Positions 1 to 64,000 of a DNA stretch of 64,000 nt are shown piece by piece; the first letter of the stretch is position 1; each line of letters begins with the position of its first letter. Position numbers and translations under genes: made by a program. The notes below the pieces were generated by a model, which searched no databases, was not told where the DNA came from, and saw nothing but the letters and a program-made list of their open reading frames with translations. Origin of the DNA: Mayamaea pseudoterrestris (lineage: Eukaryota); the NCBI GenBank assembly GCA_027923505.1, contig BROI01000039.1, positions 1-64,000 on the forward strand, given 5' to 3'.

Positions 1-3000
1 GCTGGTGTCTCAGGGGATGGCAATGTATTTGGTGACAACTTGTCACCAGTCTCAGCCTGCAGATGTCATGACATTCAAACGCCCCTACAGCAAGCCCTGT
101 AGGTGCCCAAATTACACCAGAATGGTGGCAACATCATTTTTTAGGCTGCGCTACAAGATGGTATGCTTGGCTGGTGTTTTAGGGGATGGCAATGTATTTG
201 GTGACAACTTGTCACCAGTCTCAGCCTGCAGATGCCATGACATTCAAACGCCCCTACAGCAGGCCCTGTAGGTGCCCAAATTACACCAGAATGGTGCCAA
301 CATCATCTTTCAGGCTGCGCTACAAGGTGGTAAGCCTGGCTGGTGTCTCAGGGGATGGCAATGTATTTGGTGACAACTTGTCACCAGTCTCAGCCTGCAG
401 ATGCCGTGACATTCAAACACCCCTACAGCAAGCCCTGTAGGTGCCCAAAATACACCTGAATGGTGCCAACATCATTATTCAGGCTGCGCTACAAGATGGT
501 AGGCTTGGCTGGAGTCTCAGGGGATGGCAATGTATTTGGTGACAACTTGTCACCAGTCTCAGCCCGCAGATGCCGTGACATTCAAACGCCCCTACAGCAA
601 GCCCTGTAGGTGCCCAAATTACACCAGAACGGTGGCAACATCATTTTTTAGGCTGCGCTACAAGATGGTATGCTTGGCTGGTGTCTCAGGGGATGGCAAT
701 GTATTTGGTGACAACTTGTCACCAGTCTCAGCCTGCAGATGCCGTGACATTCAAACACCCCTACAGCAAGCCCTGTAGGTGCCCAAAATACACCTGAATG
801 GTGCCAACATCATTATTCAGGCTGCGCTACAAGATGGTAGGCTTGGCTGGAGTCTCAGGGGATGGCAATGTATTTGGTGACAACTTGTCACCAGTCTCAG
901 CCTGCAGATGCCATGACATTTCAAACGCCCCTACAGCAGGCCCTGTAGGTGCCCAAATTACACCAGAATGGTGGCAACATCATTTTTGAGGCTGCGCTAC
1001 AAGATGGTAGGCTTGGCTGGAGTATCAGGGGATGGCAATGTATTTGGTGACAACTTGTCACCAGTCTCAGCCTGCAGATGCCGTGACATTCAAACGCCCC
1101 TACAGCAAGCCCTGTAGGTGCTCACATTACACCAGAATGGTGGCAACATCATTTTTTAGGCTGCGCTACAAGATGGTATGCTTGGCTGGTGTCTCAGGGG
1201 ATGGCAATGTATTTGGTGACAACTTGTCACCAGTCTCAGCCTGCAGATGCCATGACATTCAAACGCCCCTACAGCAAGCCCTGTAGGTGCCCAAATTACA
1301 CCAGAATGGTGGCAACATCATTTTTTAGGCTGCGCTACAAGATGGTATGCTTGGCTGGTGTCTCAGGGGATGGCAATGTATTTGGTGACAACTTGTCACC
1401 AGTCTCAGCCTGCAGATGCCATGACATTCAAACGCCCCTACAGCAGGCCCTGTAGGTGCCCAAATTACACCAGAATGGTGCCAACATCATCTTTCAGGCT
1501 GCGCTACAAGGTGGTAAGCCTGGCTGGTGTCTCAGGGGATGGCAATGTATTTGGTGACAACTTGTCACCAGTCTCAGCCTGCAGATGCCGTGACATTCAA
1601 ACACCCCTACAGCAAGCCCTGTAGGTGCCCAAAATACACCTGAATGGTGCCAACATCATTATTCAGGCTGCGCTACAAGATGGTAGGCTTGGCTGGAGTC
1701 TCAGGGGATGGCAATGTATTTGGTGACAACTTGTCACCAGTCTCAGCCCGCAGATGCCGTGACATTCAAACGCCCCTACAGCAAGCCCTGTAGGTGCCCA
1801 AATTACACCAGAATGGTGGCAACATCATTTTTTAGGCTGCGCTACAAGATGGTATGCTTGGCTGGTGTCTCAGGGGATGGCAATGTATTTGGTGACAACT
1901 TGTCACCAGTCTCAGCCCGCAGATGCCGTGACATTCAAACGCCCCTACAGCAGGCCCTGTAGGTGCCCAAATTACACCTGAATGGTGCCAACATCATTAT
2001 TCAGGCTGCGCTACAAGATGGTAGGCTTGGCTGGAGTCTCAGGGGATGGCAATGTATTTGGTGACAACTTGTCACCAGTCTCAGCCTGCAGATGCCATGA
2101 CATTTCAAACGCCCCTACAGCAGGCCCTGTAGGTGCCCAAATTACACCAGAATGGTGGCAACATCATTTTTGAGGCTGCGCTACAAGATGGTATGCTTGG
2201 CTGGTGTCTCAGGGGATGGCAATGTATTTGGTGACAACTTGTCACCAGTCTCAGCCCGCAGATGCCATGACACTCAAACGCCCCTACAGCAGGCCCTGTA
2301 GGTGCCCAAATTACACCAGAATGGTGGCAACATCATTTTTCAGGCTGCGCTACAAGATGGTATGCTTGGCTGGTGTCTCAGGGGATGGAAATGTATTTGG
2401 TGACAACTTGTCACCAGTCACAGCCTGCAGATGCCATGGCACTCAAACGCCCCTACAGCAGGCCCTGTAGGTGCCCAAAATACACCAGAATGGTGGCAAC
2501 AACATTTTTCAGGCTACGCTACAAGATGGTATGCTTGGCTGGTGTCTCGGGGATGGCAATGTATTTGGTGACAACTTGTCACCAGCCTCAGCCCGCAGAT
2601 GCCATGACATTCAAACGCCCCTACAGCAGGCCCTGTAGGTGCCCACATTGCACCAGAATGCTGCCAACATCATTTTTCAGGCTGCGCTACAAGATGGTAT
2701 GCTTGGCTGGTGTCTCAGGGGATGGCAATGTATTTGGTGACAACTTGTCACCAGTCTCAGCCTGCAGATGCCATGACACTCAAACGCCCCTACAGCTGGC
2801 CCTGTAGGTGCCCAAATTACACCAGAATGGTTGCAACAACATTTTTCTGGCTGCGCTACAAAATGGTATGCTTGGCTGGTGTCTCAGGGGATGGCAATGT
2901 ATTTGGTGACAACTTGTCACCAGTCTCAGCCCGCAGATGCCATGACATTCAAACGCCCCTACAGCAAGCCCTGTAGGTGCTCACATTGCACCAGAATGGT

Positions 3001-3100
3001 GGCAACATCATTTTTCAGGCTGCGCTACAAGATGGTATGCTTGGCTGGTGTCTCAGGGGATGGCAATGTATTTGGTGACAACTTGTCACCAGTCTCAGCC
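1..3100. repeat. 169-bp tandem satellite (family A), ~18 copies, runs off window start
   Basis: Near-identical monomers GCTGGTGTCTCAGGGGATGGCAATGTATTTGGTGACAACTTGTCACCAG... recur every 169 bp; variant pattern repeats every 1184 bp. Confidence 0.98.
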
Positions 3101-3495
3101 TAACACCGTTGACGATTTCGCAGTCAACGTCTTACCTCCAAAAAGCTCCGATACAGGGTCCTTGGCCACGGTCTGTACAGCTCTTGATGGAGATGGCTTG
3201 TTGAATAGTCTTGCGCTCGCCACTACACGAATACGACTGCACTCTCGTCGCAAACTAGTAGTTCTATATTGTGAGCTTATCGCTACATCGCTACATCGAC
3301 CACTCGGAAGATCATCCGATCAATCCGTTTCTTTCAATCACATTACATCAGTCGTAATCGATTGTTCCATTCATACAATGCATCCACACGACGGTTGCAC
3401 ACTTTCTTCATTCACATGTCACATACGACAGCTGCAGACTCGACACAAGCTAATTAGGGTTCGGGCTCTTGACTTCGCCGCTCTGCGACTTGTCA
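3101..3495 (-). repeat. 3' LTR (395 bp)
   Basis: Matches 9384-9778 with about 9 substitutions; minus strand reads TGACAAGTCG...GGTGTTA. Confidence 0.95.
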
Positions 3496-3503
3496 CTCCC
3501 CTC
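3496..3503 (-). other. Polypurine tract
   Basis: Minus strand GAGGGGAG immediately precedes the 3' LTR. Confidence 0.85.
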
Positions 3504-3629
3504 GGGTACGCTGCTCGTCGTAGCCGCATTCTTGTCCTTCACAATCGCATACGATGTATCGCCGCGCCAAAACAATACTGGCTTGAGCAATGGCATCGCA
3601 TCACAGTACGGCAGGTACCGTCTGCGGCA

Positions 3630-6600
3630 TCGCCCGGCATGTTCTCCTTTCCGTCAATCTTCACAAACTTGATAATCCCTGCAGCAACTGCCCAACGAAC
3701 ACGATGGTAGGCCAACGCATTGTGTCGCTTGGACAACGTTGAACTCGGGATTGTAGATTGCGTAATCACTGCTTGGTTGTCTCCGTACATCCAGGCAGAC
3801 TTCTCCAATGGTACGCCCATAGCCATGAGCGACGCACGTAGAGAAATGCTGATATCGCCGAATTCCGATCCGAAGGTCGCAGTCTCGACTGTAGCCTGGA
3901 GTTTGCAATGCCAGTCGACAGGCGTCTGGTTGACAAATGACAAAACTCCTTCCAATGACTTGCCTGTCACCATGCAATGCATGAGACACGCATCCTCGAA
4001 AGTTGACGTTCGGACAGTCACACCCTTTGGTGGTGGGTAGACATCCAACATCTCATCAACTCCATCCTTCCCGTAAACGCTGCGCTCCCAATCTTGTTCC
4101 TCCATGGTACCGAAGTATTCCTCGTTGGCTGGCCACTTCGTACGGAAACGGATTGCTGCGTCCGGTAACTCTCACAAATATCCACAGACTCGCTTCACCC
4201 GCTGCAGGTGTCCCTTGCGCGGCTCCACACGGAATCGCGACAGACTCACAACTGCTACGGCAATGTCAAATCGTCCCAAAGCAATCGCCCACTGAAGTGC
4301 TCCGACTAGAGACTGGTAAATCTTCTTCTCTTGGTCGTTCAGTAGCTCGCTTTGGTCAAGTTCTGGATGATCGTCTTTGTCGATTGGTGATGAGTACTTC
4401 TTCGGAGGACCTTCAAACAAACGCTCGTACTGCGCCAAGAGTTTCGCAACGTAGGTCTTGGCCGACCAGTAAAGGGTTCCGTCAGGGTCTCGTCCAAAGT
4501 CACCGCCGAGATGATACTCGGGATGTCCAACACCTTTGAGCTTAAACTTGTACTTCTCCTCTAGCATCTAACGCTGCTGGATCGTCTGAATTATTCAACA
4601 GATCGTCGACCCATACACAGAGGTAGTCGTAGCTGTCGCCGGCGTCCTTGATCCATAGATCGGAATCACAATAGGACGGCTTCCACCCTTCCGCAAGTAG
4701 GGCGTCGGCTAAGCGTTCGTGAAATCGTGCTCCGCTCGTTCGCAATCCGTACAAAGCCTTGATGATGACCAGGATGTGTCCTTCGCGCTCCCCAAACTTG
4801 GGGCCTCCAACGAAGTATACCTTCTCCTTGGTGAACGCTTTGAGATAAGCATTCCCAATGTCACCGACCATGCACTTCTTGCCGTTCGCTTCTCCAATGA
4901 CGAGAGCTAGACGCATTGCCTTCAATGAGATAACACTGGAGTAGGCATCGTCGTTGTCTTTCGTCAGGTGGCCGCCTGCAACGAGACGTGCCTTGTATCG
5001 CAAATCGTGCTTGACATCGTACACAAAGTGGACTCGGATCTTTTGGTAACCAGCTGGTGGTGCTGTGGTGGAACTCGGACCGAGATCTTGAAACGTCTCG
5101 TACTCGTCCAGGTTCGCAAGCTCCACGCCTTCCGCATCCGTCCACTTCGTGTGCCCTGCAGCTTCTTGTAGACGACGCGCTTCCTTCCAGTCTCGGGGTA
5201 CTTGGACTCCAAACTTGTAGCGCGGTCCATTCTTCTGCTGCTCCATTCGGGCGGTCGCCACCTTGCGCGCAACCTTCTTGGCGTTCCGGGCCCATCGATT
5301 CAACGATGTCCATCCGTCCATGTCGAGAAGATTATGCTTTTGCGCGTAGGCTGCCACTGATACCTTGTCGCTTTCGATCATCGCGTTGAGAGGCTCCCAA
5401 GTCTTGGATCCATCGTCCCATTGTACAAGGACGTTCCACTTGGAGTGCTTCCAGTTCTTCAACTTGCTCGTCAGCGGACCCTGATGGTCTAGAATCTCCT
5501 TGAAGAACCATTTACGCTCAGGATTTGCCATGTCTTGGTTCACTTCGTTCTCGTAGAGATCGGAAACCTCGACATAGGACATGACTTCGTCCGCTTCGCC
5601 GTTACCAAGCTTCAGCATCATTTTAATGTTCTGATGGTTCTGGGCGTCGCGGTTGTTCAGCTTGCTCATGACGGTCGCTCGAACTTCTTGCCCGTCGTCC
5701 GTCTTCATGAGAAACGACTTGCCGATAAGTTCATTGGGTGCATACTTCGGGAGTTTGCGCCACGGATTGATGTTCTTCTTCTTCGGCTTGTCGTCGTCGT
5801 CATCGGCAGGATAGGATCACCTCCCCCGTCGGTCATATCGTCGTCTTCCGGGTATTCCACCGTCTCAACCAAAGGGGTATCGTCTTTGTCAGGAATGAAA
5901 GAATCATCGTCTCTGCTGTCGGCGTCGGTAATCTTCTTGATCATTTCCGGCATAAGGATCTCGCCACCTAGACCAGGTACGGTATAGAGACGCGGCTCCC
6001 CTTCTTTCATGACTGGGGAAGCAGGTGCCGGGACGCGAAGGTTCAAAAATTTTGGGTCGTTTCGGGGTAGGCAAACCGATCGCGTCATGATCTCGTGGGT
6101 CTCGCAATCGCAGATGTAGTACGTCAGGTCATCTCCGCACGTCGTGTTGGGACCAAGCCAGTACGCCGCGCGCTGGCGTAGGGCCCCGACATACACCTTG
6201 ACAAAGTAGTTGACAATTTCAAACCAACGAAAATGCAAATACTTCGACACGTCGGGGACTTGCCCAGTGATAAACTCGATCGGAGACTTGCCGTCCAAGG
6301 CAGGATGCGACAAATGACGGTACATCTCGGTCTGAAAGAGTAAAGTGCGTAGCCAGAAGCATGCCGGAGTGCCCGTTCGGTCCATAAGTCGTTCATGACT
6401 TTCCTTTACGTGCCCGATGATGCGCTCGGCTGGATTTTGATTCTGATAGTACGGCTCCGATGTATGACGACGGCGAATCATGAACTCGCGCATTACTTCG
6501 TCAAACTCGGCACTCATCGCTTCTTTCGCATTATCCGAGAAGACTTCCAACGGAGCTCCAAACTCGCGGATGAAATCTCGGAATCATTTCGGTACGTCAA

Positions 6601-7966
6601 CTTTCGTCCGCATGGGATACACGACAATGATCTGACTGCGACAACCATAGAATAGCTGCACGCATGTGCACCCTGCATGTCCGTCGATATGATCATCCAT
6701 GGCTGGTTTGTCAAAGAACATGGTGTCATGGGCCACTCGATCATCTAGATGGTAGACGTTCAGGAATCGGCTCTTTCGATGCATTCGTGGGGGGTATCGG
6801 CGCTCGTGCATGTTGAACTGCGTGCTATGGCGCAAAGTATCTTTGATCGTCTGCGCCGGGTACCATGCAAAGTTCGGCAGCAATGCGTCGATATCAGGTT
6901 TCTTTGGCAGGATAGACTTGTAGGGCTGATAGACGAGATCTGCATTGTACTTCTGTATGACGGCACAAACATTCAGCTCCTTCTTGGTGTAAACAGGTTG
7001 ATTGTCATGTCCAAGATTCGTATAAGTTACGTTGCTTTGACGATGGGTGCGATTCCGCGTACGCAAACGTGTCACGCGCGTGAAGCCCTCTTCGTCGTCA
7101 CTGTCTTCGTCGTCTTCATCACGCGACAACAAGTCCGGTACGTCGTCCTTGTCGTCATCATCATCCGAAGAGTCATAGTCGTCGTCCTCGGTCGGTTCGA
7201 CGTCAAACTCATTCGGATCCCAAGGCCCATCAAAGGTCATCATGACCCGAGGTAGGGTGTGAAGCTCATGCGCCGACACTGGAAACATTGGCAAGGACGC
7301 CATGCCACTTTCCATTCCAAGCATAAACTTGTATCCGTCTGGCGTTTCGATTCGTAACTTGCCACCAAAGTTGTAATGCTTGTCGTTGACATGAAGTCCG
7401 AAGGCTTCCATCTGCATACTCGAATGAATCGTCTTGCCGGTTCCAGAATATGCGTAATTATGGAACTCGCCGACGACCCAACCCTTGGTGCTCTTAAGCT
7501 TGGCGACTGCTGTGACGGTAGACAGGTCCGGAAGTTTGAGACCACCGACTCCAGTGACTTCAATCTTGTGGAACTTGTCCTCGGTAAGGATGCGGCCGTC
7601 CGCTCCCCATACTCCGCCACTCGCGCCGCGATCGACAGTCGACGCTGAATGCTTATCCAAGTCAATGCTCGCGACTTTGTACTTGCGACTCTGAGCAATA
7701 TTCGCTCCCCGAGTCGTAGTCGTGGGCTGGTCTGGACCTAAGAAACTTCGCATCGCTGAGCCACGGCTGGTGTTGTTCACACGCTTGGTCGCCGCACTCG
7801 CCGTCGTTGCCGCTGATGAAGTGGCTGCGACGTTTGCGTTGCGTGTTGTACTCGTCGTCTGCGTGGTGCCTGCCTGTGTTGCTGATGTCGAACCACCTGC
7901 AGCACTGGCCGCTCGACTCGTACCACGGCGTTCAAACACTTCATGTTGCTGATCACGGGTAAGGAG
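3630..7966 (-). pseudogene. pol: pol (protease, integrase, chromodomain-like, RT, RNase H), disrupted
   Basis: PR DRGASGG; IN DDE residues in HDT/SDNA/PAER; RT YKARLVAGGH, ALYGLRTSG, WVDD; RH ETATFGSEF, GDNQAVI, KRHNALAYHRVR. In-frame TGA at 6584-6586 and 4172-4174, frameshifts near 5810 and 4570, apparent deletions in RNase H. Confidence 0.93.
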
Positions 7967-9286
7967 TCACCACGTGTTTGGTGGAATCGTCGCATTCACG
8001 TCGCTGGGAATTTCGATCGTCTTCGTGTCGGCATAGCTGCGAACATACGAACGAGTATCTCCCCGACCGCGGCCGCCGCCGCCTCGTCCCGTGCTCAAGT
8101 CGCCGCGACCACCGCCCCCCTGATTGGATTGCTGATTGTTGCTGCTACTTGGCGTAGACTGGGAATTGTTCGCGCTTGCCTTCTTCGTCTTCTCCTTCTC
8201 TTTCTTGGTCTGCTCAGATTGGTTCGCCTGGCGCTTCTCGGTCTCCTTGATGATACGACGATTGTCAGATTGACGTGCAACGTCATTCAGGAGGTTCCAA
8301 AACTGGGTGTACGCCATCGGGTTGCCGGTCTTGGACTCTTCGATCAGCGCCATGTTCACCGCCGCTGCCATATCTGCATGGCGGAAAACCGCGCGCTCCA
8401 AAATCTGACGCTTCGTGCTTGCTGTAAGTAGCTTGGTTTCCTCGGCGTAGTCATTGTAGTTCTCTTCCTTGCTGGACCACTGGATGAGCCAATTGACGAG
8501 AGACTTGGCGTAACCCGCGTCGAGGGTGAAATTGCGCCATTCGTCTTCGGCCGAACGTAGATCCAACTTGCGCGCCATCCCATCGAGGAATGTCGCCTCC
8601 AACTCTGCAATGCACGCTGAGGCATTCGCGCTGTCGATGTGCTTGCGGACAATGAGCTTGCTCTGCGGTGTCTTGCAGGTATACTCGAGCGCCGCTAAAA
8701 GCTTCGAACACTGATACTGATACTCGGCGAATTCGGGCTCGAGTGCAGCTGGTGCCTTGAACTCGTCGTCCCAAAAGTAGCCAAGTCGCTCGCTTCGCAT
8801 GCGGTTCTTGAAGGCCCGCCAGTAGGAGCAGAACTTGCGATCGTTCTTGAGCTCCAGCATGGTCTTCAGATCCAACTTGATGTCGTGTCGCTTCGTTGTG
8901 GTGTCGTTGCCTCCGATAACGCTGAAGTCTCCGAAACTGCGGTTTCCTGCGGTCGGCGACCCCGGTGCTACTGGTAGGTCTCGGCTCGTAATGTGGTCTT
9001 TCTCCAGGTCTTGCCATTGCGCAGTCGTCCGACGTTGCTCGTGAATCCAACTCATGAGCTTGCGCAATCGGCTTGTTCGTATCGTCGACCAATGGTACTG
9101 GTTCTTAATGTTCGTCACGTCTTGTTCCGACAACTCGGCCATCGCCTCCGCAGTCGTGAGTTCCTCGGATTCGAAGCATACTGCGGTAGGGTCGTTTGGA
9201 TCCCAAGCTGCGGACGCTGCGAGCCACGGAATGTCGAAGACTTTACCGACGGCACGCTTGTAGGTCGTTACATCAATCGTCGTCAT
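7967..9286 (-). pseudogene. gag: gag region, in frame with pol across a TGA
   Basis: 439-aa ORF directly after the 5' LTR with an RGG-rich C-terminus; reading continues in frame W*LLTRDQQHEVFERR into pol. Confidence 0.85.
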
Positions 9287-9383
9287 GGTGGAGGTTGATC
9301 AGAGGAATCGGACTCGCTGCAGACGAATGTGTCACGATAGCTCCCTCGCTCGTTCTCGCTCTCAAAGCACTGAAATGTTAATC

Positions 9384-9778
9384 TAACACCGTTGACGATT
9401 TCGCAGTCAACGTCTTACCTCCAAAAAGCTCCGATACAGGGTCCTTGGCCACGGTCTGTACAGCTCTTGATGGAGATGGCTCATCGAATAGTCTTGCGCT
9501 CGCCACTACACGAATACGACTGCACTCTCGTCGCAAACTAGTAGTTCTATATTGTGAGCTTATCGCTACATCGCTACATCGACCACTCGGAAGATCATCC
9601 GATCAATCCGTTTCTTTCAATCACATTACATCAGTCGTAATCGCTCATTCCATTCATACAACGCATCCACACGACGGTTGCGCACTTTCTTCATTCACAT
9701 GTCACATACGACAGCTGCGGACTCGACACAAGCTAATTAGGGTTCGGGCTCTTGACTTCGCCGCTCTGCGACTTGTCA
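9384..9778 (-). repeat. 5' LTR (395 bp)
   Basis: Direct repeat of 3101-3495. Confidence 0.95.
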
Positions 9779-11090
9779 TCCATGAGATTCAAACGCCCCT
9801 ACAGCAAGCCCTGTAGGGGCCCAAATTACACCAGAATGGTGCCAACATCATAATGCAGGCTGCGCTACAAGATGGTAGGCTTGGCTGGTGTTTCTGGGGA
9901 TGGCAATGTATTTGGTGACAACTTGTCAACAGTCTCAGCCCGCCGACGCCGTGACATTCAAACGCCCCTACAGCAAGCCCTGTAGGTGCCCAAATTACAC
10001 CAGAATGGTGCCAACATCATTATTCAGGCTGCGCTACAAGATGGTAAGCTTGGCTGGTGTCTCAGGGGATAGCAATGTATTTGGTGACAACTTGTCACCA
10101 GTATCAGCCCGCAGATGCCGTGACATTCAAACGCCCCTACAGCAAGCCCTGTAGGGGCCCAAATTACACCAGATTGGTGCCAACATCATTATTCAGGCTG
10201 CGCTACAAGATAGTAGGCTTGGATGATGTCTCAGGATATGGCAATGCATTTGGTGACAACTTAACACCAGTCTCAGCCCGCAGATGCCGTGACATTCAAA
10301 TGCCCCTACAGCAAGCCCTGTAGGTTCCCAAATTACACCAGAATGGTGCCAACATCATTAATCAGGTAGCGCTACAAGATGGTAAGCTTGGCTGGTGTCT
10401 CAGGGGATGGCAATGTATTTGGTGACAACTTGTCACCAGTCTCAGCCCACAGACACTGTGACATTCAAACGCCCCCAGCAAGCCCTGTAGGTGCCCAAAT
10501 TACACCAGAATGGTGCCAACATCATTATTTAGGCTGCGCTACAAGATGGTAGGCTTGGCTGGTGTCTCAGGGGATGGCAATGTATTTGGTGACAACTTGT
10601 CACCAGTCTCAGCCCGCAGATTCCATGAGATTCAAATGCCCCTACAGCAAGCCCTGTAGCTGCCCAAATCACACTAGAATGGTGCCAACATCATTATTCA
10701 GGTAGCGCTACAAGATGGTAAGCTTGGCTGGTGTCTCAGGGGATGGCAATGTATTTGGTGACAACTTGTCACCAGTCTCAGCCCACAGACACCGTGACAT
10801 TCAAACGCCCCTACAGCAAGCCCTGTAGGTGCCCAAATTACACCAGAGTGGTGCCAACATCATTATTCCGGCTGCGCTACAAGATGATAGGCTTGGCTGG
10901 TGTCTCAGGGGATGGCAATGTATTTGGTGACAACTTGTCACCAGTCTCAGCCTGCAGATGCCGTGACATTTAACTGCCCATATAACATGCCATGTATACA
11001 CCCAAATCACACCAGAATGGTGCCAACATCATTATTCAGTCTGCGCTACAAGATGTTATGCCTGGCTGGTGCCCTAGTAGACTACAAGGC
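9779..11090. repeat. 169-bp satellite (family A), ~7.5 further copies, diverging toward the edge
   Basis: Same monomer resumes after the LTR. Confidence 0.97.
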
Positions 11091-11269
11091 TAGATATTGC
11101 AGTAATTGAGTGGTAACTGTTGGCTATCTGAGAGCATACTCCTATAGTATAGCAATGTGTTTCGGATAGCTAACATGTTTTTAATTTGGGCCATTGCATG
11201 CAATACAACCATGACATCATATGGGTCGCTGCTGCAGTATTCCAAGTAATGTTGTAAGACTTGTCCAAA

Positions 11270-12400
11270 TACATTCTCCTGCAACCAACTACACGGTGCT
11301 TCATGAGTGGCCTTCAATGACTACCCCCAATAGTCTTGTTCCATGAATACTGTTCTAGATATCTTTGGGGACACATATGCGGGAAAATTGTTGCATAACA
11401 ATCACTCCCAGCTCATGTGTAGCATCAGTTGTTTGGGAGGGCAAAGATCCACAGTAACCAGCTCCATGGTGCTACAGTGTGTGGCCTTTAAAGACCACCC
11501 GCCATAGTCTTGTTCCATGAATTCTGTTCAGGTTATGCTTGAAAACACATATGCGGTGAGATTGGTGCATAACAATCATCCCCAGCTTACGTGTAGCATC
11601 AGTTCTTGGAAAAGGCAAACATCCACACAGTAACCAGCTCCATGGTGCTACAGTGTGTGGCCTTCACAGACTACCCTCCATAGACTTGTTCCATAGATTC
11701 TGTTCTGGCTATGCTTGGGGTCACATATGCGGTGACATTGGTGCATATTTATCATTTCCAGCTCACGTGTAGCATCAGTTGTTTGGGAGGGCAAATGTCC
11801 ACACAGTACCAGCTCCATGGTGCTACAGTGTGTGGCCTTCAAAGACCACTTGCTATAGTCTTGTTCCATGAAATCTGTTCTGGCTATGCTTGGGGACACA
11901 TATGTGGTAAGATTGGTGCATAAAAATTATTCCCAGCTCACATGTAGCATTGGTTCTGTGGGAGGGCAAACAACCACACAGTAATTAGCTCCATGGTGCT
12001 ACAGTGTTTGGCCTTCAAAGACCAACCGCCAAAGTTGTGTTCCACGAATTTTGTTCTGGCTATGCTTGGAGACACAAATGCGGCAAGATTGGTGCATAGC
12101 AATCATTCCCAGCTCACATGTAGCATTAGTTGTTTGGGAGGGCAGACATCCACGCAGCAACCAGCTCCATAGTGCTACAGTGTGTGGCCTTCATGGACTA
12201 CCCAATAGTTTTGCTCCATGAATTCTGTTTTGGCTATGCTTGAAGACACATATGCGGTGAGATTGGTGCAGAACAATCATTCACAGCTCATGTGTAGCAT
12301 CAGTGGTTTGGGAGGGCAATCCAGACATCCACACAGTAACCAGCTCCATGGTGCTACAGTGTGCGGCCTTCAAAGACTACCCCCCAGTCTTGTTCCATTC
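11270..12400. repeat. ~176-bp tandem repeat (family B), ~6.5 diverged copies
   Basis: GCTCCAT(G/A)GTGCTACAGTGT anchor at 11461, 11637, 11812, 11988, 12164, 12343. Confidence 0.93.
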
Positions 12401-12610
12401 ATGATGACCAAGTTTGCAGTAATTGTTGACCATGGGCAACGAGGAATGAGCTGCAACCAAAGCAAAATACCTGGATGAATCTGAGATCTACTGTAAAGCT
12501 TGTCAGTGTAAAGTTATCCAGTTGTAGCTACTATGCTTTAGGATAATCGCAAGGAAAACAAGGCAGGTGTAGTCACTTTGCCAGCAAACCTAAAGGTTGC
12601 ACTGCAACGT

Positions 12611-14239
12611 CTACGATATAAGCCAATCGTTAGCGCCAGGCATCTTAGCTTTCCTTGGCTCTGGACGATGATTTACTTTCACCAGCCTCTTGCTCTGCAT
12701 TGAATTTTTTTGCACAAATGATTTGTTGTTGTGGCTATCATCAAATGTTTTGGCTCTTGCCTGCAATTTATTTCGCGGCAGCCGTACTACGTCTCGTTCC
12801 AGTCGCTCACCAGGCGTTCGAATGAGATACTGAAGCCATCGAAGGTTTTGCGTCCCCGTTTTGAGTGGCAAGCTGGCACTTCGTGACAACCCCAAGTGCT
12901 TGGTAGCCTCGGCATTACCCGAAAGCGCCCACGCTTCGGTTCCAGGCGGACAGGTCTGGCGCAGAAAGACTCGCAAATCTTCCCATGACTCGTGCATGTC
13001 ATCGCTGAGCCGCTCTCCCCACGGCGGATTAGTCACGACAAACCATGAAGCCGTCGACGGTGACACCTGTGGATGCCAGTCGCGACAGTTGCCTTGGTGT
13101 GTTTCAATGACAGAGCGCAGCCCCGCTTGACCTAGCGACTGATCAAACAGATTTAGCGCTCCTGGATGCATTTCATTTCCAACAATCCGTATCTTCTCTG
13201 ATTCCTCCAGCCGCCGCAAACCAGTCTTGGCTTTGTCTGTCGCCTCGAGCAGTATCTGCTTCCAAAGGTCAACGGCACGTTCTCCCGGTTGCTGCTGCTT
13301 CCACCGCACCATGCATGGCATGCTCTGCCCCACTAACCCACATTTGATACGCATCAGTCCGGGTGCCACATCGGCCGCAATCATGGCCGCCTCCAACAGC
13401 AACGTGCCGGATCCAGCCATGGGGTCCATCAAAACAATCTTTTCATCATTACTGCCATGACATTTCTCGTCCCATTTGGCATGCAGCAATAACCCCGCCG
13501 CAAGTGACTCCTTCATGGCGGCCTTGTGAACGGCTGCATCCTTTCGATATCCCCGCCGATGGAGAGAGCCAACATGCAACTGGCGGTACAATGAAACATC
13601 TGCCGTATTGGTTTCCGCATTTCCAGACAGCATGACTGTCAGCGGAACATCTGGATCAGCCAAGTCTACACTTGGTCGATCGTCTCTCAAGTCTCGCACT
13701 GCGTCGCAGAGTGCATTCTTGACGCAAAGAGCCGAATAGTGCGTGTGACTAATGTCCTTTGGAATGCAATTGACGTTATTGACAAGTTTGACATTGACGG
13801 AAAGGGTCAGCAGTCCTCCCTTACCGTCTCCTAACAAGTCTCGAACGTCAACTTGCTCCTTTATGAAAGCAGCCAAATCGTCTCGATCGCGCAATCCATT
13901 ACCCTGTAAAAGGCGCTCCATGATTTTGTGCGCAGTCCTTGCGTAGAGTATTGTCTTGAGCGCCGTCTTCGTGTCAGCCGCAAAGCAGACTGCCGACTCG
14001 CCTGTCGTTTCCACTTGCTTGCAATTCAAATCAATTAGCTCCTTGGCTAGTACTTTTGATAAACCAGGAATGCAGGTAGCAACGAATGACGATGTAAGCG
14101 TTTCATGCAGCGCTGACGGAGCAGCACGAAGAGTGTTGCCATGACTAATGGAAACAAAGGCATAAGCGCTATGCTTAAAAAGCGTTTCGTAGAACAGCAG
14201 TAGAGTCAAGCCATTTCTTATCCTGCTTGCCGTTTGCAT
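12611..14239 (-). CDS. THUMP-domain RNA m2G methyltransferase (RlmL-like), probably plastid-targeted
   Basis: SLHRRGYR, AMKESLAAG, DPMAGSGT, VTNPPWGERL; N-terminal signal ending AYA-FVS; start codon inferred. Confidence 0.85.
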   Translation of the reverse strand: MQTASRIRNGLTLLLFYETLFKHSAYAFVSISHGNTLRAAPSALHETLTSSFVATCIPGLSKVLAKELIDLNCKQVETTGESAVCFAADTKTALKTILYARTAHKIMERLLQGNGLRDRDDLAAFIKEQVDVRDLLGDGKGGLLTLSVNVKLVNNVNCIPKDISHTHYSALCVKNALCDAVRDLRDDRPSVDLADPDVPLTVMLSGNAETNTADVSLYRQLHVGSLHRRGYRKDAAVHKAAMKESLAAGLLLHAKWDEKCHGSNDEKIVLMDPMAGSGTLLLEAAMIAADVAPGLMRIKCGLVGQSMPCMVRWKQQQPGERAVDLWKQILLEATDKAKTGLRRLEESEKIRIVGNEMHPGALNLFDQSLGQAGLRSVIETHQGNCRDWHPQVSPSTASWFVVTNPPWGERLSDDMHESWEDLRVFLRQTCPPGTEAWALSGNAEATKHLGLSRSASLPLKTGTQNLRWLQYLIRTPGERLERDVVRLPRNKLQARAKTFDDSHNNKSFVQKNSMQSKRLVKVNHRPEPRKAKMPGANDWLIS

Positions 14240-14492
14240 CTTGTCACTGCTGCGCACTTTGCTCGTCGCGACGGAACGTTTTGTGCCATGGTCGATCATG
14301 TTTTGCTTGGTCGTGCGAGTCAAGTACTTTTTTATCTGACAGTAATCATGATAACACAATTGGCGCGCCGGCGCGGCGAATGACCGCGCTGTTTCCGCTT
14401 TCGACCATGGAGAAACGGTGGAGCATCGCTCGTCGTGAAGTTAGCTTCTCTACCGGTACACAGCTCTCAACAAGACAGCAATACATATACAT

Positions 14493-14996
14493 TTGCTGAA
14501 CATGCAATTCAGAGCAGCCATTCCTCCAAACGTCAATGCTGGCGCCATTGTCCGCGTCAACGCCCACAATGTTCCGTTGAACGTGCGCGTTCCGAAACAT
14601 TCGAGAGCAGGAGACTTTATGGTCTTTGAAATATCCAAAACGGAGCTTGCAGATGCCTCCAAACTAGTAATAGACGCGACTCTGGCGCCGTCTATAGACA
14701 GTCCATTGATGAAGAGTAGTCGGAGCATGAGTAATCTTCCAAGCGGCAGCAGCAATAACAATCGCTTTCAAATGCCTTGGTTTTGCAACGAATTTGGTAT
14801 GGCATTGGGCATGGCCGCCTTGATTGCCTTGTCAATTATATGTGGGTTTCTATTTGGAATATTGTACGTGACGCAGCCGCTTGGTCCGAACGGAGAATTA
14901 CCTCCGGCCGTTTTGCCATCGAGTTTAATATCCAAAGCCCGACAAGGAGGTCGAACAATCATGCATTTGCAACCAATAAATATACATCGCGATTAA
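14493..14996 (+). CDS. Hypothetical small membrane protein (5' end uncertain)
   Basis: 167-aa ORF with one strong hydrophobic helix (GMALGMAALIALSIICGFLFGILYV). Confidence 0.5.
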   Translation: MLNMQFRAAIPPNVNAGAIVRVNAHNVPLNVRVPKHSRAGDFMVFEISKTELADASKLVIDATLAPSIDSPLMKSSRSMSNLPSGSSNNNRFQMPWFCNEFGMALGMAALIALSIICGFLFGILYVTQPLGPNGELPPAVLPSSLISKARQGGRTIMHLQPINIHRD

Positions 14997-15192
14997 GTTA
15001 TAGTAGTCCTTGAGAATGGCATCCATCGCGCATTTGATAATTAAGAGATGCACTCCGTTTTTCTCTAATTGAAAAAGACGACAGAATTTCACACACTTCG
15101 TAGTAAGTTAAAACCGCCATAAATTTTACCTTTAATGACATGTATATAAAGACATGGCGTCCTCTTTTGTTTCGTCAGTTTGTTTACTGCGT

Positions 15193-17672
15193 CTACGCAA
15201 TTTTGGTCCAGTCCTTGGCCAAACCACAAGCTTCGGAGCAGCGTTGGTCATTCGAAACACGGAAATAGTCGGCGTATAGGGTGCACAGACCGTGCCGGGC
15301 AATCATTTGGCACCATCCAAGAGTAGCCTCTCGAGGCTTGGTAATGGTAACGTCATAATAACTAGACTTGATCGTCTGCGGACCAATCACCTTGGAGTCG
15401 CGGTTCTTGGTCAAGATTTCGTCGCGTGCTCGAGCCGACTTGATGGTAGCATCCTTGTGGAACAAGGCAGCCGGATAAATGGTATACTCAAAGAGTGCCT
15501 TTTCAATCTCCTCCTGATCATGCAGCTGCTTGCGTTCCTTGACGCGTTGACGTTCCGAATCGCGCTCCTCCTGTCGACTGTATCCAGGTTGACGACCATC
15601 AACATGATGGTGACCTAGCGCAGTATTGGGAGTAAAGTTGATAAGAAAACTTTCCAAATCACCTAGAGGTATGACGGCTTGGGGAAACTCTGGGCATCCC
15701 TCCTTCTTCGAGTTGCGACACGTCATACCCTTGACAATCTCGCGACGCTGGCGCTCGGTCACCATCCAGAAAAAGTTGGACCCGCCTTGAACGACCGGAG
15801 GACTAATTTCGTTCGCATACACTTCAGGACTCATGGGCATCTGGAGTTCCGTAAAGTAAACCCACCATTGTCCACAATCAGTGTCTTTCTGCGTCAAGCT
15901 TCTGGCGGCTGAAGTAACGTCCTTGTTGTAGCAGATGCCGTTAATACCTCCAGCGCCGGACAGTGAATGTGGAATCCATGTGGTGTCAAACGAGTCTTTG
16001 CAAATTTCCCAAGCAGCGGGGTGGAAGAAATCACCATGCATGCGCCACTTCGCAACCTTGGGATTCTCCTCACTCACATACGAAACGCGGACGAAGGAGG
16101 GAACCAAAAACGGACTGGACGGTCCGTTGGGAGCAATCGGATTGCCAGAGGCATCCTTCTCTGGCGCAATCGGCGCCTGGTGCAGTGGCGACGACGCTGC
16201 AGCCGCAATGTCGGCACTGGCTTGAAGAAAGGCATGGACTGACCGAATCGTCACCAGCGACGACCAACGCATGGCAATGTAAACGTCATGATCGTCACTG
16301 CTCACCAAGTCGGCATGCGTCGTCTTGACAGATGGATCAACCGATCCCTTTCCTCCCAAATACGGAGGCGCCAGTATCAAATCCTGCATGCGCTTTTCCA
16401 TGAAACCACTCTTGAGGTCATGGCAAGCATCCGCCGACGAAACACTCGCCGTCACAACAACCTGCAGCGGACTAGGTCGCTCCTCCATTTTTACATCATC
16501 CGTCGTCTTTTTATCAAGCGGCCATGGCTTGCCGCCACAGTAAACCAAGTGCGAGTCCATCCATTCGACCCACTTGTCAGGAATGGGTTCACAAACAAGC
16601 ATTTGCACGCGCGCTGCAATCAATCCAGTCTTGCACATGCTGTTAATCTCCTGCAAATTTCGCTGAATATGAGTCGCCGCAGTCTCTTGCTCCGAAGTCC
16701 AAACCTCGGGAAGTTCGGCGTGAATCTCGGGTGGATTCGTTTCCCAAAGCATAGTTGTGCCGCGTCCAGCACCAACAGTGTTAATGGCAAACAAGAGACG
16801 GCAGCGATCCAAACTACCAGACCGCTTCGAGTCTTGACTACCAAACCAGTCATTCCAAATAGTTCCCTTGCCAGTATTTGGTCTCGTTGGACTGCCCATG
16901 GCGATGCAATTCTCCAGTAGTCGCAGCGTAGCAGCTGCAGCAGCCGAGTCGTTATTGGCAGCAGCCTCAAGGAAAAACTTGCGATACTCTTCATTGGCAC
17001 CAGGATCCGGCATGAAACGAGCCGAAACAACGCCAGAGTCATCGCGACCTTCAAAGTAGTCGGCTTTTCCGCGCGACTTGCTGAAGCGGTAAAAGTATTT
17101 CTGTAAAAGAAACAAGAATTGCAAAACGTGAGATGCAATATCAATGAAACAAGGGCCTTAACGAGCAGCCGCATTGCTCGGATCAGAATGTAAATGAAAT
17201 AAGTCTTCCTCACGCTTAGGATGACTATGCAAACTAGGTTGAACTATGCTTTGATTGCTCAATATTCTTCACTTCCAAGGCGCGCATCTATAGACATTTG
17301 CATGCACACAAGACTCACCTGCAGCGGCCCGGTGTATTCAAACCAATACTTGACTTCCTCGGGCGGCGTTTCCTCAAAAAGCTTCTTTCGCGATTCCAAG
17401 TCTTGCATCAAGTGCTCCATGTAGAATGGTACAGAGTCGCCGCCTTCCAGTGCAGTGAGTCGTCGACTCGTGTAAGATGGCAATGCCGATGACGACGACG
17501 AGGGAAAGAGCCAATCGCTGGCAATGTCGCTGCTGTACGCGTGAAACATTAACAGTGCAGCAGCAAGGAGCTTGACGGAAAACCAAATGGCATGATTGGA
17601 ACTTGATGCGTCGTCGGCGTCATGTTCGACAGCCTTTGCACACGCTGGTGCGATCGGTGTTGCGGCTGTCAT
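15193..17672 (-). CDS. Hypothetical type II membrane or secreted protein, 2 exons (17672-17319, 17100-15193)
   Basis: Hydrophobic N-terminal segment; GTGAGT...TTACAG intron 17318-17101 joins GPLQ|KYFYRF in frame; long open exon 2. Confidence 0.75.
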
Positions 17673-17937
17673 GGTGAATTAATTGGCGCTTCAATCGATC
17701 GACAATGTCTCTCCTCGAAAATCTTTTAGCAAAATCAGCTTCCTACAGGCGGCCCCCAAAAGCTCTTTCTTCGTTAAACACTCTATAACAGCAACCGATA
17801 CTGCAGTTGCTTCCGCCAACGCTGCGTTTCGAAGGTATGATACAAGCAACGCTACGATGGGTCGTTGAGCGACTTTGCGGCACGCTTGTTTGAGCGCCTA
17901 TACCCGACTGGCTGGCGCGTGAAGCCACGTGATCACA

Positions 17938-18232
17938 TACGTCACAAGGCAATAGTACGAAACGAGTGCCAGTGTCAATTGCGTCACAAGGCAATATATA
18001 CGAAACGAGTGCCAGTGAAAACAGCGTCACGAGGCTATAGTATGAAACGAGTGCCAGTGAAAACGGCGTCAGCAAATAAACCAGTGCCAGTGAAAACTAC
18101 GTCATAAGGCTTTAGTGCGAAACGAGTGCCAGTGATAACTACGTCATCAGGCAATAGTACGAAACGAATGCCAGTGTCAATTAAGTCATAAGGCTATAGT
18201 ACGAAACGAGTGCCAGTGTCAATTACGTCACA
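17938..18232. repeat. ~42-bp minisatellite, ~7 copies, in a divergent intergenic region
   Basis: Unit approximately ACGTCACAAGGCAATAGTACGAAACGAGTGCCAGTGTCAATT. Confidence 0.92.
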
Positions 18233-18251
18233 ATTGCGGCTAAAATGACTA

Positions 18252-19919
18252 ATGACGTCTTGTGGTGCGAGCGAGCAACCATGGCAAGAGAATGTGATCC
18301 GAGTTCAATCTAAAGTTACCAGTCAATCGCCTCTAAGCTTTGTTCAGCTCCTTCAAATGACGAGCGTTCCAGATGAAACTCAGGCTGGCATTGCCGCTGG
18401 AAGGAAGCATGCGATGGAAGACTCGAAACAGAGTGAAATTGACGATCGGCAAAAGCGGCAAAAAATTGAAGAACAAGATGCTGCAGAACAAAAGGACAAC
18501 GAACAGCATAACCTCCAGACGAATAGTCATTCCTTAATGATTGATGAACCACTCGATAAGGAGTTACACAATGAAAGTAAAGAAGATCCAAATGGACTGG
18601 AGGGCACAACCATCGTGCTAAAGGAACATGGCACCACCGTCTCCTCCCTGCCAGTCCCACCAGACACGTCGCACCTACATCAAGGAACAACACAAAACAA
18701 CAGTGTCAATGATGATAACTCTACAATCAATATATTTCTAAATGTATCTCATGGGACGTCAGAGATGCAATACGTTCCAGTCAAGAGCACGTACTCGTCA
18801 GACCCACTTTCCACCAGGGCTGTGGCAGAGCCTTTTGTCCATTATCAAGACAGTGAAGCATACCATTCAGCTGCAGCATTCGATCCAGCGCCCCAGCCTC
18901 CAAATTATTACACATTTCAAACGTACCTTCTTATTGCATTACTTGCCGTTGTCGTTGCCTATATTGGGGGTCAAAGGCCTGCTGCAGCGCGGCTCCACCA
19001 ACACATTATACCTCCGTCCCACTACAAGTACAATGACGCCTCGTGTTTGCCCCAGCTCGCCGACATGACACTTCGCGACGTTTTGACGAATCCCAAGGGT
19101 TTTCACTTGGCGCTGGCGCCTTCCTTTTTCGGTTTCTACGGCTACTTTGGCATGCTGGCGGCGTGGGAGGAAACTGTAGATGGCCAACTACTGCGCGATC
19201 CAACCAAGCTGCATTCCGTGGCGGGAGCATCAGCGGGTGCCATGGTGGCTGTCTTGTTGGCGGCAGATGTGCGGCCTCGCAAGGCGGCCGAATTTTGTGC
19301 CAGCATGACGCTGCGAAAGTTTGCAGATCCATTTGGACTGTTGGGTATGTTCAAGGGTCACAAGTTTGAGCGACTCATGGAGAATTTCTTGCGAGCAGAG
19401 TCACCAAACCATTCATTGCTGTTGGAGGATGGAATCATACCCGTGGCAGTGTCGGGTTTTGATTTGCAAACGCTGTCGGGAAAGATACTGCGTCGCGGAA
19501 GTATGGCGCGGGCTGCTCGGGCTTCAGCAACCTTTCCATTCTTGTTTCAACCAGTTCACTGGAGCGATAAGGAGTTGAACGAACACTATGTTTTGATTGA
19601 CGGAGGAATTTCTGACATTGCTGGGCTTCACGGACTTGATGGTGTACAAGGCGATCACTTCGTCGTCAATTTGGTGGTCGGCACTCCCTGGGATACAAAG
19701 GTGTTTCACCATGAGGCAGCGAAAGTCAGTGGGACGCGCTACTTGACGATTTCGATGCAGAACCTGCCACAATGCGGTCCATGGGCGCTAGCAAATGGAT
19801 TTGCTGCAGTTGATGCTGCCAGCAAAGCCATGACTGAATCGATTGATCTACCTGTGTACATGGGGAAAGACGAGAATCATTATGAGCTGCACATTGACGC
19901 ATCCAGCTATTGGTCCTGA
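18252..19919 (+). CDS. Patatin-like phospholipase with TM segment (start may be 18357)
   Basis: APSFFGFYGYFG, GASAG nucleophile elbow, DGG motif. Confidence 0.85.
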   Translation: MTSCGASEQPWQENVIRVQSKVTSQSPLSFVQLLQMTSVPDETQAGIAAGRKHAMEDSKQSEIDDRQKRQKIEEQDAAEQKDNEQHNLQTNSHSLMIDEPLDKELHNESKEDPNGLEGTTIVLKEHGTTVSSLPVPPDTSHLHQGTTQNNSVNDDNSTINIFLNVSHGTSEMQYVPVKSTYSSDPLSTRAVAEPFVHYQDSEAYHSAAAFDPAPQPPNYYTFQTYLLIALLAVVVAYIGGQRPAAARLHQHIIPPSHYKYNDASCLPQLADMTLRDVLTNPKGFHLALAPSFFGFYGYFGMLAAWEETVDGQLLRDPTKLHSVAGASAGAMVAVLLAADVRPRKAAEFCASMTLRKFADPFGLLGMFKGHKFERLMENFLRAESPNHSLLLEDGIIPVAVSGFDLQTLSGKILRRGSMARAARASATFPFLFQPVHWSDKELNEHYVLIDGGISDIAGLHGLDGVQGDHFVVNLVVGTPWDTKVFHHEAAKVSGTRYLTISMQNLPQCGPWALANGFAAVDAASKAMTESIDLPVYMGKDENHYELHIDASSYWS

Positions 19920-20055
19920 TGATATCTAATGAATGAGGCGTTGGGCGAGAACAAATTTCGAATAAAGTTTTGTAAATTGTTTTTATGGATAGCGCTGACG
20001 TTGGTGCTAGCACTTATAAATTGTAAAATCATTATCATACGGTAGCAAAGCAGAA

Positions 20056-22919
20056 CTATCGACCATGCGTGCTTCCACTAACAGATAAAAACGGTTGTCC
20101 CACCAAACTCACCACCGCAGGCGCACGTCGCGAGCTTCCCGTGACGCTCATTGCGCTGCTTCCTACACCCAATCGACTTTGCTGAAGCATAATCTCGTCC
20201 AATTCCGTGATACGGGCGGCAAAGCCGTCAACATAGCCCTCCAGAATTTCTCGATCTTCATCTCCGAGCCCAGGTTCCATCAATAAAGTTTCGGCCAGAA
20301 GCCCAGCGGTTCTGTAGCAAGTCCTTGCAGCCTCAAATTGCCCAAGAAGCTGCTTTACAGCTCCCTCCCTCCCAAACACCAGCGACTGATTGTAAACGAG
20401 TTCTTCGACGCTAACCATTACCGGTAACCCGACAGACTCTGCCTGAGCGCTCATCCCCTGAGCGCCGGATAGCTTTCCAATCTCGACATTTGTTGCATCG
20501 CCTCTCTCCAATACCCCTCGAAACTGGCCACCCAGCCATGTTGTCGTCACCTCGCAACGCTTCTGTAGTTTCTGAACGAGAAGCAGTTGGTTCGGATCCA
20601 GTCGATATTCAACAAATGCAACAAGATCGCTCGCGACTCGTTGTACGGCGGCAATTGTCCCCTTTAGCATTTTCAACGCTTTCAAGTAGCACGTGACGGC
20701 TTCACTAAAGTGCAGGCGAATGACAGCTGGTGTTGGCTTCACAGCCGCCCCTGAACTAGTTATACTAGTTCCCTTGTGCAGAGTGATAGTGTCCCGAGTA
20801 GGAATATCATGCGGCAATGGACTCTCAGCATGCATTGCAAAGGGCATTTCATCCGCGTCGTCATCATCTGCAGCCTTAGCATCAGGCATCGACTTGTCTG
20901 TTGCTGATGAAGATCGTCGTCGGCGCTCTGATGCCATAATGTCGCTCGCATCGTCTTCCGTTACAGCTCCATCACGACCCTCTTCCTCAATCCCTTCCAT
21001 GTGCATAATCGAAAGCAACGAGGACGAGCTACTCTCATTCATTGCAACGAGGCGCATGGCAAGATAAGCACGCTGATCACCAAGGTGCGCCACTGCCACC
21101 GCCCTGCGTCCAACGTCTTCGGCCGTCGCGAGCAACTTTGTCACAGACGCGATACTATTATCAAGCTGATGCGAACTCCCAGACGATTCAATAGCCCGCC
21201 CAGACATCATAGTCATCAGTGCACCACCAGTGCCCGGACTAGTGCCCAACATACCTTTAGGATGCTTCACTACCATGTAATCGCCACGAGTTGAAAGCAC
21301 CGGGTTCTTTTGGTGCATGAAAAAGCCAGGCGATGATTGAGTCGACGGATTTTGTAGCTGATGCCGGTTGTCAACAATAGAGGTTGCCACGGTCGACGTG
21401 GCCGGAGACTTTTGCAAAATAGAGCCATGCTCCACCATGACAAAACTGTCCCCATCGCCGCTACCGCTAGCAGGTGGCGAAGCATGCTTCGTAGTTTGCG
21501 GCGGCTCAACGGCGTACGTCTTGGCAGTTGAGCGGCCGTACATGGTGTAGATTGGTGGAGTGGATGTTGATGGCGGACTTGGAACCAAGGGTGCCAGCCC
21601 ATGTGCTCGCAGCGCATCCGTACGTGTCATTAACGACCCTTGAATCTGAACTGGCGCAGACGTCGCGTACCTGTCTGGCGCTGGAGCTACGGGTTGCATA
21701 GCACCTTGCTGACGAGGTCGCTCAAAAGGTTGATGAGAAGATGCCGACGTCAACATGCTATCTGCTCCGTGATTGGAACCATCGTCTTCAGTAATGGTGC
21801 CCAGCTCATTCATATTGGGTCTTTGGCACGTTCCTTCGTCTAGAGGTGCCACGCCGTTGCATCCAAGAGCGACGAAGGCATTGCAGGCCTCAAAAAACTC
21901 TTTGAATCCAGCGCGGCTGAGCGGGTTTCGATTCAGCAACAGGCGGAGTAAATTGACACATTCCTTGCTAACTCGCACATCGGCAGGTAATTTCACGGCC
22001 TTTTTCTGAATGTTTCGGAGCAAGTCAATATGATTCTCGCCATGAAAGGGCGGGCGCCCGGTGATCATTTCAAATAAGACTGTTCCAACGCTCCATAAAT
22101 CTGCTTTTGCGTCGTATCTGCATTGATCAAGGAAAAATGTCAGTCAAATACTCATCGAGTCATTTCGCGCGACAACACGTCGTGTGGCATAACTCACCTG
22201 TGATGCTGCAAAATTTCAGGCGCCATGTACAAGGGACTTCCGCACAAGGTTTCCGCCAAGGATGCCGACTGCAAGTGTCTCGCAAAACCAAAATCCGCAA
22301 TCTTTAGTACGAACTGATCCGACGCAAAGTTCGCTCGCCGCCGTTGCTCCTCCAGTTCCTCCGTCAATTCCGGATCATTCACCTCCTCCAGCGGCAATGG
22401 CCCCGTCAGTAGCAAATTCTGCGGCTTAATGTCACGATGTATCAGCTCCTGCGACCATAGAAACTGCAAACCAGCCTGCAAGTCTCGCATGAGCCGTCGC
22501 GCGAGTCCTTCCGTAATGCGCCCCGACCTGCGCGTCCGCAGCAGCTTGGTGACATCACCTCCTCCGCAATATTCCAGCAGCAAGTAAAAATGCCGGTCCG
22601 TCTTTTGAACGTCATGCAGGCAAACTATATTGCGGTGTCTATACGTTCGTAGTATGGAAATTTCAATCTCCAAATTCTGCAAAACCTTTTTGGTAAGCTT
22701 GTCAGATGTTCGTGCAATTGCCTTGACGGCAACGACGTCAGCCGCAGCCGAATCATGTTGCTGCGCTTGCAGCTTGACGCCCCTGTAAACCGTGGCAAAG
22801 GATCCGGCTCCAAGCTTCTCCTTTAGCACGTAGCCGGCGACTGTGCGAACCTTGGCGTTTGCATTCTCAGTGCCGTCAAAGTAAGAGGTCGTTGGCGACA
22901 ATGATGATGTTGTGTTCAT
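20056..22919 (-). CDS. ATG1: Autophagy kinase ATG1/ULK, 2 exons (intron 22197-22118)
   Basis: GAGSFATVY, VAVK, HRDIKPQNLL, ADFGFAR, AETLCGSPLYMAPE, spliced HR|YDAKADLWSVG; helical ATG1-type C-terminal region. Confidence 0.9.
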
Positions 22920-23517
22920 CTTGATGAATCAATGGCGAGAGCTAGGCTAATCAGAATGAGCAAGACCATGGAGTACTGAGGAAATCTTGAGGGTATTATA
23001 GTCTCGTTCAAAATGTCAATCTAACGAATGATGCTGCTTCAAGGCTGATGATGATGGTGGACGTCTGGAAGGAATTCGAAATGCGATGCGTGTTGTGCGT
23101 TTTTGCTTCCAGTCCAAATTCTGCGAACGACGCAGCTAGCAGAGGTTCTTCTTACGGTTCGAGGTAGAAGCGAACCCGGAAGTCTTGCCTCCGACGGAAC
23201 AGGAAAAGCGGAATCGTCAGTCAGCCGCCAATTGCAGCAGCCGGGATAAACTAATAGCGACATGACTATTACATGAACATACCTTGGATATATACAGATG
23301 AGGTTTCGATCGATTTGCTCGTCAAAAGATCTTTTTGCTAATGAATTCGCAAAGTGAGTGGAGTGGTGATTGATTGGCTTGATTTCGAGGTTGACGCCCG
23401 AAAATCTGGACCCGGTTTCATTGGTGCACACGCACGACTCCGACACTGACGTCGCGCACCTCGAGTTCTTTTCATTGTCGCTGTTGCAGAGAGAAGGATT
23501 CTTGGTCAGATCAATGG

Positions 23518-25215
23518 ATGAGGAGTTCGAGCGAGCATCAGCAGCTCACAGACAACTACGATCATATCAAGACTATAACTGCCGTCGCGACAGGAAGAGA
23601 TCCCATTTTGGAAGAAGGGACATTTCACGCCCCGACCGAAATCACTAACATGACGAGACGCTCTCGACAACGGCAGTCGCAAGCAGCAACAAGTTTTTGG
23701 AACGACGAGGAACCGATTGATTATAATGATCAGACTACCAATGCTTCTACCATCACGAAAGACCAACCCCAACATTCAATCAATGTAGATCAAGACGAAA
23801 GTCAAGATGTCGCGCTCCTCTCTTCGCCGGATGCACCAGCATCACTTTTGGCGGCGCAAGCAACACTTCAAAACTTTACACTCATGAGCATTCTATTCTC
23901 ATGCAACCACGGTTGCGTCGTGGCATGCTTGGGCTTGGCAACATCGAGGCTTGGATTTTCATTGGGAGCTGCCCAGAGTGGAATTCTGTACTTGTGCTAT
24001 ACCCTCTCGGGCTTGTTTGGATCAACGTATGTGGTCAAGCGATTGGGATCGCGCAATGCACTCATGGCAGGCATGGCCATGTATATTCTATACGTTGGCT
24101 GCTTTTGGTTTGCGACTGTCATGCAGGATGAGATTCAAAAGGATTTTGCTGTATACTTGGGAGGCGTCGTTGGAGGTACTGGCGCTGGGTTTTTATGGAC
24201 GGCGCAGGGATCATACTTTACGAGTGCTGCCCAAGAGTATGCCAAGTGCTCGAATCAATCAACTTCTGATGCAACGTCAAAGCTTGCGGGAATATTTGCC
24301 TTTCTCTACCTTGCATTGGAAGTCTTGCTGCGGGCTATGTCAACAATGCTTCTGCAAGCTGGACTTGAATGGTCGAGCGTCTTTCAAATTTATGCCTTGT
24401 TAACGGCAGCTTCAACGATTCTCATGTTGGCAGTGCAGCAACAAGAAAGTACAGATACCGAAAGCAGTTTGAATGCAACTGTGTTTAACAAGGCTACGGC
24501 GGCGTGGCAGCTGCTAAAGAATGATCCGAGAATGAAATACATGGTGGGATTAAACGCAGTTTTTGGACTGAGCGCATCGTTTCTCAACTCCTACGTCAAC
24601 GGTCAAGTTGTTCGCATTGTACTACAGGATGAATCGGCCAAGTATGTCGGTATCTTGACTGCTGGAATGGCTTCTTGGGCTGCCATGATGAGTCTCGTGT
24701 TCGGCAAGGCGTCACAAGCGCTCGGAAAAGGTCCGATCCTTGTCGCGGGTTCCATTTCCTTCGCTTTCGTAGCGTTGCCGTTTCTCGTGTATCCAAAGGT
24801 CGAAAACTGGAGCTGGGTATTGCTTGTTTTTGTTTACATGATGCAGGGAACGGGACGCGCTACCTTTGAAGGCACTCTCAAGGCGACATTCGCCGACTTC
24901 TTCTCGTTCGAGAAGGAGGGCGCCTTTGCCAACATTATTTTGCAAACTGGACTGTCAACGTCGATTGGATATGTTATGACATTTTCGTTAACATGCGCGC
25001 AGGAAAGCAATTACTGCGTGCCGTATCAGGATGGGTCGCTGCACAACGTTCTGTCCTTTGAACTCGCCATAGTTGTTGCAGCTGTTGCTGCCATTGCTGG
25101 CTATTGGAAAGCATCATTGATACACGAGCGAAGGTTAGCTGCTGCTAGTTCAGCGTTTCAACTGACCGAGTCGAGTCTGCTGGCTGCTGAGCCAACGCAG
25201 AGGGCAGATGCATGA
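23518..25215 (+). CDS. UNC-93-like MFS membrane protein
   Basis: About 11-12 hydrophobic segments; GGTGAGFLWTAQGSY motif. Confidence 0.8.
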   Translation: MRSSSEHQQLTDNYDHIKTITAVATGRDPILEEGTFHAPTEITNMTRRSRQRQSQAATSFWNDEEPIDYNDQTTNASTITKDQPQHSINVDQDESQDVALLSSPDAPASLLAAQATLQNFTLMSILFSCNHGCVVACLGLATSRLGFSLGAAQSGILYLCYTLSGLFGSTYVVKRLGSRNALMAGMAMYILYVGCFWFATVMQDEIQKDFAVYLGGVVGGTGAGFLWTAQGSYFTSAAQEYAKCSNQSTSDATSKLAGIFAFLYLALEVLLRAMSTMLLQAGLEWSSVFQIYALLTAASTILMLAVQQQESTDTESSLNATVFNKATAAWQLLKNDPRMKYMVGLNAVFGLSASFLNSYVNGQVVRIVLQDESAKYVGILTAGMASWAAMMSLVFGKASQALGKGPILVAGSISFAFVALPFLVYPKVENWSWVLLVFVYMMQGTGRATFEGTLKATFADFFSFEKEGAFANIILQTGLSTSIGYVMTFSLTCAQESNYCVPYQDGSLHNVLSFELAIVVAAVAAIAGYWKASLIHERRLAAASSAFQLTESSLLAAEPTQRADA

Positions 25216-25700
25216 TACATGCAAGCTTTAGCGTGAATCGCCTTGAGAAGAAAAGGAATGTAAGACTGTGCTCGCTGTATTTTAGTCCTTTATCAACCTT
25301 GACTGTTGAGCGAATGCCCTGCCATGCAGTAATCCTAACCGGCAATATAATGTCAATCGTCGATAGCTGCCGATCTCAAATTGTTCGCTCATTACTGCCA
25401 GTAGATTTCGGCGAGACGTTCTTGACGTATTCCTTAAAACAATTGAGTTACTTTGTAGGGTATTTCCCGGAGTGTGATGAAGTGGCGCCAAGGACGGCGA
25501 GCGCCAGCCGGGATGGATCGTGCCAAACATGCCCAAAACAACCTCATTAGTCATGGGCATATATGGCATCCGAATTGCCGAACTTTTATCATTTCGAAGA
25601 ATAAGTCCCGCTGCGATATTTTGTTTGTCGCGAAACGCGTCGATGACGACCGTCAACAGCAACATGATTCGGACGAGACAAGAGGGCCCGAAACAAGGCC

Positions 25701-26318
25701 ATGGAGCATATCTACAATAGCGTTGACAGCGCAATGAACTGGTTATTTTCTTCAAAGACCCGTGCCACTGACGATGAATTGGAACCGAGCGTGAGGAGCG
25801 CCGTTGCAGCGTCGGAACTGTCGACCGAACTATCGTCTAGCGCAGCAGAAGTTGCAGAGATTGACAGTGACATTCAAACTGCCAAAGCTGACTTGGTCAA
25901 GGCAGAAGAGAAGGAACGATTTGTTGGTTTACGAATCTACAAGTATCAAAATGACCTGCACGAGCGTCGCCGCATTCTTGACGAACACGTTCCAGGACTC
26001 CAGGCAGCCGACGAGACGGAAGACTTGCTGGACGAGGAGAACCCCGACGATGGCACGAACGAACGAGATGAAGCAAGGGCTGCTGCTACTCATGCACGAT
26101 TACTGGATAAGTGGGAACAAGATAGTCGTGCGCTGGAAAAGGTCGTTAAAAGTCATCAGACCATTCTCATGCACTGCGAAGAAATTCGTCGTAAACTGAA
26201 GGATCTCGAGTCCAAACGGCATACACTTGATAACATGCGAAGAGAATATGGAGGATATTATGAACAAGAGGCTACAAAAGGACGTGCTGCGGATGTAGAG
26301 GATCAGGGCCATGCCTAG
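25701..26318 (+). CDS. Hypothetical coiled-coil protein
   Basis: 205-aa ATG ORF with charged heptad-like composition. Confidence 0.6.
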   Translation: MEHIYNSVDSAMNWLFSSKTRATDDELEPSVRSAVAASELSTELSSSAAEVAEIDSDIQTAKADLVKAEEKERFVGLRIYKYQNDLHERRRILDEHVPGLQAADETEDLLDEENPDDGTNERDEARAAATHARLLDKWEQDSRALEKVVKSHQTILMHCEEIRRKLKDLESKRHTLDNMRREYGGYYEQEATKGRAADVEDQGHA

Positions 26319-26699
26319 CTTGGGACTTTGGCGAATGCTGGCGACACTGCATCTTTCAATGAATACGGTAGCCATTACATATTTGAAAGCACTAAATACA
26401 ACCACACTAATCTTACTGCAGCCTGTAGATGCTTTTAATAGAATGAAAGGCCAAGTATAAGCCAACTAAGATAAGGAAAATAGATGTTTGGCGATTTGGC
26501 CCGTCGTGAATTGCGAAAACGTCATTTGAGTCATTTCTCTCGAAACGCCCGATTCGTTTGCAGGCATTACGGATCACAGCACCATCGCAGCATCCACTGA
26601 TGAGACACATCAACGCGCCAACTGCTGATCCTTATTGAGCGAAGGACGGTCGATTTGTCATTCACAATCGGACCACTTGCGTCAAAGGTCTTCCAATCA

Positions 26700-28100
26700 A
26701 TGAGCTCTCGACGAAGCCGTCTCTCGACGATCCTGACGGTAGCCGTATTGCTTCGTTCCACTCTGTTTGGCTGTCACGCCTCAACCATCAATAATGACGA
26801 AAGAGCAAGCCATTCTCATCAAACAGATCGCCGCCTTGCAGAGAATCGAGATCAACAAAAAGATTCACCTCTCTTTGCAATCCACCCTAACATTCAGGTA
26901 GTCGGGCCAACTGCTTTTCCAAGGCCAACGGATTACTTTCATCGACGAACGTCGTCCATAAACAACAAGGACGCTATTAACATTACCAACTTTATTCAAC
27001 CAAAGTTTGGACAACATCGACCCGATCAAGACGCTGTTTTGGCGTTAGCAGCCGAGTATACGCTCGACAACTACTTGGTCTTTGTGGAATCCTTGCGACG
27101 CACTGGCTTCCAAGGTGACATTGTGCTGAGTCTCAGTCCAATCGACTACGCCAATGATGAGATTCGCTCATACTTGCAGAGCGACCCGCACATTATTGTT
27201 TACGTTCCAACGCTTCATTGCTTTAACTTGGAAGGAGAGGTCGTTGATAGTGTCAAGGGCGGCATGCGCATATGTCACTTGCCAAACATGTATGGAATCG
27301 CCAACAGCAACAATGGCACCGTCACACCACTCGACGATCCTCGACCCGCTCGCACCGTGTCAGTGACGCGCTACGAAATATACTGGATCATGGCACGCCA
27401 CTACGACTCGAACTGTTGGTTGTTGCTGGTGGATTCGCGCGACACATACTTTCAGACGAATCCCTTTGCCCATGTTCCTCGGCAAGCGATGACAAAAGAG
27501 AAAGCAATAACGTCGGGACTGTTGTATTTCTTTGGCGAAAACGCAGACGCGACTCGCATTGGCGCAAGCAACATGAACCGCAAGTGGCTTACCCTTGCGT
27601 ATGGTGACTACGTGGCTCAAACCTTGTCGCAAAAGCCCATTGTCTGTTCCGGCGCCACCATGGGCGAAGCAGTCGCCTTGGATGCCTACTTGCGCGCCAT
27701 GGTGAGCGAGTCGGATGAAACAAACACTGTCATTTACGGAGCTGATCAAGGTTTTCACAATTTCTTGTACTATTCGGGCAAACTACGCAACGCGGAAGCG
27801 ATTCACGCGATTGTTGTCTTTGAGCAAGGCCAAGGCATTGTTAACAACATGGGTGCCATGCGAACGAAGGATCTAGCCGAATGGGGTAATGGCAAAATTT
27901 TGACCGAGATTGATAATGTTGACCATCCGGGTGAAGCAGTTGCGCAGGTATTGAATTGGGATGGCAATCCGAGTCCAGTGGTGCACCAGTATGATCGACA
28001 CGACTTATTGACGCGGCACTTCTACAAGCGCAAGCGGGAGCACTTTCGCAACGACTACAATGCACGGCAAAAAGTAAAGACTGAAGTCAAGACTCTGTAG
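26700..28100 (+). CDS. Putative secreted or Golgi GT-A-like glycosyltransferase of unknown function
   Basis: Signal-like N-terminus; LLVDSRDTYFQ, CSGATMG, ADQGFHN, VVHQYDR motifs. Confidence 0.65.
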   Translation: MSSRRSRLSTILTVAVLLRSTLFGCHASTINNDERASHSHQTDRRLAENRDQQKDSPLFAIHPNIQVVGPTAFPRPTDYFHRRTSSINNKDAINITNFIQPKFGQHRPDQDAVLALAAEYTLDNYLVFVESLRRTGFQGDIVLSLSPIDYANDEIRSYLQSDPHIIVYVPTLHCFNLEGEVVDSVKGGMRICHLPNMYGIANSNNGTVTPLDDPRPARTVSVTRYEIYWIMARHYDSNCWLLLVDSRDTYFQTNPFAHVPRQAMTKEKAITSGLLYFFGENADATRIGASNMNRKWLTLAYGDYVAQTLSQKPIVCSGATMGEAVALDAYLRAMVSESDETNTVIYGADQGFHNFLYYSGKLRNAEAIHAIVVFEQGQGIVNNMGAMRTKDLAEWGNGKILTEIDNVDHPGEAVAQVLNWDGNPSPVVHQYDRHDLLTRHFYKRKREHFRNDYNARQKVKTEVKTL

Positions 28101-28540
28101 TGATACGGTGTGTGTTTGAGTGACGCCGTTGCAACGGATATAATTAGCAAACTTAAAGTACGTTGTAAAGGAAGACGTAGCACGCTATCAAATTCATGGT
28201 CCTTACTCCTCCCATCAATCCACAACTCGAATCATCACCGCTCTCCGCTGATATTCAACGTGACGGCATCACTCTGACTGGCAATGAAGCCAATTAGGTC
28301 GCTGGCGTATGATGACCGGGATGGGATGCAGTCAGTTGGCATTGGCCCGATGCCGCATGGCAGTTTGCACGTGTACATTAAACTATTGAGCGACGAACTT
28401 GAACTGTCGCGGCGCATGAAGGACTCGAGCTGCGCGCTAGAGGTGTACTGCAACGCAATGAGTCTCACGGGTGCCATGTGGGAGCTGATCGTTCGAATGC
28501 AACGATCAGCACACGGCAAGCCGACCTCGTGCTCAGTCGT

Positions 28541-29710
28541 CTATTTCTGATATCCAATGCACTCATCAGGTTCGATTGTCCTAGGAGAAGGCAGGAAACC
28601 TTTTATGCGAACCTTTTCTTGTCGAATGTACTTGAGATCCAGCAGCCCCACTGGAGGGTCTACGTAGATTGATCCATCCTTGACGTCAATGACGGGAACA
28701 AGTTGGGGCACCAGCGGCATGAGCACTAGCTCGTCATAAAGAGAAGCTGTCCCTCCTTGCCCCCGAGGAAGAACTAGCTCAAGAAAATCATGAAGTCCTG
28801 GAATGCTTGTCAAATCTTCCGCAAACACCACGCCGTTTACTTTTCCAACGTATCTCCGTTCTCCAACCTTTGTATCCTCATACAGAAACACGTCAAGCCC
28901 AATGAGGTCTGAAACAATGAACTCCTCCGACTCGGTTTCCATTAAATCTTCGTCACGCGCATACAGCACCGACCCACGCAACTTCATGGCTGCTTCTCGA
29001 TCATCGATACCGTCCAATCTAATGAGATACTCATCTCCATGTCTTTGACGTCCTTCCTGCAACATGACGGGCCGCGGCGCTCGCTTACGCGGCGCCTTGA
29101 TGTGACGAACTCCCGGCTTGCAGAGTCGCTCCGACGCAAAATCCGTGAGGCAGCGCACCTTGATCATGCCGTGAACGCCATGGGCACCGCCTATGGAAGC
29201 AATCTCAACATATCCAAATGTTGTCGGATCGTAAGGGTCAATGGTTTTGGTATCAGGAAAGATCATTGGCTGAGCATTCGTGTTGACAGCAGGAGGACTT
29301 GACGCCTTTGAGGAATCGTTTCGCTGATGTTGCTTCTTCGTAAGTTCGGCGTTTAGTAGCGTGTTTTGTTCCAAGGATTCTGCAATCAAGGAGTCAAACG
29401 GATCACTCGCCAGGCTTTCTACTTTTGAAAACTGCTCGTACTTGTTCTTTTTGCGACGTCGCTTAAAAGGGGCTTCGGCCGTCGTGGCAGCAGCGTCCTT
29501 TTCGCACGGAAGGAGCGAAGCGCCGATGGACGTCGTGGTTTTGCAGTCGGTATGCTTTAAAAAGAAATGCCTTTCACTCTTCGCAATTGGCAGCAAGAAT
29601 CCATCAGTCGCCACCAATAATGATGGCACAACAAGTAACAGCCAAACTATCATCGTTGGGTGAAGTGGACGCATCATGAGCTGCTCCATTTTGATGGACG
29701 AATGGTTCAT
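28541..29710 (-). CDS. rimM: Plastid ribosome maturation factor RimM
   Basis: GAHGVHGMIKV, DREAAMKLRG, EFIVSDLIGL, PRC-barrel C-terminus; signal peptide followed by TDG-FLL. Confidence 0.85.
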   Translation of the reverse strand: MNHSSIKMEQLMMRPLHPTMIVWLLLVVPSLLVATDGFLLPIAKSERHFFLKHTDCKTTTSIGASLLPCEKDAAATTAEAPFKRRRKKNKYEQFSKVESLASDPFDSLIAESLEQNTLLNAELTKKQHQRNDSSKASSPPAVNTNAQPMIFPDTKTIDPYDPTTFGYVEIASIGGAHGVHGMIKVRCLTDFASERLCKPGVRHIKAPRKRAPRPVMLQEGRQRHGDEYLIRLDGIDDREAAMKLRGSVLYARDEDLMETESEEFIVSDLIGLDVFLYEDTKVGERRYVGKVNGVVFAEDLTSIPGLHDFLELVLPRGQGGTASLYDELVLMPLVPQLVPVIDVKDGSIYVDPPVGLLDLKYIRQEKVRIKGFLPSPRTIEPDECIGYQK

Positions 29711-29886
29711 GCGTCGAGCTCCAGCTGACCATCCGGCACTGCAATGAGTACCGCAACGACAGTTAAACCTGGTTGGTGATTCTTCGTCTTGTCGTAACCT
29801 TCACTTGAACAGCACTCTACTTCTACTGACGATCGGTGACATACTACCGGTAGTGCTGCCTATACAGTCGCTAACAATTATCCTTC

Positions 29887-31971
29887 ATGGTATCAGTCGA
29901 ATTGATTGAGGACCCCTTGGATTTGCGGGGTCGTGTCGATGCAGCCCATGGCACGCTGCATCGTACCTTCATTGTTCATGCGCAAATACCTCTCACGGAA
30001 ACCATGACGCATCAAACGCATGGTGATCATTACGACAAAGCCTTGGAGGAGGGAGGAAGAGCTGCCAAAGTCTCGCTGGCTGACTTTTTTGCCAGGAAAC
30101 AGGCCACGTCGGCCAAGGATTTCGTCGTTGCACAAAATAATATGGTCTGTTGCTTGGAGCCGCTCGAGTGGATGACAGCTTCCACCTCACAAACGAGACG
30201 CCGAAAGCGATCAGCTTGCGTTCCTTTCATATTTGAACGTACGGATGTCTTTTGTCAAGGAGAAATGCTTCATATATATGCGCGACTCTTTGTTTACGCG
30301 AGTTCTTCAGCAGGAGCGACGAATGAAGATGCCAATCAACCTTCTTTGTCGGCCAACGAAACGTTCATTGCGATTGCCCAAAGCTTGCTGGTTCGTCTGC
30401 TACTGCTCGATTCTACTCAATTAGACGATCTCATGAATCATGTCGCAACTACTGTATTCCAGGAACGGCTTCGGTCACAGCTAAAGCAACTCAACTTGGT
30501 CGCCTTTGTTGCGAATGGCTCCATTCTGCCGCGCAAAAGTGGCGCTAGCCAAGCGCCCATGGCTAGTCCACCCGCCGTGCCCTTTTGTGCACCGATGGAC
30601 AGCTCCATGAGCCGAACGATACAAGTTGAAATGGGCGCGCTCGCTGCATTTGTCAACGTCAACGGACAACACAGTCGGCGCGGCTTGAATGCAACAGCAA
30701 ATAACGCAACGAATGTAATTCACATATCCGGAATGGGAGTTCCACGAGGCATTACCTTGATTGTCGGCGGCGGCTACCATGGCAAGTCAACCATGCTACG
30801 CTGCATTGCCTCTGGCGTCTACAACAAGTGTTTCGGCGACGGCCGCGAGTTTTGCGTCACGGTTGACGACGCCGTCACAATCCGCGCCGAGGATGGCCGT
30901 CACGTGAACAATTGCAACATTAGTGCATTCATATCCAATCTACCAAGTCCACCAGGTACTAGTTCAGCAGTCGACACGACACATTTCTCAACTGCCGAAG
31001 CGTCGGGGTCAACGAGTCAGGCGGCGAGTACAGTCGAGGCGATTGAAATGGGTGCGTCCGCGTTTTTAGTCGACGAAGATGTCAGTGCCGCCAATTTCAT
31101 GGCGAGGGATGGTCGCATGCGAGCCATGATCATGGACGAGTCGATTACACCACTCTTGTATCGCGTCAATGGCCTTTACGCGGCCAAGGGAATATCGTCA
31201 ATCGTTGTCGTCGGAGGTGTCGGCGACTGGTTGGATGTGCCTGACCAAGTAATTTTAATGGACAAGTACATTTGCAAAGATGCGACAGCCAAAGCCAAAT
31301 CAGTGTCAAAACAATTTTCCCATGGGCATGTGCAGTACGCAGGGCGTGGCGTAGTGCATCGACTAGAGTGGAATAAATCGGGTACGCCCAATCCTCGACG
31401 CCCGTGCGCCGACTCGTGTACGCGTTATGATCCCACGCATAACTCAATCTCCCTCGTGGAGGGCATGGACGCCATTCGGGTTCATCCGTTGGACGATGCT
31501 GTTCAAATTGACAATGATGAGCACGACGATGATTACATTGACATGTCACGATGCGAGCAACTCGTGGGCAAGAAGCCACAGCTGTACGGCACGGGGATGT
31601 GCGCCCTGCAGTTGATTGAAATTTGTCGAAAAAATCCAAACTATGGTCTGGCAGACTTTTTGACTAAGCTCGACGACTTTCTAGATGAAGTGGGCATGTC
31701 CTTTTGCTTTGGCGATTATGACAGAGACTGTACACGCGCTGCGCTGCATACGTCGGGGCATTGGAAGCTACTGGTGGAAACAATGGGTTGTGCATTGCGG
31801 CCTCGTCGATTCGAAGTCGGACAAGCTTTGACGCGATTGCATGGTATCAAGATGGTTGTACTACCTGTTACAGAGGACGAAGCCGAAATTGCGGAGAGGG
31901 TCGACGCTGAACGAAGGAAACAAGAGCTACTTGATTTGTGGAATAAACGGCGCGCTCACAAGATACCGTAG
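29887..31971 (+). CDS. COG3044-type ABC-class ATPase
   Basis: FVANGSILPRKSG, Walker A GGGYHGKST, IRAEDGR, ASGSTSQAA, LVDEDVSAANFMARD. Confidence 0.85.
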   Translation: MVSVELIEDPLDLRGRVDAAHGTLHRTFIVHAQIPLTETMTHQTHGDHYDKALEEGGRAAKVSLADFFARKQATSAKDFVVAQNNMVCCLEPLEWMTASTSQTRRRKRSACVPFIFERTDVFCQGEMLHIYARLFVYASSSAGATNEDANQPSLSANETFIAIAQSLLVRLLLLDSTQLDDLMNHVATTVFQERLRSQLKQLNLVAFVANGSILPRKSGASQAPMASPPAVPFCAPMDSSMSRTIQVEMGALAAFVNVNGQHSRRGLNATANNATNVIHISGMGVPRGITLIVGGGYHGKSTMLRCIASGVYNKCFGDGREFCVTVDDAVTIRAEDGRHVNNCNISAFISNLPSPPGTSSAVDTTHFSTAEASGSTSQAASTVEAIEMGASAFLVDEDVSAANFMARDGRMRAMIMDESITPLLYRVNGLYAAKGISSIVVVGGVGDWLDVPDQVILMDKYICKDATAKAKSVSKQFSHGHVQYAGRGVVHRLEWNKSGTPNPRRPCADSCTRYDPTHNSISLVEGMDAIRVHPLDDAVQIDNDEHDDDYIDMSRCEQLVGKKPQLYGTGMCALQLIEICRKNPNYGLADFLTKLDDFLDEVGMSFCFGDYDRDCTRAALHTSGHWKLLVETMGCALRPRRFEVGQALTRLHGIKMVVLPVTEDEAEIAERVDAERRKQELLDLWNKRRAHKIP

Positions 31972-32070
31972 AATAGATGAAAATTTAATGTTTTAATGTT
32001 TATTATGTACTTAAACTACCGTGTTAGCTTGTCTATTGGCGATGTGTACACGAACACGATCCACAAATGC

Positions 32071-32511
32071 TTAGAAGTGATCAACGACTTTGGAAACCCA
32101 TTTCTTTCCATCTGGAAACCGAATGCCACCTTTCTCCCAGACTCCTGGCACCTTGTTTGGTCCACCGATTGGTGTTTCGTCAACCAGAATTTGTTCTCCG
32201 TTGACCTTGCCGGTGAGCGTCCAGGCCTTTTCTCCGGTTCCGAAGCCACATGCTGGGTTAGGATCCGTTCCAGTAAGCTTGGCGACCTTGGTAAATCTGT
32301 TAACCTTGACCTGGCGGGTGCATTCCGGGTGCTGTTCATCCGTGTAGGAGCCATTCAAGTCAACAACGGCGTTAGATACGAGTGCGCTGCCTCCAATGAT
32401 GGCTGATGCTGTTGCGACGGAAGCGGCCTTCTTGACAAAGCTTGGTACAGCCCACGCATTCGTCGACACAGCGAGCGAAGCTGCAAGGCTAATGTATAGA
32501 GAGGTCTTCAT
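32071..32511 (-). CDS. Small protein, probably thylakoid-lumenal
   Basis: Signal peptide with TNA-W, second Ala-rich hydrophobic stretch ending VSNA, mature beta-rich domain YTDEQHP...FPDGKKW. Confidence 0.7.
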   Translation of the reverse strand: MKTSLYISLAASLAVSTNAWAVPSFVKKAASVATASAIIGGSALVSNAVVDLNGSYTDEQHPECTRQVKVNRFTKVAKLTGTDPNPACGFGTGEKAWTLTGKVNGEQILVDETPIGGPNKVPGVWEKGGIRFPDGKKWVSKVVDHF

Positions 32512-32710
32512 GATGTGCTTGATTTGAGATAATGATATGGTTGATTGGGTTGATGAGGTTTCCAGATCTTGGATCTCGAACGTTTGCCGATTCGAAGAAG
32601 ATCGTCGAAGCCCTGGAAGGTCACGGATCCTTCGAATCGAAAATCGGTCATTCTGTGTGTGAGTATTCACTATAGGTGCCACGATTGTGTCTAGGGGGCT
32701 TGGTTTATGG

Positions 32711-35700
32711 ATGTTGTTGTCCATTTGTTGAATTTGCGGAGTCTCTGGGCATAGTGATGAGGTCCACACCAAAATTGACAAGTCTATGAGTCTGATTCAA
32801 TGTAAACGTCCTTGAGGTGCACCGCTAGCAGGTCCAACAAGTTGTTGGATCAGCTGAGTATCACCATGGCACATTTGGTGGCGGATACTGGGGTGCTAAT
32901 GACCATCATAACAACAAACATGAATTGAAAGCAATTGGAGGGCTCAGCCGGAATTGCTGATGATCCCTGCCGCAAAAAAGGGTGCAGTGCTGGCACATTC
33001 AACCACTTGTTGAATGTGCGGAGTCTCTGGGCATAGTGATGGGTTCCACACCCAAACTGACAAGTCTACAAGTCTGATTCAATGTATACATCCATGTCTG
33101 TTGTATTATGGGGTCTGGGGTCTGTAGGCCATTTTGGAAGTCTGACTTGCCACTTGAGGTGCACCGCTAGCAGGTCCAACTAGTTGTTGGATCAGCTGAA
33201 TATCACCATGGCACATTTGGTGGCGGATACTGGGGTGCTAATGACCATCATAACAACAAACATGAATTGAAAGCATTTGGAGGGCTCAGCTGGAAATGCC
33301 GATGATCCCTGCCACCAAAAAGGATGCAGTGCTGGCACATTCAATCATTTGTTGAATGTGCGGAGTCTCTAGGCATAGTGATGGGTTCCACACCCAAACT
33401 GACAAGGCTACAAGTCTGATTCAATGTATTTGTCCATGTCTGCTATATTATGGAGTCTGGGGTCTGTAGGCCATTTTGGAAGTCTGACTTGCCACTTGAG
33501 GTGCACCGCTAGCAGGTCCAACAAGCTGTTGGATCAGCTGAGTATCACTATGGCGCATATGGTGGTGGATACTGAGGTGCTACTGACCAAAGTATGGCCC
33601 TTCATAACAACAAACATGAATTGAAAGCAATTGGAGGGTTCAGCCAGAATTTCTGATGATCCCTGCTGCCAAAAAGGGTGCAGTTCTGGCACATTCAACC
33701 ATTTGATGAAAGTGCGGAGTCTCTGGGCATAGTGATGGGTTCCACACCTAAATTGACAAGTCTACATGTCTGATTCAATGTTAAGATCCATGTCTGCTAT
33801 ATTATGGGGTCTGGGGTCTGTAGGCCATTTTGGAAGTCTGACTTGCCGCTTGAGGTGCACCGCTAGCAGGTCCAACAAGCTGTTGGATCAGCTGAGTATC
33901 ACCATGGAGCATATGGTGGTGGATACTGAGGTGCTAATGACCAATGTATGGCCCTTCATAACAACAAACATGAATTGAAAGCAATTGGAGGGTTCAGCCA
34001 GAATTTCTGATGATCCCTGCCGCCAAAAAGGGTGCAGTGCTGGCACATTCAACCATTTGTTGAATGTGCGGAGTCTCTGGGCATAGTGATGGGTTCCACA
34101 CCCAAACTGACAAGTCTACAAGTCTGATTCAATGTATTCCTCCATGTCTGCTATATTATGGGGTCTGGGGTCTAAAGGCCATCTTGGAAGTCTGACTTGC
34201 CACTTGAGGTGCACCGCTAGCAGGTCCAACAAGTTGTTGGATCAGCTGAGTATCACCATGGCGCATATGGTGGCAGATACTGAGGTGCTACTGACCAACG
34301 TATAGCCCATCAAAACAACAAACATGGATTGAAAGCAATCGGAGGGCTCAGCTGATAATGCTGATGATCCCTGCCACCAAAAAGGATGCAGTGTGGCACA
34401 TTCAACCATTTGCTGAAAGTGTGGAGTCTCTGGGCATAGTGATGGGTTCCACACCCAAACTGACAAGTCTACAAGTCTGATTCAATGTATACATCCATGT
34501 CTGTTGTATTATGGGGTCTGGGGTCTGTAGGCCATTTTGGAAGTCTGACTTGCCACTTGAGGTGCACCGCTAGCAGGTCCAACTAGTTGTTGGATCAGCT
34601 GAGTATCACCATGGCACATTTGGTGATGGATACCGGGGTGCTAATGACCAACGTATGGCCCATCAAAACAACAAACATGAATTGAAGGCAATTGGAGGGC
34701 TCAGCTGATATTGCTGATGATCCCTGCCACCAAAAAGAGTGCAGTGCTAGCACATTCAACCACTTGTTGAATGTGCGGAGTCTCTGGGCATTGTGATGGG
34801 TTCCACACCCAAACTGACAAGTGTACAAGTCTGATTCAAAGTTAACGTCTATGTCTGCTATATTATGGGGTCTGGGGTCTGTAGGCCATTTTGGAAGTCT
34901 GACTTGCCACTTGAGGTGCACCACTAGCAGGTCCAACTAGTTGTTGGATTAGCAGAGTATCACCATGGCATATTTGGTGGCGGATACTGGGGTGCTAATG
35001 ACCATCATAACAACAAACATGAATTGAAAGCAATTGGAGGGCTCAGCTGGAAATGCTGATGATCCCTGCCGCAAAAAAGGGTGCAGTGCTGGCACATTCA
35101 ACCATTTGTTGAATGTGCGGAGTCTCTGGGCATAGTGATGGGTTCCACACCCAAACTGACAAGTCTACAAGTCTGAATCAATGTATATGTCCATGTCTGT
35201 TGTATTATGGGGTCTGGGGTCTGTAGGCCATTTTGGAAGTCTGACTTTCCACTTGAGGTGCACTGCTAGCAGGTCCAACAAGTTGTTGGATCAGCCGAGT
35301 ATCACCATGGCACATTTAGTGGTGGATACTGAGGTGCTAATGGCCAGCGTATGGCCCATCAAAACAACAAACATGAATTGAAAGCAATTGGAGGGCTCAG
35401 CCAGAATAGCTGATGATCCCTGCCACCAAAAAGGGTGCAGTGCTGGCACATTCAACCATTTGTTGAATGTGCGGAGTCTCTGGGCATAGTGATGGGTTCC
35501 ACACCTAAATTGACAAGTCTACAAGTCTGATTCAATGTAAACGTCCATGTCTGCTATATTATGGGGTCTGGGGTCTGTAGGCCATTTTGGAAGTCTGACT
35601 TGCCACTTGAGGTGCATTGCTAGCAGGTCCAACAAGTTGTTGGATCAGCTGAGTATCACCATGGCACATTTAGTGGTGGATACCAGGGTGCTAATGACTA

Positions 35701-38700
35701 ATGTATGGCCCATCAAAACAACAAACATGGATTGAAAGCAATTGGAGGGCTCAGCTGATAATGCTGATGATCCCTGCCACCAAAAAGGGTGCAGTGCTGG
35801 CACATTCAACCATTTGTTGAATGTGCAGAGTCTCTGGGCATAGTGATGTGTTCCACACCTAAATTGACAAGTCTATGAGTCTGATTTAATTTAAACGTCC
35901 ATTGTTGCTATATTATGGGGTCTGGGGTCTGTAGGCCACTTTGGAAGTCTAACTTGCCACTTGAGGTGCACCACTAGCAGGTCCAACAAGTTGTTGGATC
36001 AGCTGAGTATCACCATGGCGCATATGGTGGTGGATACTGAGGTGCTAATGACCAATGTATGGCCCTTCATAACAACAAACATGAATTGAAAGCAATTGGA
36101 GGGCTCAGCTGGCAATGCTGATGATCCCTGCCGCAAAAAAGGGTGCAGTGCTGGCACATTCAACCACTTGTTGAATGTGCGGAGTCTCTGGGCATAGTGA
36201 TGGGTTCCACACCAAAATTGACAAGTCTACAAGACTGATTCAATGAAAACATCTATGTCTGCTATATTATGGGGTCTGGGGTCTGTAGACCATTTTGGAA
36301 GTCTGACTTGCCACTTGAGGTGCACCGCTTGCAGGTCCAACTAGTTGTTGGATCAGCTGAGTATCACCATGGCACATTTGGTGGTGGATACCAGGGTGCT
36401 AATGACCAACGTATGGCCCGTCAAAACAACAAACATGAATTGAAAGCAATTGAAGGGCTTAGCTGGCAATGCTGATGATCCCTGCCACCAAAAAGGATGC
36501 AGTGCTAGCACATTCAACCACTTGTTGAATGTGCGGAGTCTCTGGGCATAGTGATGGGTTCCACACCCAAACTGACAAGTCTACAAGTCTGATTCAAAGT
36601 AAACGTCTATGTCTGCTATATTATGGGGTCTGGTTTCTGTAGGCCATTTTGGAAGTCTGACTTGCCACTTGAGGTGCACCGCTAGCTCATAACAACAAAC
36701 ATGAATTGAAAGCAATTGGAGGGCTCAGCTGGAAATGCTGATGATCCCTGCCGCAAAAAAGGGTGCAGTGCTGGCACATTCAACCATTTGTTGAATGTGC
36801 GGAGTCTCTGGGCATAGTGATGGGTTCCACACCCAAACTGACAAGTCTACAAGTCTGAATCAATGTATATGTCCATGTCTGTTGTATTATGGGGTCTGGG
36901 GTCTGTAGGCCATTTTGGAAGTCTGACTTTCCACTTGAGGTGCACTGCTAGCAGGTCCAACAAGTTGTTGGATCAGCCGAGTATCACCATGGCACATTTA
37001 GTGGTGGATACTGAGGTGCTAATGGCCAGCGTATGGCCCATCAAAACAACAAACATGAATTGAAAGCAATTGGAGGGCTCAGCCAGAATAGCTGATGATC
37101 CCTGCCACCAAAAAGGGTGCAGTGCTGGCACATTCAACCATTTGTTGAATGTGCGGAGTCTCTGGGCATAGTGATGGGTTCCACACCTAAATTGACAAGT
37201 CTACAAGTCTGATTCAATGTAAACGTCCATGTCTGCTATATTATGGGGTCTGGGGTCTGTAGGCCATTTTGGAAGTCTGACTTGCCACTTGAGGTGCATT
37301 GCTAGCAGGTCCAACAAGTTGTTGGATCAGCTGAGTATCACCATGGCACATTTAGTGGTGGATACCAGGGTGCTAATGACTAATGTATGGCCCATCAAAA
37401 CAACAAACATGGATTGAAAGCAATTGGAGGGCTCAGCTGATAATGCTGATGATCCCTGCCACCAAAAAGGGTGCAGTGCTGGCACATTCAACCATTTGTT
37501 GAATGTGCAGAGTCTCTGGGCATAGTGATGTGTTCCACACCTAAATTGACAAGTCTATGAGTCTGATTTAATTTAAACGTCCATTGTTGCTATATTATGG
37601 GGTCTGGGGTCTGTAGGCCACTTTGGAAGTCTAACTTGCCACTTGAGGTGCACCACTAGCAGGTCCAACAAGTTGTTGGATCAGCTGAGTATCACCATGG
37701 CGCATATGGTGGTGGATACTGAGGTGCTAATGACCAATGTATGGCCCTTCATAACAACAAACATGAATTGAAAGCAATTGGAGGGCTCAGCTGGCAATGC
37801 TGATGATCCCTGCCGCAAAAAAGGGTGCAGTGCTGGCACATTCAACCACTTGTTGAATGTGCGGAGTCTCTGGGCATAGTGATGGGTTCCACACCAAAAT
37901 TGACAAGTCTACAAGACTGATTCAATGAAAACATCTATGTCTGCTATATTATGGGGTCTGGGGTCTGTAGACCATTTTGGAAGTCTGACTTGCCACTTGA
38001 GGTGCACCGCTTGCAGGTCCAACTAGTTGTTGGATCAGCTGAGTATCACCATGGCACATTTGGTGGTGGATACCAGGGTGCTAATGACCAACGTATGGCC
38101 CGTCAAAACAACAAACATGAATTGAAAGCAATTGAAGGGCTTAGCTGGCAATGCTGATGATCCCTGCCACCAAAAAGGATGCAGTGCTAGCACATTCAAC
38201 CACTTGTTGAATGTGCGGAGTCTCTGGGCATAGTGATGGGTTCCACACCCAAACTGACAAGTCTACAAGTCTGATTCAAAGTAAACGTCTATGTCTGCTA
38301 TATTATGGGGTCTGGTTTCTGTAGGCCATTTTGGAAGTCTGACTTGCCACTTGAGGTGCACCGCTAGCAGGTCCAACTAGTTGTTGGATTAGCAGAGTAT
38401 CACCATGGCATATTTGGTGGCGGATACTGGGGTGCTAATGACCATCATAACAACAAACATGAATTGAAAGCAATTGGAGGGCTTACCTGGCAATGGTGAT
38501 TATCACTGCCACCAAAAAAGGTGCAGTGCTGGCACATTCAACCATTTGATGAATGTGTGGAGTCTCTGGGCATAGTGATGGGTTCCACACCCAAACTGAC
38601 AAGTCTACAAGTCTGATTCAATGTATACGTCCATGTCTGCTGTATTATGGGGTCTGTAGGTCATTTTGGAAGTCTGACTTGCCACTTGAGGTGCACCACT

Positions 38701-38703
38701 AGC
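32711..38703. repeat. 354-bp tandem satellite (family C), ~17 copies, with 342-bp variants
   Basis: Period 354 (for example 35181 to 35535); near-exact 1682-bp duplication 35005-36686 / 36687-38368. Confidence 0.98.
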
Positions 38704-39345
38704 CCATCTAGTCTCCAAGTGCTGCCACAGGGGCTGCCCAAATTTCATATCCCCAGGCTCGTCAACAGTAGCAGGCTGCCATTCTCCACTCCAATGGCCA
38801 AAGAGGTATAAATTGATAGCTAATAGATATTGTTACATCATGTTGAAAGTGCAATGCATTCATCACTAGCCCATCTAGTCCAAGTATGCCATAGGGACTG
38901 CCTAAATTTCGCGGCTCCTTGCTTGTCTACAGTAGCTGGCTGCCATAACCCACTCCAACGGCCTGAGAGGTATATAATGATAGCTGGCAGTTGAGAAGCA
39001 TTGTTTCATGATGTCGAAAGTGCAATGCATTCATGGCTGGCCCATCAATTATCTAAGTTCTGCCACAGGGACTGCCCAAATTTTGCGGCTAAGGCTTGTC
39101 CACAGTAGCAGGCTGCCATACACCACTCCAATGGCCAGAGAGGTATAAAATGACAGATGGAGTTGATAGGCATTGTTTCATGATGTCGAAAGTGCAATGC
39201 ATTTCATTGCTAGCCCATCTAGTCTCCATGTTCTGCCACCGGACTGCCCAAATTCTGTGGCTCCTGGCTTGTCCACAGTAGCTGGCTGCCATAACCCACT
39301 CGAGCAGACAGAGGTATTTATTGGTAGCTGGCAGTTGACAGGCAT
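38701..39345. repeat. ~170-bp tandem repeat (family D), ~3.7 diverged copies
   Basis: GCCCATC anchor at 38702, 38869, 39040, 39213. Confidence 0.9.
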
Positions 39346-39349
39346 TTTT

Positions 39350-39670
39350 TTCTACAAGATAAGTTGACTGGCTGGTGCCTCAGTGAACTGCAATGTGATT
39401 GATGATAACCTGTCACCAGTCTGAGCTAGCAGCTTCCATGCCTTTTGAATGTCCATGCCTTGTGCCATGTGCATGCCCAAACAAGCCAGAATGGTGCTAA
39501 CATCCTTATTTAAGGTGCGCTACAAGAAATGTTCACTGGCTGGTGTCTCCGTGGACTGCAATGTGGATGGTGATAACTTGTCACCAGTCGCAGCCAGCTG
39601 CTGCCAAGCCTTTCAACTGCCCATACCTCTAGCCATGTGTATGCCCAAATCAAGCCAGAATGGTGCCAAG
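39350..39670. repeat. Two diverged copies of the family A 169-bp unit
   Basis: CTACAAGA...GGCTGGTG...GCAATG...TGATAAC(C/T)TGTCACCAGTC...CCCAAA...CCAGAATGGTGC are colinear with the family A monomer. Confidence 0.88.
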
Positions 39671-40024
39671 GTTGAAACTCCTACATCTGGTTTAAATGGT
39701 TCAGCATGTTGCAACATATTTCTTGTTATATGCAGATTATAATGCTTATGTCTGGAAGCTTTGTGAGTCCATTAATGCAGCTACAGTATTGACAGACAAG
39801 GCTTAGAATAATGCCAAAACTACACTGCCGGTAGTTTAAACAAGATACCCCCCGGGGTGATCTGAGTCACTCAACTGTGGGTCTATTTGGATCGCTGCGC
39901 TAAATGTGTGAGAGTCCTTCGGAGATAGCAGTATAATAATAAACGTTTCGTTAATAGTTACACTGCCGGTGTTCTGGATACTCCAACAACAACAATCCAA
40001 AACAAGCGACGGAAAGTCATGGAT

Positions 40025-41821
40025 TTAGACCTCAATTCGTTCTCCCAATGAAACGCCAGGAAAGTCTCCAATGGATAGCGGTTCAATTCCAAAGATTTTG
40101 CAAAAGAATACATATTCACTGAGTAGAGCGTGCCTGATATTTGCTGCTTTGCGAAACCCATGCTGCTCTCCTTTGTACATGACTAGCGCTGTCGTGAGAC
40201 CCTTAGCGCCAAGGACTTCAAACATTGTTTCCGCCTGATTCGGTGGTACCACACAATCTTCGTCTCCCTGGAGCAAGATAACTGGGCAATCAAAATTCTC
40301 TGTGTGCTTGATGGGGCAGCGCTCATCGTATAATGGACCGGGATAAGGCTCAATCAAACCATCCAGATAGCGACTTTCAAATTTGTGAGTCTCCTCTGCA
40401 AGCGCCGACAAGTCCCCAACACCATAAAGTGACGCTCCTGCTTTAAAGACGTTCTTAAAAGCCAAGGCCGCTAAGGTAGTGTAGCCTCCAGCACTCCCAC
40501 CGTCGATGCATAGCCATTCGCGCTTCACCAAGGCTTCGTCGGCACAGTATGTAGCGCCGCTGCAAACGTCAGCGACATCGACCACGCCCCATTGGCCCTT
40601 GAGACTTTGCATGTACTCCTTGCCGTACCCTGTGCTGCCACCGTAGTCGACGTCGAGAACAGCAAAACCGCGAGAGGTCCAAAACTGAATGTTCAGCTTG
40701 AAGGTAGTTGAAGTGCAGGATGTTGGCCCACCATGCGCTTTGACCAAAAGAGGAGGCTTAAATGTATCAGGCAGCGACGGCGACATATTATTGGGAGGAT
40801 AGTAATATCCATAGGCATAGCCGACGCCTTCCGTTGAGGGAAACTTCATCAGCTTTGGTTCCGAAAAAAAGGACTGAAGTTCAGACAGATTGTCGACTCG
40901 CAGGGTCGAATAAACTTCCACTGGCGTACAAGAAGGATCCTCGGGTCGCTCCCAGTACCAAACTCCAACTGGATTCTTTGTTGATCCGCCCAGAAAGTAG
41001 ACACTTTCTCCACAAGCTGTCAGATGCGAAATGGATGGCACTGGCATTTCAACCTCTCGCACGACGTGTTTGCTCAATAAATTAATCAATACGACCTTTG
41101 CAGCACCCGTTGTTTTGTTTGAATACTTGGCGACAAGCGTTCCATTCTGTAAAATGGCAAAACACTTGATCCCAAGAATCCATCCACAAGACGCGTCGGT
41201 AAAATCTGCATTTTTGGGAAGCAAAGCCCTCGTCTCGGTTGTATCAAAATCATCTTCCTGTAGATTATACCATCCACTGACGTTGCTCAAAAAGTAGAGC
41301 TTGGACTTGTACCACTGGGGTGCGTAGACGCTGACACCCGGGCCGCCATGGACAAGTCTTGGCTCGCCGATGGGCAGCAACTGCTCGCCGTGCGTGTCGT
41401 CCAAATCCAATACGTACAGGAAGGTTTCGTCCCACGGCATGTTTGGATGATCCCAAGCGACATAGGCCAATTTGTTGCTTGTATACGTCGGATACGAGTA
41501 AAAGTCGTGTCCACTTGCGAGAGAAACAATCTTGGCAGATCCGTCGAGCGAAATGGTGACAATTGAATTTCGAACTTGCGAAGGACTGGGATTCGTATGA
41601 TCTTCCATGATTGCTAGCAATAAAGGTGACTTGCCAGGTCGCTCAATGACGGAGAAGTCGGCAAAGCGACATGGAGAAGTGTCTCCAAGCTTCGGAAAGA
41701 CTTGAAGAAGCTTCCAAAAGACGGCGTTGCTGACGAAATCGGTATAGATTATTCCTCCATCATGGACGCAGTAGGCGCCTCCTCCATACTCATGCACCGA
41801 AGATCTTACATAATTGGTTAC
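40025..41821 (-). CDS. S9-family peptidase (acylaminoacyl or dipeptidyl peptidase-like), 5' end not found
   Basis: VHEYGGGA, WDHPNMPWD, HGGPT, YGGSTGYG, GGSAGG, QGDED, GEQHGF catalytic triad motifs. Confidence 0.88.
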   Translation of the reverse strand, partial: VTNYVRSSVHEYGGGAYCVHDGGIIYTDFVSNAVFWKLLQVFPKLGDTSPCRFADFSVIERPGKSPLLLAIMEDHTNPSPSQVRNSIVTISLDGSAKIVSLASGHDFYSYPTYTSNKLAYVAWDHPNMPWDETFLYVLDLDDTHGEQLLPIGEPRLVHGGPGVSVYAPQWYKSKLYFLSNVSGWYNLQEDDFDTTETRALLPKNADFTDASCGWILGIKCFAILQNGTLVAKYSNKTTGAAKVVLINLLSKHVVREVEMPVPSISHLTACGESVYFLGGSTKNPVGVWYWERPEDPSCTPVEVYSTLRVDNLSELQSFFSEPKLMKFPSTEGVGYAYGYYYPPNNMSPSLPDTFKPPLLVKAHGGPTSCTSTTFKLNIQFWTSRGFAVLDVDYGGSTGYGKEYMQSLKGQWGVVDVADVCSGATYCADEALVKREWLCIDGGSAGGYTTLAALAFKNVFKAGASLYGVGDLSALAEETHKFESRYLDGLIEPYPGPLYDERCPIKHTENFDCPVILLQGDEDCVVPPNQAETMFEVLGAKGLTTALVMYKGEQHGFRKAANIRHALLSEYVFFCKIFGIEPLSIGDFPGVSLGERIEV

Positions 41822-43073
41822 CTACGGCAAGTTGCGGGGGGCAAACTTGTATGCTTGGCATAAGCTTTAACTAGCAGACCAACAAGAATATGTGCATATC
41901 TGTTATTCCAACCTTCAAAAATGATTCTGTATTCTGTGGACTTACAGTTAGCCAGTAATAGACGTTGCATTGCCAGCAACTTTTGGACAATAGTGTGTTC
42001 CAAAGCAAGGCATTAAAGGTAAAGCATATATACAGTGTGACCATCCATCCTTTCTACCAGCATAGTATCTAAATGTTCTTTCATTGCATGATAGTACAGC
42101 ACAAGCACGTCTTACCTGCCTGGCTGGCATGGCTACAGTAGCTAAAACTACATGCCAGAGGCCATCGCTGTGCACGAAGGATTAGTCGCATCGGTTCTCC
42201 AAATTGCGCAAGGTCATCCTTCTGTGGGATCAAACTCGGTCCAGAATGACGATACAGAGAATCTGAGCATACCATCATCTACGTTAATCAACGAAGAATG
42301 CAATGGTGCAAAATCTCCACATACATCGGGGATTTGATCGTACAGGGACGATTCTTGTAAAATCACACAAATCACCTTGATAGAAACACTGCAACAACTT
42401 TGGCTACAACTGTAAAACCAGGATAGTACTCGTACATTATATCAAGTATATATATAATGGTCTAATGCGCTCGTTTCAGCCAAAAGCATGCATGTTAAGA
42501 TCGTCGCGTCGACGATTGAAGATTCGACCAATTTGCACCTCGTTCAATTGGAAGCGTCTCATTCACTCAATTTTAGTCCTGCGGCAAATATTCCAACGGA
42601 ATCATATTCCCTGCTTTCTTGTGGTTCTCATGACATCTTGCTGGTTGCAATGCAACGCCTCCTTGGTCCCGCAATTCGACCGTAAAAATGGCGATGCCAT
42701 GAAAATCGATCAAAAAACCCGGAGACCAAGGAACCGCGCTTTTTAGCATGGGATGCGGCACGACCCAGTTCAATCCAGTCCCGTGATCACCCGCTCGCGC
42801 GGGTTAGAGGAAGAGCGGGGGTTCCCCCCGCAATGATCGCGGTTCGCATGATCGAGCTGTCGCTTTGTATCGTAGCGGTTTCAAATTCCACGCCAGTCGG
42901 GTCAAAGCCGGAGCGACTCCTCTCGCCAATTCCGTCGAGCCGCAAAAACGACTCACAAAGTTGCAGTCAACGTGACGAAAGGAAACCAATAATAGGAGGC
43001 GAGCCGATTACGGTGCAAGCTTCTCATGTTAGAGTTTCCTACAAGTCCAACTGGAAATCGAAACCACAAGGCC

Positions 43074-44561
43074 ATGAAGCGACCTTACTCGACGTCTCCT
43101 CCACAGCGGCAGCAGCCGCTACTGCTGCAAAGGGAGCTACATCCACTCGTGTCGACTAATAGCACATCTTCACTGCCCTGCCACTTTGGTGCAACGACTG
43201 CTCCGACTACCGGTAGTAGCAGCTACTTGGAATGGTTTTGGAATTGGCCAGCTACCAGACAGATTCCGCACAAGAGAAAGCCAAAGAAGCAGACGCTGAG
43301 ACAGATTCTAATTCTCTTTTGTGTAATTGCATTCGTCGGTATATGTATTGTTCATGTTACTTTTCTTCGAAATCATCGCGACCGGCATGAATTGGGCGCA
43401 AAGAATGTCAGTGTTGCAAGTAGTTTTGGAAGAGAGCAGCACGAGGACAGCCAGGAACAGCTACAACGAAAATTGGAAGATGTTCCACTTGTGAATTTCG
43501 AGCAACGGCGCACTGACAGCAAGATGACCCAATTTCTAATGGAACCACAAGACTACTCGCAATACACGGTTCGAATCAATAGTTGGAAGCGTCCCGAGCA
43601 GCTTCGAATTGCAATTCAGCACTACCGAACATGTTCCGGAGTTGCTCAGGTTCAAGTTGTTTGGTGTACGGCGCAAGGCGACCCTCCTGACTGGCTCGTT
43701 GACATGGAAGCAGTGTCCGAGAAAACGGATCAACTTTCCGTGATTGTGGAACAGCATGATATCAATTCGCTGAACGAACGTTTTAACGTGTTACATGCAC
43801 CAGCGACGCGAGGAATACTCACTGTGGATGACGATGTCCTTCGACCATGTCTCGCAATGGATGCAGGTTTTTACAAATGGACGAAACATCCCGACCGCAT
43901 GGTTGGCTACGATGCTCGGGACATTGTCTTGGATGGCAATGGCGGCAAGTGGAATTATGGATACATGTCAACGACGCAAAAGTCCAATCAGTACTCCCTG
44001 ACGCTGACTCGGTTCGCGTTTCTTCATGTGGACCATTTGAACAGTTACATGACGGACATGCCAGACGCTATACGCGACAAGGTTCAAACTCATTTGAATT
44101 GCGAAGACATTGCCATGAGTCTTTGGGTCTCCAGTCAAAACAATGCGCAAGTTCCGCTTTTGGCGGACCTATGGGCCATTAACTCGCTCGTGAAGCTACA
44201 CAGCAACGGTGCGATTAGCGCCATGGGACATCACAAGAGTGTTCGAGACGACTGTGTCGATGAGTTTGCTAGTCTTTTGGGTTTGAAGGATACGTTACGT
44301 CCTGCGGTATGGGTCCATAAAGGTCCGAAATCCCTTTTTGACTGCGGCGTCGCCGTAGAAGAGGCTGCCATCACCACGCCGGTTCCGCCCCGATTAGAAA
44401 ATTTACAACAAAGCATATTAAAGTGGAAAAGAATGGATAAAGTGAAAGTGTCTTTCTTATTGAAACGAATGGTGCAAGACATGATCGGCCCAGCGTTGAA
44501 CGCTGGTCTTGTCCAAGGAACGGACCAATGGAAAAAGCGATTTCCAAAAGCAGAAAGTTGA
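43074..44561 (+). CDS. Glycosyltransferase family 64 (EXTL2-like)
   Basis: Type II TM helix; SLNERF, TVDDD, PDRMVGY, NCEDIAM, RDDCV. Confidence 0.88.
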   Translation: MKRPYSTSPPQRQQPLLLQRELHPLVSTNSTSSLPCHFGATTAPTTGSSSYLEWFWNWPATRQIPHKRKPKKQTLRQILILFCVIAFVGICIVHVTFLRNHRDRHELGAKNVSVASSFGREQHEDSQEQLQRKLEDVPLVNFEQRRTDSKMTQFLMEPQDYSQYTVRINSWKRPEQLRIAIQHYRTCSGVAQVQVVWCTAQGDPPDWLVDMEAVSEKTDQLSVIVEQHDINSLNERFNVLHAPATRGILTVDDDVLRPCLAMDAGFYKWTKHPDRMVGYDARDIVLDGNGGKWNYGYMSTTQKSNQYSLTLTRFAFLHVDHLNSYMTDMPDAIRDKVQTHLNCEDIAMSLWVSSQNNAQVPLLADLWAINSLVKLHSNGAISAMGHHKSVRDDCVDEFASLLGLKDTLRPAVWVHKGPKSLFDCGVAVEEAAITTPVPPRLENLQQSILKWKRMDKVKVSFLLKRMVQDMIGPALNAGLVQGTDQWKKRFPKAES

Positions 44562-44845
44562 ATGTACATGTTGTTGCGCGATTAGTGTCATTTATAAGTG
44601 CAGCTTGTATTCTACAGTACCTTACTACCGGTAGTACTGCATAACATCTACATCATAGTCAACGACGAGAAGGTAGTAATGATGTCGTACATGTCGCTCT
44701 GCGACTCGTTTATCGCCGACTGATGATGCGTCACCTTGTTGTCGACACAATAACAAAACAAAAACCTCGATGAATCTGTGAATGCACTTACTGCTTGATC
44801 TGCCTCTTTGGTTGATGTATAGAGCTTTTTGCGATAGACGAGACA

Positions 44846-45565
44846 ATGTTATCTGCTTCGCTGGTCAAAGCAGCTTTTGTGACCTGTCGACGGACGCCAA
44901 TCGCATTTTCTGTTCTGCAGCATTCGCGACATTCTATCCGTGAGATGACTTCCGAGACTAATGCTTCCAAGCGGAGGAATCGGCGCAAGAAAGGATCCAA
45001 AGATGCTTTCAACAACCCATCCTTGTCGGATGAAAATGATACGCACATGGATGAGTCGAGATATGATGCGCCCCGACCCCAATACTCGAGCCATCAAGAG
45101 CAGGGAAATCTAACAAGTCGACAAAACTCTCTGTCATATATCTTGGCGGACATATGGACACGGAAGAGTACTCCTGCATCGATCCACCCGCAAATGACGT
45201 CTTTGTTAAAGGATCTGCGGATCACCGGTGAGCAACCGATGGAAGCAGACGATGTTTCGACGTTGCCACAAGACCATATCAACAATCAACCTGTTTCATT
45301 ACCAGCCGAAACGTCTGGCAACACCAAAAGAAGCAGGCGGAAGAAGAATATTGATTTGTCGCAAGTGGCACTTGACGAAAGTTTGGAAAACGCTGACAAG
45401 CTTTTCGTCGAAGAACGATCTGCGGACGACAACGCGTCCGCAATTTCAATTTCAGAGTCCGATCATGAACAAGGTGAACGAATTTCATTCGAGGAGGAGG
45501 AAGAAGGGGCAGAAAATGTGCCTCGGCGGCGCCCATGGTGGATGAGCTCATCAGCGTCATTCTGA
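44846..45565 (+). CDS. Hypothetical low-complexity protein with mitochondrial presequence-like N-terminus
   Basis: 239-aa ATG ORF; N-terminus rich in R/S/A and lacking acidic residues. Confidence 0.5.
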   Translation: MLSASLVKAAFVTCRRTPIAFSVLQHSRHSIREMTSETNASKRRNRRKKGSKDAFNNPSLSDENDTHMDESRYDAPRPQYSSHQEQGNLTSRQNSLSYILADIWTRKSTPASIHPQMTSLLKDLRITGEQPMEADDVSTLPQDHINNQPVSLPAETSGNTKRSRRKKNIDLSQVALDESLENADKLFVEERSADDNASAISISESDHEQGERISFEEEEEGAENVPRRRPWWMSSSASF

Positions 45566-46098
45566 CGATGCAAGCAGCAACATGAGTGCACACTTTGATT
45601 GCGCAAGGCAACTTAGTACAATGTAGAGAAAGAATTTCGTCACTGCGTACCGGTTGGCAAAGTTCTGTAGTTGTTCCAAAGCTTCGCGACAAGACGAGCT
45701 AACGAAACCGATTGTGAACCGCTACGACATCGACTGGTTTTGCGTGATGACGCATCCTTGCGGACCGCAAAACGACGACGAGTGGATCGACGCACCAACA
45801 AAGAAGCGGCTGAAATTGACCATGGCGTCCCAGTGGAGAGCAGCGGTATGTCTATGTCTGTAATTGTAATGTAACGTTATAATATGATTGTATAAGAAGC
45901 GATTCGCGCGATTGATGGTGAAAGCAAAAAGGGATCCTCCATCGTCGTTCGGCGCATGGTTCATTACTGGTTAAGTCCACATATGGATTCCAGATTCTGT
46001 CTTGTGGTCGGCACGCATCAGGCGCACCTTTTTTTCGCGCAACAACATCTTTCTTCCTCTCCTTATCCTCTTTGTCATTCTTCTTTCCTTGACAACAG

Positions 46099-46896
46099 TT
46101 TCAATCCAACCGCCATTTTGTGGCTGGAGCACTCGTGGCAGCAGCATCCGTTCCAGCTGTCACACTGCTCAGCGACGACATTGTTCATCCGCCGGCCTTT
46201 CCATGGAGACACCGCGGATACTTTAGTTCATATGACCACGCCGCCCTTCGTCGAGGCTTTCAAGTCTACCAAGAAGTTTGCGCCTCTTGTCACTCACTTG
46301 AGCGCATTCGCTGGCGTGAACTAGTGGGAGTGACACATACCAAGGATGAAGTGACAAACTTGTGCAAGGAAGTTGATGTTTTGGACGGACCAAATGATGA
46401 GGGAGAAATGTTTGAGCGACCGGCCAAGCTTTTCGACAAACTACCCAAGCCATATCCCAATGACGAAGCTGGAGCAGCAGCCAATGGTGGTGCCTTGCCT
46501 CCGGATCTTTCCTTGATGGTCAAGGCTCGGCATGAGGGTCACGACTACATTATGTCCTTGTTGACTGGCTACATGGAACCGCCTGCTGGCAAGGTCATGA
46601 TGGAAGGTCTCTACTACAATCCATACTTTCCTGGAGGTGGAATTGCCATGCCTCCGCCATTGCAGGATGAAGGTGTCGAGTATGAGGATGGAACTATTGC
46701 GACGGTTGCCCAGCAGGCTCGCGACATTGCTCAATTCTTGAACTGGACGGCGGAACCAGAAATGGAAGAGCGAAAGAAGAATGCTGGACTGAACATGCTT
46801 GTGCTAATGTTTCTGGTCATTGGATCTGGCTACATGAAGCGTCTAAAGTGGTCGCCGCACAAGACACGAAAGATTGCTTATGTCAAGGGCATGTAG
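46099..46896 (+). CDS. CYC1: Cytochrome c1 (main exon; short upstream exon not located)
   Basis: RRGFQVYQEVCASCH, ANGGALPPDLS, YNPYFPGG, C-terminal TM; polypyrimidine tract and CAG acceptor before 46099. Confidence 0.95.
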   Translation, partial: FQSNRHFVAGALVAAASVPAVTLLSDDIVHPPAFPWRHRGYFSSYDHAALRRGFQVYQEVCASCHSLERIRWRELVGVTHTKDEVTNLCKEVDVLDGPNDEGEMFERPAKLFDKLPKPYPNDEAGAAANGGALPPDLSLMVKARHEGHDYIMSLLTGYMEPPAGKVMMEGLYYNPYFPGGGIAMPPPLQDEGVEYEDGTIATVAQQARDIAQFLNWTAEPEMEERKKNAGLNMLVLMFLVIGSGYMKRLKWSPHKTRKIAYVKGM

Positions 46897-47047
46897 TAGA
46901 TGTAGTTCAGAGTTAGCGGGATGATACATCATGTTAGACACATACTGCCTTTACGAGCTTCCTGCTAGTACATCTATTTATTACATACTCAATTAGCTTT
47001 GATTAGAATATGCAGGATCTAATGGAGCTACAGTAGGCATATACCGG

Positions 47048-47386
47048 TTATTGTTTTGACTCTGACTCATTGTTAAGTCGTCGCTGTGACTGGATCTTTT
47101 CCATTTCACGCTGATAGTCCTTGTCCTGTTTCAAATACTCTGCAAACGTTTCCTTCTTTTCAAATGCAGTCTTGATTATATCCTCCTGTCGAGCTCGTCG
47201 TGCCGGAAAGTCCTTGTCCATTTCGCCCAAGAGTCGCTTCTTTTCCTCCTTGAGGCAACAGTCAAGTCGGACTTTGATACCATTGCAGCCACCCAAGTAT
47301 TTTAGTTTCCAGTCAGCATGACATGCTCTTAGCTCTTGAATGACTTGGTCACAGTCAGGATGAGGTCGATCGAGTGGAGGATGCAT
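47048..47386 (-). CDS. CMC2: Twin CX9C COX assembly protein CMC2-like
   Basis: MHPPLDRPHPDC-X9-CH...GGCN-X8-CLKEE. Confidence 0.8.
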   Translation of the reverse strand: MHPPLDRPHPDCDQVIQELRACHADWKLKYLGGCNGIKVRLDCCLKEEKKRLLGEMDKDFPARRARQEDIIKTAFEKKETFAEYLKQDKDYQREMEKIQSQRRLNNESESKQ

Positions 47387-47609
47387 AACGGAGAAGGTTG
47401 TGGGCTGTGAAATAATTTTGTGAAGCAACGACAAAGAAAATGGACGGCTCGAAAGTCGCTGCGACACGAAAAATGAGTTTTCATTGACGCTGACGTTTTT
47501 CACGTGGTGACGAACGCCTCGCGTCGCGCGCACACAATCCAAGCTGCCTCGCCTCTTGATCCTGTGACTTGCACCTACACACCTTTCCACTGCTTTCATC
47601 GCCATCATC

Positions 47610-48460
47610 ATGACCAGCATTATACAAAACTTTCGACACGCACTCAAGTATCGGGGAGGATGGCGAGGTCTTTTGGAGCACATGTACACGGTGAGTAAAG
47701 TAGACAATGGAAGAAGACGCAGCTGACAAGAGGTGCGGAGGCGCGTGATGATGCAGCAAGCACCAGCTTTAACTCAATTATATCATTTTGATGCTCCCTT
47801 TAGAACGGTGACTACCCCTTCAAGTTTGGAACCTACATGGGTAGTGATGCCGCTGGCAATCGCTACTATGAAAACATTGTTGACTACCAGCTTGGCCAGC
47901 ATCGCTGGGTGGAGCCAGGCGACGCGGACAACTTCGACTCTTCGCAGGTTCCGCCAGAGTGGCAGGGCTGGTTGACCTGCATGAACGATGCGACTCCTGC
48001 CATGGAGGAAAACTACATTGAGGACAAGATGAAGAGTTTAAAGGTTGGAGAAGTCTCGCATGCGCCCTACCGCAACATTGTCGGTCATCAGGAGCCCTTC
48101 TTTAATTTTCATCACATGCACAATCAGTCACAGATTCGCTCGCGCGGCTATAATATTGGGAACCATGTAGTTGGCTTGCCACCGGGTGCGCCGGATGCCT
48201 ACTACACGCAGCCAGGGTCGCCATATAATGAAGCCTTTTTGCGCAAGCATGAAATGATTGGAAGTCTTGATCAAGACGGTGGGCGAGCCTACAAGAGTGA
48301 AATGTGGAAGGAGCGCTTGAAGACAGCGGCTGAAAAAGAAGCGGAGAAGAAGGCTGAACAAGAAACCTGGACTAAGCCGTATGAGACTGCCAAGACAGTC
48401 GAAAGGCTTTCCGCGCGAGAGCAAGCAATTTTGGCGCGTGGTGGCTCGCTCGCCAAGTAA
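47610..48460 (+). CDS. NDUFA12: Complex I subunit NDUFA12, 2 exons (intron 47691-47803)
   Basis: GTYMGSDAAGNRYYEN, HRWVE, SQVPPEWQGWL; GTGAGT...TTTAG intron in frame. Confidence 0.9.
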
Positions 48461-48515
48461 ATTTGCTAGTATTGGAATTTAATAATTAAAGTAAATAAAA
48501 AAAGGTTATGATTAC

Positions 48516-51500
48516 TCACTCTTGTACTTGATTATTAAGCAAGTCCTCCTGCATCTGGAAGACAACACTTCCGAGATCCGATGCATCGTCGACCTGATAC
48601 ACTTGCTCCTTGTCAACTGCATCATCTACCTTTCGTTCAGTTGGATACATTTCGCCCGACAAGAGCTGCAACTGGTTTGGCTTGTCCGCGAACTGATCAA
48701 ACGTCCGTCTGAGGTCGTAGTGTGAAGCAAAGAGCTCCTGCCGACACAAGACGTATAGCCCAAGCCGCGCACGTGAGACTGCCACAACGAGACGACGAAT
48801 GTCGCGCAAGTGTCCAATCTTTTCCGTGCGCACCAAGGAAAGTATGATGTAATTGTTTTGCTGCCCTTGGTATTGATCTACGGTCGAGACGGCGTGTGGT
48901 CGAACGCCCGCTAGTGGTGTTCCGGGGCCACATCGTTGAGCTAAAATGTCGCAAATGAGCTCTCGCTGGCCATTATAAGTCGTGAGAATGGATATCGATT
49001 CCGTTGGATAGCCGATGAGAACCATGTATTGAAAAAGAGCGACTGCATACTCAGCCTCGCCGATATTCTGGAAAAAGTAAGGCGTAGGGGCGGATTCTCC
49101 CTTGCCTTGGAAATCTTCCACATTGATAACTTGAAAAGTATGCACAAATCCAGCGTTGGCGGCTCGGTATTCTTCAGACTCAGAGACCAGTTCGAGATTT
49201 CCGAGGTTCTTGTAGCGCCAACTGTAGAGAGCAGCGATCTCGGGCCGGGCTCGCCCCTGCTTGTCAAGCTGAATGTGAGGCACACCGAGCTTGATTAGAC
49301 GAGAGAACATGCTCTGGTCAAGGCTGCTGTACGTCGCAAAGGTCATATTCTTGATAACAGGAGGGAGCTGATTATGATCTCCCATAAAAGAAATCCGTTT
49401 TAATCGAGAGCTTCCATGTCCGGTAATTCCCATTTGCAGCAGCAATGGAATGAACGTTTCAATCTCTGTCATTTGCCCAGCCTCTTCAATGACGACATTG
49501 TCGTACTCGAATCCCAGATCAAGCAAATGGCTTCTGGCAATTGCTGCATGCGTACACGTCATGGCGACAACACGGGCTTGGTGCAACAGAAGATAGTCGG
49601 TGCGCTGCCTTTGATTACGAAGCAACTCCAGAGGTCGGTACTCAGCAAGCTCGGTAAACAACGTTTTCAGCTTGCCAAATAAGTCCGTCGCCTTTTCCAC
49701 TGTCAAGCTGGTTTCATTCAGCTTAAAGTAACTAGCAAAGGGAAAGATTGAACACACATCAGATGTTGTGTCCTTCAACTTTGAAGCTTGGCGATCAAAC
49801 AAGCGAATGCGCCTTGCGATGTGGTTTTCGTAAAAGTACGCGGCTGTCTCGCACGTATACGACGGGGAACCATCTGAACCGCGCTCAGCTCTTCCGCTGA
49901 GACCGAGAGACTCGGAAAGCTGCTGGACTTGCTCTAGCAAATGGCTTCTTCGGTGCAGACTGTATGCTACTCTCCCAGCTTTCGTAAAATCATGGGACGA
50001 GTCTACTTGCAAATCACGCTCGCCCGATCCCAAACGAAGTAAGTAACGCTCATCAACATCGCCACGAGCAGTCACCTTTTGAAAAATATCGTTTAATGCA
50101 GCATTTGAATGGGTGATAATAACAGTGCGCTGTGTCGGAAAGGAATGATACAAACTGGCGATTATTTGCACTGCAACATCGGTTTCTGAAAACAAGTATA
50201 ATTTACGTGAGACATACGGTCTGACTAGAGGAGCAATTCACGGCAGGGCAACTTACTTCCTGTTCCAGGTGGTCCTACAACAACTGAAAGGCCGGGTGAT
50301 AGCCCTGACCGAATCGCCTCGACCTGAACTGGTGTAAAAGCGACAGTATTACCTCGCTCTGATTCAGGGAAAGCGTATGATTCTACATGGGCTACTCTCT
50401 TTCCATCAACATCGCTGAATCGAATTCGATAATTCTTGCGACTTTCTGTTGCGCTCTGACTTGCTGTTTCGCCGTTTCCGTCCACGACAACCTGATCCCC
50501 TGCAAACGAGTCTCGAAGGTGGTTCTCGCTGACGAACGTATCGCCAAAATCTAGTTGAACGCCTGCTTTGGGCATGTCGGTAGTCGCGCTGATATCATGG
50601 TCTCGCAAAATTCCCGATTTGTAGCTTGCTGCCGACGGGTCATGGCCCAAGAGCACTTTCTGGAGCCATAGTGGAACAACACGATCAATTGATCCCATAC
50701 CGATCATAAGGCCACGAATAGTCTCTAAAACAGCCTTAAAGTTGTTCTCTGCGCCTCTTCTTCGTACAACCAGATTCAATGAATCGTACATTGATGTTCC
50801 AGCAGGAGAGTTCTTGTCAGCGTGGTATTGTGAAGGATCAAGAGCGACACGAAGAAATCGTTTGTTCCCAACGGGTGCTCCTGAACCTGGCTCACTGAGC
50901 ACGTTGCCGTTTTCGTCCTTCACTTGCAGGATCATGCATCCGCGAACCAAAGTCACACCGAATCGGTTCGGAAATGTTGAATCGTCTTCGTCAGGGACTC
51001 GTCGATCCTTGTCATTCTCCCAGCGATGGTGACTGCCGTGCTGCAAATGGTATTCACTCAGTAGTGGCGCTCCCATTCCAGACATTCTGGACGCATCCAC
51101 CGACAAGAGAAAGATTACGTCGTGCTCGCCAAGCGCGTCCCACTCAGCACGAAGATAATCACTGCATGGCTTTAAATCAATCGCAATCTCAGCAATAACT
51201 TTCTCTGGGTGCTTCTGGCCGAGGAGGGGCTTTGCAACCTTGATTATTTTGATTTTGTTGTCACTCTCTATTGCAGTCAGCTCGAGAGCCATTTTTGCCC
51301 ATCCCGTGAATTCAGTGGTGATTTTAGTCACGGGGTTGTAATTGTCATCTTGCAGCATGCTTTGCCGCGCAAGTGGACGCAAACGCCGGACCGCATCGAC
51401 CAGATCGGATCGTATCTCGTAAGCCGATTCCAAGCGACTTAGTTCAAAGTTGCGACTTAAATAATCCAAGAACGATAGAAACGTGGCCGATGATAGCTTA

Positions 51501-52984
51501 GGAACGGAAAGAACCCTTGACGCTGGCAGCATACTCGCGAGCGAGGGTGGAATTTTCGTCGGGTCCCAAAGAATGCTCTTTGTGGGGTACAAGGGAAAGG
51601 AGGTTAATTGTTGGATCGCATCCGGAGGCATGACAATGTACTCTTCTAGTACACTTAGCAGAAAATCACGGCTATACAGTTCCGAGTGTCCAGTTGTCAC
51701 ATCCACCAAGCGCATCTTGTGCAGCAGCTCCAAGAGCTGAGAATCCTGCAATCCCCCCAAGGCATTTCGAACAAAAGTGCTCGACCGACACAACAAGCCA
51801 ACGCCAGCGTACACCAAGTCGGGTACAAGCTCGGCATAGTAGCGATGACAAAGTTTCTGCAAAATGCTAGCTCTGGCATGATACAGTGCCTGCTGCTCCG
51901 TCGAAGAAAGTGAGACATACTGCTTGTCATGGCCTCGGCTCGTCGAGTGAACCACCGGATACTGTTTCAGTAGCTTGTCAATACGCTCCAGCAGTTGCTG
52001 CGCCAAGAACATATTTTCCTCCGCCTTGGAAAATGTGGAGACGCCCAGCACCAGTCGACACTGCAGGCAAAAGTGCATCGACTGCAAATAGACGGACACT
52101 CGACGCTGCGACTGTGTGATTCCCAAGACATCGATCAAAATCTCGAGCGCGCGATGGACAAAGATCCATTGGTGCAAATGCAGGCTAGCCTCGTCAGTAT
52201 CGTTATCGTCTTCATTGTCGTCATCATCATTGTCAGTAGTGCTCATCTTGTCGCCATGCATCTTTAGTTGATTGCCTTGAAGCAACCGCAACAACGCCTC
52301 CACGACAAAGATAACCATTGGAGTCTTGTCCTTGTCAAGCCCTGAAATAGCCTTTTCATAGTCCATCTCCAAGTCGCGCTGCTTTAACTCCAGTGTTCGC
52401 CTTCGCTCCGGCATCCAGTACCAGATTGCCAGGCTTGCTCCTGCATGCAGCATCAAGTCGGGCGAAATCAATGTAGCGTTTGTCTGCGCCTGCATCCAAA
52501 CCTTGTCGCAAAAGTGAACCATCGTACTCAAGCTGTACCAATATCCAGCCGATTCATCATTGTTGGCATTCGAAAGCATGGGTTGAAGAACTGTTTCGGT
52601 AACTTTACTGAAAAGCGATGCATCATTGACAAAATCCAAACTGCATCGATCGTCGCGCGTCACCAGCACGGCAAATATTTCGCTAGCCTGCGAAAAACGG
52701 TCCGTTGCATTCGCTCGTTCTTCATTTGTAATGCCCTCCTTGTTTGTCTCCGCATGAATGCGACCAAGCGTATTCCAAACTTGCTCGGTGCTGACAAATG
52801 ATGATGATGCAGCATGAGTGCTGTGGAAGCGATGTTCAAAGTCGACGACTATTGTTTCGTAGAGACTGGAAATGTCGAGCGGCGCGTCGTTTGACAGTTG
52901 CGGCGGCCGTTGCTTCTGCTTTGGCTTCTTTTGCTGCTGCGTAGACAAGCCCTGAGGCTTGCGCTTGCGAAAGGGAGGTGCCAT
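48516..52984 (-). CDS. AQR: Intron-binding spliceosomal helicase Aquarius, 2 exons (intron 50256-50186)
   Basis: LSRNFELSRLESAYEIRSD, ENNFKAVLETIR, spliced GPPGTGKTD, AMTCTHAA, EEAGQ, GDHNQLPP, TVDQYQGQQN. Confidence 0.95.
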
Positions 52985-53383
52985 GGTGAATGAATGGAAC
53001 GATTATGCGAGCGATGATGGGCTGCAGGATCGCATGGTTCAGGCTTGCATGTCGCAGCGTTACAAAATGACCGGTACTCACATGATTGTCGCACCATGGA
53101 TGGATGGGATGAAGGGATTGCAACGAAACGAACGCACTTGATGCATCAAGCGAGCGATTATACGAGGAGGCTTCTTGCACCCAGGTTTAATCTTGCCAGA
53201 ACGATAGAATAGTTGAGAGCGACATTCACATACAGCGAGAAGCTCATTTCGATATAGAGTGAAGTCAGATTAATCGGAAAGAGAAGCGAATCGTCGGACC
53301 TTAAGAACAAGTGAAGAAGATACTTCAACTTGCACCTCCGATTCAACCCATCCATCGCGGCCATTTTCTACCTCGATTCAATC

Positions 53384-55104
53384 ATGCAATATTTGATTCA
53401 ATTGCTCGCCTTCTTGGCGGCTCCAAGTCTTGCTTGGGCTCCTTCCAAAAGCTACTTGACGACGAAACGTGCATCACAAACATCAATGGCAGCGTCGCTT
53501 TCAACGCAGCAGCAAAATAACAATCCATCCACGACCGACGCTCCAGTTCCATTCTTTCTTAGTACCGCTGCTTCCTCGGATTCCTCGTCATCGGCACCTC
53601 GAGTCAATGGAGTCAATGTAAATGTAAATGGACCTTCACATGTCAATGGCGAGCATGCTCCAATGCAGCCGCACAATCATCACCAGCAGCAACCGCAACA
53701 CAACAATCCCGTCGAGTCATTCTCCGCAAGCGTCGACCAAGGCCGCGTTTTGGAAGGAGGCAAAGTCATTGACTTTGGCAATGTCAAGGCGTCCAGTCGA
53801 GCCGAGCAAGCATTATTGGATGCACGAAATATAGTCTTGTCGGATGGCGCTGCACTGATGAGCGAACCAACGACGGAAATACTAGGCATTCACCAAGATG
53901 TCATTGACTTGGTCGGTCATTCGCTTGGCGAATTTGCCACGCCGCAGGAGGTACAAGATTGCGCAGCTTGGTTGAGAAGCCGCGCACAAACGTCGCTCTT
54001 TTCGGCAGAGACTGCTGCGCATCACGAGCTGCAACAAAACACGTTTGACGTTTCCCAAGTAACACAATACAAAAAGATTCTCCACCAAGCCTACGAAGAA
54101 GCTGGCGAAGTGACATCGGCCTACGCCAAGACCTTTTACATGGGAACCATGCTACTTCCCGAGAGTGCGCGTCGCGCCATTTGGGCCATTTACGTTTGGT
54201 GCCGCCGGACGGATGAAATTGTCGACGCGCCGCGGGAGGCAAGCGACGGACAAGCCGCCATGCTGCGCGACTTGAGCGCGTGGGAACTGCGGCTTGAGCA
54301 ACTATGGGCCACGGGGCAAGTGGTTGATGTTTATGACTTGTGTCTGTTGGATGTGCGGGTGCAATACCCAAAGCTAGATATTACGCCGTTTATGGATATG
54401 ATCCGTGGCATGCTCATGGATGTTCCGGGGCTTGGACAGGATCGGTATGATACTTTTGATGAGCTACATTTATACTGCTATCGAGTTGCTGGGACGGTTG
54501 GAATTATGAGTCTGCCAGTCTTCGGATGTGCGCCTGGTTACTCGGATGAAGTGGCAAGGTAAGCAATTTGCAGTGATTGATGGTAGAGACGCAATGGGAT
54601 GGGCAGGATGCAATACTGATACGCTGCATTCGGTTCATACACAGAGAACCCGCTCTATCGCTGGGCGTCGCTTTCCAACTTACAAACATATTGCGTGATG
54701 TCGGAGAAGATGCCGTTCAGCGCGGCCGAGTTTACTTGCCACAGGAAGACTTAGCGCGGTTTGGGGTGACGGAAGATCAAATCTTTGAGCAGCGGGTCGA
54801 CGAGAACTACATTAAGCTCATGGAATTTGAAATTGAAAGAGCGCGCATGTACTACGAGCGGGCTCGACGAGGTGTCTTTATGCTTGCAGCGGAGAGTCGG
54901 CTCCCAGTGCAAAGCTCGCTGGACGCCTATGGACGAATTCTTGACAAGATTGAGGAAAATGGCTACGATTCATTGACAAAGCGCGCCTACGTTGATAAGT
55001 TTGAGAAGTTATCAATAATACCATTCTCATGGTACAGAACATTGGACCTTTCCATGATACTTCCTTTGCCGGGCGACCAACCAGTCGACCTTGCTGTGCG
55101 GTGA
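53384..55104 (+). CDS. PSY: Phytoene synthase, 2 exons (intron 54559-54644)
   Basis: YAKTFY, WCRRTDEIVD, YCYRVAGTVG, QLTNILRDVGED, RGRVYLP; SLA-WAP plastid targeting motif. Confidence 0.96.
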
Positions 55105-55251
55105 ACATTGTCGATTGTTCGACGCTGACTGGATGCATGAGCCAACCTTTAATTACACACTTACAATTAGCCTTTAACCTCATTCATGTAACTTTAGTCA
55201 AAACCAATAACAATCGATACATAAAGTTTACTGTGTATATGGCTTGGCTAC

Positions 55252-56119
55252 TTAAATCGAGAATTCCTCTGGCCCGACAGACGGAGCCTCATCGTCGCTA
55301 GACACAGGTCGAAACGACCAGCAGTCATCCATGTTTGGCTCAGGTGGCGCCTTCTTGCATGTATGCTGCACCGAGCATGGCAAGGCTTGCTTCAAGATGC
55401 CGTACTGCAAGCGTCGCGTGCGTTTTATTTTAGTTGTGGCAGCTTCATGCAGTCGTTCCAGCGATGTTAGCTCAACGTGTGCACTATCAATCTGGTAATC
55501 CAAGACCGACCGACGCGCCAAGATCTCATCGTGATGCTTACCGCAGGCAAAGATTGAAAACTTTGGTTTGTAAAGGTAGTACTGCTCTGCCAGTTTCAAC
55601 TCCTCTTGAAACTTTTGGATATGAACCGCCGCCTCCAACGCAAACTGACGAATCGTAAACTCCTGTTGCCGCAGCTGGTGGATATCCTTTTCGTATTCTA
55701 TCAATTTGTCTTCATACTTGGACCAATCGTCGTTCAAATGTACATTCATGTTTTGCGACTGCATATACGAAAAGCCTTCATGAAGCAACCGCTGGATCGC
55801 TCGTCGATTGCGGCGACACGCCGAGCGAGTTGAGCACTGGCAGTTTGATTCCTGCTTGGTCAATATCGAGGCAACATTCTCGTCAGAATCATCTCCAGTG
55901 CCTTCCAACAAAAGTGCTTCTGAATGACGAAACAAAAAGTCTTCGACATGGACAATGTCGGCATTGATGCTGCAAAGGTAGCCGAGTGCCGTATGGAGTG
56001 CTTGCGCTCGATCCAAGAGGTTGGAGGCGTCGGGCATTTTTGTCTCGTCGTCCTCCCCCATGCCAAGCTCTTGCTGCTGCTGCTGCTGTTCCTGCTGCCT
56101 CGAACCGATAAAAGCCATG
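55252..56119 (-). CDS. Hypothetical coiled-coil protein
   Basis: ORF from MAFIGSRQQ with poly-Q and helical composition. Confidence 0.55.
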
Positions 56120-56304
56120 GTCGAACGAAAGAATCCAAAATGCGCTATATATTGACTCTCACTTTTAAATACACTCCTTGCGTTGCAAAATAGGAGTCGC
56201 GCGAAGTAAACGCGACTCCTACGGTTGGGCACGAAACGGTCGCACCACTTTCTCCCTTTCGACTTCGACTAGCTATCGAGTCCCACCATTAACAATGTAA
56301 AGCC

Positions 56305-56754
56305 TCACTTTTTCCTAGTAACATCCACAACTTGTACCTTGTAAATGTATGTTGCATTCGCAAGTATATTGGGCGGACAGCCAACTGATCCGTAGCCATA
56401 GAGTGGCGGAACCACGACTTCGGCGATTTGGCCGAGGCTCAACTTTGGAACAGCCAACTCCAGTCCCAGAATCAAGTGGTTGGCTCCCACTTCAATTTTT
56501 AATGGTTTCGGCGTCTCATCGACAAGAGTCCCGTCCTCTGTCAATATTTGGTACATGAGCTGGATAACGTAAAATGAATGAGCGAGAACTTGTTCCGTGG
56601 CAGCTGCAGCCATCACGCCAGTCACACCACTTACCAGACAAGTATCTCCCTTTCGCGGATAGTTGACTCCATCGCCATCCGTGATTGTATAGATCACAAT
56701 TCCATGCCCTTGGAGGCGCATCGGAATCTCTTCACGGTCCATGCCTCGCTTCAT
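56305..56754 (-). CDS. FKBP-type PPIase, probable 75-nt intron 56634-56560
   Basis: GDGVNYPRKGD, LILGLE, LSLGQ, PLYGYG, PPNI; GTAAGT...CCAG. Confidence 0.85.
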   Translation of the reverse strand: MKRGMDREEIPMRLQGHGIVIYTITDGDGVNYPRKGDTCLVSGVTGVMAAAATEQVLAHSFYVIQLMYQILTEDGTLVDETPKPLKIEVGANHLILGLELAVPKLSLGQIAEVVVPPLYGYGSVGCPPNILANATYIYKVQVVDVTRKK

Positions 56755-56796
56755 GGTGGCGCTTTGTCGTGATGGTCTTACGTCGTAGCAGTAGTA

Positions 56797-57168
56797 GTTG
56801 TCATGAGTCCCGGCAAAACCAAAGTTTTTGGCACTGTAAGCTCAACAGTAGTCCTCAAAATCAAAGTTTTTGGCACTGTAAGCTCAACAGTAGTCATGAG
56901 TCCCGGCAAAATCAAAGTTTTTGGCACTGTATGCTCAACAGTACTCATGAGTCCCGGCAAAATCAAAGTTATTGGCACTGTAGTAGTCATGAGTCCCGGC
57001 AAAATCAAAGTTTTTGGCACTGTAAGCTCAACAGTAGTCCTCAAAATCAAAGTTTTTGGCACTGTAAGCTCAACAGTAGTCATGAGTCCCGGCAAAATCA
57101 AAGTTTTTGGCACTGTATGCTCAACAGTACTCATGAGTCCCGGGAAAATCAAAGTTATTGGCACTGTG
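56797..57168. repeat. Minisatellite of 51- and 42-bp units; 186-bp tetramer present twice
   Basis: Core AAAATCAAAGTTTTTGGCACTGTA or close variant x8; tetramer starts at 56803 and 56989. Confidence 0.95.
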
Positions 57169-57270
57169 TACTGCGTAAAACCGATACGTCTTTTTGAATT
57201 CGTGGCGAGGAAAACGAAACGACGACGAATGGATCCATCGTTTCTCACATGCGGCCGCCGACGGCCGAGG

Positions 57271-58242
57271 ATGACTATGCTGTCGAGGACGCCTATAGTC
57301 CTGTGGTCCTTTTGTGCTTGCAGCATTACTGCCTTCTCATTTCAAGAAGGAAGTATAGCTGGATCACCATCCTCATCCATTGGAACGAAACGGTCGACGG
57401 ATCATTTTGACATTGCCGCTGCTTCATTTGATGCAGAAAATGCAACAACATCTCTCGAGCAACCACTATTGACAGTTTTGATTCCAGCATTCAATGAGGA
57501 GCTGCGTATTCGATCAACTTTGGAGGATATTGATGCTTACTTTGCAAACTCAGCTCAATGGAAGCAAGCTCGCGTGTTGGTCGCGAGTGATGGCTCGACG
57601 GATGCTACTAGCAGCGTCGTTCAAAGTGTCAATGCAAGCTCGACAGTACCAATGGAGTGTATTCATCTACCGAAAAATGAAGGCAAAGGTGCAGCATTGA
57701 GCTTTGGACTGCAGCACATTTACAACAGGCAACCGAATGGCTTGATTCTCACGGCCGATGCGGACGGAAGCGGCGAGATTGCTTGCCTTGAGAATTTATA
57801 CGCTACAATGAATTCTTTATTACACAAAACCAAGCCTTCTTGGGGGAATGAAGCAATGGTGGTGGGTTATAGAACGGAGAAAGACAAACGCGGCTCGCGC
57901 ATGGGACTACGAAAGGGTTTTCGATGGGTCGTTCGCACCATTGTTGGAGACTTGGGAGTCAGCGACAGCCAGTGCGGTTTCAAGCTCATGACGGCCACTG
58001 CTGGCAACAGGCTTTACAGTGACTTGGCGTTGAAAGGATGGAGTCATGACGTTGAAGTGCTTTACAAGTGCCGACAGCTTGGGATACCGCTGGCTGAAGC
58101 CGAAGTATTTTGGCAAGACAAGGCTGGCTCCAAGCTAGTCAGTTCACCTGGAGGCATCGGGGCCGTTACACTCCAAATGCTACTTGATGTTCTTTCAATA
58201 CGATTGTACTGGAGTAGGAAATGGAATAGTAGCGGAGAATGA
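57271..58242 (+). CDS. GT2 dolichyl-phosphate glycosyltransferase (ALG5-like)
   Basis: IPAFNEE, DGSTD, NEGKGAA, DADG, DSQCGFKL, WSHDVE, GSKL. Confidence 0.85.
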   Translation: MTMLSRTPIVLWSFCACSITAFSFQEGSIAGSPSSSIGTKRSTDHFDIAAASFDAENATTSLEQPLLTVLIPAFNEELRIRSTLEDIDAYFANSAQWKQARVLVASDGSTDATSSVVQSVNASSTVPMECIHLPKNEGKGAALSFGLQHIYNRQPNGLILTADADGSGEIACLENLYATMNSLLHKTKPSWGNEAMVVGYRTEKDKRGSRMGLRKGFRWVVRTIVGDLGVSDSQCGFKLMTATAGNRLYSDLALKGWSHDVEVLYKCRQLGIPLAEAEVFWQDKAGSKLVSSPGGIGAVTLQMLLDVLSIRLYWSRKWNSSGE

Positions 58243-58762
58243 GTAGTTCAAGGCGAAATGCTCCTGTGCTTCATTTCGCTTCGCTTCTCGCGAACTATGA
58301 CGAGGAAGTGCATACACAGCAGGACACATGCTTTGTGCGCGCCGGATACAAACCATGCTACAAACCATGTAGAAAATATGGGCAATAGGTTTGTGAATTA
58401 CTGCGACCTGCAACGCACGATGCTCATTGCGACCGCACGATGCTCATTGCGACCAATATGTCTGGCATGATTGCAAGATGCGGCGGTAGAGGCAGAAGCG
58501 AGTACTTTATACCAAACAGCTGAATGTATATTGTTTACGTCAATGTTGTGATAGAACAGCAGACCGGTACAAGTAATAGCATTGATGATAACAATAGAAG
58601 ATACATAATATATCGTCGACCGTTTCGTCAATAGCAAGACATAGTCACACTGGTTTTGACATTTCCGTCGCTGATGCATGCGCAACAACAAAAGATAAAA
58701 TTGGCTTGCATGATTCAAGCGAATGTATACGAATTGAGATATATTCAGCCATTACCAACATC

Positions 58763-59680
58763 ATGAGACCCATTCATATCAGTATCCTGTCTCTCATTCT
58801 CATCGTAGCTCCAATTTCATCTTGGATGACGAGTCGGCCGACAACGTATCGAACGTCACGCACCACCATTCTTTCGTCGTCTTCGTCTTCTTCCACATCA
58901 TCCACAAACATTGAATCTCTTGGACTGACTCCAGAGCTCGCCAAACTGACGACAGCCTTTTCAAGCATTGGCGACGACAAGCTTCGCTACAAGCAGTTGC
59001 TGTACATGGCCAATCAGCTGGCTCCCATGGACGATTCGCTCAAGACGCCGAATAATATTGTTCCTGGCTGTTTGAGCACCGTCTACATACATGCCACGAA
59101 ACGAGACGACGGCTCCATACACTTTCAGGGCGATAGTGACGGCTTGCTGACCAAGGGACTTGTTGCGCTTTTGGTGCGAGGCTTGTCGGGCAATGGCGCG
59201 CAAAATATTCAGAAGGTGGACCCCCAGTTTATTCAATTGGCTGGCATTAGCGCTAGTTTGACTCCTGGACGAAACAATGGCTTTTTAAACATGCTCAAAG
59301 TCATGAAGCAGCAAGCAAAGAGTTTGGAGGAACTGCAGTCGAGTAGCGATCAAAATGAAGGTGCAGCAACGAGTGAGTCCGACACATCGACGACTTCCAG
59401 CAGCAACGGCGGCACCAAGTACGATGCCATCATTCAAGCACTCCAAATACTGCAACCAACCAAGATTGACTTGATTGACAATTCCCATCAGCACGCTGGT
59501 CACGCTGGCAACGACATGGACGGCGAGTCGCACTTTGACTTGTACATTGTCGCCGACGCATTTGACGGCCTCAACCTCGTCAAGCGACACAAGCTCGTGT
59601 ATACCGTCCTTGGCGAACTAATGCCAAAAATCCATGCGCTGCAAATACGAGCGCAAACGCCAAGTGAAGCAAGCAAGTAA
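58763..59680 (+). CDS. sufE: Plastid SufE-BolA fusion (SufE1-like)
   Basis: VPGCLSTVY, LTPGRNNGFLNM, then SHQHAGH, GESHF, LVKRHKLVY, IHAL; signal peptide followed by ISS-W. Confidence 0.9.
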   Translation: MRPIHISILSLILIVAPISSWMTSRPTTYRTSRTTILSSSSSSSTSSTNIESLGLTPELAKLTTAFSSIGDDKLRYKQLLYMANQLAPMDDSLKTPNNIVPGCLSTVYIHATKRDDGSIHFQGDSDGLLTKGLVALLVRGLSGNGAQNIQKVDPQFIQLAGISASLTPGRNNGFLNMLKVMKQQAKSLEELQSSSDQNEGAATSESDTSTTSSSNGGTKYDAIIQALQILQPTKIDLIDNSHQHAGHAGNDMDGESHFDLYIVADAFDGLNLVKRHKLVYTVLGELMPKIHALQIRAQTPSEASK

Positions 59681-59840
59681 GCGATGTATGCATTATTGTT
59701 TATGAATAAGATGTGGTGGATCTGCAGAGCGAGGATTGTTAGCGATGTTTGCTGAGTATCAGCACGGAGATTGTCGGAACGTAGCGCAAATTTCACATAG
59801 AGCTATCTAATCCTACAAAATTGTTTTGTTGATGCTTCTA

Positions 59841-60302
59841 CTACATGATAATACATCCCTTGCTAAAGGCTTCCTTGTCCTCGTCGGATAGCTCCGGCCA
59901 TGACTCTTGATTATCGAAACTTTTCAGTTCGTCTCCCAGATCCAGAGTCGCACATGGCCTATACTTGGCACCAAAGTATTCGACCCATCCCTTGCTTTTG
60001 GAATGTTGGTCCTCTGTCATTTTGACAAAGCGATCCAACCACTCCTCCTGCGTCTTGTGATTGGAAATGGCCAGCGTAATGTCGTGGCCAGCATATTCCT
60101 TGTAGGCACCATCTGGCCCGTAGCTTGCGACACTGCTAGTAACATCGTAACATACCCCATACAATGAAACGATTCGCTTGGTTGGATTGTTGCAGTGATA
60201 GGAGTGGAGCTGGTTGAGTGTAATTGTTCCAAGCTGCTCGACGTCAGGTAGTTCATTGTTCTTGCTGTCGCTATTGATGAGGGTTGCGGGATTTGGAATC
60301 AT
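59841..60302 (-). CDS. Cytochrome b5-like heme/steroid-binding (MAPR) protein
   Basis: GVCYDVT, YGPDGAYKEYAGHDIT, W..YFGAKY; ends CIIM. Confidence 0.85.
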   Translation of the reverse strand: MIPNPATLINSDSKNNELPDVEQLGTITLNQLHSYHCNNPTKRIVSLYGVCYDVTSSVASYGPDGAYKEYAGHDITLAISNHKTQEEWLDRFVKMTEDQHSKSKGWVEYFGAKYRPCATLDLGDELKSFDNQESWPELSDEDKEAFSKGCIIM

Positions 60303-60749
60303 GGTTGCATACAGTGATATCGACTTGTTCCTGTACGACCCTAGGGCTTTGTGAATATACGAGACTGTGATGCCGTTGGCTTTCTAGATCATGTTGTGGT
60401 CATGTGACTGCACTTTGCACCTCGTCCGAAGCAGCTTCGCGTTTCAAAATCGTTTTAACGAGCGGCACTGAAAAGACGCGCGCGTATGCTTTTCGCGCGA
60501 TTCACCATGGGATGGCAGATGTTGCCGACGACTTTGCATTTGAGCATATTGCTGCTGATTGACAAAGCTCTCGCGGAATAAGAGATCCCCTTTTACTTGA
60601 TTCATATTGTTGCTCTAGTCTGCGGTGGAAATTCCTCCGACTTGTCCTTTATTCAATCTGCTGCTGTCTGTTTGCATTCATTCCACGTCGACTCGGACTT
60701 TGCTGCTCTGCTTTTCTCATTGAACATTATTCTGCTTTAGTACTGTACC

Positions 60750-62111
60750 ATGACATCTGCTGTAAACACCAATGACGACGACGATGAAGATTTTGCTTAC
60801 GGGGCTCCCGCCTGTTTTAGCATGATGGCGGCCTTTTCAAATGACGATGATGACGACGACAACTCTGGAAATGAAGCAGAGCAAGACTCGCTCGCTGCCT
60901 CAAACGCCTTGGTCGGAGAGAATTTGCTCGACTCGCCAATTCCAAAGCAAAAGACAATGAAGCGGGGATATTCAAGTAATAGCAGTAGTAATGATTTGCT
61001 TCCGCCGCTTCCAATGGCGCCAACTAGCAGCATGCATCGACCATCCAGCAGCAGCAACGGCGGTGGCGACGGACTATCCGTCGGTTTCATGGCCCATGGT
61101 CTTGCATGGGTTCAGCGAACAAAGGAATCGCGGCGACGGCGCTACCTGCAGCATTTGGCCGAGCAGCAACTGCTCAAGCTAAAGACGGCGCAGGAAATAC
61201 AGGACCAGCAAGATGCCGCAGCAGCTGCAGCAGTGACTCCAGCGTATTCGCAGGGCCTGGCGCAAAATTCAACCTTTCAAAGCATCATGTCTGTGCCTGG
61301 TGCCATTCATTCAAATAAGAGTAACCATTTAAGCAATCATCACGCCAGTCAAACGTTGTCAAGTCTCCATGACGCCAATGGAAGCGGCAAGCGAAAGGTG
61401 TTTGATGCGAGCGACCAATCGGAGGAAATGGACATGGGCGCTGTCGTTTCGCAGTCTGGCAGCGGCTATTCGTTCAACCTTGCACTATCCGAGAAGGAAC
61501 ACGAGGAGGAGAATGCCGACTTTATACCGCCAGTCCGAGTCGAAGATGAGCCAGACTTGGACGTTCAACCATTTATACTGAACCAAGTGGAGATGCAGCA
61601 AATCGCCAAGCATGTACTACCAACTGGCATTGCCTACTGCAAATGGATTCGGCTCTATAGTTTGGTTCGCGATGGCGACTCGTTTGATGCTTGCTTACGA
61701 CTCGTTCAGGATCATGTTCGAACGCTCATGGTGGTGCGAACGAGTCGCAACCAAATTATGGGTGGCTTTGCCGACAATGCGTGGAAAGTGGATAGTGGAG
61801 CCGCCTCCTACTATGGAGGTCCGGAGGCGTGCTTGTTCAAAATCGTCAAGGACAATGATAATGAAAGTAGAGTAAAGGCTTACAAATGGACGGGGAGGAA
61901 CCGATATATACAGCTCTGCGACCATGCACACAAGATGCTGGCTTTTGGCGGTGGCGGCGAGGAGGGTGCGTTTGGACTCTCCGTTGAGCAAGATTTTCTA
62001 CTTGGCTCGACTGGGCCATGCGCAACTTTTGACAATGAGCCACTTTGCGACCAGGACACGTTTGAAATTGTAGACTTGGAGATTTATGGGTATCTCATCG
62101 GACAGTTCTGA
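60750..62111 (+). CDS. TLDc-domain (OXR1-like) protein
   Basis: LYSLVRDGDS, MGGFAD, YYGGPEACLF, WTGRNRY, LAFGGGG, CATFDNEPL. Confidence 0.9.
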   Translation: MTSAVNTNDDDDEDFAYGAPACFSMMAAFSNDDDDDDNSGNEAEQDSLAASNALVGENLLDSPIPKQKTMKRGYSSNSSSNDLLPPLPMAPTSSMHRPSSSSNGGGDGLSVGFMAHGLAWVQRTKESRRRRYLQHLAEQQLLKLKTAQEIQDQQDAAAAAAVTPAYSQGLAQNSTFQSIMSVPGAIHSNKSNHLSNHHASQTLSSLHDANGSGKRKVFDASDQSEEMDMGAVVSQSGSGYSFNLALSEKEHEEENADFIPPVRVEDEPDLDVQPFILNQVEMQQIAKHVLPTGIAYCKWIRLYSLVRDGDSFDACLRLVQDHVRTLMVVRTSRNQIMGGFADNAWKVDSGAASYYGGPEACLFKIVKDNDNESRVKAYKWTGRNRYIQLCDHAHKMLAFGGGGEEGAFGLSVEQDFLLGSTGPCATFDNEPLCDQDTFEIVDLEIYGYLIGQF

Positions 62112-62299
62112 CGCGTCTTTTATACTTGATTACGATGAGGTATATCTACGATCTGTCGTTCTTCCGCCCAAGTTATCTTTTGATTTCATTGTCTACGCAA
62201 ATATAACTATAAAGTAGGCACTGTGTTTTTATATTTTATGTAATGATGCTTTAAGATTGACGATACAACGCCGGATAAACAGTTTGTAACGCGATTACT

Positions 62300-64000
62300 T
62301 TAACGATTCGCGAGTAAATTCATCTTTTCCGACTCAACCGAGACGAGACGGGTATTCAGTCTGTCATTTTGATCTCTCAAATCCTCATTGTCCATCAAGA
62401 GCGTCTCTAACTTCTTGCTTAACTGCATGATCAGCTTAGAATCATTTGCCTGGACACGATCCTTCTCCTTAGTCTCAGACACTACATTCTGAAGTTTGCT
62501 GCGTAGACCTAGCAGTTCGTCTTCCTTGTCCTTCAAATCCTCAGAGCCCTGCAGCAGCATCAAGAGGATGCGATCGTACTGCTCGCGCTCCCGATTCAAG
62601 GCTGTGTGAACGGCCGCTAGAGGTACCATGATCTCGTCACGATCAGCGTCTTCCATATCAGGGCCGTTTTCGTTGTGCAAACCCGAAATACTGACACCTT
62701 CTGAAATCTGCATGTCTGCCAAGATACTGCGTAAACCATTCATTGTATCGTTACGGGCCGACCTTGACTTGAAACGGAAAATGTAAGACCGCGTGGATGC
62801 GAGTGGAGTTGGTGTAGCCTTGATGGTCATGAAAAGACTTGCTTGCTCGTTCTCACTCTTAGATGAGCTCTTGCTCTTCGACGATTTTGACGTCTTGCCA
62901 GATGAAGAAGGCAGCTCAGTGTGATCGTATCCAGAGCACCCGGCGCGAACCTCTAAGATATCATGCAATGACAAGGGTTCAAGGGCAGTTTTGTCGACAT
63001 GGCGGTTACGACCCATCGCCTTGCTCAGGTACCCACCGCGAAGCATGAAAGTGAGCACCGTCTGTACGAAAAGCTCACCGCGTCGATGCATTTTCATTGT
63101 TACATTTGTCGACTTCAATGAAAACTCATCTGCTTCGCCGCCTGTTTCCGGTGCTCCCTTGTTCAACTGCCACAAGACGACATCGACACCTTCTTCTAAA
63201 TTATGAGCAAACCTTTTCATCCTGATTTCAAAACGATGCACCTCATCTCGCAAAGCTTCCTCCCTTTCCTTGCGACTGCGTATTTCAACCTTCCAACCCA
63301 CAGCAAGAGCGTCATCCACTTCTTGATCCAAATTACCAGCTAAGCCGCGACGAATCATTGGAATAAAGTCCGCTCCAATCTTAGCCAGCATGCTCGGACG
63401 CTGTGTTTCCTCTTTAATCCCGAGCTTCTCAAGTCTAGTTTGGACCTCCAATGGTCGTCCATCTTTCTCTTCCTGGCCAGTAAACTCCGGATCGTCCCTG
63501 AAAATAATACGAATCGAGCGTTAGTTGAATCAGAAATATTATAGGCTGAAACGATGGCGGGGTGCGATGGACGACTATATAAATCCATATGCGGACAGAA
63601 TCTGAAGGTTCTGTTGCAAATGAATAACATGGAAAGTAATATGCATACGATTTCATTTCAACAACTACAAACTGTCGATGCCGGGCAATTCGTATTTCCC
63701 AAGTATCGCTGAATCACCGTGCATCATCCCTGCATGAAAAAGCCCTCGTTGTGACACTCGATCAAATACTTGTGCGGCAGGATTTTGTAATCGAACAATT
63801 ATAGTGCCCACCAAACACAAAAACAGCATGACAACAAAAAGCAAAAGGAGGAGATGTGCATACCTAGGCCCGCCGGTCAAACGCACAAGCGAATAGTTGG
63901 TAACGGATGACAAACGTCACAATCCCAACGAGAGGCTTACCTTTTACCGTCTTCATCAAAGTCGACCGATCCAGCATCTGATACAGCAGACGAAGCTGTT
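62300..64000 (-). CDS. 3' part of a protein with a PH-like region and C-terminal coiled coil; intron 63940-63498; gene continues past the window
   Basis: GTAAGC donor and TTTCAG acceptor join DFDEDGKR|DDPEFTGQEE in frame with the 62300-63451 ORF. Confidence 0.7.

Follow-up and report, generated by a model that had tools for sequence, protein, structure and literature searches.

The window, a 64,000-nucleotide stretch of the Mayamaea pseudoterrestris genome, carries two islands of tandem repeats that lie 20.3 kb apart in the same orientation, with satellite A on the same strand in both, as an earlier note made from the letters alone had described. The first island begins at the contig start, which cuts its first array: 18 units (18.3 copies by TRF) of the 169-bp satellite A, subfamily A1 (1-3101, plus strand; CpG observed/expected 0.24). 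A Ty1/Copia LTR retrotransposon is inserted in A on the minus strand (3101-9778), after which 7.6 copies of an A1 variant unlike the left array follow (9779-11087, plus strand; 9783-11071 by TRF). Next come a half copy of an element that we call K (11088-11282, minus strand), placed by the K-family alignment and tree and 91% identical to the copy at locus L001 over 191 bp, and 6.4 copies by TRF of the 176-bp satellite B (11283-12398, plus strand), a probable passenger of K whose first base abuts the K terminus. The second island, all on the plus strand, comprises 17 copies (11.1 + 5.8) of the 354-bp satellite C, an old dimer of about 177 bp (32721-38703; 32811-38703 by TRF), 3.5-3.7 copies of satellite D, with units of 173-174 bp (38699-39350; 38699-39301 by TRF), and 1.9 copies of A subfamily A2, with units of 168-169 bp (39351-39669; 39352-39666 by TRF). 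No Rfam family matched in the window. TRF bears out the arrays and periods of the earlier note but not its layout for the first island: the supposed single array of 26 A units is two arrays with the 6.7-kb Copia element between them, and A does not adjoin B directly, the 195-bp "spacer" between them being half of K. Both islands are real, yet they are patchworks of unrelated nucleosome-sized satellites that are dispersed genome-wide.

The A array of the second island had been taken for a relic of the first. It is a separate subfamily with long arrays of its own elsewhere: identity to the A of the first island is about 74%, and to arrays elsewhere in the genome, some of them at least 5 kb long (L120, L121), up to 88%. 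The reading of C as 2 x 177 bp holds, weakly, with an identity at lag 177 of 0.37, whereas the remaining lags between 168 and 186 give 0.22-0.27, and a half-versus-half alignment score of 45, where shuffled sequences reach at most 27. The C of the window is a locus-specific variant, C elsewhere being mostly 346-349 bp and 75-81% alike, and it contains an exact 1682-bp duplication (35005-36686 = 36687-38368) that is either a very recent event or an assembly artefact.

The retrotransposon that splits the first island is young. Its LTRs (3101-3495 and 9384-9778) are 97.7% alike, and at least 40 copies of this LTR occur at 98-99% in genome G000, of which the window is C39:1-64000. Paired LTRs, an RVT_2 reverse transcriptase and, at the level of the family, 5-bp target duplications (three of eight full-length copies) identify it as Ty1/Copia; its coding region is broken into several pieces. 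The flanks of the window copy show no target-site duplication, and the A variants to its left and right differ. Joins through Copia look chimeric, so the island layouts may include assembly errors.

Satellite families, their order and their ends

A census that kept only periods of at least 100 bp identified at least nine satellite families in the genome, whose basic units all measure 168-186 bp: A 169, B 176, C 2 x 174-177, D 174, E 168, G 2 x 185, H 183, I 3 x 170 and J 2 x 176. Repeats here are not all nucleosome-sized, since a 2-kb CpG-poor insert bounded by K at L122 contains repeats of 101-132 bp. Neither blastn, local alignment with shuffles nor profile HMMs found homology among A-D; beyond a weak D-H match no cross-family similarity was convincing, and a 30-bp look-alike patch of A and B was not significant. 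Many A arrays are 90-97% homogeneous.

We consider it probable that each island is a patchwork, heterochromatin-like in character, assembled from this satellite library, and that K and a Helitron2-like family spread B. The earlier note had instead proposed an ordered C-D-A-B element, moved as one non-autonomous unit, with one module amplified per locus. The two window islands do overlap in A, some multi-module junctions are common to several loci, and Paramecium offers a precedent: according to the portions available of PMC13085455, an ORF-less Helitron spreads several satellites there, their order and connecting sequences conserved over dozens of copies. Order and connectors are not conserved here. 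The proposed order fits one of the 26 other islands with at least two of A-D, many of which are cut by the border of the retrieved sequence, and none of the 26 holds all four modules. Modules are found singly as well as linked in a variety of orders and orientations, and only 5 of 25 distinct A-D junctions outside the window are of the cassette type. A>B is found at four distinct junctions, fewer than the eight of B>A; D>C is seen at L032 and L037; and D>A does recur, at L040, in a phase that differs from that of the window. An initial same-strand bias of A/B joins (12/14) was not replicated in later loci (5/12).

Shared termini or target-site duplications were likewise absent, and A, C and D, widely dispersed without element ends, terminate at scattered phases (concentration R = 0.23, n = 78 for A; 0.03, n = 36 for C; 0.19, n = 17 for D); the K-B junction is the sole exception, and even there the far end of B is ragged (R = 0.14, n = 21). 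Terminal direct and inverted repeats of two-sided islands average 5.3 and 7.3 bp, against 4.9 and 7.8 bp in a re-paired control (n = 27). Because the modules stand alone or in varied order and orientation, and the A, C and D arrays share no ends, we regard the ordered element as very improbable.

The interpretation of the earlier note is nevertheless partly supported. A non-autonomous mobile element is involved, namely K, but it carries only B and not the whole cassette; and some multi-module junctions were copied between loci, for example A-K-B in the window and at L001. Junctions of B-E and C-G are also common to several loci, and the near-duplicate pairs L008/L009 and L025/L028 may be haplotypes. 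What replaces the attractive but wrong cassette is a model that can be tested. In it, A, C, D and the other families would reach new sites and become attached to islands already present through ectopic recombination or break repair; unequal exchange and gene conversion would then enlarge and homogenise them locally, a whole junction such as A-K-B sometimes being copied along. Junction microhomology averages 0.52 bp versus 0.67 bp in a simulated control (n = 27, the junctions of 37 that passed a score filter; the measure undercounts imperfect homology) and is thus not above control, so this recombination step leaves no direct signature.

Two smaller observations concern array ends. The end phases of A and C cluster slightly (p 0.02-0.03, uncorrected), which we do not count as evidence. 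The seeming inverted ends of the L029 island resemble, by eye, inverted pieces of a different repeat that is probably LINE-like.

Element K, its autonomous partner and satellite B

K is a dispersed element of about 375 bp with sharp ends and unrelated flanks, present in dozens of short non-autonomous copies and also in head-to-tail tandems that form arrays. Its terminal inverted repeats are asymmetric: the 5' end carries a 10-11-bp word whose complement lies some 22 bp inward of the 3' end. A short stem at the 5' end is conserved while its loop letters vary, and the 3' hairpin has a stem of only 3 bp (-1.7 kcal/mol). The exact end motifs occur 46 and 62 times in G000, versus 0 for a reversed-pattern control. 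Of 32 copies with a non-K flank, 28 carry TT in front of the 5' end, and no target-site duplication was evident in flanks read by eye. With the autonomous ORF as reference, the window copy is the 5' half; its terminus has decayed, and the A array cuts inside it.

We also identified one intact autonomous copy, 8.6 kb long (G000:C25:84146-92793), which has its terminal 40-55 bp in common with K. As only the ends are shared, K is not a simple deletion derivative. The autonomous copy encodes a stop-free Rep-helicase of 2373 aa with DUF6570, Helitron_like_N, PIF1 and Ulp1 (Peptidase_C48) domains. No endonuclease family matches it at an E-value threshold of 0.01, and relatives at 45-53% identity have similar domain sets. 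Judged by sequence, the 8.6-kb element and K are Helitron2-like. A canonical Helitron (5' TC, 3' CTRR, AT target, no terminal inverted repeats) differs in ends and target, and a strict Helentron needs an AP endonuclease fused to the Rep-helicase, which this ORF lacks. As defined in the parts available of PMC4067079 and PMC13085455, Helitron2 and the Helentron-associated non-autonomous elements (HINE, DINE-1) share with our pair the asymmetric terminal inverted repeats, an inverted repeat beside the 5' one, a T-rich target without duplication, a single Rep-helicase ORF without endonuclease, short copies with the same termini, and tandems. Unlike them, the autonomous partner has a C-terminal Ulp1/C48 protease domain and a Rep motif 2 off the published pattern, matching neither set of diagnostic residues cleanly, and the inverted repeat is about 10-11 bp with a weak 3' hairpin.

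That the spacer is half of K, and that K is tied to a Rep-helicase element by common ends, is new. At the level of listings, the open-licence literature yielded no description of a Helitron2-like autonomous/non-autonomous pair with a satellite passenger in diatoms, and the words "satellite" and "tandem" do not occur in the main text of the genome paper (PMC9724779), whose supplementary repeat table may bear on novelty. The diatom offers a matched pair, with one satellite caught as its passenger.

K adjoins 23 of 88 B ends versus 7 of 187 ends of A, C, D and G, all seven in islands where K joins B; part of the B sample was drawn with a query containing the K half, and a B-only query gave mostly the same loci. 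The fusion of K to the start of B always has the same breakpoint. Eleven B-linked K halves form one clade with the second K of L002 (support 99/97), and the window K pairs with that of L001 (100/98). At L002, L016 and L148, K-B-K units are flanked by non-satellite DNA; K-B-K sites lie at G000:C15:219976-221465, C3:974065-976518 and C11:692167-692920. The contigs of two studies diverge at K ends (loose ends L016:2972 and 4464).

Given the ends that K shares with the Rep-helicase element, its presence at B ends and the single clade, B was probably spread by rolling-circle read-through from a Helitron2-type element, the full-length parent of which survives in the genome. A B array would have received a single K insertion at a TT target. 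Rolling-circle copying that overran a K end, or that continued from one K into another (K-B(n)-K), would then have scattered short B arrays with one end fixed and the other ragged. Roughly half of the B loci lack an adjoining K, so later loss or a second route is needed.

The K-B clade could also have arisen by recombination that copied one junction without a transposase, the whole library moving by recombination, reinsertion of circular DNA and segmental copying. The dispersal of A, C and D without element ends and the other copied junctions fit this, as does the K terminus beside B, often mutated or decayed, the window included. At L016, none of the 15 listed joints (of 25) is an empty site that skips the whole K-B-K, although contigs cannot prove absence. 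Passive copying does not predict that the outer boundary of K-B is an exact K terminus followed by unrelated flank, as seen at L003, L016, L125, L141, L148 and L150, and we hold this explanation to be unlikely.

Conversely, all the satellites might be present or former Helitron2-type cargo, the termini of A, C and D having been lost with age or other families having served as carriers. G000 has four Rep-domain loci (the C25 copy and three more), one of the four about 1.2 kb from a C array; K forms arrays itself, and its ends enclose the other CpG-poor cargo at L122. There is also the oyster precedent: the sections available of PMC7492417 describe Cg_HINE elements of the Pacific oyster that disperse satellite-like arrays of 140-180 bp. 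The short B arrays (about six copies of 176 bp), dispersed with rolling-circle ends, resemble these; they differ in that B lies mostly outside one whole K or between two Ks rather than between a left and a right arm, in that we noticed no flanking microsatellite, and in that B alone, out of at least nine satellites, has such ends. Yet, duplicated flanks and fragments of other repeats aside, the 86 outer island flanks share no terminal boxes, and many A arrays are highly homogeneous with no termini left. We consider such a general origin quite improbable, and retain the reading in which K carried B alone.

CpG loss, nucleosome length and Copia insertion

All modules are CpG-poor, as the earlier note observed, with CpG observed/expected at 0.16-0.31 versus 1.05-1.09 in gene-rich DNA and TpG/CpA in excess; CpG-type columns are 2-5 times more variable than the others. 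At C2:13-20.5 kb, SNF2-like ORFs come after a DNA-methylase ORF. The islands resemble the CG-methylated islands of repeats and transposons that DNMT5 maintains in diatoms (described in the consulted part of PMC9998398) in being isolated and CpG-depleted within a CpG-normal, gene-dense genome that has a DNA-methylase + SNF2 locus; they differ in that nucleosome-length satellites dominate. Nucleosome phasing and heterochromatin at the islands are supported only indirectly. The islands may have been CpG-methylated for long, probably by a DNMT5-like enzyme, with phased nucleosomes; together these would favour units of about 170-185 bp and account for the restriction of Copia to one part of the A unit. 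Literature searches listed no diatom nucleosome repeat length, and no match on diatom DNMT5 methylation with periodic nucleosomes or on CpG-depleted satellites or tandem repeats in diatoms.

Satellite centromeres of plants and animals, such as those of alpha satellite and CEN178, likewise have units of nucleosome length among which LTR retrotransposons are inserted. Unlike these, the islands are small and many per contig, at several places on one contig between ordinary genes. Their GC content of 45-52% also differs from the low-GC signal, under 33%, reported for Phaeodactylum centromeres in the part available of 10.1101/096016.

A broader reading would join these observations, and we offer it tentatively, as unlikely in its entirety: satellites, in place of the low-GC signal of Phaeodactylum, would make up the silent chromatin and possibly the centromeres; a Helitron2 family would capture arrays and seed them by read-through; DNMT5-type methylation and nucleosome positioning would have made at least nine unrelated repeats converge on 168-186 bp; and phased arrays would steer young Copia into one 14-bp stretch of A. 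If it is true, this compact genome could serve to test how satellites arise, how their lengths converge and how chromatin guides integration. The convergence of nine unrelated repeats on nucleosome length, together with phase-restricted Copia, bears on why satellite monomers are nucleosome-sized, a question that a small, culturable genome makes testable. The Copia insertion sites cluster at one phase of the A unit, about positions 54-67 (R = 0.82, n = 10, p about 2e-4), and the clustering persists after merging (n = 8, p = 0.004).

Satellite islands without a fixed order

Tandem Repeats Finder recovered the five satellite arrays of the window at the positions and periods that the earlier note had claimed, in island 1 (1..12398) and island 2 (32721..39669), with ordinary genes occupying the DNA that separates them. 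The modules are CpG-poor as described (CpG o/e 0.16-0.31 vs about 1.05-1.1 in genes, with TpG/CpA in excess), and satellite C is indeed an old dimer, its identity being 0.37 at lag 177 against 0.22-0.27 at neighbouring lags. Other parts of the description had to be revised. The A repeats of island 1 are present, yet the single continuous array proposed for them is split by a Copia element (3101-9778); modules A and B, taken to be directly adjacent there, are separated by 195 bp of other sequence (11088-11282); and the A of island 2, read as a relic, belongs to a second A subfamily that forms long arrays elsewhere in the genome. Island 1 is also incomplete, because the window opens at the start of contig C39. 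The C array contains an exact 1682-bp tandem duplication (35005-38368), its other units being about 92% alike. Perfect palindromes of 17-27 bp, possible protein-binding or cruciform sites, lie at positions 30-48 of the A unit and at 23-39 and 195-221 of the C unit; a palindromic core of 9 bp is common to the two satellites. Minisatellites of short period at 17938-18233 and 56794-57167 (42 and 51/93/186 bp) have normal CpG and are unrelated to the islands.

We annotated 152 stretches of the assembly with a library of tandem units drawn from those stretches themselves. A census of periods of at least 100 bp gave nine satellite families, whose basic unit is 168-186 bp or which are dimers, or in one case a trimer, of such units; apart from a weak match between D and H, the families showed no convincing homology to one another. 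Each of modules A, B, C and D turned up at numerous loci distributed over many contigs (counts being lower bounds). Among the entries listed in searches of open-licence literature, none described diatom satellites of this kind.

The islands had been proposed to descend from an ordered mobile element, C-D-A-B. Among 59 tabulated islands outside the window, many of them clipped at the border of the stretch taken, 26 contain at least two of the four modules; one of these fits the order (L040, D followed by A), none holds all four, and five more match only if extra modules are disregarded. Ten two-sided islands contain a single family. Cassette-type junctions account for 7 of 27 distinct A-D junctions, two of the seven being the window's own. 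We rejected the ordered cassette on its variable order, on array ends scattered across the repeat unit, and on terminal direct or inverted repeats of two-sided islands that did not rise above control. Different loci nevertheless have junctions in common, so bits of the patchwork are copied: B-E at L007/L012, C-G at L027/L033, and A-K (K being the dispersed element treated below) in the window and L001, which are related and differ in A phase. For A, C and D, the mode of spread is one that we infer.

A Helitron2-like element and satellite B

The mobile part of the earlier proposal does find a counterpart, in a Helitron2-like element that probably carries module B. The spacer at 11088-11282 matches K, a dispersed sequence of about 375 bp whose copies have constant start and end letters and unrelated flanks. 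Its exact end motifs occur 46 and 62 times in the assembly, and 0 times in a reversed control. The first end, preceded by TT in 28 of 32 copies, carries a word of 10-11 bp with a short inverted repeat after it; the complement of that word is found about 22 bp inside the opposite end. Variants with identical ends and different middles occur, as do head-to-tail tandems. At L122:695-3038, K ends bound a CpG-poor stretch of 2 kb in which tandem repeats have periods of 101-132 bp, a further cargo-bearing derivative.

Searching the genome for the Helitron Rep domain yielded four loci, one of which shares K's ends: an intact-looking autonomous element of 8648 bp on contig C25 (84146-92793; L098:247-8894). 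Its single stop-free ORF of 2373 aa carries DUF6570, Rep, PIF1 helicase and, C-terminally, Ulp1/SUMO-protease domains, and a domain search found no endonuclease in it. The ORF is CpG-poor (o/e 0.50) though stop-free, six tandem K copies lie beyond the element's 3' end, and related proteins in public collections are 45-53% identical to its Rep-helicase. By the feature definitions of two publications (PMC4067079, PMC13085455), the C25 element and K would be Helitron2-like, fitting Helitron2 and departing from both the strict Helentron and the canonical Helitron. The other Rep-domain ORFs are at L099:1054-6522 (1823 aa, CpG-poor, with a C array lying about 1.2 kb away), L100:871-6663 (1931 aa, CpG-normal) and L101:1495-3864 (790 aa).

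K adjoins 23 of 88 B array ends. For A, C, D and G together the count is 7 of 187 array ends, all seven of them in islands that also have K joined to B. The point at which B starts after K is identical at many loci, while the far end is ragged (end-phase concentration R 0.14). In a midpoint-rooted tree of 37 K halves, built on one 190-bp segment and including the near-duplicates L005/L013 and L016/L102, one clade (support 99/97) unites the 11 B-linked halves with the second K of L002, and the window's half groups with L001 (100/98). K-B-K units stand between non-satellite flanks at L002, L016 and L148. A single insertion of K into B was probably followed by the spread of B through read-through or K-to-K rolling-circle copying, on the model of the comparable rolling-circle spread proposed for oyster Cg_HINE elements (PMC7492417). 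Against transposition of K-B count the absence of K from about half of B loci and, at L016, the absence of an empty site among the joints listed; the K-B junction may instead have been copied passively. Judging from sequence, we nonetheless regard the mobile component of the islands as a Helitron2-like element with module B as its putative cargo. At L123:1210-6724, a 985-bp K-B-A unit forms a tandem duplication with 99% identity, and a large inverted duplication contains its mirror image.

Probable methylation and Copia insertion

CpG-type columns of the satellite units are 2-5 times as variable as other columns which, with the low CpG o/e and the TpG/CpA excess, points to long methylation. 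On contig C2 (L097:1209-8546), a DNA-methylase ORF is followed on the same strand by SNF2-like ORFs (one match above the cut-off, one faint), and the locus fits a DNMT5-like candidate; DNMT5 is described as the maintainer of CG methylation on Phaeodactylum repeats (PMC9998398). Unlike Phaeodactylum centromeres, which are reported as low-GC (10.1101/096016), the islands have 45-52% GC and occur several to a contig.

The Copia LTR is present in at least 40 copies at 98-99%. Satellite A accounts for 13 of 42 LTR flanks (some rows being internal breaks), and B and C for 1 each. Among 8 full-length copies, 3 have matching five-base target duplications, and in two cases (L046/L058, L049/L055) the matching halves are on different contigs, so that Copia joins are often chimeric, through recombination or misassembly. 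Since the window's copy lacks a target duplication and has different A variants on its two sides, island 1 may itself be a chimeric join through Copia. The ten independent sites in A are clustered (R 0.82, p about 2e-4; p 0.004 with sites merged to eight), seven of them falling at positions 54-67 of the 169-bp unit, next to retained CpGs at 58, 67 and 80. This clustering, a post hoc observation with n=10, suggests positioned nucleosomes, or it may reflect a local sequence preference. The Copia family is young, with copies at window 3101-9778, L041-L060 and L102-L108. LTR flanks at L045, L049, L053, L055 and L106 are CpG-poor DNA that matches none of the nine satellite families, and more repeat families therefore exist.
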